Source: Isurus oxyrinchus (lineage: Eukaryota). From it: a stretch of 64,000 bases of DNA. The stretch spans positions 6,696,001 to 6,760,000 of the forward strand of contig JANJGN010000034.1 in the NCBI GenBank assembly GCA_026770705.1, in the 5' to 3' direction. Position 1 is the first letter of the stretch; each line of letters opens with the position of its first letter. Below are positions 1 through 64,000 of the stretch, piece by piece. The notes under the pieces were generated by a model. The model saw only the letters and a program-made list of their open reading frames with translations. It ran no database searches and had not been told where the DNA came from. The position numbers were made by a program, and so were the translations under genes.

Positions 1-784
1 TTAGGTGCACCAGGGAAGATTCTGTTTAGGCTCAGCCTAGTTTTAAATTATATATGTTCATGCCATTTTTCTTATATCACTTTCTTTCCGATCCCTAAGT
101 ATCGGGATGCGTCAAAATGATTCCTGGTGCAATTATGCATAGCTGAGTTTTACCAAAAAATATTCCACCCAGAACAGACTTTGAAAGAATTGGCAATCGA
201 ATCAATTAAATGAAAACAAATATGCCACCCAGGAGCGTGCTTCAGACGACGCATAAATTGCGATCGAATGAGCTAACTGATTGAATTTTATTGAATGAGT
301 TTTTTTTAACCACATGAGTAGTCCAAAGAGTAACCGTTAATTTTACTGATCTATTGAGCCTTCTAAAAATAATATAATTAAAATACTTAGCTAATGTCAA
401 AAGTTTAGTTTTATTTTTTATATTGACCCAAATATTATTAATGCAAATTATGAAATCATAGAATGATTACAGAACAGCTGGAGCCTGTAGGTGCTGTTTC
501 TGTGGAGAATTTATGTAAGAGCTGTTGAATATAGATCGCCTCACCAGCCTATTGCCTAGGGCGGTCTCTTATCTAAATAAACCAGTCCCGAGTTCAGTAA
601 TGTTTTCTCGAAATTGAATTGGAGGTATTTTAGCTTTTTTTCTTTCCCTCTCCAGATGATCGGAAAATTTAATTTGAAACCCGAGATTAATTATATCTCG
701 CGCAAGCTCCCTTTCAGTGATATACAGATCTCAATCACTCTCTCAATGCAAATAAACAGGATCAGCCATGTACATAATGTGGGT

Positions 785-945
785 GGAATCATTTGGCGAA
801 GGAAGCCTCTCACCCTCGCCTAGTGTAGCCTATATGTGAACCTAGGCCTACAGCAATCTGTTGAACTCTTAACTGTCCTCTGAGATGGCCTAAGAAGTCA
901 TCACGTTGCAGTTAAATTAAGGATCGGCACAATGCATGAAAAATA
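785..945 (+). mobile_element. Decayed SINE-like fragment sharing sequence with the 5' region and 3' tail of the LINE family at 14175-16258
   Basis: 841-900 (cctaggcctacagcaatctgttgaactcttaactgtcctctgagatggcc) aligns by eye with the reverse complement of 15961-16020. It is followed by aattaaggatcggcacaatgc, which resembles the LINE tail attaaggataggcaataaatgc at about 28189-28210. Boundaries are approximate. Confidence 0.4.
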
Positions 946-3780
946 TAATTTAAAATGAAACATTTGCCAAGTAAACCGTCTTTTCATATTTTGTCTCCCC
1001 AATCTTGTGATCGTTCATAATATGTTCACGACATTTACAGGGAGAGTCAATGCTGGAACAGGGCCTTCTCGTAAACGTAGGACAGCATATCTCTTAACAT
1101 TACCTAGCGTGTCAAAAGTGCCCGTGTATTGAAATGCAATGTTGCAGAGATATTTGAGAGGATTGTCCACGAAATCTGAACTTCATTGAATTATTTTAAC
1201 AATTACTTGTATGTGAACAAATCATGGTCCTTATATGCTGTTAGACCCTTAATTGATTGAACTTTAGTTTTCACTATGTAGAATAACAGGGATGATAATT
1301 GTGTTTGACAAGAGCTGCTCTCCAATAATCTGCAAGCATTACATAGAATTTTAGACTCATTGAGTGTTGAGCATTTTGAACCAGTTCGCTGTCCTTTGTC
1401 TTCCATTTCTGGATACTTGACTCTTATGGCTCTAAAGGAAGACATTTGGTGCTCTTCCCGGTATCAAACTTTGCTCATTAGCTTTGCTTTACAAGTTTGT
1501 GAAGACATATGTCGCTGGTGGTTTCAAATGCTTCAAATAATGCACTGGCACCCTGGCATTCCCTCATGGCGGTTATAGGAAATGCTTGCCCAGGAAGCAG
1601 TATTAGACTTTGACAATGCAGCCTAATCCTTTCTATTTTTGTCACTTCATTGACGTTTTTTCTGTGGTGCCTGGCACGCACACTGCTCCTACCAGAGTGG
1701 TGTATCTGCTTATTTCCAACATGAGTTTTGCGACGAGCATCAGTCACACTGAAAGGGTTTCTTTTGTTTAGACTTGCACATGCAGTGCCCTTCAATGTCA
1801 CTTAGCTTGCATATGTCATGATCTGCACGCAATATGATGCACAGGCAGGAGAGGAATCACCCGCGTGGCTTGCTCGGTTCCATTAACGGATGACAATAAA
1901 TTAACATGAAGAAAGAGGTTGTACATTTTCCCCCTTTGCGAGGATTACGTCATATTCACAAAAACATTCAGTGGAGCATCAAAAGTGTATGATTTCAGAT
2001 TGTCGAGAAGATTTTTGGGAGGAAATCCCAGTAAGTGTGGATTGGGCCACCTGCCGATGCATATGTCAATCAATCATATATCATGTAAACCACAGTCAGC
2101 TGCTTATCTCCATTGTGACTAACAAAGGATATGAATCCAAGCTATTGGATGCGATTGTGGTGCTTACCTGCAATTGGTCTGAGATGGTTCTATATAATAT
2201 CACGAACCAATCTCCTCATACCCCAGAGGGGTTAGTCTCTGTCACCCTTCATCAGCTTTTGCGATGCATCTCTTGACACGATGCTTGCCCAGTTTTGATA
2301 TTTCCAACTGATGAACGATAAATCTGACTGAACGATTCTAATTTCAGAGAAAAGATTTGCTATCTTCTAGTTGAGAAACAGATATTTAATTGACTTCACC
2401 TCGATCTTCCTAAGTCGTTCTGTGTGTTCTGAATTAGTTGCAATCTCCCCTTCTTTGCTTGTCTTCTGCATTAAATATGATGAAGCTCAAACTCCCTGCA
2501 ACAGATCATGTCGGCACCCCCTGTTCATAGGTGCTCTATTTTTGCTTGTTTTATTTTAGTTTGTTAATCGGTATGCATGGCATTTTTGCCAATTCACTCG
2601 ATTATTCAGGACCCACCCAGGAATTTTTCTTCTGGAGTGAATGTAACACGGCATCCCAGTGTCTGCCCCAGGCGCACTAATGCCTCATTAGCTTCCTGCT
2701 TGATAGAAATACCCTAGAACAACAAAAAGTGTCACCCTATTTTGTTAACGAAACAACTGCCGTACGCTTTCTAATTGGGTTATGCCTATTGCCGTGGCTG
2801 TGAGACCGATATGCCCAGCCTCTGTAACTCATCCAAATCCTGTTGTTGTTCCAATATGAATTGGAAGTCCCCCATGTCTTAGTGTACTGTGAAAGCTCAA
2901 TTTTTGTACTGCTGGCCCCAGTGCTCAGTGCGTCTGTGGAACTGCAAATCGAGTCTAAAGAATGTGATGCTTCCATGTTCTAGTGCGGTCTCAGATGAAT
3001 ACATTACAGAAATGCAGAGCCTGCCAGTTTCTCTTGCTGCTCTAAAAAATTGAAAACCTTCAGATAATAAAAGTTGCCATGAACTTGTTCTAATTTTTCA
3101 CTGCTGACAAAAGTGCACCAAGCACTCAAAGGAAAGGCTGAATAGCAGCGCACAGTCTTGCAGAGCTTGTGATGACACATTGTAAGTAATTGAATACACA
3201 CTAAAGACCATATATAATGTGGTAGCGTTCATAATTTCATTCCTGTCCATGTGTAGCGATCATAGTCGGGCCGTCATAAAGGTGCTTCACATCATATACT
3301 TCCCGCTGTTAAAGAAAACTAAAGTGCTAAAGTCCTGCCAATGTCATGCCACATGTATCCGTCTCTTCCGCCCTAACCCATGTATTTCCGTGCACATTAA
3401 TTTTGTTATCAAGCCAATTAATCTACCTGAGACGTTTGTGTATTTACGTTTGAAGGCTGCCAAATTGGCCATGACAGGAATGATGTCCTCTAGCTTATAC
3501 ACAAACAGTAATCAAGGGGACATTCACATCACTGTGCCCCACTATTAAAAAAAGAAATATTTTCAATCAAGTTGATGAGGCTCCGTTGATAAGCCACCAA
3601 GAAGGGTGAAAGCAATAGAGGAATGGAACATGGGCACATAAAATCCCCTACTTCTTGTTAAGCGCAATTTTCGCATTCACATAAATTCCCCTGAACTTCC
3701 GTTGGAATTATATGGCTGCTCCTTCACAGCTGCTCGATTACAATTCTAAAACTGAATTCTTAGCGAAGCTGCAGTGGATG

Positions 3781-3839
3781 AGGGGGTTGGGCAGGCTGGG
3801 TGCGGGGGGGGGGGGGGGGGAGGGGGTGCGGGAGGTGGG
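3781..3839 (+). repeat. G-rich low-complexity tract (poly-G, potential G-quadruplex)
   Basis: agggggttgggcaggctgggtgc, then a long G run, then agggggtgcgggaggtggg; more than four G3+ runs. Confidence 0.8.
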
Positions 3840-5889
3840 ATCAGAACACGTGGACAGAAACAATTCTAAACAGAGCTCAGGGCCCCCTTCTAAAAGGCAA
3901 TTCGGCATTGTCAGTCAATTCGGACTCACAATTCATGAGCGAAGAGATGATATCCACTTAAGATATTTGATTCAACTGATAAAACTTGGGTCAGCCCTCA
4001 TGTCTGCTTTCAATTAAATTGATGGTAAATTTTTTTGGAAATTTTAGCGGGACACAGACTAAATCTGAGGGGCAGAATAAGCATATACCGCATGTTTAGT
4101 ATCTTAGAGAATGCAATTTCAATATCACAGAACTATGCAGCGACGGAGATACGATTCAATATGTCATGATTTTGTCAGCTATTTAAGATCACAGCCAATC
4201 AGTTCAGTCCCAACTATTTCTCCTTAAAGTTGTATCACTTTCAGCATAGCAAGAAAATCAATCCGTAAACATTTCTGCTCTGGGGAGTACAGGCTCAGGT
4301 TCCCCTGTCTCTTTGTACGACTCATAGACTTCGATTTTGCTTCAATATTCAATTAAAGTAATACTGGTCAATTTTGCATTCTTTCAGCGCGGAGAAATTC
4401 CTAATACAAAAAAAAAAAGCACAGAGTGGAAACCAAAAATATGTATAAGACTCTTCTTGCGTAGACTGAAGCTAGGCTAGAAAATTCACATCAGCAAAGC
4501 TTCATTATCAGATGCAAAGTGCAACATACTTGTCCATAAGTAGTCTGCTGTTTTTCATCAAACGTTAATTCTGAATTTCTATTCTTCGAAATAGCCTTCA
4601 GAGAAACTCTGAAAAAGCTATGTAAGTATTTGATATATGTTTTTAAAATTTGACTGCTTTACATGCATCCCAATGTAGGTGAGGCGCAATGTGCAGCACT
4701 GGTCATATATCCTAACCAATATTCAGGCGGCATGTTGCACGGCCCACACAACATACACTTCTGTTTTTCAAGTGAAGCAAACTTGGCCATTTCAACATGG
4801 GACGAAAGAATTTCTGGCAGGTATAATATGAGCACTTAGGATTACTGAATAGGTGAACCGAAAGTCGTCGACAACATGTATCCACTCGTGGGTATCCATG
4901 TGCAAGGAGCTCTTGACGTGAAACAGCCGGAAGTACACCCAAAATTCGATCCAGGACAAACATCTTTGCCAAAAGGGCGACGGTATTGTAGAAATAGCTT
5001 ACTCAAGACGCATTGGTGCGAATAGTAAAGAGTTACAACAGCAGAATCTAGTCATTAGCAACAAAATGGGTGGGTGGTGCTTTTTCTGCTCATGGGATGT
5101 ATGTAGAGGAATGGCAGATGTGTCATTTGAAGTAAAATCAATTGCTCGGAGCAGTTTTGTCGCTGCCCCTACATTTTTGCCTCTTTATTTTAGCTCTCCG
5201 GTAAATCCTCGGAAGTTATTTTAGTCCAGCTGAAAAGGGAGGCCAAGCCTTGGATTACGGCTCTTCGTTCAAATTGTGCCTTCAATGCCTGAGCACACTT
5301 CATATAACAGTTTGTCAAATATGCAACTTTGCATCTCAGAGACTGCCATTGAGCTGGATACGATTGGCACTTCAAGTAGAAAGCTGCCTAAATTATATTC
5401 CAATCAAGAGACAAGTTGCATAAAAGTTCATGGGAAATGATATTAATTTTTTTGAGAAAAGGTCAATGAACATTGTATCGCATTTTCACACAGTGTGCAG
5501 AGTTGGAAATAATTACTTGCATTCAAATTTAAATAACTAGAAATTCTGTTATGCGTACGTATGGTATTTCAGTCTAATTTAAGTTTCTGCAGATGCTATT
5601 GACTCAAGGACATTCACCCTCCTGATTGCAGTTGAATCTAATAGTAGGAGGATTAATACATGGTAGTTACTGTTAAGTCCAAGAAAAATTCGAGGACTCA
5701 TTTTCTCAAGACGGTGAGAGTGAGGGGCTGGAAAGGTCCCAATCTATTTTAAACTCCATTTGTATTGGTGGCAACGTAAAACCACCTTGCTTTAAAATTG
5801 CGCCCAATTACTTCAAAGGAGGGTGAGTTGAATTCATGGGGATGAAAGAAATAGAAAACAATGCTTATGGGCTTAGGGCATAACATCAC

Positions 5890-6640
5890 TGAGAATAGGA
5901 GCAGAGGTAAGGCATTTAGTTATTTAGCTTGGTGTGCCATTCGGTAAGATCATGGTTGAGCTGTTTCTGGTCACAACCTCGACTTCCTATTTACTCCCAA
6001 CACCCTTGTCCCATTTGTCTATCAGAAATCCGTCTTAATCTGCCTTAAATAAATTCAATTACCCATCGTCCACTTCTTCCTCCGAAGGGAATCCCACAAA
6101 CCAACGGCCTTCAGTCAGAGAAAAAGTACATCTCCTCTTATCCCTCTTAAAACGGAGATGTGCTATTCTTAAACTGTCTCCAACTGGTTCTCTTCTCCAG
6201 ACAAGAGGTAAGGTTTTCCTTGTATCCGCCATATGTCACCTCAGGATCAATATTTTTCAATAAGATCACCTCTCATTCCTCTAAATTTAAATGAGACAAG
6301 AGCCAACCCATTCAATCTTTGATTATAATATAAGCGCTTCATCTCAGGAATCAGTCGAATCAACTTTCTCTGAACTGCTTCTGCATTAACCAATTTTAAA
6401 TTGAACTGATTACTAATTATCGTACTCCGGAAGTGCTCTTAGCAAGGCCATATACAGCTGCCATAAAATGTCTCACGTTTCATATTCCATTCCATTTTCT
6501 AATAAAACAATTTTGCCTCCTATTGCACTGCATGCTAGCTTTTCATTTTGTTGATCATTTCTGCACCAGGACGCATTGGTTATCCTGTAATAATCGTTTT
6601 TTCTTCATCTATTCTTCTTGACAAAGTGGACCGTTAACTT
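5890..6640 (-). mobile_element. Decayed CR1-group LINE 3' fragment
   Basis: Resembles the reverse complement of CR1-type 3' regions (aataggagcagaggtaaggcatt...aagatcatggttgagctg; aagatcacctctcattcctctaaa). No intact ORF. Boundaries are approximate. Confidence 0.5.
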
Positions 6641-9454
6641 AAAATTAATCCACTTGTACTCAGCGTCTAGGTGAGCCAAGAACTTTTGATAAAGCCAATG
6701 GGTGACATCTTTTCAGGAATATCCTGTTCAATGCTGCATAGCTTGGGTTCCATCGGGGATGCTCGGCTCTGGAAACTATTACAACCTTGGGCCAAATTTG
6801 AAATAAAGGGTATATCCTGAGGATATGGTCAGGCTGATTGCAACGTAAATATGCATGTTTATTAAATACCTGATTGCTTCTTAATTAATTGTTGGGAATT
6901 ATATTAAGTTTCATCGTGTCTTCACAGCCAAATTGGTGGACGAAAGTATAAAAGGTAAATATGTATGATCAACTTGAAAAGTGTCCTTAGTTTTGCATTG
7001 TGAACCATGGAACTTCGCATCAACTTGTGGATGTCAATGTGCAACTGACTCAAGTCGATGCCTCTGTTGCTGTGTCCATTTCTAGGGCGCAATCTTAATA
7101 ACAGCCCGCCACCAAAAATGTAAATTGAAAGATTTGCAAAACGATTCGGGTAGCACGTAATCACATTTGTTTATTGAAAATTTAATCTGCGTAAAAAATT
7201 CCAAGGATAAAATTGAAAATGGTCATGGCTTCAGAATTGACATTACATTAATACCCCATTGTTCACCTCGTCCAGTTTCAGTTCCGTTAATTTCAATCGA
7301 ATCAATTGGCTTTCGTGTTGTTTACTTTGTGCTGAAGCCTTTCCATTCACTTATGTAATGACATACGGATTGAAAGGCAAGTGAATAAAATACATTTAAG
7401 TTTTAAACACAGCTCTTTACCAGAACCATGCAGAATATGCAGGAACAGTAGAAAAAGGGCGGTCAGACTTAGCGTCTTGTAGTCATCCAAATGCTGAACG
7501 TGCAACGAACAAATGGTCATTTCAATGCCATTTTTTTGTGAATATGATACAAATTTCCATTTGAACTTGAGCATGGATGCCAAATCGACGTAGTAGTCAT
7601 TGATAGCTTTAATGGTCAGCTATATGTGCAGTTATAACAGCAGAAAAAATAACAAGCTAAGCCTACCCAATGTGTGAACCAGCTACCTCTATCCTATATT
7701 TTACCTTCATTTATTCAAGTCTATAGCAGAAGTAATGAAAGAGAAGTCAGAAATTTATTAGCTTGGACGATTCTCTTCCGAAATCATAAACGAAGGCAGG
7801 CAGACGATATGATAATACTTTGCTTAAACTCATGCCCAAGATGAAATTCTGACCTTTTAACATTTAAAACAGCCTTCACTAAATAACACCAGATAAGAAA
7901 ACAACGAACTTTCATTGTTTTTGTGCAGATTTAGATGCAATGAAGAAAGACCGAATGCTTCTAGGTAAAAAAGCATAACAACTGTCTGGTAGGAATGTTA
8001 TGCTTTTGCTGAAAACATTATTATTCATTGAATTAATTGATATAAGTCCAGCGATGTGCAGAGCCTTTCATATCTTAATCCACCTAGCACATTAATTGGC
8101 TTCCTGCCGATTCCATCTGGGTATCGAATAAACACTTCCCATCCTTGTATTCAAAACTTCCCCTTGCAGAACACTTCATGATAATCGTAACACCTTCTGA
8201 CACCGACAAGCTAGGTCACTGCAATGCTCCACATCTGACCTATTTTGCATTCCCGATTTCCATACATCCAGCATTGGTGAATGCACAACGTGTAGGCTCT
8301 GGAATTCAGCACACCAAAGTCCACTCATCTTTCCAACTCTGGTTGTCCCTTTATAAAGTTTATGATCAATCAAAGATTGATCTGTAATTGGTCATCTTAC
8401 GATAGATCAACTCATATCTAGATTTGTTTGATTACCCGTTCCTGTGTAGCATCATGCAATGCCTTATTAAGTTTAATATTACAAGCAAAATATAGTGCAC
8501 CCCATTTGCCAGGCTAAGTGTTCGACCAAGTTTTGTTATGTTTGCTCGGAAGTTAAATCAGCGTTCCTGTGATCTGCACAGAAAAGTAGGTCATCATATG
8601 AGGACTATGTGTAAACCGATGTAATTAAATGGCTCTTTCGAAGAATATAAGGAGCCGAGTTAAATGTTCTTTGGACCATAATTTCTCATGTCTCAACTCA
8701 TATTCAGCTTCACTATGTTGTTCTAATGTATTTTGCAGACAAGAAGACGCCTTTCACACCAAAAGGTGACTAATTGCAAATCACCTTGCAGATGTGCCCG
8801 CCTCTCCAGGGCACCGAATCTAGGTGCTGTGGATATATAGATAGTAACTAATAATGTCAGTAAGAGAATTTTGATTGGTAATAGAAATTGACTCAAGTTC
8901 ACAAGAACCATAGGTATTTCCTCCATTAAACAGAGGGAGAGTTTATTATGTCTAGCGTGAGGGGTGCAAATCTATAAGAAAGCGGCAAAGTGTGGAGTCA
9001 CACAGCCACTACAGGAATGGCACCCAAGCCTTTGCCACAATTACGCATCATACAGTAACACTAGCCATCTTGCCAGGAGATTAAACTGAATATTACCCTG
9101 TTAAAGTGCAAAATGTGGCCCTGGCTGCTGCAGAGGGTCGCATTTCACCATTAGCTACTGCGTCTCATCAGCGCGAACGAAAGTGGGACCCTGAATCTCC
9201 TTAAACCAGAGGGTGAAAATCAAGATATTATCAGTGGGAGCACCATTCAATTGAAGATCGTAGACGATATCCGAGGCCTGTATAATCACAGGGGCAGCAT
9301 TCTGGCAGCTATGTTAGTGCCGATTTTATATTTGGCTGCTGCAGAGCCTAAAGAGAAATGAGAGAGTGTGCCTCAATGGTAAGCTGCGCAAGGAGGCAAG
9401 GGAATATTCCTAAATTAAAGAGAATACAGCGGAAGATACAAACCTGAAGGAAAA

Positions 9455-9530
9455 TAAATTCTTTGCAAATATTCATCTTTCTGGCAGCATCTGTGGCAAG
9501 TGGAACAGATTTAACGTTTCAGGTTGTGAC
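9455..9530 (-). mobile_element. Decayed Penelope pLTR fragment (3' half of HHR plus tail)
   Basis: Minus strand reads gtcacaacctgaaacgttaaatctgttccacttgccacagatgctgccaga, matching the GAAACGT...GATGCTGCCAGA pLTR motif of the young copies. Confidence 0.55.
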
Positions 9531-12500
9531 ATGATATTGCATTATATTTCAAATGGGACGGCACCTGGAAGGTTGCCAAAAGTCTCTCTAGTGCGGGGGC
9601 AAGCTTCAGCAGTCATTCATTATGACGTTGCATCGGCGAGTCACCCGTCATAAGTTCTGGCCTGATTCCCGCACCTCCTCCCCACCTCCACCCATGCACA
9701 AACACACATACCACAGACGCAATCCGCGGGAAGCTACCAGAATTTACCAGGGTGCCTGGTGATGAGATGCCGATCAATGTGGAAGTCTGCAAAAAATCTG
9801 CCGGAGGCGTTAACTGAGCCGTCGTTGAGTACTTTATTTGGCACAATGGAGCCCCAAGCGTGTGTGCCCATCATGGGACTTGGTGTTGCTCATAACACAG
9901 TCAACCTGCTGGAAGGTTTCGGGCTCTCCTTCTGGCAGAATGGGATACCATTTTATGAGCTCTTCACGCCCCTAGCCATCTATTTAGGTCAGTAAAATCA
10001 ATAATGGCTAGTGCTTGTGACGAACAACATTGATCCATTTAATGTGAAGTTATGCAAGTATATCAGAGGGAAAAAAAACGCTGCTTCGATGAGGTTAATG
10101 TTCTGAGGCGTATGGAATATGATAATGTGTCAAGGGGCAGCAATTCTCTGAATGAATTATTTATTTTCCCATGCTGCATTTGTTGTTCGTCAGAAAAACG
10201 TGTCTCAGCTGGGAAATGCTGACGTTTGCTTGAAGTATCGCCAGTTAAGGTATATGAGTGAAGGGGTGAGTGCCTAAGCAACAAAGACTTCTGAAAACGA
10301 CGGGTCGATGTCCTGGAAGTTGCGATGGACTTGTTATGATGAAATTACAACATATTAGGCTCACATATCCTCTGTAATCTGGTCTCCAACAGATTGCAGT
10401 GGTAGTATGATATTAAAATTTGAAACCTGGGATGATAATTTAACAGTTGTTATTTAGCTTGCCCTAGAAGCAATGGAACCCGAATTAAATGATATGTTAG
10501 ATCAGTGCCCTTTGGTTTGGGTTACAGTATGTGCACTAGAGCTTTGTTTGCACTCAAGTTTACAGAAAATGGAAGTTGCCATAACATCCGGGGCATATGG
10601 ACATAATCGTTGATAGCTTCATTAGCAACGTCGTTGAAACAACAATAGTGGCACATTTTCTTCACAGGTGTGGGAGTACGTGATTCAGACTTTTAACAGA
10701 AAACTGAGTTTCGGACATGGTTCAATTCTGAAGGTTGCAGTGTTCGTTCACTAAGCAGCCAATAAATGCCTATCTGGGCTTTGTAAATAAAGGCGTGAGT
10801 TACAAAAGCCAGGAGGTTTTGCTGTATTTGCGTGATGGAAAAATGGGGCTACAGTTTGCCTTGCTTCAAAATTCTAGGCAGCACACTTCAGATTTCCAGC
10901 ATCCCCATAGTTTTGCTTTTATGATGCCGTCACACACTGTATACAGATCATGTTTTTTTTTCGAATGGGCCAACAATCAGGAGTTGAAGTGATATGGAAA
11001 GACTGAAAAAATGCTAGTTCTATTCGACTTGGATCAGAGAAAGCTAAAAGGTGGTTTGATAGCAGAATTGAACTGTTTACATTAATGCAATCACTGACAA
11101 AACGGCATATTTGTAAACTGATGAGAAAACTGCATCGATCATACCATGAGTTATTCATTTTATAATAAACGAAAACTAAGTGTGTTCGATGCATTGCTAA
11201 TTATGCTGACACAAATAGATTTGGCAGTGGTCTTCGGAAATGAATTGTACACATTTTTTCATGGAACATTATCAGACTAATCGTGAAAGGATTGCAGAAT
11301 TGTACTTGTCGATTGCTAGCGAAAAAAGTGATTGCAGGCTAGTTAGACCGTATGATCTCCTTTTGTATCCCCTCATTTTTTTATTCGGTGCCTAAAGTCC
11401 ATGAGATTTTTCACTGCCAAACTGAACAGATTATTACGGACTCAGAATAAGTAAGCTGGCCTTTGCACTTTTGTAATCCTCGATCGATGAATTAGTTTAT
11501 TTGCAATGTTTGAACCAAATTATTTTCTGCTGAATATTGGAAGCTGATATTAAGATGCTTTTTTTGATTAAATTTCATTCCCATTACAGATTTGTCGCAA
11601 ATCGATGACGCTCTGGGTAAAATATCCTATGACGTGTGTACTGTATCAATCTCTCTGATGGAGCTTAATAGGAAATGATTTATCAATCTTAACTAAATTC
11701 CATGATTGGAAAATATATCATAGAGTTAAGGAACGTTGCAACAATGTGGAGTTTATTTCCAGTACTACCTTTCTGATTAGTGTAACTACATCCACTATCG
11801 AGTATTATTTCACTAAAAGACAAGCTAATCCAGTCAAATAGCAATTTATTTCAAAATGCAGGGAAATGGCACTGCCACTTATCGATGTTATATTTGACGG
11901 GACATCGGACAACCTGAAGGCTCGGGATTCTTTAGATCGAATTACAGCATTCCAAGTGCTGAATATAAACTCAGATAATCAACAAAATTGCAATAAATAT
12001 GCTTTCACTAGTGGTGTCCAGAAAGCTAATGGCATAAAAAAAACACAGTTTTTTCATGAAAATGAATTCCCTAAATGAGGTTTCCTGTGCTTACACGCTG
12101 GCTTATCTGCCCCACCAGAAGAAAGGTGTAGAATTTTCAGTCGACTCAGAAATGGCCGAGCACACCAGCAATGCACGTAACAATGGTTCTTCATACAGCC
12201 TGCAGTGATTGCGGAAGACAGCACGCTATTGTTTTCACCAGGGAAATACATGTGCGACTTGTTGAGAAAGTCCACTTCTTGTGAATGAATACAAGGTCAC
12301 AAAGCAGCATATATGAATCTCACATACTGTAATGGAAGAGTAAGCTATTGATTTAAAATTAACACAACTCATCTTCAACATGCCAACGTCGTCGCCCTGT
12401 TCAATTCTTTTCCAAAGCTGTCAGTTGAATTCACACAAAAGATAATTAGTAACACACAAGATCTCTCCATAGTAATTGAAAGCTTTTACGCAAAATTATA

Positions 12501-14174
12501 TCACGTAACCTCATTATATTGCACTTGATGTAACTTTCGCAGTTCAGGAACTCGATATGCCTGGGTAGCCCAAAATCCAAAAAGAGCAGAAATTTTTTAT
12601 CACCATCAAGTTCTGTTAGAGCATAGTGCCAGGACGGTCGATTGTTGCCACATTCATTGGCTGAACCAAGTCTAAAGTACAATAGAAGTTTAACGCCTCG
12701 ATGTTATAAGGATGATATAGAGGGAGTGGAGAAGGTGCAAAAAAAGACTTACCTAAAGAATAGCAGAAGTGAGAGTTGGTAACGCTCAAGAAATGTTGAG
12801 CATGCAGTGTATATTTTCACTAGAATTAACTGATCCTTCCGTTCAGAGTTAATATTAAATCCAAGGAACTTTGGGCATCTCAGTCTATTTAGGAGCAGGG
12901 GGAAGGGTTATATTTTTCGAGCTGGACTCCGAGAATGCTCTGTGGATATTGTTTTAAATGGTGAACATGTTATTTACAAGTGACTTATAAACGGTGTTCC
13001 CGATATGTAGAGTCCCATTCTAAGGACCTAATTAATATGTTTGTTACAAATGGATAGTACTTTGGATATCAGACTACTCTCAACGAGGTGGCACTGATGC
13101 ATAATGAACTGCTTCGAAGGATAGTAATGAAAAATGTTATCATAACGGAGAAAAGATAATTGGTTAATTATTGTCCCTGGAAAAATACGGAGCTACTGTG
13201 AAATAGGACAAGAGTTGAATTGTCACTGTTGTGTTGAGTTGCATCATCATCATCTTGCGACTAATGATTTCTTGCTGCACTATAAAATTCCGGGACCTTT
13301 GGGGCAGGGCGGAGGTGGGGGTGGAGGTGTGGAGTGGGAGATGGGGGTGATGGTTGGGTGGTGATGGGTGCGGCAATGCTGATGTTTTTGAAATTGTGAT
13401 ACCATGTAAATGTCAGGGTATGTTCAGAAGGGAGAGAAAACAATCACTGAGAATGGATGTAGTAAAAATAGGAAGTTTGGTTGAGGACAAAGGGAACAAT
13501 CTCCATTGAGTATGTAGAGAGGAATTGTTTCACTACTGATTTGCATACAAACAAATGCAAAATTTTAGATGTTAAGACACATAATCTGGGAAAAATGATT
13601 AACATGTTACAGTGTAATGGAACATCTCAAAATTGTAAATGATACGAAATTAATAGAGAATGTTTATTAGAAACGAACGTATTAATAAGGATTAAGGTAT
13701 CACTTATGGCTTTAAGGAAGTATGACATTTTAGGATGAACAACAAATTAAGGCAGTGGATGAACTGGAAAAATAAAGTAAGCTAACGCTACTCGGGGTCT
13801 TTTTCAGAGGGCCAAATAGAGGAAAATATTGCAATAAATACATCGACAAATCTATTAGATGTGCAGAACAAAATATAGCTGTAAAATAGGAGTTTTAAAA
13901 CACTATTTTCGTACAACGCAGTGAAACTAAGGCACGAATTAGTATTCCTAATATGCATGAAGATGAAAGCATTAGGTGAAATTAACATCATGAGAAATGC
14001 TGTAATAAATTGTGTAATTGTGTAACGTACAATGTTCCCAAGGTTTAAAGTAGGAGGAAAAATAATTAAAAAAAAGCTTCCATTTCATTATTTTCCACTA
14101 TCCCCTGACTCGAGACGTGGGGCGAGAGATGTGGAGGATAGTGAACGTTGTACCATTGAATTTCAAAATCATTA

Positions 14175-16258
14175 TTTGTTCAAGGGCTGGGGTCGCCTTT
14201 GTAAATGACAGAATTTATTGTTCATCCCTAATTGCCCTTCATATACATGCTGGGAGCTGTCTTCTTCAACCTCTGCAGTCCAAGTGTTGCAGGATCGAGT
14301 GCAGTGCTTTAGGAAAAGTGATCCTTGAGTCCGGCCAAGTTACAGGGAAGGGGCAATTCAATTGCTCCATGCCAGATAGGTGTGTGACTTGCAAAAGACC
14401 TTAAAGGTGCTGGTGCTTCGATGCACCATGCCCTACGCTTTCCAGGTGGCAAAAGTTGCTAGTTTGGAAACTGCTGTAGATGTAGTCTTGGTGAGTTGCT
14501 GCAGTTTCTTAAGAGCATGATACTGCCACTACGGATCGATGGTGAATGGAATACATGTTTATTGTGGATAATTGTTTTCTAATGAAGTGGCTGCTAATTC
14601 CTGTTGTTGTTCAGCATTTTAATGTTGTTGCAGCGGCATCCAGACAAATGGAAATGATTACATCACAAATCTGCCTTGCACCTTGCAGCTGGTGGAAAGG
14701 TTTTTGGGATTGAGGAGTTAAGGGCATATCCACCGAATTCGCGGTTTATGGTCCGCTTCTTGTAGCTGCTACATTTACATAGCTGGTCCAGTTCAGTTTC
14801 TGGCGAATGTTAACTCGCAGGTTATAGGTCTTGGGGAATTCAACGATAGTAATACGATTGATTGAATGACAAGTGAAGATGGAAAGGTCCCCTTATTTAG
14901 GAGATGGCCATTGTCTGTCAGTTGTGTGGTGCGAGTAATCCATCCTGCCTATCAGCAAAAACTCTAAATATATGATATGGGTACAGAACCCTTCAGTATC
15001 TGAGGGGTGGTAAATGGCACCAAAAAATAGTGCAAGATTCCCGTGAACATGCTCATCTGCCCTTATGATGGAGGGAATTTCAGCGATGAAGCAGCAGGGG
15101 AATGACTTTGTCAAGGACTCTACCTCGATAAATATTTGCCGCAATGTCCCATGGCGAAGATGACTGACAGCCGTTAAAATAACTATCTTCAATTGTTCTA
15201 GGTATGACTGGAAGAAATGGCGATTCTACTCTAGATTTCCATTTACTCCTGCTATTCTGGTGCTCCTTGATTCCACACTTGTTGAAAAGCTCACTTCACA
15301 TCAAGGACATTCACTCTCTTCCCAACTCTTGGTATTTCTTTCGTGTCAGCTCCCCCACAGAGGCCCTAGACACATTTTAGTATCTATGACATTTCGGTTT
15401 GGGCAAGCTCACATATAAGCGCTGCTACGAAGGCACTCAAGGGTATCGACATGGAAGACCATCCCTTAGAGAATATCCTGTGCGCTTTCCAACCTCAGTG
15501 ATTATTTCAATTGGCTTTCAAGAAGGTTGAGGACTGATTCATCAGCTGTAGCAGCATGATATTTTTTAAACAGCACGTGTTTTGTTTGGCCATGTTTGAC
15601 TTGATGCCATGGGACAACATGAGGTCCGTTGTCAATGCTGAGGGTAGCCAGCATAGCCTCCAAATGCATGCTAATTTCCCCAATCTATTGTGGGTCTACC
15701 CTGCCAGTGGATAGACGATACCCATAGATTGTGTTAGTGATGACTGGGACCTTGTCTGTAAAGCATGGTTCCTTGGCTATCACTGTGTCAGGTTGTAGCT
15801 TGATCAGTCCATCGCGCAGGTTTCCCTATGTTAGTAAGGAGGACTTTCCAGGTTCAACGAGACAGAGTTCACATTTTTCCCTTCCGGCCCCTGGGTTTAT
15901 GCCGGTCTATTTGACCAGTTTAACTACTTTAAACCCTCATAGCGTTTTAAAACAGTTGAGTGGTTTGCTCGGCCATTTCAAAGGGCACTTAAGAGTCAAA
16001 CACATTTCTGTGGGTCTGGAGTAGCAAATAGGAAGGAGGAGTTCCTGCCATACTGGAATTTAATGAAGCAAATGGATTTATACGACAATTGATGTTCGTT
16101 TTAATGTCATTATTAGATTAATGTTTAATTACTGATGCTTTAATTGAATTTAAATTCCACCGGCTACCGTGGTGAGTTTTGAAACCGTGTCCTCAGACCA
16201 TTAGCCTAGGACTCTCGATTACAAAACCAGTGAGGTTAAAAATACGCCTGTGCCCCTC
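14175..16258 (-). mobile_element. Old, internally deleted LINE (APE endonuclease and RT remnants) with a degenerate tRNA-like 5' head
   Basis: Minus-strand translation at about 15850-15690 gives KVLLTNI..LIKLQPDTVIAKEPCFTDKVP..IYGY (APE N-terminus). 14893-15192 gives RT-like remnants. The 3' tail at about 14175-14280 matches the tails at 16790, 28150 and 54885. Confidence 0.65.
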
Positions 16259-16789
16259 GTAAAATGTGAGGCAGTGCTATGCAAAGTAAGCAACTGCCGC
16301 TCAAAACAACTTCGATCGAAATTAAAAAAAAACTAATGAACAAGATATAATTTCATTAAAAGGAAACAGGCTTAATCAAATCCAGGAAATGCCAATTCGC
16401 TAAGAAAAACTCCTGCATGACAAAAAGTAATGGGATTATTCAAGGGACTAAAGGGCAGGAGTGTGTACCGTATTTTTCTTTATGCATTTCAGAAAGACTT
16501 TTTGAAATTTCTTGCATAGCAGATCACGCTCAAACGTACAAATGCCATGCAATCAAAGACAAATTGGCAACATTGCTTCAGAGGAAGGGAGGAAAGGATA
16601 ATATGTTTCATCAGTGTTTTGCGATTCTAAAGCTGTTTCGTGGTGCTGGACAGGTCTCAATAATCAAAGGACTGGTCATGAAAATGGAATAACTGCAACT
16701 GATGTTAAACCTTAGAAAAAATATTATAGCATAGTACTTGAGGAGGTTTACAATGCTAGGAAACACGCACTATTTTATTTTATTAATTC

Positions 16790-17350
16790 ACGGGTGTGGG
16801 TGTTCCTGGATAGGCCAGCATTTATTGACCCTGGCCCAATCCCCAATACTTTATTACTTGAGAAGGTGGTTGTGAGCTGCCTTTTGAATCATTGCACTCT
16901 ATGTTGTGTAGTTGCACACACAGTTATTTTAGGGAGTTGAGAATTTTGAACCAGCTACATCAAAGGCCTGGCAATATAGTTCCATGTCATAATGGTGATT
17001 GGTTTGGAGGGTAACTTCCAGTTAACCAGGTTCCCATATGTCAGCTGCCCTTGTCCTTCTAGATGGCCATTGTGATGAATTTGGAATACACTGTCTAAGG
17101 AGTCTTGATGAGCGCCTGCAGTTCATTTTGTAAATGGTGCACATTGCGACCACTGAGTGTCGTTGGTGGATTGAGTGAATATGTTTGGGTGGAGTGCCAA
17201 ACAAGCACGCTGCTTTGCCCTCCAGGGTGTTAACCTTATGGAGTGTTGTTGATTTTGCACTCCCCCAGCCCAGTGAAGAGTATTCCATCACAATCCTGAT
17301 TTCTGCATTTCAGATGGTAGACTGGCTTTGGTTTGTCAGGAGGTGATTCG
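16790..17350 (-). mobile_element. LINE 3' fragment (same family as 14175-16258)
   Basis: ORF 17022-17291(-), MEYSSLGW..TTLHKVNTLEGKAACL..IHSIHQRH..CTIYKM, is a post-RT C-terminal LINE segment. The family 3' tail lies at 16795-16890. Confidence 0.7.
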
Positions 17351-17479
17351 TTATGCTAATAATAAAAAAAATATAGAAGAACAAAGAAGTTTGTATTTCA
17401 TGACCACTGAAATCTGATGGTGCTTGTGCAGATATAAAAATTGGTCAACTGCGCATATGCCATCCTTGGCTTTCTCAAA

Positions 17480-18050
17480 CATGGCAAAGAGTATGACAGC
17501 ACGGAGATTATGACAGAACGTTAAAAAATACAGTTTGAGCCAAAGCTGGATTATTTCTGTCATTTCCAGTCATACCACTAAAGGAATATAATTGGTTGTC
17601 TTGCAGAGAATAGCGATGGAATTTACGGGGCTCTTGCCAGGACTGTATATATCTTTTTAATTAAAAAAAATGTCGGCTTTGGTTGATTCATGTCGAAAGA
17701 AAGAGGCAAAGGAGAAGCTAAACTGAACTGTGTAAATTAAGAGAATAGGAGATGCTTTTTATCGGGAAGTCAATTCCGCATGTTTGAGACGTCCATAATT
17801 AGGACTGATATCAGAGGAGATTTGCGGGGACAGCTTTTAACAAAGCGTTTTAGAGGAAACAATAGCAATACCGAAAATGGTAGCAGAGATGTTAACCCTC
17901 GCAATTTTAACGAGTGCACGTATATGCACTCGATGTGGCATCACATTCAAAGTTGCTCACCGAGTATCTGACAGTGTGTTTAGGCTGGATTGCTCCTTCT
18001 GGTGTGTAACACTCTTAATGGGTTGAATGCCCTGCATCATGTTGTAAATT
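17480..18050 (+). mobile_element. Highly decayed CR1-group LINE 3' fragment
   Basis: Degenerate motifs typical of the CR1 ORF2 C-terminus and 3' tail (ttgcagagaatagcgatggaatttacgggg; aatgggttgaatgccctgcatcatgttgtaa). Boundaries are approximate. Confidence 0.35.
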
Positions 18051-18789
18051 TCACTGCAAGTATGATTTCTTCAATAAAACTAGAAAACAATGCACGCATT
18101 TACAACGATCGGTGATTGAAAACAACTTCATTGGCTGCCATACAATTAATCATAAGGGAGATCGGGACTGCAAATAACAGGGCAGCAGATTATTCCCGAC
18201 ATTATTTGAGCTCGGTGCAGTTATAGGCAAAAATGGTACTGGCAAATTATACTATCATATGCAAGGAACTCAAAACGTTTGGCATTTATTTTCAGAACGG
18301 GATAAATTGCTAAAAGATCTCATAGATGCAGGTGAGTTGGTAACTTCACTTTCTAGTTTCTGACCATGTTGTAAAATTCAGTGCTCAATGTGTTCCGCAG
18401 GCGTTTTGCCTCTATGATTAATTTCTCGTTGCATAAAATCATTATTAGTTTCAAAACATAACACTTTAATGTGACATATCCCGCAGTATGCCCGGGCCAA
18501 AATTCAAATGACGAGTAGTTTTGATTTGATTCATTTCCCATTACTGAATCCAGCAGTGCAAAGCCACCAAAGAGGGGAACATTTAATTTGAGCAGTTCAA
18601 AATTTTTCCAGTTAAATTTAAATGTTGGAAATAATTAATTTCACGTTAGTTCACCTCTGCCATGCTCAATTGAAATGTGTGTGTTATTGATAGTCATTCA
18701 ATGCTTCATCTCCTATTACTTCCACCTCTCAGCAAGGAGATATTCTGTTTATAAATTTGCGGACTACAGCTGTCAACTAATGCCACTAA

Positions 18790-18960
18790 ATTCAACGATT
18801 TCAACACTGAGGGTGTACGATGCAGGCTGAGGGCTTTCATCTTTGCGTAATGAGGTATAAGGCGACATCCATTCACTCAGTTACGCTTTTTAGATCCCAT
18901 GACGCCCTTTGAAGAAGGAAGAACGTGCATCATCAATATTTACAACTCTACAGCACTAAA
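18790..18960 (+). mobile_element. Decayed Deu-domain SINE-like remnant
   Basis: cactgagggtgtacgatgc...tagatcccatgacgccctttgaagaagg...caatatttacaactc resembles the DeuSINE (SacSINE1/AmnSINE1-type) central domain as I recall it; not verified by search. Confidence 0.35.
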
Positions 18961-19150
18961 GTGAAGCAATACCGCAGAACTGTAGCATGGTCATTTCTGG
19001 GCAAAAAACGGCTATTACGGCAACAATATTATGTGCTGGGACATCCTGGAAATCTGGCTCATTTGCTGCAGTACACATTGTTGCGGTCCGATGTCATAAA
19101 CGGTTCAATATACATGAGAGGCGTATTGTTTTGTTTTTTATTTTCTCCAG

Positions 19151-19276
19151 TTTATTCCGTGGTGTGCTGATCAAAATGACTGAGCATGATTGCTTAGTTC
19201 AACGCAACCTGACAAAGCTTTTGTTTGCAATTTTGATTAATAATTATAGAAGAGAGATTGAAGGCCTGTCGGAAAG
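19151..19276 (+). other. Candidate isolated exon (126 nt, phase 2-2)
   Basis: Acceptor ttttgttttttattttctccag| and donor aag|gtaagc. Only one frame is open (LFRGVLIKMTEHDCLVQRNLTKLLFAILINNYRREIEGLSE). I recognise no homology. Confidence 0.2.
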
Positions 19277-20299
19277 GTAAGCAAGACCATTATCGGAGAC
19301 GCTATTGGGTGCAATATTTATTATTGTTATGATGACGTTCCATCTATTTATCTTCATAATCTCAGAACTGGAAGACTGCAAAACCAACGACCGTGAGTGC
19401 AGGCAAATTTGTTGCTTACGTTCATTGCAAAGTTAAGCATGGTGCAATATTATGAACTGGCCGTGTTCTTTTGACAGCATTGAATAAGCTTATCTGAACT
19501 GAAAACAACAATTATACAAATAAACGTTATTCCAGTTGTGCCGCATTGATCAGGGTAAAAATCAATTTTAGAGCAAGAGTGAAATCACCATCTTTAATTA
19601 CTCCACCATCATTCTTAAATCTCTTTACACGTCTTCCTTACTCACGTCACAGTGATAATACCTTTTACTAATGCCCCTCTGCCAAACGATTTTTTAAAAA
19701 GTTGTATTATTTCCATTGGACAGGAATTGCAAAGCTTAAAAAACTTCTTGAAAATACAGGTGAGGAATATAATTGGCTGCAAATCAACTATTTCATCTTA
19801 AAAGGAGAATTGTTGATTTCTATTCAAGTAAAGTGAGTGTTAGCCTGTTGATCTCAAATCGTGGAAATACATTGAATTGATGACGAACAATACACCATTT
19901 ACTAAGTTACCCGTCTAGACAATAGTGCAAAATTCTACATAGATTGACATGGTATTGGTTAAAATGTATATTGAAAATAATCGGTGTGTATAAAGTTGCT
20001 GTCGATTGTTCTCCCCCATGTTTTGTTGAACTCCCGAAGAAACATAAAAAACAGCATTATTCTGAAAAGTCAGGTATTGTTCGCGGCCTTCGCATAATAT
20101 TGTATATACACAATTGAGATATTAGAGTAATTAACACTTTATCAGGCACCAGAAACAAATATGGAGGCATGGCAGTAGAATTATAATTCTGGGTGAATGC
20201 CGAGTTGATCGGAGAAGACGCTGAAGAGAATTATTAATAATCTCCTGAATCATGAGGGTTTTGTTTGGATGAATAGGTCTTAACTACAGAAGGAACTTT

Positions 20300-20560
20300 C
20301 AACAGTGGCTCAGATCCCGCTATTGAGGCAGAATGGTTTAGGTTCAAATTCTATTTCATGGAACGAAATATCTAGGTTGCCCGTCAACTGCAGTATTGAG
20401 AAAGTGTTACACTGCTCTTCATTAAGCTTTCCAACTGGTAAGGTATAGTAGGTTTTCCCCGCCTTATTAGTTGTTAGCAAATCACCCCTTTCTGTTGCTT
20501 CGAAGATGTGGAGGATGGTTCGACCAAGTGTCCTGATTGATGTATTTCTCTCAATGAATG
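20300..20560 (+). mobile_element. Decayed tRNA-head Deu-domain SINE-like remnant
   Basis: B-box-like ggttcaaatt at 20341, followed by ctgcagtattgagaaagtgttacactg and ttcgaagatg...gtgtcctgattgatgtatttctctcaa. Family assignment is from recall. Confidence 0.35.
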
Positions 20561-21428
20561 CATGTATTATGTATCTCTCAGTATATAAGGAAATAAATGG
20601 ATAAATAGATCCATAAATAAGTAAATGAATAATGAATATACCATGTCATGATGGCTGCCCTTTCTGATTGTAGGACTATTCTGTCGTTGAATTAGTTGCC
20701 ATATTTTATAACTTATAAAATTAATAACGGGCCAAATGTGTGCAGCTTATTGATATGTTGTTTGGAAATCACCAAGTTTGCAAAATGCAACTTTGGGCAT
20801 CTTCCTTCCCTTACTAAGGAAATAGGTTGGTCGGCGGTTCAATGGTAGGATGCATCCAAAAGTCAGTAATTTACTTTCCCTGCATTCCCTGTAACATAAA
20901 ATCACTCAGGATATAAGCAAAGTATCATCTCTGCTATTATCTGGTTCACATCAGTTCTAAACCAAGTGAAAAAAAAAGAATGAAATGAAAGCAACGTGGA
21001 AAATTCAGCAACGAGTCCATGGTCAGCAATGTCCCTGGAGTAAAATGGCCGGTAGAGATAGTGTCAAGAAAGATAAAAAAAACATTATCATTGTTGTTAG
21101 ATGAGGAGTAAATAATGCACCAAATATCTGGCAATTAATTCCAGGACCTTCTTCAAAATTATGCCAATTGATTTTTTTGAAGTTTTCCTGCAGTGTTTGC
21201 GATGCCTGGTTCACCACGTCATGCAAAAGGAAGAGCCCAGGACAGAAGTGCACTTCAACTGCATTAATATTGTCACAGGGGTTATTGAGTCAGGCCTTTA
21301 TAGTGAGTTGCAAACACAGTGACTTCCGCTTCATAAGTGGAACAGGAACAACACAGCTTCGTATAAAACAAAAACAGAATTACCTGGAAAAACTCAGCAG
21401 GTCTGGCAGCATCGGCGGAGAAGAAAAG

Positions 21429-21467
21429 AGTTGACGTTTCGAGTCCTCATGACCCTTCGACAGAACT
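21429..21467 (-). ncRNA. Minimal type I hammerhead ribozyme fold (copy A)
   Basis: Minus strand: AGUU CUGUCGA A GGGUC AUGAG GACUC GAA ACGU C^ AACU. Stem I AGUU/AACU, stem II GGGUC/GACUC, palindromic stem III ACGU. Predicted cut between 21433 and 21432. Confidence 0.8.
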
Positions 21468-21487
21468 TGATTTCGAGTCCGAAATCA

Positions 21488-21526
21488 AGTTCTGTCGAAG
21501 GGTCATCAGGACTCGAAACGTCAATT
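21488..21526 (+). ncRNA. Minimal type I hammerhead ribozyme fold (copy B)
   Basis: AGUU CUGUCGA A GGGUC AUCAG GACUC GAA ACGU C^ AAUU, with a G.U wobble in stem I. Predicted cut after 21522. Confidence 0.8.
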
Positions 21527-21661
21527 CTTTTCTTCTCCGCCGATGCTGCCAGACCTGCTGAGTTTTTCCAGGTAATTCTGTTTTTGTTTTGGATTTCCAG
21601 CATCCGCAGTTTTCTTTGTTTTTATCTCTGTGTTTAATTGACTGCCACTGCTCTTCAAGAA

Positions 21662-22225
21662 ATGCCTACCTCCTTGAAGAAGTTCTGTTCCTCTCTGCGA
21701 CAAGATTTCCATATCTCTCTGTTGCCTTGTTCACCTTCTTTGCTTTCCATTTCCCTCCTAGTGTTTGACAAGGTGTTTACTAAAACCCGCTTTCACAGCC
21801 ATATCGCCTTTCTCAGTGACTGCCTCCGTCTCTGACATACCCCACGTGGATTTCAACTGAAATTCCACCCCTCATCATTCGAACCCACCCAGGATTACCG
21901 GTATCTCTGGGACATAAAACGTTTCTCAGACTGCTGTTCCCGTCACATTCTGAAATCCACACTCAGTGCCATGCGCCGCCATATGAACACACTCGACCTC
22001 TCCCTCCAGCAGCACCGCCGTACCCTTTTTTAAAGCTGCGCATGGCCCCAGTTTCATTTTATCCTTCGGCTCATCCGACGCCTCAACAAGAAACTTTTTC
22101 TCTTTCTCTCAACTGCTAAGGAACGCAAGCTCCAACAACTCATAGACACCAACACCCATCTAGGACCCTCCACCCCAGCCTGTCCCTCCGTCCCCACCCC
22201 ATCTTCCAATCCCAGCCCCAGCCGT
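21662..22225 (+). pseudogene. N-terminal part of the Penelope-like ORF, with two in-frame stops, truncated before the RT
   Basis: One frame from ATG 21662: MPTSLKKFC..HIAFLSDCLRL*HTPRGFQL..RTLF*SCAW..KERKLQQL..PSPSR, with stops at 21833 and 22031. The H..FL..C......P.G pattern resembles PLE N-terminal domains, and the segment lies directly after a pLTR. Confidence 0.7.
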
Positions 22226-22255
22226 GAAGAAAAAAATAAGAGGGACTCGAAATCA

Positions 22256-22294
22256 AGTTCTGTCGAAGGGTCATGAGGACTCGAAACGTCAATT
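22256..22294 (+). ncRNA. Minimal type I hammerhead ribozyme fold (copy C)
   Basis: AGUU CUGUCGA A GGGUC AUGAG GACUC GAA ACGU C^ AAUU. Predicted cut after 22290. Confidence 0.8.
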
Positions 22295-22764
22295 CTTTTC
22301 TTCTCCGCCGATGCTGCCAGACCTGATGAGTTTTTCCAGGTAATTCTGTTTTTGTTTTGGATTTCGAGCATCCGCAGTTTTCTTTGTTTTTAACAGCTTC
22401 GTATAAGTTTGGTGACAGATAGAAAAGAGAACAACTGAAGTTAGCTTTAGGGAATATATTCTACCTTGATATCACTGCATCATATTATCCATGCAAGTTG
22501 AATGTCATATATTATTGCTTCCGCCTGCAGTCATTCTAAGCAGTGGTGACATTTTCAGGTGCACATGTATATATGGACACCACAACAATTTAGAAGCCAA
22601 TACAGCGTGATGAAAGTGGACCTGTATTTGAATGAAAAGTAGGCTTTTTTTCCAGCAATTTGATCGGCTGGCCAACTAAGTCCAGTAATGAGCATTATTG
22701 TCTTATCGAACCCCAAAAGGCCATCTGTCACTTATTCCATGTCAGTAATCCACAGAGTAATGAC

Positions 22765-23088
22765 CCTTGTTCTGCTAATCACACATTCTCATTTCTTTCC
22801 CTTATGCCACTACCAGCAAATGCTTTAGCTCTTACCACTAGAGTTAACTCTCCCTTTGTCTTTTGTCCATGGCTTATTTCAAAATCTCTCCTTAGCCCCC
22901 ACGTATCGCTGATAATGTCTCCTGCTTCGACTGTACCACCCTCCGAAACAGTATGAACGTAATCAGATTTCTACCTCTATTTAGTGCTGCAGTAGAGTCA
23001 TACGGATTTGAAACGTTAACTCGGTTTCTCTCTCCACAGGTGTGGTCAGACCAGTTGAGTTTTTGCAGCACATTATGATTTTATTTCA
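22765..23088 (+). mobile_element. Older Penelope subfamily 3' UTR/pLTR fragment with decayed HHR (22983-23021)
   Basis: agtg-ctgcagta-gagtc-atacg-gattt-gaa-acgt-t-aact, then tctctccacaggtgtggtcagaccagttgagtttttgcagca. The upstream part resembles 57190-57410. Confidence 0.7.
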
Positions 23089-24449
23089 TTATTCTTTATT
23101 GTTGGATAGGAAGTTTAATCGTCGAACGTTTGTCTGTTGCAAATCCAGGCCGTGGTTCTGATGGGGCAAAATTCCTAATTTCTGTATAACTGTTAAATGG
23201 AGGCCTGTTAGGAGCACTTCTGCCTGTGAGTCACTACGTCGCAGATGCTAGCCCAACTCCAAAAGAAAGAAGAGCAAAACTGAGGTGGAAACCCCATTGC
23301 TCACCGAATGGAGGACTAAATCTCAGGTTTTTCAGCACTGTCAAAATGTGTTTGTTTATTTCAAATGAATCTTAACCGACAGCTTGCACATCATCTTTGT
23401 TGCAGACAAAGGTTTGCCGAGCATTTGCGATCTTCCCCGGAATCAGGCACATTATGTTAATCAAGCAAAATATCTAAAACAGCTTACGAGCTATTGCTGC
23501 TGTGCAAACTTTATGTACGTGAATTAAATTTCGATTTTTCAGCATTTTGAATTTGGTGCTTCGAACATGCTCTTAAAAAACAAATTAAATTTGTTTTGGG
23601 CCTTCCAAGCTTTATCATAGGATTAAGTCAAGCTATTTCAGATGGTTGAATTGACTTTCAATGTAAATTTCCATTTACTTCACATGAGTTTAACAATTGT
23701 CCAATGTGCTTTTCAAGTGGCATGACAAATACACTGAAAGTAAAGCATTGGCAATCACGAATCAGATGAATTGCAGATCATCCTTTGGCGCACACGGGTT
23801 GTGCAATGAAAAAAAGACATGGGAAGTTGCATTAAATAACACCGAACCAATGTTGTGGGGATGTTGAGATGCAGGAGGATGCAAATCTCATAGGCAAACA
23901 TGTAATTTACTCAGTTTTCCATTGCTCTGACAAAACCTTGTGTTGCACTGTTTCTTCAAAATTAATAGCCTTCCTGCTGCACAACATTTTATCATGTTCA
24001 TTTCTTCTTCCCAGAAAAAGACTTGGTTAAATGCCAGTTGGGTAACTATGTTGTTTCATTTATTTCTCTCCAAAGTTAAAGCACTATACGTCCACTATTC
24101 GGTATTCTATATGTGCGCCTTAAAATTGGGCCATGCAATCAGGATTTGTTACCTATAAACAAGGAACACGAACTCCCAAAAACTGGTGTAATTAACTTAA
24201 TTCCTTGGCCCGTTCTTCTATTCAGGTGGTCTTTGGCGTAACTTGAATTGATCATAATGGTTCAGACTTCCTTGTTAGCTTCAGCAAGCACTTGAAAAGA
24301 AAGCAATACACCCTTCCGATAGATTTTTTTTTCCTTCAAATGTCACCATTACCTCTTATTTGCGTGGATTGAGTTCCGATTTTCACCATACATTGTTTGC
24401 AGGTGTGTGTTCAAATTTCTCCCCTTCATGCAACACCTTTATTCCGGTT

Positions 24450-25808
24450 CAGACCATTTGTTCTGGGCGCCAGTAGCAACAAATCAGGTCAGCTTTATTA
24501 GTCCATTATGTTCTCTTATTTTCCTAAGGATCACAATATGGTAACCTCTCAAAGTTAAACACGTATTGGAATACAAATAAAATATATTCAAACAGTCCAT
24601 GCGGCCAAAGATAAGCACAGACTTTAGTTTGTGACTAAAACTGAAAGCAGGCAATGTTCTAACCCCATTGAAAATATAGTCTTAAGTAAAATATGGGTCG
24701 AAGTTTCAGTAATCACTGTGCTCATCAGCTCACGAATTCCAATCATTCCCCATGGTATCAAGAAACACCTGAATGCACACGATACAGTAAAGGCAACAGG
24801 TGTGGACAACATTCTGGCAATACCGATTGAGACATCTCCTCCAGAACTAAGTGTGCACCTATGCAAGTTATTTAAGTTGAATCATGCAACAGGCACTTAC
24901 AGGTAAAGTGGGAGATTGCCAAGGGCTGCAATATACATGCAAACAAAAAACAGCACGGATCCAACTCAGTCAATTACCCATACACGAGTCGAATCTCAAA
25001 TATCAGAAAAGTGATGAGATAGTTCATCAGCAGCACTATGAAGCGGGCACCAACTCAACAATCACCTTTTGAGTGATGCACAATATGGGTTCCACAAAGA
25101 ACCTCTCAGTTCCTGACGTCAGTTCATCTTTCATCCAAACATGTGCAAAAGAGCAGAAATTAAGTGGTGTGAGACTGCCTATCCTTAACATCAAATTATC
25201 ATTTGACCGAAGGTGACATCAAGGAGCCCCAGAAAAATAAAAAGACTGCATTCAATCGGTATCAGGGGAAAACTCTCCACTAGTTGGTGCGTTTAATATC
25301 ACCAAGGAAGATTATTGTGGTTTGTGGAGGTAAATTAGCTCAGTCCAGGGATATCGATGAAGGATTCCCTAGGAGTAATTCTGTCTTAGGCCCAAATGAC
25401 TTCAACTGTCTCGTCAATGACCTTCTTTTCATCATAAGTTCAGAACTGGGAAAGTTGGCAGGTAACTATTGAATGTTCAGCACCATTTGTGGCTCGACTC
25501 CTCAAATGTGGTATCCCTATGCAGCACGACGTGGACAATATTGAGGCTTGCACTTATAACTTGCTAGTAATAGTCACGTCATGCAAGTGCCAGACATACC
25601 CGTTACAAACTATACAGAACCTATCCATCTCTCGTTGACCTCCAATGGCTTTAACATCAATGATACCCCCAAGAGCATGGCTGTTTCAGCTGACCAGAAA
25701 CTGAAATGGGCCTCCTATTCAAATTCTGTGACTACAAGAGCAGGCAGGAGGCTGGAAATTCTGCGGAGTGTAACTCAAGCCCTGGCTCAAAAATGCGACC
25801 CCCAAACT
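24450..25808 (+). mobile_element. Old LINE RT region, left part (interrupted by a CR1 insertion)
   Basis: ORF remnants HDTVKATGVDNI..PELSVHLCKLF..TGTY and GFPRSNSVLGPNDFNCLVNDL are non-LTR RT motifs with frameshifts and stops. Confidence 0.75.
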
Positions 25809-25814
25809 AGCAGG

Positions 25815-27728
25815 GGGGCTTAAGATAGTAATTTGGAGAGTAAAGAGTGGATATGTGAACGCTCTGACTGGGAAATGTAGGGAAAATCCCAAGAAATTCT
25901 ATAAGTTTATGAATATAAAGAGGGAACTCGTGGAAAGAGTAGGGTCCATTGGGGACTAAGGGGACAATCAATGGGTTGAGCAACAGGAGTTGAGTCAGGG
26001 TCGAGTGTTCTACGGATGCCTCACAGCCATGTTCACCCAGAACAATACGGTTGAATGTATGGAAATCGGGGAGAGAGACTAGGATGTTCTTGAGGAATTT
26101 GAAATAGGGAGTAACAAGGTATCGGAGGTGCCAGCAGGCTTAAAAGAGGGCAAATCTCCAGATAAGGATTTTGTGGCTCCCAATGTGCTCAGGGAGGCAA
26201 AGCGGGAGATTGCAGGTGTTCTGACCCAATTTTTTAATTCCTACCTGGCTACTGGCATAATGCCAGAGGGCTGGAGAACAGCTAATGTGGTTCCACTATT
26301 TTAAGACGTTTGTACTGTTAAGCCAGGGAATTAGAGGCCAGTGAATCTCACGTCAGTGGGAGGGAAACTCTTGGAAAACATTCTGTAGGAGAGAATCTGT
26401 CTCTATTTGAAGAGGCACGGTTTTATGAGGGATATTCAGAATCGCTTTGTCAGAGGGAGGTCATGCGTAACAAATTTGGTTGAAAACTTTGAGGAGGTGA
26501 CCAGGTGCCTTGAGGAGACTATTGCATTTGACATAGCCCATATGAGTTTCAGGAAAGGATTTGATCTGGTCCCAAATTGGAGACTTCTAAAGAAGAAAAA
26601 TGCACTTGGTAACAGGGTACTTTGATAAGGTAGATTCAAAATTTGCATAGCTATAGGAGGCAGAGGGTGATGGCAGTAGGATGCTTTCATCGTTGTAAGC
26701 ACGAGTCCATTGGCGTGCCACATGGATCTGAGCTGGGTCCTCTGTTATGTGTCATTTATTTAAATGGCATAGATGACTACATGGGAGGTAGGATTATTAA
26801 GCTTGCGGATGACACAAACATTGGTGGGCTGGTTAACAGTGAGGTTGTGTATCTTGGGCTACAGGAAGATAGAGAAGGGCTGGTCAAATTGGCAGAAAAG
26901 TGGCAGATGGAATTTATCGCTGAAGAGTGTGAGAAATATATTTTGGAAGGAATAATTTGACAAGGAATTATTCAATGAACAGCATGATACCAGGAAGTTC
27001 TCAGGAACAAAGGGAACTTGTCGTGTGTCCATACATCTCTCAAGGTGGAGGGGCATGTTTGTGGGGAGGAGAAAAAGGCGTATGGGACATTTGTTCTTCT
27101 CAATCAAGGCATAGATTACAAAGGTAGGGAGGTCATGTTGGAGTTATATTGAAACTTGGTGAGGCAACAGCTGGAGAATTGTGTGCAGTTCTGATCGCGA
27201 TTTTATTGGATGAATGTGATTACATTGGAGGGGTTGCAGAGGAGATTCACCACGATGTTGCCTGGAAAGAAAATTTCAAGTTATGAACATCAATTAGAAA
27301 GACTTGTGTTGTTTTCGTTGGAGCAAAAAGAACACAGGTGTGACCTGATCGATGTGTACAAGATTTTGAGCGGCATGGACAGGGTGGATAGGGACCAGCT
27401 GTTGTCCTCAGTTGATGGGTCTGTCACGAGGGGACAGAAGTTCAAGGTGAGGGGCAGGAGGTTTGGTGAGAATGTGAGACAATGTTTTTTTTATGCAGAG
27501 GGTGGTGATTGGCCTAGAATGCGTTATCTGGGAGGGTGCTTGAGGCGGGTTGCCTCACATCCTTCCTAAAGTACCTGCATGAGCACTTGACACGTCATAA
27601 CATTCAAAGCTATGGGCCAAGTGCTAATGAAGAGGATTAGGTATTTCTGTCAGGTTTTTCTCACATGTCAGTGCAGAGTCGATGGGCCGAAACGTCTCTA
27701 CTGCAATGAATGATTATGTAATTTTGTT
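25815..27728 (+). mobile_element. 5'-truncated, decayed CR1 LINE (RT and 3' end)
   Basis: Q..FVRGRSCVTNLVENFEEVT..FRKGFDLVP, GVPHGSELGPLLCVIYLN..KLADDT, WQMEF..EEC and LEGLQRRFTTMLPG..RCDLIDVYKIL occur in successive broken ORFs. A 3' tail gatgggccgaa lies at about 27681. Confidence 0.9.
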
Positions 27729-28232
27729 ATCTACAAGGCACTAGTCAAGTACATGCTCGAATGCTCCACACTTTCTTGGAAGACTGCCACTCCAACAACA
27801 CGCAAGGAGGTTGGCACCTTCCACTATAAATCATTCCACCAGATTGGCATCACATACCTAACCCTCAATATGCACTTCTTCCATTGGCAAGAGCGCTTAC
27901 CAAAAGCACGATGCGCTGCGGTAACTCCCCAGTGCACCTTTGGCAACACATTTCAAAAACATGATTTCTCTGACACAGATGGCAATGGACACCAGGTTCA
28001 TGGGAAAACCATCACGTGGATGTTTCCCTAGAAGCCACACACCGCCCTCACCTGTAACTCCTTCGTCTGTTCTTCACTCAGCTGGCTCAGGATATTGGAT
28101 CTCCCTTCCTAACAGCAATGCCGGAGTTCCTACAACACCTGAATTGCAGGTGTTCAAGAAGGCCGCTCACTATCCCCTTCTCAAGGATATTAAGGATAGG
28201 CAATAAATGCTTGCCTAGCCAAGGCACCCACA
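27729..28232 (+). mobile_element. Old LINE, right part (continuation of 24450-25808) with 3' tail
   Basis: Starts atctacaaggcactagtc..MLECSTLSW..PTTRKE, homologous to 17022-17291(-). Ends ttcaagaaggccgctcac...ggcaataaatgcttgcctagcc. Confidence 0.75.
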
Positions 28233-29414
28233 AATTAGCAAATTAACATTGAACAAATGGTGAATAAATTAAAAAAAAACAAACTTCAGTCGTTTTTCAC
28301 TTCTCATAACTCAACAATCGCAACACACACTAATTTATGTAATAGTAGCGCAGCTACTTCAAACATTAAAACCTTATCAGCCTGTTTTTTTTCTCTTTGA
28401 AAGAAAGAGCTTGAGGCTGACCTTATTGGGACATTTCAAAAGCTTGAACAGTTATATTAAAGGAAGATTCGTGATTATATTCCCAGCTTTGTAAGAAATC
28501 AGAGCTAGGTTTCATGCATGTGTGATTTCCATTAATATAACCCACAAGGTGTCTGGGGAGCTGAGGAAGATATTAACTTTGCAGCGTAATAATAAATACA
28601 TGCAAATTGCCTGGAATTATTTAAAGCTATTATAGATAAGCATCTGAGAAAGAAATTACGAGATATTTCTGTTGCAAACAATAGACGTGGAATGATCACC
28701 GGAGATTCGAGTAAAACATTAATATGTTAATGAAAAATATGGGCACAAGGGCTTTTTAACACTTTGCTTAGCCAACGTGATTCCAAATATGTGTGAAAAA
28801 TATCCGACTGAATTCTCTGCAACTACTGTTCGGTGATCACCTGTGCATGTCTCCAGGTCCTCGCAACTCAACCGCCTACAGCCTTAAATGTCGTTAAATG
28901 TGAATTGGTTAAGAAAAATGATTATATTTTTGCAATGTTATTTTGTCATTGCTTTCAATGAGCTCAGCAAACTGAATAGAAATTTACTGTCATTGTTGCG
29001 ACGGCAATGGTTCAGGAAATATGACAATCCTGGTAAAACGACTTCTGGGTTAATTAAGTATGATAAATGTTGCATGTAGTGACAGGACACGCAATTCCGA
29101 AAATGTAGACTGGTCACTGCCACATGACTAATGCTTCAGTATCATGTTTGTATACAAGAACTGAAATGTAAAATAAAATAATTGTGATTCTTTAAAGCCC
29201 TAAGCATATTACATATGATAGACCGAACAATTCTATATTAGTAAGGCGCAGACTTTCAATTTGCAGTTCCCCTTGCAGGCCTGTTTTTTTCTGGCAAATC
29301 ACACGAAATGTGATTTGTATTGCAAATGATGAGATTTTTTTTTTTTCGGAGACATCAATGTTAGAGACAATTCAAATCAAAATTTTAAAGTGAAGCAGAC
29401 ACCAAGTTTTTAAT

Positions 29415-29511
29415 ACAAAAACAGAATTACCTGGAAAAACTCAGCAGGTCTGGCAGCATCGGCGGAGAAGAAAAGAGTTGACGTTTCGAGTCCTCATGAC
29501 CCTTCAACAGA
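29415..29511 (-). mobile_element. 97-bp Penelope pLTR mini-insertion with a 14-bp TSD
   Basis: TSD accaagtttttaat at 29401-29414 and 29512-29525. The insert matches pLTR copy A except for one G>A change (tcga>tcaa). Confidence 0.93.
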
Positions 29512-29514
29512 ACC
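29476..29514 (-). ncRNA. Minimal type I hammerhead ribozyme fold (copy D)
   Basis: Minus strand: GGUU CUGUUGA A GGGUC AUGAG GACUC GAA ACGU C^ AACU. The 5' strand of stem I overlaps the TSD. Confidence 0.7.
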
Positions 29515-32500
29515 AAGTTTTTAATGTTTTAGGCAGAGTTAAACAGGGCGAGTGAAGCCTGCATATTCACAACTAATCATTCAATATCTCCTTCCCTAAC
29601 TCTGCCTTACTTTATTAAATCGCATGAGTCAAAACTGTCAGTACCACTTTTGAAAGAAAAATGGTGGCTCTAGACAGCTGTGAACACAGACCAGTTCAAG
29701 TGCTCTACACCACCACGTTTGCTGCGCATGAACATTTTAAGCACTACATCAGTTCAACATTTTAAAGACGTTTCTTGACTTTTCGTGAACTACCCTACCT
29801 TACACTTAAGGGAAGATGACGTGTTTCTGCTTGCTCTTGCTTGACAGAAAATGAAAAACTGAAGCAAGAATTGATAAAGAAAGGTGAAGAATGAAAATGA
29901 TGAGGATGGCTAACTTCATGACTTGTGCCATTGAATTTTCCTTTCAGCAAAAGAGTGGCACTGGTTAAAATATGTAGATTGGAAATGGTTTGTAATGGGC
30001 AATGCTGCCTTTTTTCGCAAACTGAAGGTTAGCTAATTCATGAAATCAATGCAAATCAATTTTAGATGCATCATATTGAATAGAAATGACTGTAACGGCT
30101 GAAAATGATTATTTTGACCTACCATAAATCAACCACTTTTTTGAATGCTTTGCACTCGCTTTGTCACAAACCATGCTATGGATACCACCAGACTCAAGAA
30201 TGTTCCCCTGTCTGGAAAGCCTCGTGCACTAGCCTTATGATTGTGTAAACCAATACCTCTGCTGCACAAATCCTAACTGGCCTCACATTTTCATCATTCT
30301 GATCGCCTCTCCAAATATGTGAAATGTGACCCAATGCTACAAACCTACAGGATATAAGAATCCCTAAAATCTGGCATTTATATATATATTCCGTTGCCTA
30401 GGCCATCTGCTTTGCAATTATTTCTCTTAACATCCCCGTGGCCTCCACTCTTGCTCTTCCTTGATTCCCTTAAATTTACCTCTGTGCACGAGATTCTTGT
30501 TAACAGACATAGCAATATGTTCTTCACTGCAAATATTTATTTGATACAACTCCTGTGAAATGTACTTGAGTGCGAATTTTGCTTAAAGTCCCAATAAAGT
30601 CGCAGAAAAAAATCAAGTTATTTTATCTGTAGTTAAGTATGAAATAGCACGATTTAAAATCTTCAAAATGTTTTCACATATCCAGGCGGTGATTTGAAAG
30701 ACCTGTTCCCAGGTAATGGATCAATTAATGGATGATTATAATTTAGCAAAAAAAAGACCATCGCCATTATTGCTTAGCTACAATCATAGAATAGTAAAAT
30801 GATGCGGAACTTAAGATGGGCAATCTGCCCATGAGCAATGCAACTGCCTTTAAGTAGACCTGTTCGATTCAAATATATTAACTGTTTCTTTATTTTATCA
30901 AATAACAGTGTTTTACATTTTTCGTAATTTCGCAATAGCCCTATGAACATTGCAGTTCAATGTCCTGCTATCACATAATTACATTGTGCATTTTACATTA
31001 CACTGTTTAAATAACGTGAACTTTCTCTGGAAAGACTCTCTTTTTACTTACATGACCAGCCGCAATGGTGACCTCGGACACCCCATGCTGAACAGCCTTT
31101 TAATCTAATTGCTCTCAGGTTAACTGTTTATTTTGTCCAGTCACTGTATCTAACTCAAATCGTTCAATTACCATTCTATATGCATTTTGTTATGGCCCGT
31201 TAGTGCCCTTCTAATACTTGATCACGTTGGCAAATTCCTTGTGGCCTGCAACATTTGAAATTTTAACTTGATGGTAGAAATTATTTCCGCCCTCGGGGAG
31301 ACTTCAGCGAGAATGCATAATGTTAATTTAAAAAACTAGCCTTTTCAAAATTGAAATTAGGAAACACATTCTGTAGGCAGGCTGGTCGGATTTTAAACTC
31401 TCTTCGGTAAATCACAATGGATGGTGAACAAGTCATCATCATTTTTACTTTCTGAATGTGTTAGGAGACTTGGGGGAAAGGTCGTGTACTTATAAGTAGT
31501 CAAGTCTTCACTTTGTTGAAGGGTCGTAGGCAGAATTTTTTTTTTCTTGAGTTCACATCCTACTATAAATGCATGTCTCCGGGTCATTGATTAATGGCAA
31601 TGGAGAAGTGTCCCCAATACAGTCTCCATTAAAACATGACACTGAGTTTGAATTAATCAAAAAGAGTTTCTGTGTATTTTTCAGCGTTCGCTCAAAATAT
31701 CGTCCTAAATATAGCCCAGGTACAGATGGGAATTTTCACATTGATGCACAGCAACAATAAACCATTAACATTATGCCTATCTGGCGTTTTGGAACAATGG
31801 CAAGTAAAGAAACGTCATTGTTGGCCCACCTGCATATGATTTTGGTGGTCAAATATTCTGAATGTTAGACACCACACTTTAAAAAAAGCCAACGTTTCAG
31901 AGAAGATGAAGAGGACATTTCCAAGAATGATGCAAGTGGTGAATGAATACAGTTATGCGGATAGAAAATCTATCTAGTGGAAATGGGTGTGTAGCTAATC
32001 TACATGTATTTAAGAAAATTGACAAAATAAGCATAGGTAAGCTGAGCAAAACTTGTTTTATGCATCAGGTTTACGTGGAACATATGATGGGAATAATGAA
32101 CGAAGAATATTCAATAATAACAATGTGTACTTGTAGTAAGTAATTGAAGGATAGTATAGTTCTGAAGCAATGGGATATACAGGGGTGAGTTGCACTGATT
32201 GTATTGTTCTTCTAACGAGTAGGTACTGCGATGATGAGTATAATGAATTACAATTGTGTTGCCTATTGACATATTCTGATGTGAGAAAGTCCATGTTGGC
32301 ATTTATACTCGAAGCCATCCATTGCAACCTGATTTTTTTCGAATGTGGAAGTGTTTGACATGTGAACTTAATTCGACTGACTTCCACCCTATAAACATAT
32401 TATTCGAGAAAAAAAATCTGCTGATGAGTGGTATTTAAAATTTGGAAGCAATTCCAAATATTGACTAGTCTATGTGAACAAAAGTACTAAAAAAAGAATA

Positions 32501-33834
32501 ACATCAAAAATCCCTTCAAAAGTTAGAACCTATGCCCCTTTGATCCAGTGATCATTTCCTCTGAGGGGTGACTACAATGTAGAGTTTCAATGAAAATTGG
32601 TATGTTCTGTTCAGGACAAAGAACTCCACATTCTAAAATATTTTCTAATGACTTACTCACATTTCCTGAGTAGGTCATAGCATACTATCTCAGGGTTTGC
32701 AAGTTTTTTTTTGTTGTTATAGTGAGAACAACTGGAGAACACCCAACCTATGTGATGATTAGAACTTGATCTTTACCTGATAATTCGCCCCATCTCCTCT
32801 TATGTGCTCTAATTATTGATATGTTTCATGATCCCTCATCTATTGCTGCTTCACTGTGCATCCTCATACGCAGATGTGCAAATTCCTTTCAAACCAAAGT
32901 TGAGATTATTCTGTTGTTTTTATCGTCCATTATATATTTTATTTAATAAGTAGTACACAACAGCACATCAAAACTAAGCATCCATAAGTGACTCCGGGCC
33001 CTAAGCCACAATAGCACTGCATTCTGCCACAAGCTTCGATCTCATGGCCGGGAATATCCTACACCCTGCCATTAGCATCAAACCAGGCGACCAACCCTGC
33101 TTAAATGAGCAACTTAGGAGGGATTGTCTGGAGATTCTCCAAACATGCCTAAAGTCAAACTCCAACTTGGCGAAGATATAATTCATTACTGCATGCATAC
33201 TAAACTGTGGTTTTAATTTGTAAGTCCGTTAACAGGCCGTTTAATAGTGGCTTTCATTTTTTCTTGTTTTGCATCTTCCTGAAGGCAGATTATGATGTTA
33301 ATGTGATGGTATTTATCTGAAAAAGAAGCAATTATGTTTTTCATGCTTTATGTAGGGCTATGCCGTTTTGCAATTCACTGTGTGCCCCCTCTGGAAATAA
33401 GCTCTCCCAATTTGATTATTCAGAACTTCTTTTAATTTTGAAATCATCTGTTAAATCAGCTATTTTTCTCTCTGCTGCTGGGGGAGCTGTTCCACTTATC
33501 TAGTCTGTCCATAATACTCATGGTCCTTTTTCTGTCTCTGCCTTTTTCAGCTTTGCGTATGTTTTCGATTGAATCCCACTTTATATGTTAGCCATTCTGA
33601 ATGTGTTTCAAAATCCTTCGTCAGTTGCAGAAATTCAGTTTATTCTTTGATAATAGGAATACTTTCTGCCGGTTGGTGAGTGTAGCACTAGGAAATATAA
33701 GTATGTTAGTAGAATAGATTTTAGAATTGTGAGAGTGTGCGAGGAAAACAGCGTGATGATTTAGTATAAGAGAAAAAGCGAGAAAGTGTGAGAGGAACGG
33801 AATAGTAATTTAAAGGGTGAGCTTGTGAGAGAAG

Positions 33835-34030
33835 CAGTGTGGCCATTAACAGGGAGAGAGTGAGAAAGAAACAGCAAGTTAATTTAATGTGAGAGTGTGA
33901 GAGAAACACGGGGGCCATTTACATGGTGAGAGTGTGAGAGAGGCAGAGTGGCCATTTACAGGGAGAGAGTCTGAGAGGAGCGGGCATTTAACAGGGAGAG
34001 AGTGATAGAAGATAGAGGCCATTAGAGAGC
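33835..34030 (+). repeat. Degenerate tandem repeats in the CR1 5' UTR (ggccatttacagggagagagtgtgagag-like units)
   Basis: ggccattaacagggagagagtgaga, ggccatttacatggtgagagtgtgaga, ggccatttacagggagagagtctgaga and gggcatttaacagggagagagtga recur. Confidence 0.75.
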
Positions 34031-34123
34031 ACGAGAGGGAAAAGATCGTGGACAGCAGCTGACTGGTGGCAAGGATTGATGAGTATGTTAGACTTTAAAC
34101 GAAAACAACATATTTGGCTTGTG

Positions 34124-34193
34124 TTTAGATCTCTACTTTTTTCTCTTTTTCTGAAAGATTTAGATCTCTACTTTTATCTCTTTTTCTGAAAGA
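34124..34193. repeat. 35-bp tandem duplication with one mismatch
   Basis: tttagatctctactttt(t/a)tctctttttctgaaaga at 34124-34158 and 34159-34193. Confidence 0.9.
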
Positions 34194-36699
34194 TAACATT
34201 CTGAACATAAGTTCGATGTTGTAGTATAAATATGTAATTATAATAAAGTGTAAAGAATTTGGATGCCAGAGTAAGTAATTCAGAAATTGAATAAAATATG
34301 ATAGTGATGGCAGGACGAGTGATGTGTTGCTGCTTAAGCAAATGGTTTATGCTGGACACCAAGGTGACGCAGGGCGAACACATCTCATCAAACCATTTGC
34401 AGCTCGATATGCACAGATCCAAGTTAAGGATCTGGAGTCCGAACATCTGATGTTGCACTGCAACATGGAGGAAGGAAGGCAACTGGACATTATGCTCGAG
34501 TGGACGGTCACACCTCTCAGATTAGGTCATTTACATTTGGACTGGAATCAGGGAAAGAAGGATGTGACTGCAGATGAACCACGTTTGGGAACACTGGGGT
34601 TAGCTTTCCAGGAGCCTCAGTCCCTGCAACTGTCCAACAGTTACCAAAGTTCTTGCAAGCTGTGTAGGTGAGAGCGGGGCTGCAGGGAGGGTGAGCGAAC
34701 TGACCCCAACGCCATGGTACACGGAGCCATTCAAATGGGGGGACGAATTGGCAGCGTATTAGTGGTAGGAGACAAAATAATTAGGGGGATAGATTGTGTT
34801 CTCTGCAGCCGTGAGCCTGAGTCCCGATGCTTGAGCTGTCTGCCCGGTGCCAGGATTAAAGATATTTCCTCGGGGCTGGAGAGGAACGTGTGGGGGGAGA
34901 CGAGAGATCCAGTTGTTGCAGTCCATGTTAGTACCAACAACTTTGATAGGCCTAGAAAGGAGGATCTGCTGAAATAATTTGAGCAGTTAGGAGCGAAATG
35001 AAAAAGCAACTTCCAAACTTCCAAAGTATTTATCGCGGGATTCCTAACTGAGCCACAAGCAAAGTGGCATAGGCTAATAAAGACAATAACTTAAATGCAT
35101 GGCTCAGAGCTTGGTGGTAGAGGGAGGGGTTTGAGTTCACGGGGAACTGGAAACAGTACTGCGGTAGAAGGAAGCATTTCCAGTCGGACAGGATTCACTT
35201 GAACCGTGCAAGGACCAGTGTCCTGGCAAAATTAATGCCTAGCTCTTATGATAAATGGAGGGTAGAAGTTGACGGGAGAGGGTTCTGTAAGGGGATATGT
35301 AGGCTTACCAAGGAAGAAGATATGAAGGTCATGCAGGACAGCTATTTATGTAATGAGACACAGGGTGTGACAGGAAGGGCAGAGTGTACAAAAATAAGAA
35401 ACAACAGCAAGTATGGTCAAAGGAGGATAACTGGTAAAAGCGCTAAATTAATTGCCCTTTACTTAAATGCACATAGTATTCAGAATAAAATAAAAGAATT
35501 AACGGCAGAAGAAGAGATTAACGGGTAGCATTTTATAGACATTGCAGAGATATGGTTATAAGGAGATCAAAGATAGGAGCTGAATATTCAGGGGTTTGTG
35601 GCTTTATGAAGGACAGTCATGAAAAAAGTGTGTGATGTGGTAGCTTTATCAGTAAGAGATGGACTAAGTCCGATAGCAAGAAAGGGTCCTGGGACGGAAG
35701 ATGTGGAATACATATGGGCGAAGGTAAGCCCTAACTCGGGGAAGAAGACAATGTTCAGGATATTCCATAGGCCCCCTGACAGTGGCCATACTGTAGGATA
35801 GAAAATAAGTGAGGAGATTATGATTTCAATCTAAAAAAGGCAGTACATTAATCAAGGATGATTTTAAACTTCATGTACATTGAGGAAACGAAACTGGTAG
35901 ACGTAAATACAAACAATATTTCATAGAATACATTTTGGACAATTTCTTAAAACAATATGTTGAGAATTCAACCAGGGCTCAGCCTATTTTGCATCTGATA
36001 TTGTTTGATGAGGCAACTAGCTTAATAAATGATCTTACTGTCAAGGATCCCGTAGGAAACTGTGAACATAATACATTAGAATTTAGCATTCAATTTGAGA
36101 GTGAGAAACTTGTGTGGGAGAAAGAAAAAGATGTTAATCTTATATAAGGGTAATGACAATGTAATGAGGGCACAGTTGGCTGCAGTGGAAATAAAGCATT
36201 TTAGCAGAAATTAATTCTGATGAACAATAACAGTCGTTTAAGAAAATAGACTCTCCAAAAATATGTATCCCAATCAGGAAGAAGCGATCAAAAAAGGGAA
36301 TTACCCAACCATTATTGAACAAGAAAGTTAAGGACAGGAACAAATTGAAATAAATGTAAACATATAATTTTGGCATAGCTTGGAGGTAAGCAGAGGAATG
36401 GGGAAACTTCATAAGTAACTACAAAAGAAGGTTAGAACTGCAATAAAGAGCGAGAAAATTAACTTTGAGTATAAACAAGCAAGTAATATAAAAACAGAGT
36501 GTAAGGGTTTATTTAAATATATATAGAGGAAGAGAGAGGCCAAATTGAGCATAGTCCCCTTAGAGATTGAGGCTGTAGAAATAAACATGGGGAACCAACA
36601 AATGGCAGATGAGTTGAATAAATCAATGGCTTCAACCTTCACGGTGGTACAGGCTTATGGCATTCCAAAACTTCTAAATATTCAAAGGGCCAATGTTGG

Positions 36700-36762
36700 G
36701 GCGGGGAGGGGTGGGGGGGGGGGGGGTGGGTGGGGGCGGCTGGGGGGCGGGGGTTGTGCGGT
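36700..36762 (+). repeat. G-rich tract within CR1 ORF2
   Basis: Multiple G4+ runs (gcggggagggggtgggg...gggtgggtgggggcggctggggggcggggg) embedded between CR1-like peptide remnants. Confidence 0.75.
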
Positions 36763-38410
36763 GGTGGAGGAGATTAATAGAATAACTATAATTGTAGACA
36801 AAGCACTGGGGAAACAAATGGGACTAATGGCGAATAATTCCCCTTGACCTGATGCGTTCCATCGTAGGATACTAAAGGAAGAAGCTACAGAGATATTGGA
36901 AGCGCTTGTAGTAATCTTGCGTGAATCTTTTGACACTTGAAAAGTCCCAGAGAGTTGGAGAATGGCCAATGTAATAATCCGTATTCCTTATCTTTGAGAA
37001 TAGACCCAGCCCTCCCCTCCTTCTTCTTCCGAAACTTCCAGCCTCTCCCTACCTTGGCTTTTGATGGATCCTTAAAGCCACCTCTTGGTGCTTTATGTCA
37101 CTGAATTAATATTGCAATGTATTGTCCGCTGACAATTTCATAGCGTCATGGTGGCCTGTGCTCGGGCATTATACGGCCTGCATGCCAGCAGTCTGTGTTT
37201 GCTAAATTTAAAATACAAAAATGTAATAATTTTGTCTTCAGATCGACAGATAGGAGGTACAGAATCAGGTAATGAAGAATTTAATGTTTTTTATGATTAT
37301 GTTTTGTTCAAAAAATATTTATTATTGCAATTGTTCGATCTCAGAATCTCAGAGCGATTCAAAACAGAACAATGCTTTTATGATGCTTTTCGGGCCTGTG
37401 CCAGCACTTTTGCTCACGTTTTACAATTAGCCGAACTTCATTATTCTCAAACTGCTTTTCTTCAATTGAAGCTAGATAGCATTTGTCACCTAAATATTTC
37501 TACTGGATCTCTCTACCATTTTCTTTAATGTGGGTTTCACAAATCACTGTATAAAAAGTAACATTCACCTCCAGTATCCCAACGACTTTTTTTTTTATTA
37601 ACTCTGTCAGATCAATTCATGCTTTTGAACGCCTTTGTGAAATCACCTTTTAATCTCTCTGCTCCAGACAAAACCGCATCTCCAGCCATAGCGTTTCCAA
37701 CCAGGACACATAAATTTAATTCTTCATTTCAGTGTCTATTTAATTCATATTGATCGCTTGATGTCTTCGACTATGACTATTCTTCGAACATTTTGTAATA
37801 TTTGCGATTCATTTGACTGCCGAAAATGATTGATTCATGATTTCATCGCAAAAGAAAGCGAAGGAGACCAGGACAATTGTGTCTATTTTAAATAAACTAG
37901 AGTCAAACCTTCCATGGGAGCAACTATGAAACATATTTTCATCTACATAGTGCCCGAAGTACAATACTCTCGCACCTCGCTCTGAACGGCAATTGTTGTT
38001 GAGTTAATTGTTAATGTTGACACGGATAATGATACGTTGTATATTGGTGTCAAAAGCACAAGATTCGATCGCCCTTTTTGTTGGGTTTTATTCTGAACCT
38101 ACCTCCTGGTCCTACCCTGTTGAAGATTGCGGAGATCTGGGTTGAATCTGCTTTCGGGCTGATAAAAGAAGAAGAATATGCTGATGATTGATGTATTACT
38201 TTAAGTTCCCGAATGCATTAACTGACATTGCGAAATGGCGGTTGTTTTATGTTAAATCAGCAAAAGGCTTATTGATTGCAAGAACATACGGGAGGGAAAA
38301 CTCACTAAATAGATCTCTTATTTTTTCGTAAAGACAAGGATCCAGATCGTTAACTTATACGAAATAGAGCAGTAGAGATAATATGGATTGCTGAGCAATA
38401 CCTCCTCTTG

Positions 38411-38477
38411 AATAATAATAATAATAATAATAGTTATAATGATAATAATAATAAGAAGAACAACAAGAACAACAACA
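38411..38477. repeat. Compound (AAT)n/(AAG)/(AAC)n microsatellite
   Basis: Read directly from the sequence. Confidence 0.95.
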
Positions 38478-39329
38478 TAGGGGCTCAATGTATCGTCTAC
38501 AAATACCACACGGCAAGAAGAGTGCCCTCACTTCAGCTAAATGCTGATGGTTTGCATAATTTTGCAGCATATATGCCTTCTGTTGCTCCAGTTGATAATT
38601 TTCCTGTCAGGGAATAGTTTCAACTATTTAGCACTACACTCTAGGAATGATGGCTATGTCCTGGAGCAGAGGAAATTAGATGCCCAGCGATAGTACAAAA
38701 AATGCCTTACTTCACTCTGGCAAGAAAAGCTGTGATGTTTGCCCACAAATCAGACAAGGTTTCCAGAAAACAAAATAGTTGTGTTGTTCATAATAATAAA
38801 GGGATTTGATTGCTTATAAAGGCAGAAACACAGTGCAGTTGCAGACTGATGGTTATTCATAGGATGCAAATTTAAGTTTGTTACTAAAAGGAAGCATAGT
38901 TCAGCTAAATAGGCTGCTTTTAAGCATCACTAAAAGCCTGCCTGCAAACATGCACGTAAAAAAAACAATAGTTTTCATCTGTGTGCTGGTGAAATATTTG
39001 ACTGTAAATATTCTGTTGGAGTACATGTACATTTAGAGGGACATTTTATTGATCGGTTAACTCTTATGACGAGCTGGTGCAGGGATCATTGACTCAACGT
39101 TCCACTTTGCTGTTCATCATTCTCTGATTTAATGCTTATTTGCCCACTTCACTTTTTGCCATCCATTTTGACATATTGCATAAATGTCTGCTGAATTTAG
39201 TTAACCAGGAGGCCGAGAGATACACGATGTTCAGGCGTAGCAGTTCCACTCCTTAAAGTATACAATGATATATAATGGGCAAGCTTAGCGGATATTAAAT
39301 GTTTTCATAGAGAATGTGAATGAGGAGCA

Positions 39330-40810
39330 ATTAATGTGCAACAAGGAATTAATAGAGAATTAGAACGAATGTATTTTAAATGTTTTCAAGATCGAATAAA
39401 AAATCTATTAATAGTACAAAAAATGGATGAAAATAGTCGGAGATAATTTCAAATATAGCCTTGATAAGAGGGAATTAAAGGGGCAAGCTGATTGTAGTAA
39501 AGAATTGCAACTCTTCTGGACATGATCGTCTGCATGATGTGGTCTTAAAGCAAGAGGCGGCAGGGATAGTGCGTGCCTTGGTTGTGACCTGCCAATATAT
39601 TGTGGAAAGAAGGAAGACCGGATGTCGGAAAATATATTTAGCTTAGTCTGGTATGTTGTCAAGTTTGCTGACGATGCAAAACTATCTGGGGGAAAAAAAT
39701 TCAGTGGGCACAACAAGACTACAAAGGGACATACAAATGTTAACTGAGAGTGCAGATAAATGACTGATAGAGTATAATATTGGAAAATGGGAGGCTGCCA
39801 CTTTGTTAAAAAAGAAAACAAAATAGAAAAATACCAATTATTTGGCACAAAGAAGTTTGGGAGTTTCCGTAAATGAAACGCAAAACTCGGATGTGCAGCT
39901 ACCAATACCAGTTAGGGAAACAACTTTTTAAATTATTTTATTGCAAAAGAATGGAGTATAAAATCAACAACACTTGCAAAAGCCAAATAGCGTCTTGGCG
40001 TCATAGCATCTACAGTAGCACATGCAGCTTTTGTCTCCTTAATTCAGAAGGAATGTATTCGCAATTGAGACATTTTAGAGAATATTTATTTTGGTCTATA
40101 ATGGGGGTGCAGAGCATCTAGAACTCGCAGGCTGAAAGGATGGTAGTGGAGGGAAACCACAAACTTTTGTGAAATATTTGATGGATTCTTGAAGCACCCT
40201 GCAACACAAAGCTACAGGCCAGTGCTGGAAAATGGGATTTGATTGGATAGGGACCTGTTGAGCCGACGGGCCACTTTCCGTGCTCTAAAACCTCTTGGCT
40301 CTTGAATAGGGCTCACTTTAAAAAAAAACAGTAATTGTTCATTTACAACAGAGAAGTGGAGAATGATTTTTCTTCCCTCTTTCCCACCGTTTGTTTCGTG
40401 ATTGTAGCCCTCTTACTCAAATTGGAGGGTGCAAGTAGAAACGTTAATATGTTTTAATGCAGACATAGATAAATTAAGGACAAGCAATGGTGTGAAAGTG
40501 TATCATGGTTAGAGGTGAATGTGGAATTGAGGTTACATTCAGATCAGCCTTGATATTATTGAATGGCGGACCAGAAACAAATGGTGTCTAATCTAGGGGA
40601 TCTTTTAATTCAGAGATCTGTGGAAGCTCAGCTATTGAGAATGTGCAAGACAATCATCGATAGCGTTCTATATATTAATGAGGTCCAATTATATGATGAT
40701 AGTGAGAACAATGGCGCTTGGTTTAGATGATAGTCCATGATCTGTACATTACAGCAGGCTCGACGCACTGAATGGCCTTCTGCACGCATTTCCGACTTTT
40801 CCAGGTTATT
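39330..40810 (+). mobile_element. Decayed CR1-group LINE fragments (RT and several 3' tails)
   Basis: aagtttgctgacgatgcaaaacta encodes KFADDAKL at 39661. CR1-like 3' tail motifs lie at about 40215-40290, 40535-40575 and 40730-40800. Confidence 0.6.
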
Positions 40811-42659
40811 GTGTTCCGATAAAAAGGTTGATATGCAACCTATACTTGCAAAGGATTGGGGCTGACTCTTGACATTAAACTTGAGTTGCGAGACGTTGTA
40901 AAGACACACAGTACAAGAAAAAAACACTACAGGGCGTAGGGGGAAAACAACAGTGAGGGGCGCTCGTCAGAACACCAAATCTTTGGCGCACGTCCACGAG
41001 TTAACTTTTTTTTCAGCTGATCAGTTTCACAAATTGCTCTCTGAAATATTTGACTGTATGCAGCTACAAATGAATAACCAAAATCACAATATCCGTAGCT
41101 GTGAAGTTGACGATCGCTTAGCTGCTGTGTATGTGCATTCTTTCAGGTTGTTTCAAATTGCAGCAGTTTGCACTTCACTGGTGCCTTATGGAGGACAATA
41201 GCAGATTCAGCTTCCACTCATTTTATTTTCGCAAATGAAAGCAAGTGTAATGAATGTGATGGGTCGCAGGAATAGAATGATTACCTATTTCTCCTTGGGG
41301 CACTGTTAATTGATTGCATTTATGGCCCATTATGTGGATCTCCATTAAATTTCGCCATTTTCCTGAACTGTAAAAGATTCCACTACCTCCACCAGCAGTT
41401 GGATTAAAACCAAAGACAGACAATATAACAGGTCACTGCCAATTAATTTGTTGGCATTTATGATTTGCTACTTCAGTGAGAAGTTTCTGTCCCTTCTGTA
41501 TTGCACTATGATGAGCAAGGGCTATCCAGCTGTGGTGCATCTGATATCTGAGGCCTAGACTCTCATTCTCATCTGCAACAGATTGACAGCTGAAGTCACA
41601 CAGCCAGATGGTATCTTATTGATCAGATAAGGACAGTTCTCAAAGAATGCCCGCTACGCTACGTCCATAATACATGCATGCATGAGCCATATGAACTTAT
41701 CTCAACATTCTGCCTGATGCTCTGCCTGTTGTACAGCACTTAGATTCTCAGGAATAGGCTCTATCCATTAGTGATGAACTTATAAGCTGATGAAAAGGAG
41801 GACGATAGGGAAAATATCGAGGAAGTAGAAAAACGGGGAAGCCTCTTGTTATGCCAAAATGATTTTTTGCACTAGCTGTTACCCGAACCCCAATATCTCA
41901 TTGATAGATAACGTGCCTCTCGCCTTACCTCTCCTTTCTTAGTGACAATCAGAAACATATGTTTCTATCTGAACAGCCTGAACAGGTTTTTCATTGCACA
42001 TCGATAAATTAACTCACCAACAGTGCATAAGTAATAATATTGCTATTAATTGTTATTAGAAATAATAATAATCGACGTTGTGGTTTACTTTGTGCCACTT
42101 TCCCGTGTATTTACATCACTTGGTAATAGCCAACTCTCAGTGCCTAAAGCATGCTTGTGGCCTTGCTGCTGAATTAAAGTGGAGATGCACTCGTAGGGCG
42201 ACCTCGATCATTTCCATGCCTGGAAAGTTCAAAGCAGTTTGCACCAGGACGGTTTGTTATGTCTGAGTTGCATGCCTGATAGGAAGATAGATTTCTACGT
42301 CCCGAAATTTGGCATCAGATTCGCACTCCACGGAGCCACTGTCATATTGGCCAGACCTACAGTGCACTGTTAGAGGCCAGCTTCCGGGAACTTTGCTTTG
42401 CTACGTGGTCCCTTATGCACACTGCTATCCACATCCATGATCGAAACAAGCTGAGCTTCAGTGGCAATGAGAATGAGATTGCACAATGTCAGTCTGACCC
42501 TCCACTGCAGCACGCATACGGTTGTTAGAAGCTGCTAGTGTTCTAACGCAATCAGACACATGCTATAATAGACGCTGCATCATGGTCGGTTCCAAATGGA
42601 TGTGTTCCAGACTCTGCATAATTTGTATGTTCTCGTCGCCTCCATGCACCTGGGCCTTG

Positions 42660-42793
42660 ATTACTATTATTACTATTATTATTATTGTTATTATATTCTT
42701 CTGCTTCTCTCCTTCTTCTTCTAGTTCTTCTTCGTCTTCTACTTCTTCTAGTTCTTCTTCGTCTTCTACTTCTTCTAGTTCTTCTTCGTCTTC

Positions 42794-42825
<32 letters not shown>

Positions 42826-42838
42826 CCTCTTCCTCCTC
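42660..42838. repeat. Compound (ATT)n + 3x27-bp minisatellite + (TCT)n
   Basis: Three exact copies of tcttctagttcttcttcgtcttctact at 42717-42797, with an ATT-rich run upstream and a pure TCT run downstream. Confidence 0.95.
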
Positions 42839-43250
42839 ATTTTTCCCGTCCATCAAACTCCTATTTGATTCCTCCACTACATTGACGTCAGGAGGTGAAA
42901 TTTTCCCTGTTGACTGACGAACAAAGGTAGCAGTAACTTAAAAATAACATCGGCAATAATATTCCATTGCCATTTATTTGTGTTAAACCCGTTTAAACGT
43001 GTTTCGTTGCAAAAAAATAAATAAACTCTCCATTTACATTTTTGTTTGCAATATCAATTAATATCTCCAGCAAAAACGCAGTTGGACAAGGACAAGTGTA
43101 ATGTCACGCATGACTATATATTGTGTGCATATGTGCTACATGTAACATTGTTAAGATATTCTTGAATATACATTATTTTCCAGACATATCATTTAATTTA
43201 CGTTTGATGACTACTATTGCCGGGAAAGAAAACTGGGGATAATCATTTCA

Positions 43251-43357
43251 GGGCTCTGAAGAAGTGTCATGGAAACTCGGAGCGTTAACTCTGTTTCTGT
43301 CTCCGTAGATGCTGTGAGGCCTGCTAAGTTTTTTCCAGCATTACCTCTTTTGTTGCA
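43251..43357 (+). mobile_element. Older Penelope pLTR fragment with decayed HHR (43252-43290) and canonical CUGAAGA core
   Basis: ggct-ctgaagaa-gtgtc-atgga-aactc-gga-gcgt-t-aact, then ctccgtagatgctgtgaggcctgctaagttttttccagca. Confidence 0.7.
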
Positions 43358-46341
43358 TTACAATATTAAGTTAATTTCAGTTCTAAGGGAACATGGATTT
43401 TTGTGGAGCATTTCATGGTGAATTAAGACTAAAGCTTTTTTGCCCGCCCGTGCCTCTCATTTCGCGATTTACCAAATAATACAGCTGTAAAAAAAATGCT
43501 GAATGTATTCATTATGACGGTAGTTTACAGGCGAAACATATTGCACTTTTCTAACATATGCGCATGGGCATATGCAAACATTTACCATCACTGAAGCTGA
43601 TGACATCCTGTGAGCGGGGAAAAAAGTTATTACAAAATGTAAACATGTGAATATACATACAAACTCTGAAATAAATGCAATGGAAATAATTTTGCTCCTA
43701 TTACCCAGTGGGATTTGCAAAAAGATTGTATAGTGCCTAAATTTGTGGCATCGATTGAGACAATGGGTAAATGAGTTAATATGTAATTCTAGCATAGTAA
43801 AGCAATTTGAAATTGTAATAAAACAATGTATTAGCATAAGTGAATCCCTGTGGATCTCAGCGAATATTATTTTTGGAGAAGCTAAAAGAGACATGTTATA
43901 ACTATGCTGCAGAAGATGCAGATAATTATTTTAATTGCACCAATGATGAATTAATTCAGTTAAGTGGAGGAATGGAGCAGTGGTGTTTGTTCTACTAAAA
44001 AAACAGATACATTAAGGAGAGAGTTAAGAAAGCAATACAGGACCACCGATGCTTCAGTGAAGTAAACCATTATTTGTTTCTTCTGTGGCATCATTGCCAT
44101 TAAGCTGGGGTGGGGGGTGGTGGAGGGGTGGGAGCGTTGGTGGTGGAAGCTTTACCTTAATGGTCAACGGGTCGAGAGGCGAACAAAAAAAGTTTTCTCA
44201 TGACAAGTGGCTGCTTTGTCCATGGAGTCATTGCCTGACATACTTCTAGATATAGAATCAATCAGAACTTTCACAATGGGGCAGGACAGGGACATGAAAA
44301 GTGATATGTCGCGTTGGACTTTAAAGTATGGGTGAATGATAACATTGCGCAACTTTTTCAAAGGGACAGCAGAGACACGGTGGAGTTGATGAATGTTGTG
44401 CCGCACACTCATTGATTCGATGATTAGTTTACAGAAGAAAGGTATTAAATTCCGAGATTAAATGGAGAACAAACCCATTTGGGCGACCACGCATCACAGA
44501 TGATACAGGTCACCCGATATTTTGTTTCCAGGATATCACAGAGCAGCGCATTGAAAATAAATAAATGAAATGGGTTGAGGCCGAAATGTAAAGTTCTGGT
44601 GGGGTGATGCAAATCATGGCGTTCGAAATTAGCCAGGCTTTGGAAATCCTGCATTACTGAAGTCAAAATAAGATAAAATAAGATGGGTTGAATGGGGGGC
44701 CGACTGTCGCATGAGTCATGATACACAGCAGGTACCTGTAATTAATGCTCCCAATATCTTACCCTGTTCAATTTCCAATACACACTGCTTGCCTTATCGA
44801 ATTTTGCTTTTCAGAAATACACAAAGTTAAAGAGGCATTGAAAGATGCGGGTGAGAACAATTATCGAATGATATCATATTGTCACCAGACGTAGACATAA
44901 CATTAACGATAGTTAAATCTCACTTAGGATGCAATGGGGATTTTTATTTACGAAGCATAATACGCAATTAATGAATATGCCATCAGTTCTATATCTCTTA
45001 GATTCACCTTCCCAGTAATTTTAATGTTCATATCAGAAGCGGGAAGGGAATCATTTAGCATCAGCTGCCACAAGTTTTCATTGAAGGTCCACAAGCCTGA
45101 CTTCCGTCAACACAAAAAAGATCAAGCCATCATGCACTGAAAATGAAAAAAAAGAAAAGATTAGAATTGACAGCTTAAAGTAACACTTCCAGCGTAATTG
45201 TTCGGTACAGTTGTTTGATCTCCAGACAAATCTCCTTCCATCCCTTGCATCTCAAATAATGAGGGTATATTTCTATTTCATTCAGTCCACTCCTCTGAAT
45301 GCATAGGGTAAAACACTTACACTCATATAAAATGTATAATTGCTCATCGTTGAGATTTTTGTCTTGGGAATTGCCCCCAGCCTATTCACTATTCCCTGAC
45401 ATTTTTTTTAGCTCTCATTTTAATGTATGTTCTTTCAATTCTTATTGCATTTTTTCACCGATTCTAAAACGTAACCCATCAATATTGACGCATCACTATC
45501 CTATTTGCTTTCAAGTGGTACACATCCTCCTTCCTCGCCCAAGTACACCATGGTCATTTGTTCTAATATCATCCATTGTGCACTAATTCTGCTTCCACAC
45601 TGATATATGCTTTATGTTCTGGTTAGACAATTCAGGTCAAGCTAAGCACTGCTCTATCTTTATACTTCACATATGCATCGCTGCATGGCCATTATCTTGG
45701 AAGGCTTGCAAAAACATTATTCTTTATATCGTTTTGTTATTCACATATTGTTATGCAAGGCAGAGCTTCTGAGTGGAATCAGATGAAATCGGCCACATCA
45801 TTGCAGTTTACTTGGATTTCAATTAGGTGGAGAGTCTCGAGAGGCTGGCACTATTCGCCTCAGTATCAATGAGTTTAAGGGGTGATATGTGGGCGGCATT
45901 TAAGGCTGTACAGGCGTTCGGTAGAGCAAATATTGCAATACTGTTTATTTCCAATAGCAGACGCACGGAGTAAACCAAGGAACACACATTTAACGCAGTT
46001 AGCAAATCGAATCATGTAATATTGATTTATTTTATGTGTCAAACTTTTTTTTTATGAACTAGCCCTCACTGGCTAAAGAGGCAGTGAAACAGGTTAAGCA
46101 TGAGCGTTTAAAATGTCATTTGATACTTAATTGAAAAGAACACATTTAGAAGGCAAGAGAAAGAGAACAGTTGTTATGCGAGTAACTGGATAGTATTTTT
46201 TCAGAGAGTGCGATGATTTGAATGGCCTCTGGCTGTTTTGCTATTACATGATGCAATGAGGATAAACACGTCATTAATTTCTTATAGAGGAAAAGCTGCG
46301 TGCATGCCAAGAAGGTAATGAAAACAATATTTTTTGCGATC

Positions 46342-46512
46342 AAAGCAAAATACGTTGGATTCTGGAAATCTGAATTATAAACAAAAATTTCCTGAAAAAC
46401 TAAGCAGGTCTGACAGCAGCTGTGGAGATACAGACTGACTCCAAACATTAACTCGATGTTTCTCTCCAAAGATGCTGTCAGACGTGCAAAGTTTTTTTCC
46501 TGCAATATTTTT
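46342..46512. mobile_element. Decayed head-to-head inverted pair of Penelope pLTR tails
   Basis: The left arm ctggaaatc..cctgaaaaactaagcaggtctgacagcagctgtggaga is a minus-strand pLTR. The right arm gactccaaacattaact..tctctccaaagatgctgtcagacgtgc is a plus-strand pLTR. Confidence 0.7.
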
Positions 46513-47859
46513 AGTGAGCTTTTGAACTGAACAATGTTTTATTGTATACAGTAAGAAACATGATAACGTGGTAATAAGCAACAGTAATACTAATGTTGTT
46601 GTAAATATTCTTACATCCCATAAGGCTGTGCATTATCTGAAAAACAGCTCCACATTAATTCATTAATTTCCCCATTCACATTATGTCTTCCATGTTTTAA
46701 AAAAGCAGCACTTCCCATTCGTGGATATCGTGCAAAACCCAACCACGAGTTCTTTCCAGAGCAGATAATTCAAAAGAGCAGACACTTTGCGAGGAGTAAT
46801 TGATCGTAATCTCCATATCAAATGGGCTATTCGTTATTCTGAAAGTCTGACCACTAATAAAGAAACGCCCACAAGGGAAATATCCACTCAAGGTGGAACT
46901 TGCCATGCCGCTGATAACCTGATATGGTCAAGTAAGTTCACTTTTCCAGCTGTTTGATACATTATTATTATGAAGAGATGAACACTGACCATTTGTAGGC
47001 GTACGATGCATGTGCATCTTTCGAAACCAATTATCTTTAATCACTGCATCATTTTTTCTCTCAATTGGAACTGGATGCCTACGCAAAACCTGATGGTGGG
47101 TGGAATGTTACTACATAATCGGAGAGACCACAGAGCTGGTGGTATGTAAATGCACTTGGTTCAGCTCAATATTGCCTGCTGGGTAATTTTTCCTAAGATG
47201 CTGATTACCCCTGTCTGAAAGAAGAAACTAGCAACAAACGTAATTTGGAATAGACCAGTTTAAGGAGGGAAGCTTTAAAGAATTATTCTTAGTTGAAAAG
47301 TGGCATGGGGCATTTACACAACACAAGTATCAAACGATCTGCAACAAAATAAAATGCCAACATCTCTCCCTGGCATTCAAGGACATTACCATCTCTAGAA
47401 CCACCAGTTATAAACATTCTATGCGTTATGATTGACTCTATTCCGTTCCTGTGCAAATAACCATCCCTCTACATGTGATCAGTAAACAATCAAAGCTATG
47501 CCCTGCTCCTGAATTTAGTCATTGTTAAACATATATAGTTCACATTTGTCAGATCGAAGATGGGTTTTGAAGAATAAGCCCAATTTTATGTGCCACAGGA
47601 AAAAGTATGGAATCCGACTATACACTCATGGTCATGTTTATCTGAATCATATTATAAGTGGAAATATTCACAAGCACATCTTACTTTTACTCGTTTTAAA
47701 ATAGATATGCTGTGAGGGCAGTTTTATATTCCTGCTGGTCTAGTAAATTTCTTAGAAGCTGTATAGTTATTTATTCATTGGATCGGTGATCAAGAATATT
47801 GTAATTATTATTTTCCATCTGCAATTGCAATTGTAAATATGTCTGTAAGCTGCCTTTTG

Positions 47860-48175
47860 ACGGGTTGCAATTGGTGTCACTCATGTTCACGCACAGTGTT
47901 TTTTTGGCTGAGGTGCCATGATTTTGCCATCGTGGCATTGAACGAGCAGTGATTTCATTTCCAATCATGGCGGTGTGAGCCTTAAAAGTGAACTTGTAGG
48001 CATTGATGTCTCTCAATCTTTCTTGTCGCATACTTGGAAAATGTTTTTGAAGACATTTTGCCAAGGCAGTACAGTGCATATTCGGCATTGTACATCTGTT
48101 GCCATTGTCTCCCAATGTTGGAGTAATGAACATTCCAGGTTCTAGAAGGGATGCCAATAAATCAGGCTGTTTTTA
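47860..48175 (-). mobile_element. Old LINE 3' fragment (family of 16790-17350)
   Basis: ORF 47771-48157(-) contains CTMPNMHCTALAKCLQKHFP, homologous to CTIYKMNCRRSSRLLRQCIP in 17022-17291(-). Confidence 0.5.
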
Positions 48176-49474
48176 CAATTAGATGTCAAATTCTGTGATT
48201 GCTGCCGCAGCTGCCCTGAGATAGGTAACTGTAGCTCGTCCCTTTGCATTCGTGAAGTGAGCACCACAAATCTCGGCCTGCTTTAAGAAGTTAAGTATTG
48301 AGTTACTCACTGCATACTTACCACCCTGATAGCTGCACCTATAGCCATATTATATGTCTGGTTGTTCCAACGATGTTTCTACTCAATGCTTGCCCACAGA
48401 ATACCGATGATTTCACTGATGCTTGTATCGTTGAATGTCAAGGACAGATAACTAGGTTCTTCGTTACTGGGGGCTGGCGTTACCTGGCAGTTAAATGGCA
48501 GCTGTGGTAACTATGTTTGAAATGTTTAAAATTATTGAAAGAATTATTATGTCAGAAAGAGACACCATATTTCCTCTTAGTTGGAAGTCGATCACAAGGC
48601 AACATTATGTTCAATTTAAATTCTAACTAGTGAAGACTGCTGCCAGACAACACAGCTTTTTAAATAGGGTGTTAGAAATCTGCAGTGATGTCTTCAAAAG
48701 CAAAAACACATAAAAAAAACGAAAAATGAATTTTGAAACGCGAATGAAAAGGAAGTATTAATACTTGCTCGAAGTCAATTTGTGAAAAAAGTGGTCTTCT
48801 GAATTGAACATATTACCCCTGAACATATTAAAGAAAAGGGAATGATTAAAAACAAAACATATCTAACCAGAAATGAAAGCAAGGCTGCAATACGAATGGG
48901 CAGTTACCAAAAATACGTTTTTTTTAATGAGTTCTTTGCCACAGTTTACAAACCGCAGGAAGACCATTCAATATCAATGGTACCAGAGCTAAAATGCATG
49001 CGAAAGTTGAATTTAGTGAATTAAATATAGACTAAAGCATGGTAAAAATGATAGTAAAGGTGACAACTCCCCAGCAGCGTGAGGTTTCTAGCCAAATGCA
49101 TTAATAACATCACGTGGCAATAAGAAAGCTGCATTTATCAAAATTTGCCAAACATTCTAATTTCACGCTCCAACCTTCGAAAGTGCAGCGTTACGCTGCC
49201 CAGACATGGACTTGGATGCTTGCATCATCAACCTCGAGGCCACAGACGTGGGAAAGGCGCCCTAAAAACTCCCTTAAGTTTACAATATTGTCCATAGAAA
49301 TTGAGGTGATTCACAGAAGAAACTGCAACAGGCAGCCCTATTATAGAAACTGCTTTTAAAAGAAGCTCACACCGCAATCAAAAACCCCGACACTAAAACC
49401 ATCACTTCTCTTGACCAACGTTAACAGGCAGTCACCATCTTAACCTTGCACATACCAGCCCATCCTCTAAGATA

Positions 49475-49790
49475 TAAGCAAAAAACTGTGGATGCTGGAA
49501 ATCCAAAACAAAAATAAAAATAACTTGAAAAACTCAATAGCTCTGACAGCATTTGCGAAGGGGAACACATTTAACATTTCGAGTCTGTACGACCGTTCAA
49601 CTGAACTAAGGAAAAATAGAAAAGAACTGAAATATACGCTTGTTTAAGGGGAGAGATGGGACAGGTAGAGCTGTTTAGAGGGCCAGTGATAGGTGGAGAT
49701 AGCCAAAAGATGTCATAGACAAAAGGACAGAGGTTTTGAAGGTGCTGATATTATCTAAGGAATGAGCTAATAGGCGACATCAAGGGTAGA
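49475..49790 (-). mobile_element. Intermediate-age Penelope 3' UTR plus pLTR with decayed HHR (49569-49607)
   Basis: The reverse complement aligns by eye with 57200-57527 (attagc..ttagataat..cttttgtc..gacatctttt..ctatcactg..ttaaac.agc.tatatttca). HHR remnant: agtt-cagttgaa-cggtc-gtaca-gactc-gaa-atgt-t-aaat. Confidence 0.8.
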
Positions 49791-51279
49791 AAGCAGGACG
49801 AGCAGAGTACTGATAGCCCTTGGGTAAAATATAGAGATAGAACAATGTCTTGTGGGTTAAGTCGGAGACGGAGACAGTCTGAGCCACCCCACCCTCTACA
49901 TCCGCCGTACTCATCAGCTGTTTGACGTTTCTGCAACAAACATTATTTCATGAACTAGAAAGAATCCAGCAACTGTGTGAACAATTCAAAATTGTTGAAA
50001 GAACGTTAAATCCACAAGACCAAATGTTTTATTATTGCGTCCATCTTAAGGGTCGTTTTAAACGTTTTTCATGACTGTACCTTCCACGTTTGCTTAAAGT
50101 AACTTAAAGAGTACACGAAGGTCACAAGCAATGAAACGTTTTCTAAACAATGCATGTGGTCAAAATGCTTGGAATCTTGTTAGAGAAAACAAAAATCTCT
50201 TCGTAACACTGCAATGATGCTTGACCTCCAGGAGCTTCCTGGAAATGGTGAGACAAATGAGGTGGGCACTGCATCTTCTGCTCTTCATCAAACGTGGCAT
50301 GATATGCGCCTTGCCACTAGACCTAGCTGCTCTCTGCCCGGATGGTTGGCTGCTGCATCCGAGACAGTAAGTCTCTGATACCCAAGCACAAAAAAGGCAA
50401 GGCCGCAGCAAAATCACGCTCTGTGATGTGCGCCCTGGCCTTGATGTTGACGGGAGTATCTGCGCCATGTTAATCTTCTGAGGAGAGCATGTGCCTGTTG
50501 GATAATGAAATCCACGTTGTCAGTGACTAGACATGATGTACAATGTCATTTATAACTTTTCGTTAAAAAAGGATGTTATCCAAACTTGCTGTATTGGTAA
50601 TTACTTGCCAATGAGGTGCGTGTTGTCATACCATGAATTAGGGGCAATCTGAACTCACATGTAAAACAGTTGTGTCTTCGGGGGAATAACTTTGCATACA
50701 GTTTGCAGTTAACACTACATGGATAGAATGAAATGTCGTGATTGGATCAGCAGCCAGTTGTCTCAGGCTGGTATTAATCCTTCCGGCTAATAGTGGTCCT
50801 GTTACCACATCAATATAATGACAGATTCACCGAATCAATCCTCAATCAAACCGTCATGTTAAAAACAACTTTAAAAATAATGGTGTATAAATGACGTGAA
50901 GGTTTTATTTGCCACTCCCATTCAATGATTTGTAATTTATTCTTCTACTAGGCGAACAGTTGAAATACATAAAAGCAGGTAAAACACTCTTCCAATTGTC
51001 TAATTTTAAGATAAAATGATATTGAATATGTGGTACCGGAAAAATAGATGATTTCAGGCAGCGTGACTATACTGATATTTATACGCTCCATGTGCTACGT
51101 CTAGAATTCTTAATCCCATCCGTCCATTAAAACCTTCTAATCATTTCTCTGTCAGGCATTTATCCAGCACCCTCACAAATGCATCTTTTTCATTTGTTCA
51201 TCTACTCAATAATTACTTAATTCCTGACAGTATACAATAACACAAATATCTACCATTCGTTGAAACACTCTTTGTTCAT

Positions 51280-51390
51280 CCGTGTGCATGTTTGAGTGTG
51301 CACGCACGTGTGTATGTGCATTTATGCGTCTGTGTGGATGTTTGGGTGCGTGTGTGTCTGCGTGTGTGTGTGTGTGAAAGAGAGAGACAG
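51280..51390. repeat. Degenerate (GT)n/(GA)n microsatellite
   Basis: Read directly from the sequence. Confidence 0.85.
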
Positions 51391-51660
51391 AGTTTATGCA
51401 TTGTGCATGTCTGCTTTGAAATAAAAAAAAGATTAAAATCAAAACAATTATGTATTTTACGATGTAAGATTATTATTTTATCGATATATTTTCAGCATTG
51501 ATGAGAAGATGAGTTACACTGCAACAGAATTGTTCATATTCAGAGGGCTTGGTAACGATTGTACTTTCACTAATGATTGAGCCAACCTCGACTAGTAAAG
51601 GAAACGACTTCCACGTGTGTAAGCCTCCACATGTTATTTTTGCAATTACATATTAGTGGC

Positions 51661-51695
51661 CTCTCTCTCTCTCTCTCTCTCCCCCTCTCTATCTC
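51661..51695. repeat. (CT)n microsatellite
   Basis: Read directly from the sequence. Confidence 0.9.
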
Positions 51696-52159
51696 ACAAA
51701 ATAGTTAGTAAATATTTTCGAATGTGAAACTCATGATCTCTTTATATACTTAAATTTGTGCCCGATGCCGCGCCAATTTGGAGTACAGAGAGATATGCAA
51801 ATAGATTCACTGAGCGTTGAATTAGTGTCCTTGCTGTGAGTAACATTTTAACTCAAAAATGAATGAGGATTGCTTTCGTTCATTATTGATCTTTAGATTT
51901 CTTCTAATGTTTAATTCCATTCGCTGGTGACTGTTCATATTTTGAGTCTTATTGAGGAGACAGAAAGCTGGCATTGCATCGCTTTGTTGAATCAATAACA
52001 AGTTAAATAATCAAATGCCTAAACGAGGTTAGTCAGGAATGGTGGAGCATGTGATGTTTTTATCTGGGCTATGTAAGAGTCTGTTTTCCACGTTTTGTCC
52101 AAGAACAACGGCATTTTTTGCCAAAGCTTGAGCACATTAGGTTCAGAGTTCAAGAGTAA

Positions 52160-52385
52160 AGAAAATGCAATTTCTGGAAGCCTGATTTATTAAAGAGAGA
52201 CAACGCCGGAAATTCTCAAGAGAACAGCAGCATTTTTGTAGAGAGAAAAAAAAGAGCTAATGTTTCAGGTCAATCAGAGGTAATTAGTTGAAAGGACACA
52301 GACCACAAAGTTCAAAGTCTATTTCGTCTCCAGCGATGCTGCTCAAAATGATGCGTGCGTCCATATTTTTTTGCTTCTGTTTGAA
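52160..52385. mobile_element. Highly decayed inverted pair of Penelope pLTR-like tails
   Basis: The left arm cagcagcatttttgtagagag..agagctaatgtttcaggtc resembles a minus pLTR (compare 9481-9530). The right arm gaaaggacacagacc..gtctccagcgatgctgc resembles a plus pLTR. Confidence 0.45.
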
Positions 52386-52899
52386 ATCAGAGTTGTGAAG
52401 GTCCAATCATGACTGTAGAGCAAGCAGAAGCTTGAAAATTACATGTTTCTTTCACAAAGAGACAGTCATATTTGTGTGTCAGTTAGAAAATTAAATTTTT
52501 TCATTTTCAACAGCAGCAGTGTGTCAGTGTGCATCCTGCAGAGAGTGGAATTATCATGCAATCACGAATGCATTCGACAGTGAATTTGATCATATTGTAC
52601 GCTAGACTTCCTACTATGATTGTACAGAAAGTACAGAATTGGCGACTGGACACGCTGTCTGTGATATGTTTATGTCCTTAAAGTGAGTGGAGTAAAAATC
52701 AAATTTGGAATTGAGGGACGCCAGCATAGGCTCGTGTGTGCATACTGTTCCTTTCAGCCACGTTTTGTAGTACTGATATTTGTGTCGCCTACCCAGAGAA
52801 AAAATTAAAGGCATCTCCTCGTTTATGCAGTTGAAATTTCTGAGGGAGAGTAGCTAGATTCCCAATTGGCTTCGTGCAGATGGAAAGCTACAAAACTAT

Positions 52900-53250
52900 G
52901 AATGAAATTCCGCTGAGAGAGTATGGGGAGGGAAGGTCAAAATTAAAAGTTACCTGAGCCACATGCCAAAGGGATCACACCAACTAACTGGCAGAATTAG
53001 GTATGAGCAATAAATTTGATGATGTAGCATTCGATGCCCACGTGCTATGAAATAATACGAAAAAAATAAGGGAATTGCTACAAGAGTGGAGTAAGTGGAA
53101 GGGGATTCGACTGTTTGAGCATTAGCACCAGAATGGAGAAAAGAGTGAACTGATCCATCGTGAAGGACGCAAAGAAGAAAGGTTCTCTTCAATGTTCTGG
53201 AGAATCACGTGACTAGGGCGACATTCAGTTTTGTTATCCCGGCTAATTTT
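52900..53250 (+). mobile_element. Highly decayed CR1 ORF1 (esterase) fragment
   Basis: ttacctgagccacatgccaaa and gaaggggattcgactgtttgagcattagcaccag parallel ctaactgagccacaagcaaa and gaggggtttgagttcacggggaactggaaacag at 35044-35157. Confidence 0.4.
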
Positions 53251-54881
53251 AGGACTGGTCAAACCAGGCTCCTGAATAGACCGGGGTTCATCGGCCCTAT
53301 TGATTAATTTTCTTTGCTTAGAGACATGGATGACAGCTACTGAACAAAGTAATATGAATCACATGATGCACCTTTAGCAGGAGATTTAAAAACTTATTCA
53401 GCAAGTCAAGGTGACTTATATTACAATACGCCTTCATCCACAGCTGTACCTCTACAGATATATTGAGATTCGTAAGCATAACACAGGTTACAAATGCTGT
53501 CTTATACTCTCATTTGCACAGCAAGTGCACAGTTCATGTGAAGCAATAGGCGACCTGTGGCCAGGCACACCAGACCCTGAGAACAAGTGACAGATGCTGC
53601 CAAAAGCAGCTGCCTTTGACCACTCATCAATTCCTGCTCGACGTATTTCACCAAGTTAGCCAACTAGTCTACCTCAACTATGCCATTCATAAGAGGGTTT
53701 CCAAAATCCACTGCTTTGCACTTTTCTCCCAAACTATGGTCTCTCTTGGACGTCATCGACAAGGCTCCATCTCCAGTGATGTGATCTCTCCTTCCAGTGT
53801 ATCTTTTCACTGGATCGCCACGTGTAATCATTCTTTGTCTTCCACTCTCTCTCTCTCAGGTACTGAGCTGTGACAACATGCCCACAGTAACTAGCCACCA
53901 CCCTTTTGATGTTTCCTTGAATCGTCTGGCTTCTCACATTCTGATTTTCTTTCATCCGGTGCCCTGCATCTTTCTCTCTATACTTGCCTACTTCCTCTGT
54001 TTCTCACAATTAACTTCACTTTTAGGAATTTTTGTCCAGATTTCCGTTCCTTTCATTTCATTAGATTGTCTTCTTGAGATTCTTCCTTTCCAATGCACCC
54101 TTTGGCTCAGCGACCTTTGGATTATTTCATGATTTATTTTTTCTCTCTCTCTTCGTTACACTCTGTTGTGTGCAGCTTCTCTTGGTTCCTGGGTTCAGCT
54201 GAACTAAACATAAATCTATTTCTGTTTTTCTCTGTCTGCATGTGTCTCTCCATCTGGGCCCCTGTTGCTGGCCAACAGCACATTTTTTTCCACTTTGTGT
54301 TTGTTTTAACTTTTCTTGAAGTTTGTAAAACCTCACTAAAATTCTGGCATCTTTTGAAGTGAAACAAAAACCGAAGTTTTCCTTTGTTTAAAACGAGTAC
54401 TGAAACACAATTTAAACTTAAACTTAAAAATAACATTCCTTCCTAGACCAAGAAATACCAAGAAATATAATTCACTTAACCTATCTCTGTTGCCTAGCAT
54501 TTGATTTGAAAGCACCAGGATGGCTCAGGTATAAGGGAAAAGTGCTTTTCGAAATCATTAGATAAATTTTGGGGAAATAAAGCAATTTGATTTTATGTTT
54601 AAAGAAAATATGAGCGTGGGGGGCAAAGAAAAATGGTTTCTAATGGTACATCGAAAAATATTTCTATGGATTGAATTATAGGAAACAATTGTTGTCACCT
54701 GACTAAGTGAAGCATTTGATGTAAGCTGGCAGAGCCAGTGTCATAAGTAAAGATTTATGTTTAGATCTAGACGCCATTATGCATAGATAGGGCTACATTT
54801 CCCAAATCATCTCGAATGGGGAAAAAAATCAATGGGAAAACATACCTACTGATTTTACTGTTATGTGATTGTTCTTCTTCA

Positions 54882-55060
54882 TTCATGGGGGCGTGGCCTT
54901 CGATTGCTGGGCCAGCATTTATTGCTCATCCCTGTTTGTCCTTCATAAGGCGGTGTTGAGCTGCCTTCCTGAACAACTGCAGACCATGTGGTGTAGGCAC
55001 ATTCACAGTGTTGTTTTATGGGACGTCACATGACCACATCCAATTAAAGCTTAGTGGTAT
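54882..55060 (-). mobile_element. Old LINE 3' tail (family of 16790-17350)
   Basis: ggccagcatttattgctcatccct..aaggcggtgttgagctgccttcctgaacaactgcag matches 16814-16895. Confidence 0.7.
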
Positions 55061-55369
55061 GTTATCGGAATGCCATAATTCTGAAGAAAGTAACCCCTCC
55101 TAGGGCTGCTAATGAACCTGACTGTTTGGCCACAGTTGCACTCCAACAGCCCTATTGGGTGTGGCGTTCAATGTTGGTAATACAGGTAATCCTCATATCA
55201 CATTTGTCCAGATATGGGAACAAAGATAGGTCACAGGTTTCTTGGCAGTGAAAGGAGTGGATGGGTTGGCGTTAGTGTTGTGATGATGTTTGTGGGTGCC
55301 ACTTTGCAAAGGGAAATTTTGCAGGTAAACCCAACTAGGGAAGACATTTAGAGAACACTGGATTATGTT

Positions 55370-57034
55370 TCCAGGACTGTCACTGACCTCATCTCCTCTG
55401 GGGATCTCCCTCCCACAGCTTCCAACCTGATAGTCGCCCAACCTCGGACGGCCCGCTTCTATCTCCTACCTAAAATCCACAAACAGAACTGCCCCGGTAG
55501 ACCGATCGTCTCAGCTTGCTCCTGCCCCACAGAACTCATTTCTCGTTATCTTGACTCCCTTCTCTCTCCCCTTGTCCAGTCCCTTCCCACCTACATCCGT
55601 GATTCCTCTGACACCTTACGTCACATCAACAATTTCCAGTTCCCTGGCTCCAACCGCTTCCTCTTCACCATGGACGTCCAATCCCTCTACACCTCCATCC
55701 CCCACCAGGATGGTCTGAGGGCCCTTAGCTTCTTCCTCGAACAGAGGCCAGAACAATCCCCATCCACCACTACTCTCCTCCGTCTGGCTGAACTTGTTCT
55801 CACGTTGAACAATTTCTCCTTCAACTCCTCTCACTTTCTCCAAATAAAAGGTGTGGCTATGGGTACCCGCATGGGCCCCAGCTATGCCTGTCTCTTTATG
55901 GGATATGTGGAACATTCCTTGTTGCAGTCCTACCCCGGCCCCCTTCCACAACTTTTTCTCCGGTACATCGATGATTACTTCGGTGCCGCTTCATGCTCTC
56001 GTCGGGACTTGGAAAAATTTATTAATTTTGCTTCCAATCTCCACCCCTCCATCATTTTCACGTGGTCCATCTCTGACACTTCCCTTCCCTTCCTTGACCT
56101 CTCTGTCTCAATCTCTGGTGATAGACTGTCCACTAATATCCATTACAAACCCACTGACTCCCACAGCTACCTCGACTACAGCTCCTCACACCCCGCTTCC
56201 TGTAAGGACTCCATCCCATTCTCCCAGTTCCTTCGCCTTCGTCGCATCTGTTCCGATGATGCTACCTTCAAAAACGGTTCCTCTGACATGTCCTCCTTCT
56301 TCCTTAACCGAGGTTTTCCACCCACGGTCGTTGACAGGGCCCTCAACCGTGTCCGGCCATTCTCCCGCGCATCCGCCCTCACGCCTTCTCCTCCCTCCCA
56401 GAAACATGATAGGGTCCCCCTTGTCCTCACTTATCACCCCACCAGCCTCCGCATTCAAAGGATCATCCTCCGCCATTTCCGCCAACTCCAGCATGATGCC
56501 ACCACCAAACACATCTTCCCTTCACCCCCCTTATCGGCATTCCGTAGGGATCGCTCCCTCCGGGACACCCTGGTCCACTCCTCCATCACCCCCTACTCCT
56601 CAACCCCCTCCTATGGCACCACCCCATGCCCACGCAAAAGATGTAACACCTGCCCATTCACTTCCTCTCTCCTCACCGTCCAAGGGCCCAAATACTCCTT
56701 TCAAGTGAAGCAGCATTTCACTTGCATTTCCCCCAACTTAGTCTACTGCATTCGTTGCTCCCAATGTGGTCTCCTCTACATTGGAGAGACCAAACGTAAA
56801 CTGGGCGACCGCTTTGCAGAACACCTGCGGTCTGTCCGCAAGAATGACCCAAACCTCCCTGTCGCTTGCCATTTTAACACTCCACCCTGCTCTCTTGCCC
56901 ACATGTCTGTCCTTGGCTTACTGCATTGTTCCAGTGAAGCCCAACGCAAACTGGAGGAACAACACCTCATCTTCTGACTAGGCACCTTACAGCCTTCCGG
57001 TCTGAATATTGAATTCAATAACTTTAGGTCGTGA
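55370..57034 (+). pseudogene. PLE reverse transcriptase / GIY-YIG endonuclease ORF, 5'-truncated, with one premature stop at 56975
   Basis: The frame is open from 55370: FYLLPKIHK..GRPIVS, FTMDVQSLYTSIP, QIKGVAMGTRMGP, RYIDD, LPFLD; Cys linker CPRKRCNTC; LVYCIRCSQCGLLYIGETKR..RFAEH. After the TGA at 56975 the frame continues LGTLQPSGLNIEFNNFRS* to 57034. Confidence 0.95.
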
Positions 57035-57427
57035 GCTCCCTCCCCCATCCCCACCCCCTTTCTGTTTCCCCCTTTTTTCCCCCTTTTTTTTCCCTATAAA
57101 TTTTACAGATTTTTCTTTTCCCACTTATTTTTAAATATTTTAAAATCTTTTATGCTCCCCCCACCCCCACTAGAGCTGTACTTTGAGTGTCCTACCATCC
57201 ATTCTTAATTAGCACATTCGTTTAGATAATGTCACCAACTTTAACTTTAACACCTATGTGTTCTTTTGTCCCATTGTCACTGACATCTTTTGATGATCTG
57301 CTTCTATCACTGCTTGTTTGTCTACACAAGCACCTCTGTCTCTCTCTCTCTCTCCGCCCCCCCCCCCCCCCCAACCTACACACCTTAAACCAGCTTATAT
57401 TTCAACTCTTTCCTGGACTCGAAATCA

Positions 57428-57466
57428 AGTTCTGTCGAAGGGTCATGAAGACTCGAAATGTCAACT
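57428..57466 (+). ncRNA. Minimal type I hammerhead ribozyme fold (copy E)
   Basis: AGUU CUGUCGA A GGGUC AUGAA GACUC GAA AUGU C^ AACU. The stem III palindrome has changed ACGU>AUGU (CpG transition). Predicted cut after 57462. Confidence 0.75.
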
Positions 57467-60279
57467 CTTTTCTTCTCCGCCGATGCTGCCAGACCTGCTG
57501 AGTTTTTCCAGGTAATTCTGTTTTTGTACTGGATTATGAAAGATGGCCTGTGATGGATGAGACCGGGAACATTACAGCATGATATCCGAGCAGTTGTACC
57601 TAATGAGCTTTCCCTCAACCTCGTCCCTGACCTCCTGCTGCTGGCTTGACATTCAGAACCTGGAGCAAAGCAGTGCATAAATCGTCAGCAAATAAGCAGT
57701 GGTTGTGTTTCCGGCACAATGAGTCGACTTCACTCGGAAAATATTAGAGAGTCCTTGGGCTGGTGAGAACGAGGTTCAAATTTCTGCTATGGATTTTACA
57801 GGATTCCCCGCTGCATTCCAGCGAAATGAGGTGGGAGGTTTTGAGACATTGTGTCAAAACGATGAAGCAGCATAACATTCCTTAAGGCGAAACAGAATGG
57901 AACACATCGACATAATCAGGCATAAATGTTGCCATAATAACAGAGCTCAGAACGGATCTTCGTTCAAAGGTACAGAAAAATAAATAACTAGGGTGCAGAA
58001 CAAGACGAAAATGTTTCAAAAAACCCTGGCGAGAGCAATTTTGGACATCAATTACTATTCAGGCCAACTGCCACATCATTAATAAAGAAATAATTGCAGT
58101 TTGAAAGAAAGGGAATGTAACAATTCTGGAACGATTTGAACTTCACATGAACTGAACACATCAATTTGCCAAAAAAATACATCTGAAATGTAATGACTAA
58201 TACATTGTACACCCACTTAGAGATGAAGATGTCTTAGAATTAGTATTCCTCAATGACGCATTTTAATTTGCTAACTCAGAGGAGAAGACCTTGGCAAACG
58301 GTTGTCAAAACAGATAATGTATATTATATAAAAGCTGTTCTTAATTTTGCATTTTTAGTTTATTCTTTGAGTTATGGTGCTCTCTGCTTTGTCACACATT
58401 GGTCATGCTTTGTTTTTTTAAATTTTGTTTTGTTTCATGTAGTTTTCAACTCTCTCTAGGTTCCTTTATTTCTTTCCATCTTCCTTTGATGCCCCAAAGT
58501 CATTTTGTTCCAAACGAGAAGCCGAATTTCTGATTGTACTGAAATATTGCTAGTAAGGTTTTTGATTTTAGCAGCTGTCTAATGGACAGTAAACATTTTT
58601 TTTCAAGTCATTCGCGTCTCCTTTAAAAACTTAGATGCAGTTGTCTGAGTCATTTTTGCGAGAATTATTCATTTTGTCCAATCCAAGTCATACCCTGGCG
58701 GGAAAAACTGCATGTTCAATCGGCAAATTTAGAACCAAATAAACAATTAGCAGGACTGGAAACTAAGCCACATTTCAAATAGTTGTCTGCCAGGGAATGG
58801 CTGAATGTTTTCCATAAAAACTGTGCAATAATGCATATTGATTGAGCATAATCCCTGAAGAGATATTCATATCAAGGGCCAATATGAGTGACTGTGCTGT
58901 CCCCACCTTTCTATGGATAGAAATTCACTTACCATCTTCAGTGGAAAAAAATATATTGATACTATATCACCAAACAATAAGCTTCTACCCTTTCCTGCAT
59001 GCTCCCTCTCTCAGCAGACATGGGCGAAACGAGCATAATGAGCTCGGATGTAATTTCTTGGATGGATATCATTTGATATTACAGATGCTAATCTTCTTTT
59101 CACAATTGGAACAGTCAGCTTCTACATGTCCGATTTATGACACAAACAACTGTCTGCCCTTTGGAACCAAACTTGTCTCAAAACGTCTCTACTAAGTACA
59201 TCCACTGTACCAATGCCAGCTTCCTGACAACAGTCATATTGTTTTTCACTATAAAACTTTTTACCTCTCCAAGATCTCTGGTAATTTCGAAATAGGTGCC
59301 ATGTGTCGAAGTGCTCATGACCCAAGTCATAAGGACATTAAATTACTGTGACTTCACTTAAGATATGACATGTTTGCTTTTGTAGGTATGAAATCATTCT
59401 TTAAAGGACAGTAGATTTTTTGAATCGTTCCATCAGAATCATTTCCCTAAGGAAATCAACATTTCCTGAATCTTTAATCCATGTATACCTCAGATCCTGA
59501 CCGTCTATCCATGAAACAACACAATCTATCAATACATTTTCTTTTAAAATTAGTAACTTACATTCTGTGAGCCACCAGCCCAATTGATGAGCATTTCCAA
59601 GGGTATTCCTTAATATGTCATAGTCGGTTTAGTGCTTTTCTGAACAGGTCTCAGGTTTTCCATATTACGGCACTCTGCATTTGCATGGTATAAATTCTCT
59701 GTAGCGTTTAAGGTTGGTGGCAGTTTCTCAAAGGCCTCAAAATACATCTATCATCCTTCCTAAATAAATGCAGGTACAAATTCAATAAAGATCATGAAAC
59801 CAAAACCATCAGGGCTTTCATACATTTAATCTGCACCGGTCACCGCCAGTGTACGTTCCAATCATCAGAATGCTTCGCACACAAATTACTTGTTATCTCT
59901 TCACTCCTTTCTTACCGCATCCTTTCACTTGGGAGTACATCTTCTCTTCTCTCGTACTCTTGCATTTCTTTCTGTTCCATGTTGAATGCCTCCACTTAGA
60001 GTTGTCTCGTTCAGTGCACTTCTTTACCTGGATAATAAATGGGGGAAATTGCATCTTCAGTTATTCACAGTAACGTGGGCCCTGCACAAATGGGCTCTCA
60101 TCGCACTGCCAAGGCCATCTCCGAGAATCCCGTGGCACGCACAGCCTACAGCCACCCCACAATACTACCCCCACCTCCACACCTAGCTCCATCACTTTGC
60201 ATTATGTCAGAATAGGTGCGAATTAGTTATTATTAGCCTGTAAGGCTGACAAGTAGTTATGTGACACAAGGTTCTCTGC

Positions 60280-61560
60280 TGATGACTCGGCTGTTTATAA
60301 TGAAATTTAATGACATAAAGGTAGAGACTGGAAAATATATCTGTACTTTTTTTTTACATTGCCAATCTGTGTGGACATAAGGATTACACAAAGAAGCCGC
60401 AAAGACAAAATGAAAGCTGAAGTGCATGGGAAACAGGATGGAGTATATTGTGAACTGTGAGGATATTCCCTTCGACAGTAAGAATAGAAGAGGGAAAAAT
60501 AGAAATGTTGATAGGTTTTCAGGACTTGAAGTTTGCTAGTAATGATTTTGACAAATATTCAGTCTTTTTCGGAAATGCATCTGAAAGTTCCCATTCTAAT
60601 AAACAAACAAGGAATTTCAAGGAATAAATTTTTATTCCATTTGATACAAGGGATTGGCATGCAAAAATAAAGAAAATTGGCTCCAATTGTATCATATTAC
60701 CTTGACCAAGGTGTGCTTTAATAATGCGGCCAAGCCGGCTGAGCAGGAATATGGTAACCATTTCATCAGATGCCAATCGCTACTGTTAAGTGTGGGAGAG
60801 TTTCCTACTCAGCCATACGTTGAAAAGAATAGCGGAGTCTCTGCCACAACTATACATAGCACCGGATTACTACATTCGTGTTCAATTTCTGTAGCCACAT
60901 CAGCCCCATCGGTTATAGATGCACTTGGCTAGCCAGTGTGTGTCACGTTGGTGCCAACGGTGTCCGACAGTCTTCATGTCTCAAGAGAAATTGGTAACTG
61001 TTTCCTTCGTCTACCCGTGGAGGAGGTCTTGGTGATGGTGGTCGCACCTGCCTCATACAAACGAAATAAAAACAAAGACGATGCTTGTATTGGAGGCTGC
61101 ACGGTGAAAGCTCTCACTAATGTATTGCAGAATGAGAATGTTCATTTTCTTCCAAAATTAAGCCTATACTCTCTGGGCATCAGAAGGATGGGAGGTGATA
61201 ACACTAAAAGAATAACGATTGTTGAAAGCATTAAACCACAGTGAGTGAACAGGCTGAACGGGGAATTTTTGAATACAGAGGCACGGCGTTAAAATAGCAA
61301 TTTTAGCTTTTGGGATTGAGGTGAGACGAAATGTCTTCACTCTAAGGTTTTTGAAACAGTACAATTCCCCACCTAGATTGATGTAATTGCTCAGTATTCA
61401 TGCATATTTATGTCCGTGGTGCCAAAAGATTTGATCTATCTGTGAAACAAGGAACATAGGCATTGTGTTGAAGAGTGAAGTGAGTGTGTCCGTTCAGCAG
61501 CTATGATAATTAATTGAGAAGGCCGAAGGGGCTGCATGATCTATTCCCTTTCATTCTTCT
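60280..61560 (+). mobile_element. Highly decayed CR1-group LINE fragments, interrupted at about 60790-61090
   Basis: gctgatgact (ADD) near 60280, degenerate post-RT motifs, and a CR1-like 3' tail gaaggggctgcatgatctattcc at about 61526-61548. Boundaries are approximate. Confidence 0.4.
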
Positions 61561-62199
61561 TTTAAGCTTTTGAGACAGAAAATTGCAAGACAGAGAATGA
61601 CACGATTAAAAGCATAATTGTTTGATTTGTTTTTAGAATTAAACAAGCTTAGAGAGGATCTGATAACTAAAGGTTCAGAAAAACTTATTGAATTGAATGG
61701 TTGTTTACGATGTATTTGGAATTCAGGAACGTCAACTTAACAAGCCCTGCCTGAAGGAAAGAGAAGTGAACGTAATTGAAGGGGCGGGGGTGTTGGTGCA
61801 GGTGGCAGGCCAGTCCTTAAAACCTAGAATCCCGATCTGGAACCAAAGACTAATTTAAAACATTTTTTTTATAAGGAAGGCCCAACCTCACTCCGCCAGC
61901 CCCAAACCGTTTGTGAGGGTTCATTTTCTGCTTTATGGACATCTTGCACTCTCTCCTAAACTTTTTATCGGTTTTCAGTTCGCTCGTGAAATATAATTAT
62001 TTTTGGGGATGTTTACGTGTGCCTCCACCGTTACCTTTGTTACTGTCCAAATTCACTTTACTATCCGGCAAGGAGTTATTGTTCTCACACAGGTTAGGCT
62101 GAAGAAGAGAATTGCCCAGCCCCACACCCACCACCCCACCACCCTCCGCCCATAGCTGACCTACCCCAGAGAACAACACAGAACATAATTTTCTCTTTT

Positions 62200-62440
62200 T
62201 TTGATTGACAAAAATTCCAGCTACAAACTTGACATTTATTGCTTCCTAATGATCCAAAGCGGTTTCCAAACATTGAGGTGCTTTTCAGAGATAGTCAGTT
62301 CTGTAATTTCTGCTGCTCAACAGCTGAAGTTCGCAGAGGAATCCCGCACAAGAATCAGCGTGATAACCTCTCAATCATCTGCTCATTATTTTAAAGTGGA
62401 AGACATATAGTCAGGGCAGGGCAGTGGGTGAAGTCCATTT
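62200..62440 (-). mobile_element. Decayed SINE 3' region (Deu-SINE-like)
   Basis: ccaaagcggtttccaaacattgaggtgcttttcagagatagtcagttctgtaat resembles the reverse complement of an L2-type SINE tail. Assignment is from recall. Confidence 0.35.
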
Positions 62441-64000
62441 CGTTAAATTATGCCATGACATACTTTATATTGAAAAAGAGCAGAAAATGGGCTCAAAGTA
62501 AAATTTTTCCTCAAGGTCACCACGTCCAAAAGGACTATGTTCCCCCAGATCATCCCAGCTGTTAATGTGCCACCGACAGAATACTACTTTGGGGGTGCCA
62601 GATTAGAAATTGTACCTGTTTAGGCAAACCTCAGACTCAGAAGTGAAAACATTTGTTTTTATTGAACTACACCAGGGTCAATTACAATAATTTATATAAA
62701 TGTAGGTATGTTCACATACTCAATGTGCTTAATATTAGCACATGGTAGAAAGACACATTGCAGAAATGTGCATGTGTGTTTATTAGTTTAAATCAACGTA
62801 TTGTATTGAATAGAAGTAAAACTATTTGATGCAAAATGATATGTTTGCACACAAACAGATTTCTTGAAGCCCACATGTACATTGTATTCTTTAGTTTGAA
62901 TTATATTTAAATTCAAATATGATATTTTATACCAGATGATCAGCTAAGTTTTTGTCAGGCTGGTGTTTGCAACTTATTTTATTGTGAGATTTATTTTTGC
63001 CGTTGAATCAAAAACATTGCTGTCTCAATTTTATTTGGTTTTATTTAATTTGAACGCTTTCATTTCATTAATGTTCGTTGTTCATAGATGGTGACTTGGA
63101 TAAAAGATATAAACGTGAGTAAACATAAAATATTGATTTCCACTTTAAACAATCGCAGCCCTTTCACATATTTCTAGGAGTGATTGGGGATTGAGACTTG
63201 AAAGCCTCTAGGCCCGATAAGTTGCGTTATTTGTCCTATACCATACCATTTAGACGTCATCATATTATAGAAATCTTCGAAGACTTTATATCATCTAGCC
63301 AGGCGTGTTAGTACAAATCTATATGTTTGTTTGTTGACTACAGAGTTAGAGTAAAAAACACAACGCAGCAGATAGACAAAGTTGCATGTTTCACAAATTC
63401 AACCAGGCATCTGACGTATTGAATGTATTATAGGACATAGCATAGAGTGTTACTGCAGAAGAGACATGTTGTTGAAACTTTTCTGCTTGCACACATGAGG
63501 ACAGATTCGCAAGAATACCAAATGTAAAAGGGCACAACAATTTATGCTTCATGAAAAGACGGCATATAGCATCTGATTGGAAAGAGCCCCTACTATGAGG
63601 CATTTACAAGGGAATAGCTAACTGCCAAGAGGTTGTCTAAATTCTATACAGTCAGGTCGAGACGAATTTCTCAAGGGTTATCAATGGGGAGTGAACCAGG
63701 GAATGGCTGTCCCCCATGCTTTTGCTTAATTGAAAAAGGCGGAATGTATGGAGATGTCTTTCTGTTTGCATTCAAGAGAGTGTTGGTGTGAATGCCATGT
63801 AGCTTCTAGCATGCGTAAGTGATGGTCAGTGTGAGAATGACTGACAATATTTCATTGCTTCTCAGTGTCGTTTTAGCATGTTCAGGATTGCTTCAGGATT
63901 TGTTGTCCAAGCACAGGAACACATCTGATGTTGGATTGTTTTGTTTTTCTCTGGAGTTTGATACCCTCGGCTAACTGATTACGGCGAGTAACCTGATGCA

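Follow-up and report, generated by a model that had tools for sequence, protein, structure and literature searches.

The window analyzed here, a stretch of 64,000 nucleotides of Isurus oxyrinchus DNA, carries minimal hammerhead motifs in the pLTR of one abundant lineage of Penelope-like elements (PLEs). In the recent subfamilies of this lineage, position 6 of the hammerhead core is fixed as U in place of the consensus A (A6U), and older subfamilies have the canonical A6. We consider it moderately probable that the fixed A6U yields a slow ribozyme, as is predicted from its position in the core, and that the reverse transcriptase (RT) copies through it. PLE hammerheads cut weakly, and one element inserted normally without cutting. 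The lineage can be regarded as a natural test, in which a canonical core underwent a normally damaging change and then gave rise to tens of thousands of near-identical copies.

Hammerhead motifs in the window

Five 39-nt motifs had been reported in an earlier note on this DNA, and a window-wide scan for the layout returns exactly these five, at the same coordinates and on the same strands. In all of them, stem I (AGUU) is followed by CUGU[C/U]GA, by an A and by stem II (GGGUC/GACUC, with a 5-nt loop); the 3' part reads GAAA, [C/U]G, UC and the second strand of stem I (AA[C/U]U). Stems I and II, the extra nucleotide after A9 and the G10.1-C11.1 pair are those of type I hammerheads. Helix III is the ACGU palindrome with a GUC site (NUH) in motifs A to D, and the AUGU of motif E pairs only with two wobbles. 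Core position 6 is U in all five (CUGUCGA-type, not CUGANGA). The core of minimal hammerhead ribozymes (min-HHR), CUGANGA with A6 or its U3-A8 variant, is therefore lacking from these five motifs and is found in the older subfamilies of the lineage. The earlier note had spelled out the U6 core and left its departure from CUGANGA unremarked. No hammerhead model was matched when the window was searched against Rfam with E up to 1, the single match being a chance one to low-complexity sequence. Nevertheless, the motif is not a chance occurrence, because the 39-mer of copy A is found 52,044 times in the genome and its reversed control 0 times. Across the other window copies, only six differences from copy A are observed, one of them common to B and C and two of them CpG transitions.

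Target-site duplications show that the five motifs correspond to three insertions (A+B+C, D and E) and not to five separate events. A+B+C share one 14-bp duplication (21353-21366, identical 14-mer at 22393-22406). Within it, an inverted, 5'-truncated pLTR arm on the minus strand (21367-21480) contains motif A (21429-21467, minus strand; U6 C7, the commonest genomic form) and has the short 3' end (about +102 from the motif start). On the plus strand follow motif B (21488-21526; predicted cut after 21522), whose stem I shares a G-U wobble with that of C, and the ORF start (ATG 21662) with an N-terminal fragment interrupted by in-frame stops (21662-22223). This fragment breaks off and jumps to the pLTR arm 22243-22392, also on the plus strand, with motif C (22256-22294) and a long 3' end having a 36-nt tail (about +137). 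A and B being oppositely oriented, a single transcript would give a long hairpin, not a dimer. Insertion D is a solo 100-nt pLTR on the minus strand (29401-29525, including 14-bp duplications at 29401-29414 and 29512-29525) with a U6 U7 core in its motif (29476-29514). Insertion E, on the plus strand, is bounded by 11-bp duplications (55357-55367 and 57528-57538). Its 5'-truncated ORF (55368-57034) spans residues 364 onward of a 917-aa protein, with RT, CX4CX2C linker and GIY-YIG with CCHH, and has an in-frame stop (56975-56977) ahead of the usual stop of the family (57032-57034). The 3' untranslated region and pLTR (57035-57527) contain motif E (57428-57466; helix III AUGU) about 395 nt past the usual ORF end, and finish with the short 3' end. 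The proposed physical link between motif E and an RT/GIY-YIG ORF is thus confirmed. A sixth copy of the same lineage, older and decayed, had escaped the earlier note (49470-49649, minus strand; motif remnant 49569-49607). The window copies do not fit the non-LTR retrozymes, in which short non-coding units with canonical hammerheads are repeated head to tail; they are scattered insertions that show target duplications and include parts of the ORF.

The element and its protein

Judging from the RT-endonuclease linker, the motifs belong to a very abundant 3.3-kb RT/GIY-YIG element of Neptune/Nematis type. The ORF preceding motif E matches RVT_1 (33.9 bits; cut-off 29.6), and its GIY-YIG domain is in place but scores below the cut-off (20.7 vs 22.6 bits). 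Open frames of 917-918 aa are present in L015 and L043. The protein has DKG at 322, MDVQSLY at 465 and YIDD at 563, and a CxxC between the GIY and YIG parts followed by H residues (CCHH). The linker is CPRKRCNTC (CX4CX2C), and such a linker is present in 98 of 102 homologues having an endonuclease motif. In the part of Craig et al. (2021, PMC8557442) considered here, a CX2-5CxxC linker is absent from Penelope/Poseidon proper and present in Neptune/Nematis; the linker places the present element with Neptune or Nematis and outside Penelope/Poseidon proper. The structural marks of endonuclease-positive PLEs are also found, namely a partial tandem pLTR, an adjacent inverted 5'-truncated copy and a tail at one end. 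Tandem units measure 3.34 kb, and partial tandems and one trimer exist in the genome. Altogether, a minimal type I layout in the pLTR of a young vertebrate RT/GIY-YIG PLE, as proposed earlier, is well founded.

Among public RNA-type runs (assembled contigs), the family is present in three organisms. Some endonuclease-positive PLEs retain a spliceosomal intron; here, no joint matching such an intron in the leader was seen across four contig sets, which are assembled contigs rather than raw reads. The element protein has no match among solved structures at E 0.01, and microsatellite targeting was not seen at the three window insertions.

Fixation of A6U in the recent subfamilies

Exact genomic copies number 52,044 with U6 and 56 with A6; by backbone counts, 1,842 copies have A6 and 18,021 have U6U7. 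U6 is found in 63/63 sampled young copies. One canonical CUGANGA pattern is matched 987 times and a single U6 sequence more than 52,000 times, and searches demanding CUGANGA miss the dominant form altogether. The subfamilies follow the order A6 > U6U7 > U6C7. Masking of positions 6-7 leaves a ladder-like arrangement of 141 copies, in which A6 occupies the end with long tips (3 label changes, compared with 25.8 after shuffling). The median nearest-neighbor distance is 0.067 for the 27 A6 copies that have an old flank and 0.021 for the 83 U6 copies that have a young one.

Among 80 scanned loci of related elements from metagenome contigs, 19 have a sense-strand motif, and A6 is present in 17 of these. 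Two unrelated elements depart at position 6, one with U6 (and U3-A8) and one with G6, which may mean that this position is well tolerated in minimal ribozymes. A6 occupies 44/44 rows examined of the published min-HHR alignment, though its descriptor fixed A6 (PMC4209133). Activity data argue that position 6 matters: A6C in a natural hammerhead gives less than 0.1 per min (PMC3088659), and a full mutant scan showed single mutants of CUGA to be poorly active (PMC9901934). In the hammerhead literature examined, no activity test of A6U itself was found. No prior report of the U6 variant was found in the hammerhead, Penelope and shark literature examined. A U4G+A6U double core mutant is represented by 411 copies. 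Some inverted pairs are mutant in both arms, showing that the double mutant served as a template.

Copy ends and the cut site

The 3' ends of 199 copies are bimodal, near +102 and +138 from the motif start, about 36 nt apart, which places them 67 or 103 nt past the cut site in the downstream direction. Among classifiable mutual inverted pairs, 51/56 combine one long and one short arm (P=5e-11); this count uses mutual-nearest arms, the raw count of 56/70 having reused some arms. Target duplications are mostly 13-15 bp. By analogy with the Anolis element (PMC11167929), it can be proposed that the two target strands are nicked by the protein at points about 14 bp from each other, and that reverse transcription would start inside the RNA at two sites, one per strand, yielding long-arm/short-arm inverted insertions. 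With such an internal RT start downstream of the cut, any copy exceeding 67-103 nt would derive from an RNA left intact, or joined again, at this hammerhead, so that fast cleavage would work against mobility. In the Anolis element, hammerhead mutants were without effect on in vitro insertion (PMC11167929). A6U would then have been tolerated because cutting is not needed for copying. Source elements probably still maintain the fold itself, and its most likely use would be either a low level of cleavage helped by protein or dimerization, or service as a structured leader of the RNA.

It is tempting to go further and to propose that A6U, by slowing cleavage, was favored and swept, since RT must cross the cut site. 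The throttled ribozyme would have driven the rise of what is the most successful recent retroelement lineage of this genome. The remaining fold would have been maintained for some residual or non-catalytic function, and position 6 would act as a recurring dial in Penelope-type hammerheads, as the independent U6 and G6 forms of relatives suggest. We regard this extension as rather unlikely. If true, A6 > U6U7 > U6C7 would constitute a ready natural allelic series for hammerhead function.

The "ribozyme-processed" system that the earlier note inferred is not supported, as the core departs at A6 and the cut site is the starting point of only about 0.5% of copies. Copies starting there amount to ~0.5-0.6% (922 vs 84,898 matches), with true junctions at 12/30 loci. 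The figure is also ~0.5% in the older, mostly A6 subfamilies (54 vs 3,523 matches; 5/30 junctions). The idea that A6U erased a cleavage footprint was therefore rejected, the older A6-rich subfamilies being without footprint too. No footprint would be expected from RNAs that are cut and then re-ligated as circles. The 5' ends of copies are instead concentrated between -16 and +15 relative to the motif (68/147). A peak at the motif start (42/199) was largely an artefact of the different upstream flank of older subfamilies, and the mapping was redone with 80 natural references. In the youngest subfamily, a 13-nt repeat of the 3' half of the motif lies just upstream; as a permuted second ribozyme, it was set aside on topology.

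Conservation of the fold and alternative explanations

An excess of conservation at core or paired positions among copies, which had been put forward as a test of the ribozyme, is not observed in 63 copies chosen regardless of motif. Departures at non-CpG cells are 8/567 in the core vs 2/441 in the flank, and the catalytic G12 is decayed in 7/63 copies, like other CpGs. Inserted copies decay neutrally, and sparing among the five window copies is no evidence. Such an excess is the wrong test because selection does not act on copies once they are inserted. In the source lineage following the A6U step, the commonest letter changed in 0/31 other fold columns vs 4/16 nearby columns (P=0.013); P is 0.076 against 5/46 wider columns and 0.14 for the 10 other core letters alone. 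These statistics exclude the flank columns used to define the groups, inclusion of which inflated the significance (P ~1e-7 and 0.002). They offer weak to moderate indications that the remaining fold was unchanged in the source lineage.

Unchanged fold columns would fit a still-working ribozyme as well. It is possible, though doubtful, that the U6 motif works in the cell, as a dimer through the ACGU palindrome or folded by a protein, and cuts tandems whose units are re-joined to circles and copied repeatedly, a reading that follows Cervera and De la Pena 2014. Partial tandems and a trimer of 3.34-kb units exist, but copies starting at the cut site are not in excess, and the opposite orientation of A and B would give a hairpin rather than a dimer. 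The Anolis motif cleaves in the presence of its protein (PMC11167929), whereas even canonical minimal motifs are weak in vitro, and 8/9 Xenopus dimers were uncleaved. Following A6U, neither stem changed along the source lineage, nor did the palindrome, the extra A or any of the remaining core letters. Stem II position 13 alternates between A-U and G-U with the pair kept, and the commonest letter at position 17 is U or C, never G. U6 and G6 arose independently among relatives; yet position 6 changes reduce activity in the ribozymes tested, and U4G+A6U templates were copied.

Alternatively, the motif may be a catalytically dead relic whose letters are kept only as an internal promoter or start site at the DNA level, or as a protein-binding leader, which we find improbable. 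In Drosophila Penelope, an internal promoter sits just downstream of the start site, and transcripts beginning at the 5' edge of the motif would account for the accumulation of 5' ends at that point. Conservation is almost as high in the segment +55 to +84, which is not part of the ribozyme (a single change over 30 columns since A6U), and Naiad elements spread without canonical hammerheads. Against a relic, changes after A6U are confined to places where ribozymes tolerate them, namely positions 7 and 17, loop II and one stem site at which pairing is preserved, and relatives with different stem sequences keep the core layout.

Folding predictions give the same open-core probability, 0.07, for A6 and U6C7. 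A collapsed core as the general cause was rejected, since it would fit U6U7 (core strands predicted paired at 0.87) and not the commonest form, U6C7 (0.12). The whole pLTR is predicted to fold no better than shuffles (z=0.19).

Comparison with known systems

Minimal hammerheads in PLE repeats are already published, and those with a short stem III cleave as dimers (review PMC6765202; topic of Lunse, Weinberg and Breaker 2017). The fixed A6U core in an abundant lineage may be the new part, although Lunse 2017 may already list position-6 variants or shark sequences. If U6 cleaves well, the core rule of minimal hammerheads needs amending; if it does not, in vivo spread with a crippled ribozyme is demonstrated.

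The motifs resemble the min-HHR of metazoan PLEs (Cervera and De la Pena 2014, PMC4209133) in being type I, with a 4-bp stem I, a 5-bp stem II with G10.1-C11.1, an extra A after A9, GAAA-CG-UH with palindromic helix III and a pLTR location. Mostly dispersed truncated copies and close pairs on opposite strands are also shared. They differ by their CUGUYGA core, the published consensus being CUGANGA with U3-A8 as sole variant in the part considered; by their host, cartilaginous fish being absent from the alignment rows examined; and by their abundance, with more than 50,000 identical copies vs up to ~9,000 motifs per genome.

As in PAc, a Poseidon of Anolis carolinensis (Frangieh et al. 2024, PMC11167929), two internal RT start sites downstream of the hammerhead would define the tail. 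Use of both target strands would likewise be shared, and the hammerhead of PAc is dispensable for in vitro insertion. RNA ends at the cut site were not seen for PAc in the portion of that study considered. Unlike the PAc ORF, which starts inside the motif, the present one has its ATG ~174 nt after the motif start; a Zn-finger linker is present, and the core change, engineered in PAc, is natural and fixed. With Neptune/Nematis (PMC8557442), the element shares the C-terminal GIY-YIG with CCHH, the CX2-5CxxC linker, the DKG motif, partial tandems, the adjacent inverted copy and a 30-40 bp tail at one end. Finally, the A6C hammerhead of phage Bcep176 (Perreault et al. 2011, PMC3088659) is another natural position-6 change, with low but detectable activity. 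That case is a single phage locus with C, whereas here a U in a minimal dimer-type motif is fixed in tens of thousands of copies.

Motifs and Insertions in the Window

The five 39-nt hammerhead layouts of the earlier note, A (21429-21467, minus strand), B (21488-21526), C (22256-22294), D (29476-29514, minus strand) and E (57428-57466), were recovered with correct positions and strands, and a layout scan of the window returned these five only. No Rfam model matched them in a scan of the 64-kb window. Their host repeat, 100-150 nt, is longer than the 39-mer itself, and a sixth copy is a remnant with 77% identity (49470-49649, minus strand). Judged by target-site duplications, the motifs represent three insertion events: compound insertion A+B+C (21367-22392; 14 bp), solo insertion D (14 bp) and 5'-truncated insertion E (55368-57527; 11 bp). 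The proposed link of copy E to an RT/GIY-YIG ORF is borne out within this single truncated insertion, which is 97% identical to the full protein over residues 364-898 and scores above the Pfam cut-off for RVT_1 and slightly under it for GIY-YIG. Perfect identity to copy E over 113 nt, with its loop II change and AUGU helix III retained, is seen at 33 places or more (57428-57527; fetched loci L001-L010); these probably form a loop-variant sub-lineage with CpG decay.

In the youngest subfamilies, a 13-nt near-repeat of the motif 3' half (stem II strand, GAA, UC) directly precedes stem I (57415-57427, 22243-22255, 21468-21480); older subfamilies lack it. The window also holds an older inverted pair derived from the downstream segment of this lineage, in which the 5' part of the core is missing (46380-46500), and, by self-comparison, a second, unrelated old repeat, inverted and 75% identical (28126-28219 and 54906-55000).

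The Element

In the searched genome (4.98 billion bases), natural full-length units of ~3.34 kb are found as tandems, with open frames of 917-918 residues in two fetched copies. The protein contains DKG, RT motifs, a CX4CX2C linker and a CCHH-type GIY-YIG. According to PMC8557442, this type of linker is present in Neptune and Nematis and absent from Penelope/Poseidon. The element is thus properly called Penelope-like, and the earlier term "Penelope family" is loose. The two highest identities in a list of 120 homologues belong to named shark proteins (67% and 64%), which suggests a shark host.

Position 6 of the Core

The core of the motifs reads CUGU(C/U)GA (U6), whereas the hammerhead consensus is CUGANGA (A6); the earlier note spelled out the U without remarking on it. 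The copy A 39-mer has 52,044 exact copies genome-wide and its A6 version 56 (0.11%), as expected from back-mutation; U6 occurs in 63/63 young copies sampled regardless of motif. In the same genome, the A6 backbone of older relatives gives 1,842 exact matches, the U6U7 backbone 18,021 and a looser canonical pattern 987 places, all 30 inspected loci of which belong to the present lineage. With positions 6-7 masked, 141 copies give a ladder-like tree that runs from A6 via U6U7 to U6C7; it is built on a short alignment (145 columns), rooted at the midpoint and of poor resolution, but A6 requires 3 label changes on it vs 25.8 in shuffles. Nearest-neighbour distance falls from 0.067 (27 A6 copies) to 0.021 (83 young U6 copies). 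A sense-strand motif is present in 19 of the 80 metagenome loci with genes for related proteins, in a scan that demanded pairing and hence gives no covariation test; A6 is found in 17, U6 with U3-A8 in one and G6 in one. A6 also occupies the 44 rows examined of a published PLE hammerhead alignment. A6 is therefore the ancestral state and U6 the derived one.

The distant U6 C7 relative with the U3-A8 swap (L224:2791-2824, 47% protein identity) has its minimal hammerhead ~290 nt behind the ORF; it and the G6 motif (L201:1982) each come from a single contig. Still older A6 A7 copies (L306, L317, L326) show a stem I C-A mismatch (AGCU/AACU), and the U-A of later subfamilies is possibly a restored pair. 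Short deletions that take out the palindrome of helix III, bounded by two AAC repeats, recur in older GUU subfamilies (L341, L342, L346, L349, L359), likely by slippage.

As to activity, a natural A6C ribozyme cuts at <0.1 per minute (PMC3088659) and CUGA mutants of a type III hammerhead showed low activity in a full mutant scan (PMC9901934). No activity test of A6U itself was found in the literature covered, and folding predictions did not decide between readings of the motif.

Ends of Copies and the Cut Site

Copying of cut RNAs would give many copies starting at +35 from the motif start. Genome-wide, the stretch after the cut site has 85,820 matches, 922 of them without the C that should precede it; among 30 such loci inspected, 12 were true junctions, 17 point changes and one a deletion, so that copies starting at the cut site amount to ~0.5-0.6%. 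In a set of 147 copies chosen without reference to the motif, 68 have 5' ends at -16 to +15 (1.45% per position) and three at +34 to +37; all three arms of the compound insertion A+B+C end at -13 to -8. This pile-up may mark the RNA 5' end or a stall; an internal promoter is described for Drosophila Penelope (PMC2377424). A6U was rejected as the cause of the missing footprint: an older class, A6 in 14/20 readable cores, shows the same ~0.5%, and the absence is thus general. U4G on top of A6U occurs in 411 copies and, since several inverted insertions carry it on both arms, such RNAs were copied.

The 3' ends of 199 copies (1.06 Mb: 20 stretches chosen by exact motif, 51 by a downstream anchor and 29 by fixed spacing, together with the window) cluster near +102 and +138, 67 and 103 nt beyond the cut site. 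Mutual head-to-head pairs number 61; among the 56 that allowed classification, 51 join a long arm to a short one (P=5e-11). A target duplication, mostly 13-15 bp, accompanies 51 pairs. One-ended tails are known in PLEs, and for the Anolis element priming on both strands from two internal start sites has been shown (PMC11167929). With 3' ends placed there and start sites of this type, reverse transcription would start downstream of the cut site and have to cross it. Two separate inverted insertions (L293, L294; C1:124.3 Mb, C1:138.4 Mb) have the same apex junction and U4G although their flanks differ, which would fit a palindromic copy acting as a source itself or a recurring junction.

The U6 core, the rarity of copies starting at the cut site and the copying of U4G+A6U RNAs speak against the earlier description of the element as ribozyme-processed. 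On balance, we favor the motif as a genuine descendant of PLE minimal hammerheads that A6U has slowed and whose cutting is no processing step needed for copies. A less likely reading is a working ribozyme, assisted by protein or dimerization and followed by re-ligation into circles, which would leave no footprint in DNA; the Anolis motif cleaves with its protein (PMC11167929), while 8/9 Xenopus dimers did not cleave (bioRxiv 10.64898/2026.07.22.740005).

Conservation of the Fold

There is no selection on the fold among inserted copies: in 63 copies, core departures (8/567 non-CpG cells) do not differ significantly from those of the flank (2/441; P=0.20), and G12 has decayed in seven. The excess conservation sought for core and paired positions was thus not found, and the difference pattern of the five copies does not stand as conservation: it comprises only six differences, two being CpG transitions, by which a G-C pair becomes G-U automatically. 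In the source lineage, the commonest letter is constant across six subfamily groups in stem I, the palindrome, the extra A and the ten core letters other than position 6, and stem II has one change that keeps the pair. Leaving out columns used for grouping, 0/31 fold columns changed after A6U vs 4/16 neighbouring columns (P=0.013) or 5/46 columns (P=0.076). These counts, which do not address cutting ability, lend modest support to a structure kept in the source lineage. A third reading, the motif as a dead relic kept as a promoter or binding site, seems improbable.

Comparison with Known Systems

The kind of motif is already known, and its fixed position-6 change is the one real, testable twist: the dominant recent U6 lineage has its A6 ancestors in the same genome. 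The literature covered, which did not include Lunse 2017 (the likeliest source of core variants) or Cervera supplement file 1, showed no such case. The two 3' ends parallel the two internal start sites of the Anolis element (PMC11167929). The motif lies ~395 nt past the stop and ~174 nt ahead of the next unit's ATG, the same placement as in published PLE minimal hammerheads (PMC4209133).

Follow-up and report, generated by a model that had tools for sequence, protein, structure and literature searches.

The window analysed here, a 64-kb stretch of the Isurus oxyrinchus genome at positions 6,696,001-6,760,000 of contig JANJGN010000034.1, contains hammerhead-like motifs in which U replaces the conserved A at position 6 of the catalytic core CUGANGA, raising the question of how a mobile element came to spread with this base exchanged and what became of the ribozyme when it did. 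Eight copies of the motif, five young and three old, are found in the window:

21488..21526, plus strand: minimal type I hammerhead-like motif, copy 1; core CUGUCGA at 21492-21498, U6 at 21495
21429..21467, minus strand: hammerhead-like motif in the inverted 5′ arm of a composite insertion; core CUGUCGA at 21463-21457
22256..22294, plus strand: hammerhead-like motif within the composite insertion, in its 3′ pLTR; CUGUCGA core at 22260-22266
57428..57466, plus strand: hammerhead-like motif in the 3′ pLTR of a truncated element; CUGUCGA core at 57432-57438, with T in place of C in helix III
29415..29513, minus strand: solo short copy whose sequence starts with the 5′ strand of helix I; CUGUUGA core at 29510-29504
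49569..49607, minus strand: older U6 remnant; core CAGUUGA at 49603-49597, U4 decayed, GUU site
43252..43290, plus strand: older A6 copy; core CUGAAGA at 43256-43262, GAAA decayed to GGAG
22983..23021, plus strand: older decayed copy, absent from the first-pass annotation of this DNA; core CUGCAGU at 22987-22993

Copy 1 has a helix I of AGTT/AATT, an extra A after the core, a 5-bp helix II, GAAA, a palindromic CG, and a GUC site with the scissile bond at 21522/21523. U6 occurs in all five young copies and in the remnant at 49569-49607, a member of an older U6 subfamily, as the first-pass annotation had claimed. Its further statement that every young copy reads CUGUCGA holds for four of the five (21492, 21463, 22260 and 57432), the copy at 29510 on the minus strand being CUGUUGA, and the canonical core it described in the older copy at 43256 does read CTGAAGA, though in a motif whose GAAA is now GGAG. 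An Rfam scan of the 64-kb window returned 0 matches at the gathering threshold.

The five young copies and the remnant at 49569-49607 derive from the pLTR of a Penelope-like element. The five young copies sit in three insertions, each with a TSD of 11-14 bp, namely the solo copy listed above (14-bp TSD at 29401-29414 / 29512-29525) and the following two:

21367..22392, no strand assigned: composite Penelope-like insertion; 14-bp TSD at 21353-21366 / 22393-22406
55368..57527, plus strand: 5′-truncated element with RT + GIY-YIG coding part, 3′ UTR and pLTR; 11-bp TSD at 55357-55367 / 57528-57538

The composite insertion consists, in order, of an inverted short pLTR, a pLTR with tail, a 5′ piece of the ORF (ATG at 21662, end near 22226, matched by eye to the long locus L021) and a second pLTR with tail, its inverted arms lying at 21365-21590. 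The truncated element has an open frame at 55352-56977 (541 codons, with an early stop) and ends in a U6 motif. No convincing TSD of at least 8 bases was found for the three old copies, which showed 6-7 bp matches only, and none at all for the remnant at 49569-49607. Tandem repeats of other kinds also occur in the window, including a 37-base minisatellite of 5.3 copies (33785-33977) and a CTT-rich 9/27-base array (42696-42832).

Longer versions of the element were located through same-strand motif matches about 3.3 kb apart in the 4.98-Gb genome. Open frames of 865, 926 and 925 codons stand beside U6 motifs in tandem elements at two of the five long loci (L021 and L023); in the 3.35-kb tandem of L021, the 926-codon frame encodes RT + GIY-YIG and lies between U6 motifs. 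Pfam matches to this protein include RVT_1 at 32.9 bits, above the cut-off, and GIY-YIG at 19.9 bits, below its cut-off of 22.6; a GIY-YIG-type motif is visible in the ORF and several homologues carry PF01541. The single ORF with RT followed by GIY-YIG is that of an EN+ Penelope-like element with a C-terminal GIY-YIG, and further traits of Penelope-like elements are the pLTRs made up by partial tandem arrays, the inverted copies on the 5′ side, an optional tail of 30-40 bases and the TSDs. The RT-EN linker, CPRKRCNTC in P0001, has the form CX4CxxC, which falls within the zinc-finger-like CX2-5CxxC linker between RT and EN that defines Neptune/Nematis (PMC8557442), and by this linker motif the element is of Neptune/Nematis type. 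Among 120 listed of 1,425 homologues, the closest named ones by identity are two bamboo shark proteins (69% and 65%), and a metagenome search with the endonuclease part gave two weak loci. Nine identical truncated copies lie about 70-120 kb apart at G000:C21:86939793-87702868, an arrangement that points to a large segmental repeat in tandem.

The exact 36-base young motif has 55,149 matches in the genome and its reversed control has 0, so the motif is not a chance occurrence. One relaxed pattern applied genome-wide counted 94,352 copies with U6, 4,399 with A6 and 2,152 with C6 (100,903 in total, covering A, C and T at position 6 and not G6); because exact patterns miss part of the old, decayed copies, the true A6 share is higher than counted. 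The older GUU site is present in 7,570 of the U6 matches. Within an otherwise unchanged young 35-base context, position 6 departs from T in 1,658 copies, and among the first 100 of these listed, read by eye, 76 are CUGCUGA and 8 are A6. The proposition that the young consensus has A6 after all, raised in the first-pass annotation as a test of its claim, was checked against these copies and does not hold, A accounting for just 8 of those first 100. A diagnostic upstream flank unites the CUGCUGA copies, which therefore form a subfamily:

L041:1497-1570, minus strand (similar loci L026-L055): C6U7 subfamily, core CUGCUGA; about 1,250 copies, extrapolated from 76 of 100 listed

Since the C6 subfamily was amplified too, position 6 has changed more than once. 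In the young context, estimated at about 68,000 copies, G5 changes number 871 (~1.3%) and A13 changes 208 (~0.3%), scattered across letters and backgrounds as post-insertion mutation would give, and no amplified G5 or A13 sub-lineage was seen in this genome-wide check of those two core positions.

The order in which the letters at position 6 arose was taken from the coding part of the element. From 213 motif copies (fetched loci, which were the first matches listed and mostly from contig C1, together with the window), 45 that each had a long enough stretch of the ORF 3′ part attached to its motif were placed in a tree built on the ORF 3′ parts, the motif itself being unused. The eight A6 copies are basal and all 37 non-A6 copies lie beyond them, in the order A6, old U6U7, mixed U6U7/C6U7 (a well-supported branch) and U6C7; the split between A6 and non-A6 has 70% ultrafast bootstrap in an earlier tree of 34 copies and the root hangs on one A6A7 copy. 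Copy ages agree with this order without needing a root: non-CpG divergence from the own consensus is 4.8% for A6 (n=8), 3.7% for old U6 (14), 2.1% for the middle group (10) and 1.0% for U6C7 (10), using 42 of the 45 copies after 3 were dropped as duplicates or discordant. The ORF tree and the ladder of copy ages together mean that U6 was inherited and predates the latest burst, preceding it by several subfamilies. With 55,149 exact copies and U6 running through several subfamilies, U6 is a family trait and not decay, and the recent transposition proposed in the same annotation is borne out by the TSDs, the 1.0% divergence of the youngest group and the open ORFs. Between the consensus ORFs of old U6 and the youngest group, pS is 0.144 and pN 0.033, a sign of purifying selection after A6U, so the lineage remained an autonomous, selected element once the base had changed.

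What the change does to the ribozyme can be approached through published position-6 variants. A6C is a natural variant in bacteriophage Bcep176, with a rate below 0.1 per minute (PMC3088659), and lowers the rate in Mg2+ by orders of magnitude with Mn2+ preferred (PMC7151607); such A6C ribozymes retain low activity that is rescued by Mn2+ (PMC3088659; PMC7151607). In a pairwise mutant scan, mutants of the CUGA region were low in activity except for a C3/G8 swap (PMC9901934). No published case of a natural U6 core was found, and the catalogue of PLE hammerhead variants of Lunse, Weinberg and Breaker 2017 (cited in PMC6765202), outside this comparison, could list one. A6U does not occur in PMC11014351 or PMC12192606, and a retrozyme preprint of 2026 (10.64898/2026.07.22.740005) samples one chondrichthyan and does not contain the word 'core'. 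A literature match for CUGUCGA was set aside as a chance string in unrelated sequence. The role of hammerheads in Penelope-like elements has been called unclear (PMC8557442, PMC4209133) and their absence no hindrance to spread, in work that used cuganga as a search string (PMC8557442). In the PAc element, hammerhead mutants left in vitro insertion unaffected and uncut RNA was the main substrate (PMC11167929).

The reading that best accounts for the locus, and which we consider rather probable, is that of an attenuated putative ribozyme on an element that copies uncut RNA. A6 would have been replaced by U in the source lineage of the pLTR min-HHR motif of a Neptune/Nematis-type element, and, as changes to A6 in the literature strongly lower cleavage, U6 likely leaves a ribozyme that is much slower or silent. 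Such a ribozyme would be tolerated because the element likely copies uncut RNA.

Evidence on the template comes from the ends of the copies. Among young copies with a 3′ anchor, 89,475 retain GAA upstream and 1,029 lack all three letters; of the first 100 of the latter, assigned by eye, 17 break exactly at the scissile bond, no more than at adjacent registers (two others take 15 and 13). After a correction assuming random flanks, breaks at the scissile bond amount to ~0.45% of young copies. The 5′ ends were sampled from 60 loci (74 copies) drawn from the first read-through matches, with upstream sequence ignored in the choice. Twenty-five of the 74 start 1-8 bases 5′ of C3 (4.2% per base), most often at -4 or -5 (14 copies), and 28 continue into the 3′ UTR. 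Several inverted pairs contribute both of their arms to the 25, and one of the 25 may have a misassigned flank; at least 8 are solo copies set in unrelated sequence. Ends near helix I are found in 25/74 young and 5/29 older copies (P 0.15), for which no difference is claimed. An A6-enriched older set has 78 broken against 3,087 read-through copies, with about 11 of the 78 at the exact scissile bond; 14 of the 23 copies in this set that reach C3 have A6. As these copies also read through, read-through can neither separate A6 from U6 nor measure an effect of U6, and the ends show uncut RNA as the apparent template without showing U6 as the cause. At the other end, copies extend 65-70 bases past the scissile bond in 24/48 cases and at least 91 bases (to ~100) in 17/48, the latter a lower bound given ungapped extension. 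In the window, GATGCTG / CAGCATC (21545-21605) can close a long hairpin around the first 3′ end position, a candidate RT-binding or initiation structure.

A TATA-like box lies upstream of these 5′ ends:

57396..57402, plus strand: TATATTT, a TATA-like box lying 32 bases before the A that opens helix I

The box is found 28-32 bases upstream of the helix I A in most copies of every subfamily. In the window it precedes by about 30 bases the Inr-like AGTT with which helix I opens (57396-57431), the box being kept while the spacer diverged, and the two are likely a putative core promoter and start site of the element. The box and the clustered 5′ ends lead us to infer that transcripts begin at the helix I A. 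On that view the genome bears a sharp imprint of a true RNA end and none of the cleavage site. Two other explanations of features in this region were discarded. GGACUCGAAAUC, present upstream in the youngest subfamily, was considered as a second cleavage site generating the -5 ends and rejected because helix I would be 2 bp and because the motif is absent in older subfamilies, whose 5′ ends share the zone (5/29). An ATG in the conserved downstream box was considered as a first exon spliced to the ORF and rejected on inspection for a frame mismatch.

The attenuation reading can then be assembled as a sequence of probable steps. Transcription would begin at the helix I A, about 30 bases downstream of the TATA-like box, and reverse transcription would begin in the tail 3′ of the motif and have to pass through the motif; a template cut there would give only a 65-100 base stub because reverse transcription starts 3′ of it. 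A slower core would then be harmless or mildly favoured, and successive source elements would have carried U6 to high copy number. U6 may have been either selected or only hitchhiking. That the family kept spreading with U6 suggests that cutting was not needed for new copies.

The strongest rival holds that the U6 core is a working natural variant whose cleavage is restored by the protein of the element or by cellular ions, trimming a capped 39-base leader or processing tandem transcripts, with selection holding the rest of the core; we consider this unlikely, and it draws on the conservation of the remaining motif. Stems pair in 96.1% of 153 cells, against 18-52% for slid controls, with a helix I of 4 bp, inside the 2-6 bp of the PLE min-HHR, and a helix II of 5 bp with G10.1-C11.1; no two-sided (compensatory) pair changes occur in the 17-row alignment. 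GAAA-CG-U-C/U is present in every subfamily consensus, giving the GAAA, A15.1-U16.1, palindromic 15.2-16.2 and H17 of the minimal type, and the family departs from the PLE minimal type I hammerhead at the CUGANGA core, whose A6 is confined to the older A6 subfamilies. Along the ladder, 0 of 10 other core letters changed and the helices and palindromic CG stayed fixed; 1 of 31 structural positions changed (to a G-U wobble, with pairing kept) against 4 of 7 free positions, namely N7, N17 and two in loop II (Fisher P 0.002, for classes of free and structural positions chosen after the data were seen). The cleavage site shifted from GUU to GUC, and the changes fell where hammerheads tolerate them. 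A fixed core with tolerated changes would fit retained catalysis, weakly, given that at pS 0.144 the probability of 0 changes in 10 is 0.21 and that of at most 1 in 31 is 0.05.

This working-variant explanation gains from the ten core letters, helices and palindrome standing unchanged over that distance while N6, N7, N17 and loop II moved, from the lack of any amplified G5 or A13 sub-lineage seen, from the Anolis PAc hammerhead, which cleaves only with its protein (PMC11167929), and from the residual, Mn2+-rescued activity of A6C ribozymes (PMC3088659, PMC7151607). However, cut templates leave no genomic footprint, the conservation of the ten core letters alone is not significant, with two other core positions tested genome-wide, and the core or helix II lies buried in the folds predicted for the young groups. 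In predictions on short fragments (intact stems in 105 of the 123 copies with genuine flank), the hammerhead-competent monomer fold carries a median penalty over the ensemble of 2.7-4.9 kcal/mol in the A6 and old U6 groups and of 5.0-6.1 kcal/mol in the three youngest. An in silico N6 swap shifts this penalty by ~1 kcal/mol or less in most groups, so U6 itself would not be the cause of misfolding; pairing of an upstream segment with G5-U6-C7 is predicted for the youngest group. At 57415-57428 and 22243-22256 in the window, the spacer before helix I in the youngest subfamily has turned into GGACTCGAAATC, which nearly repeats the helix II 3′ strand together with GAAA and would, by prediction, pair with the core strand. 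A U6-specific inactive rod fold (UGUU with AACG) was also considered and rejected, A6 versions having similarly sized competing folds. In the four A6 and U6 copies tested as dimers the hammerhead was not the lowest-energy cofold in either, so dimer energy does not discriminate between them.

A related and equally tentative proposal is that the U6 core is a functional variant tuned down and rescued by the protein of the element, the tuning having been selected because a cut template aborts reverse transcription. If it is true, one genome would hold a dated series of A6, U6 and C6 able to settle the purpose of the Penelope hammerhead, and whole families of about 10^5 motifs would escape searches requiring CUGANGA.

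An improbable explanation, and one that would make the ribozyme itself beside the point, is that catalysis was irrelevant before A6U and the stretch was kept for an overlapping role, with U6 a product of neutral drift or an adjustment to that role. The role may be that of core promoter DNA just past the start site, a splice acceptor or an RNA structure bound by RT. The TATA-like box that precedes helix I by 28-32 bases in every subfamily and the clustering of 5′ ends at helix I would suit a promoter, as would the TATA and Inr-like motifs described in rotifer Penelope pLTRs (PMC3846280); the D. virilis Penelope has been assigned a TATA-less internal promoter (PMC2377424). An intron end of the D. 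virilis Penelope maps to helix I (PMC4209133) and would suit a splice acceptor. Older shark subfamilies (e.g. L075:1533-1570, minus strand) have a pyrimidine tract and TTAG directly before the core, resembling a 3′ splice site at helix I as in that element. A 33-base downstream box outside the hammerhead is conserved as strongly as the motif, so catalysis is not the sole possible cause of the kept architecture, and the A6-enriched copies read through too. Against an overlapping role, the A6 subfamilies agree with the published min-HHR consensus in every feature, and the pattern of free and fixed positions obeys hammerhead rules and, on inspection, not those of a known promoter element. That U6 is post-insertion decay, a local accident or an assembly error, as the old window copies decayed at several core letters might suggest, is refuted by the 55,149 exact copies of the 36-base motif and by the presence of U6 beside open ORFs in tandem arrays and through several subfamilies, and carries next to no credence.

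Both readings offered in the first-pass annotation, an attenuated variant and a relic with another role, thus still stand, with the evidence favouring strong attenuation and an uncut template. One lineage swapped a conserved core base and then expanded most, and its ancestors and descendants coexist, so that the A6/U6 series supplies constructs, already made by nature, with which to ask whether transposition gains from cleavage, suffers from it or is indifferent to it. If the U6 core cleaves, the natural hammerhead consensus is widened; if not, the family plainly documents the switching-off of a ribozyme while its element stayed active. As U6 dominates, searches requiring CUGANGA would miss most motifs of this Penelope-like family.

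One of the closest known counterparts is the min-HHR of metazoan Penelope-like elements (PMC4209133), which shares with the shark motif a place in the pLTR of an RT + GIY-YIG element, a short helix I, the extra base after A9, G10.1-C11.1, GAAA, the palindromic 15.2-16.2, a UH site and a U-rich 5′ flank, and in which short solo motifs likewise make up most copies. The comparison with published HHR alignments that the annotation had called for sets the two apart at position 6: all 56 representatives in Fig. S3 of that work have A6 and none has U6, in a set that includes no cartilaginous fish and a search pattern that required A6, whereas here U6 dominates and a C6 subfamily exists. Copy counts there are in the thousands, against about 10^5 here. 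The Bcep176 A6C hammerhead (PMC3088659, PMC7151607) shares a natural change at position 6, and the core of the C6 subfamily, CUGCUGA, is that of the tested A6C mutant; however, Bcep176 carries a single phage motif with measured low activity, whereas U6 and C6 are known here from sequence, in a dimer-type minimal motif amplified by retrotransposition.

The PAc Poseidon element of Anolis carolinensis (PMC11167929) is similar in its pLTR hammerhead, in its two 3′ ends about 35 bases apart (the tail) and in apparently using uncut RNA as the template. It differs in that its protein-assisted cleavage has been demonstrated and its ORF starts inside the motif, whereas the first ATG of the shark element lies ~135 bases past the scissile bond and the shark element has the CX4CxxC linker of Neptune/Nematis and a non-canonical core. 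Naiad and Chlamys Penelope-like elements (PMC8557442) have also spread to high copy number without a canonical hammerhead core; in those clades the domains are permuted and the motif is absent, whereas in the shark the whole architecture was kept and the A6 ancestor and its U6 descendants are found in one genome.
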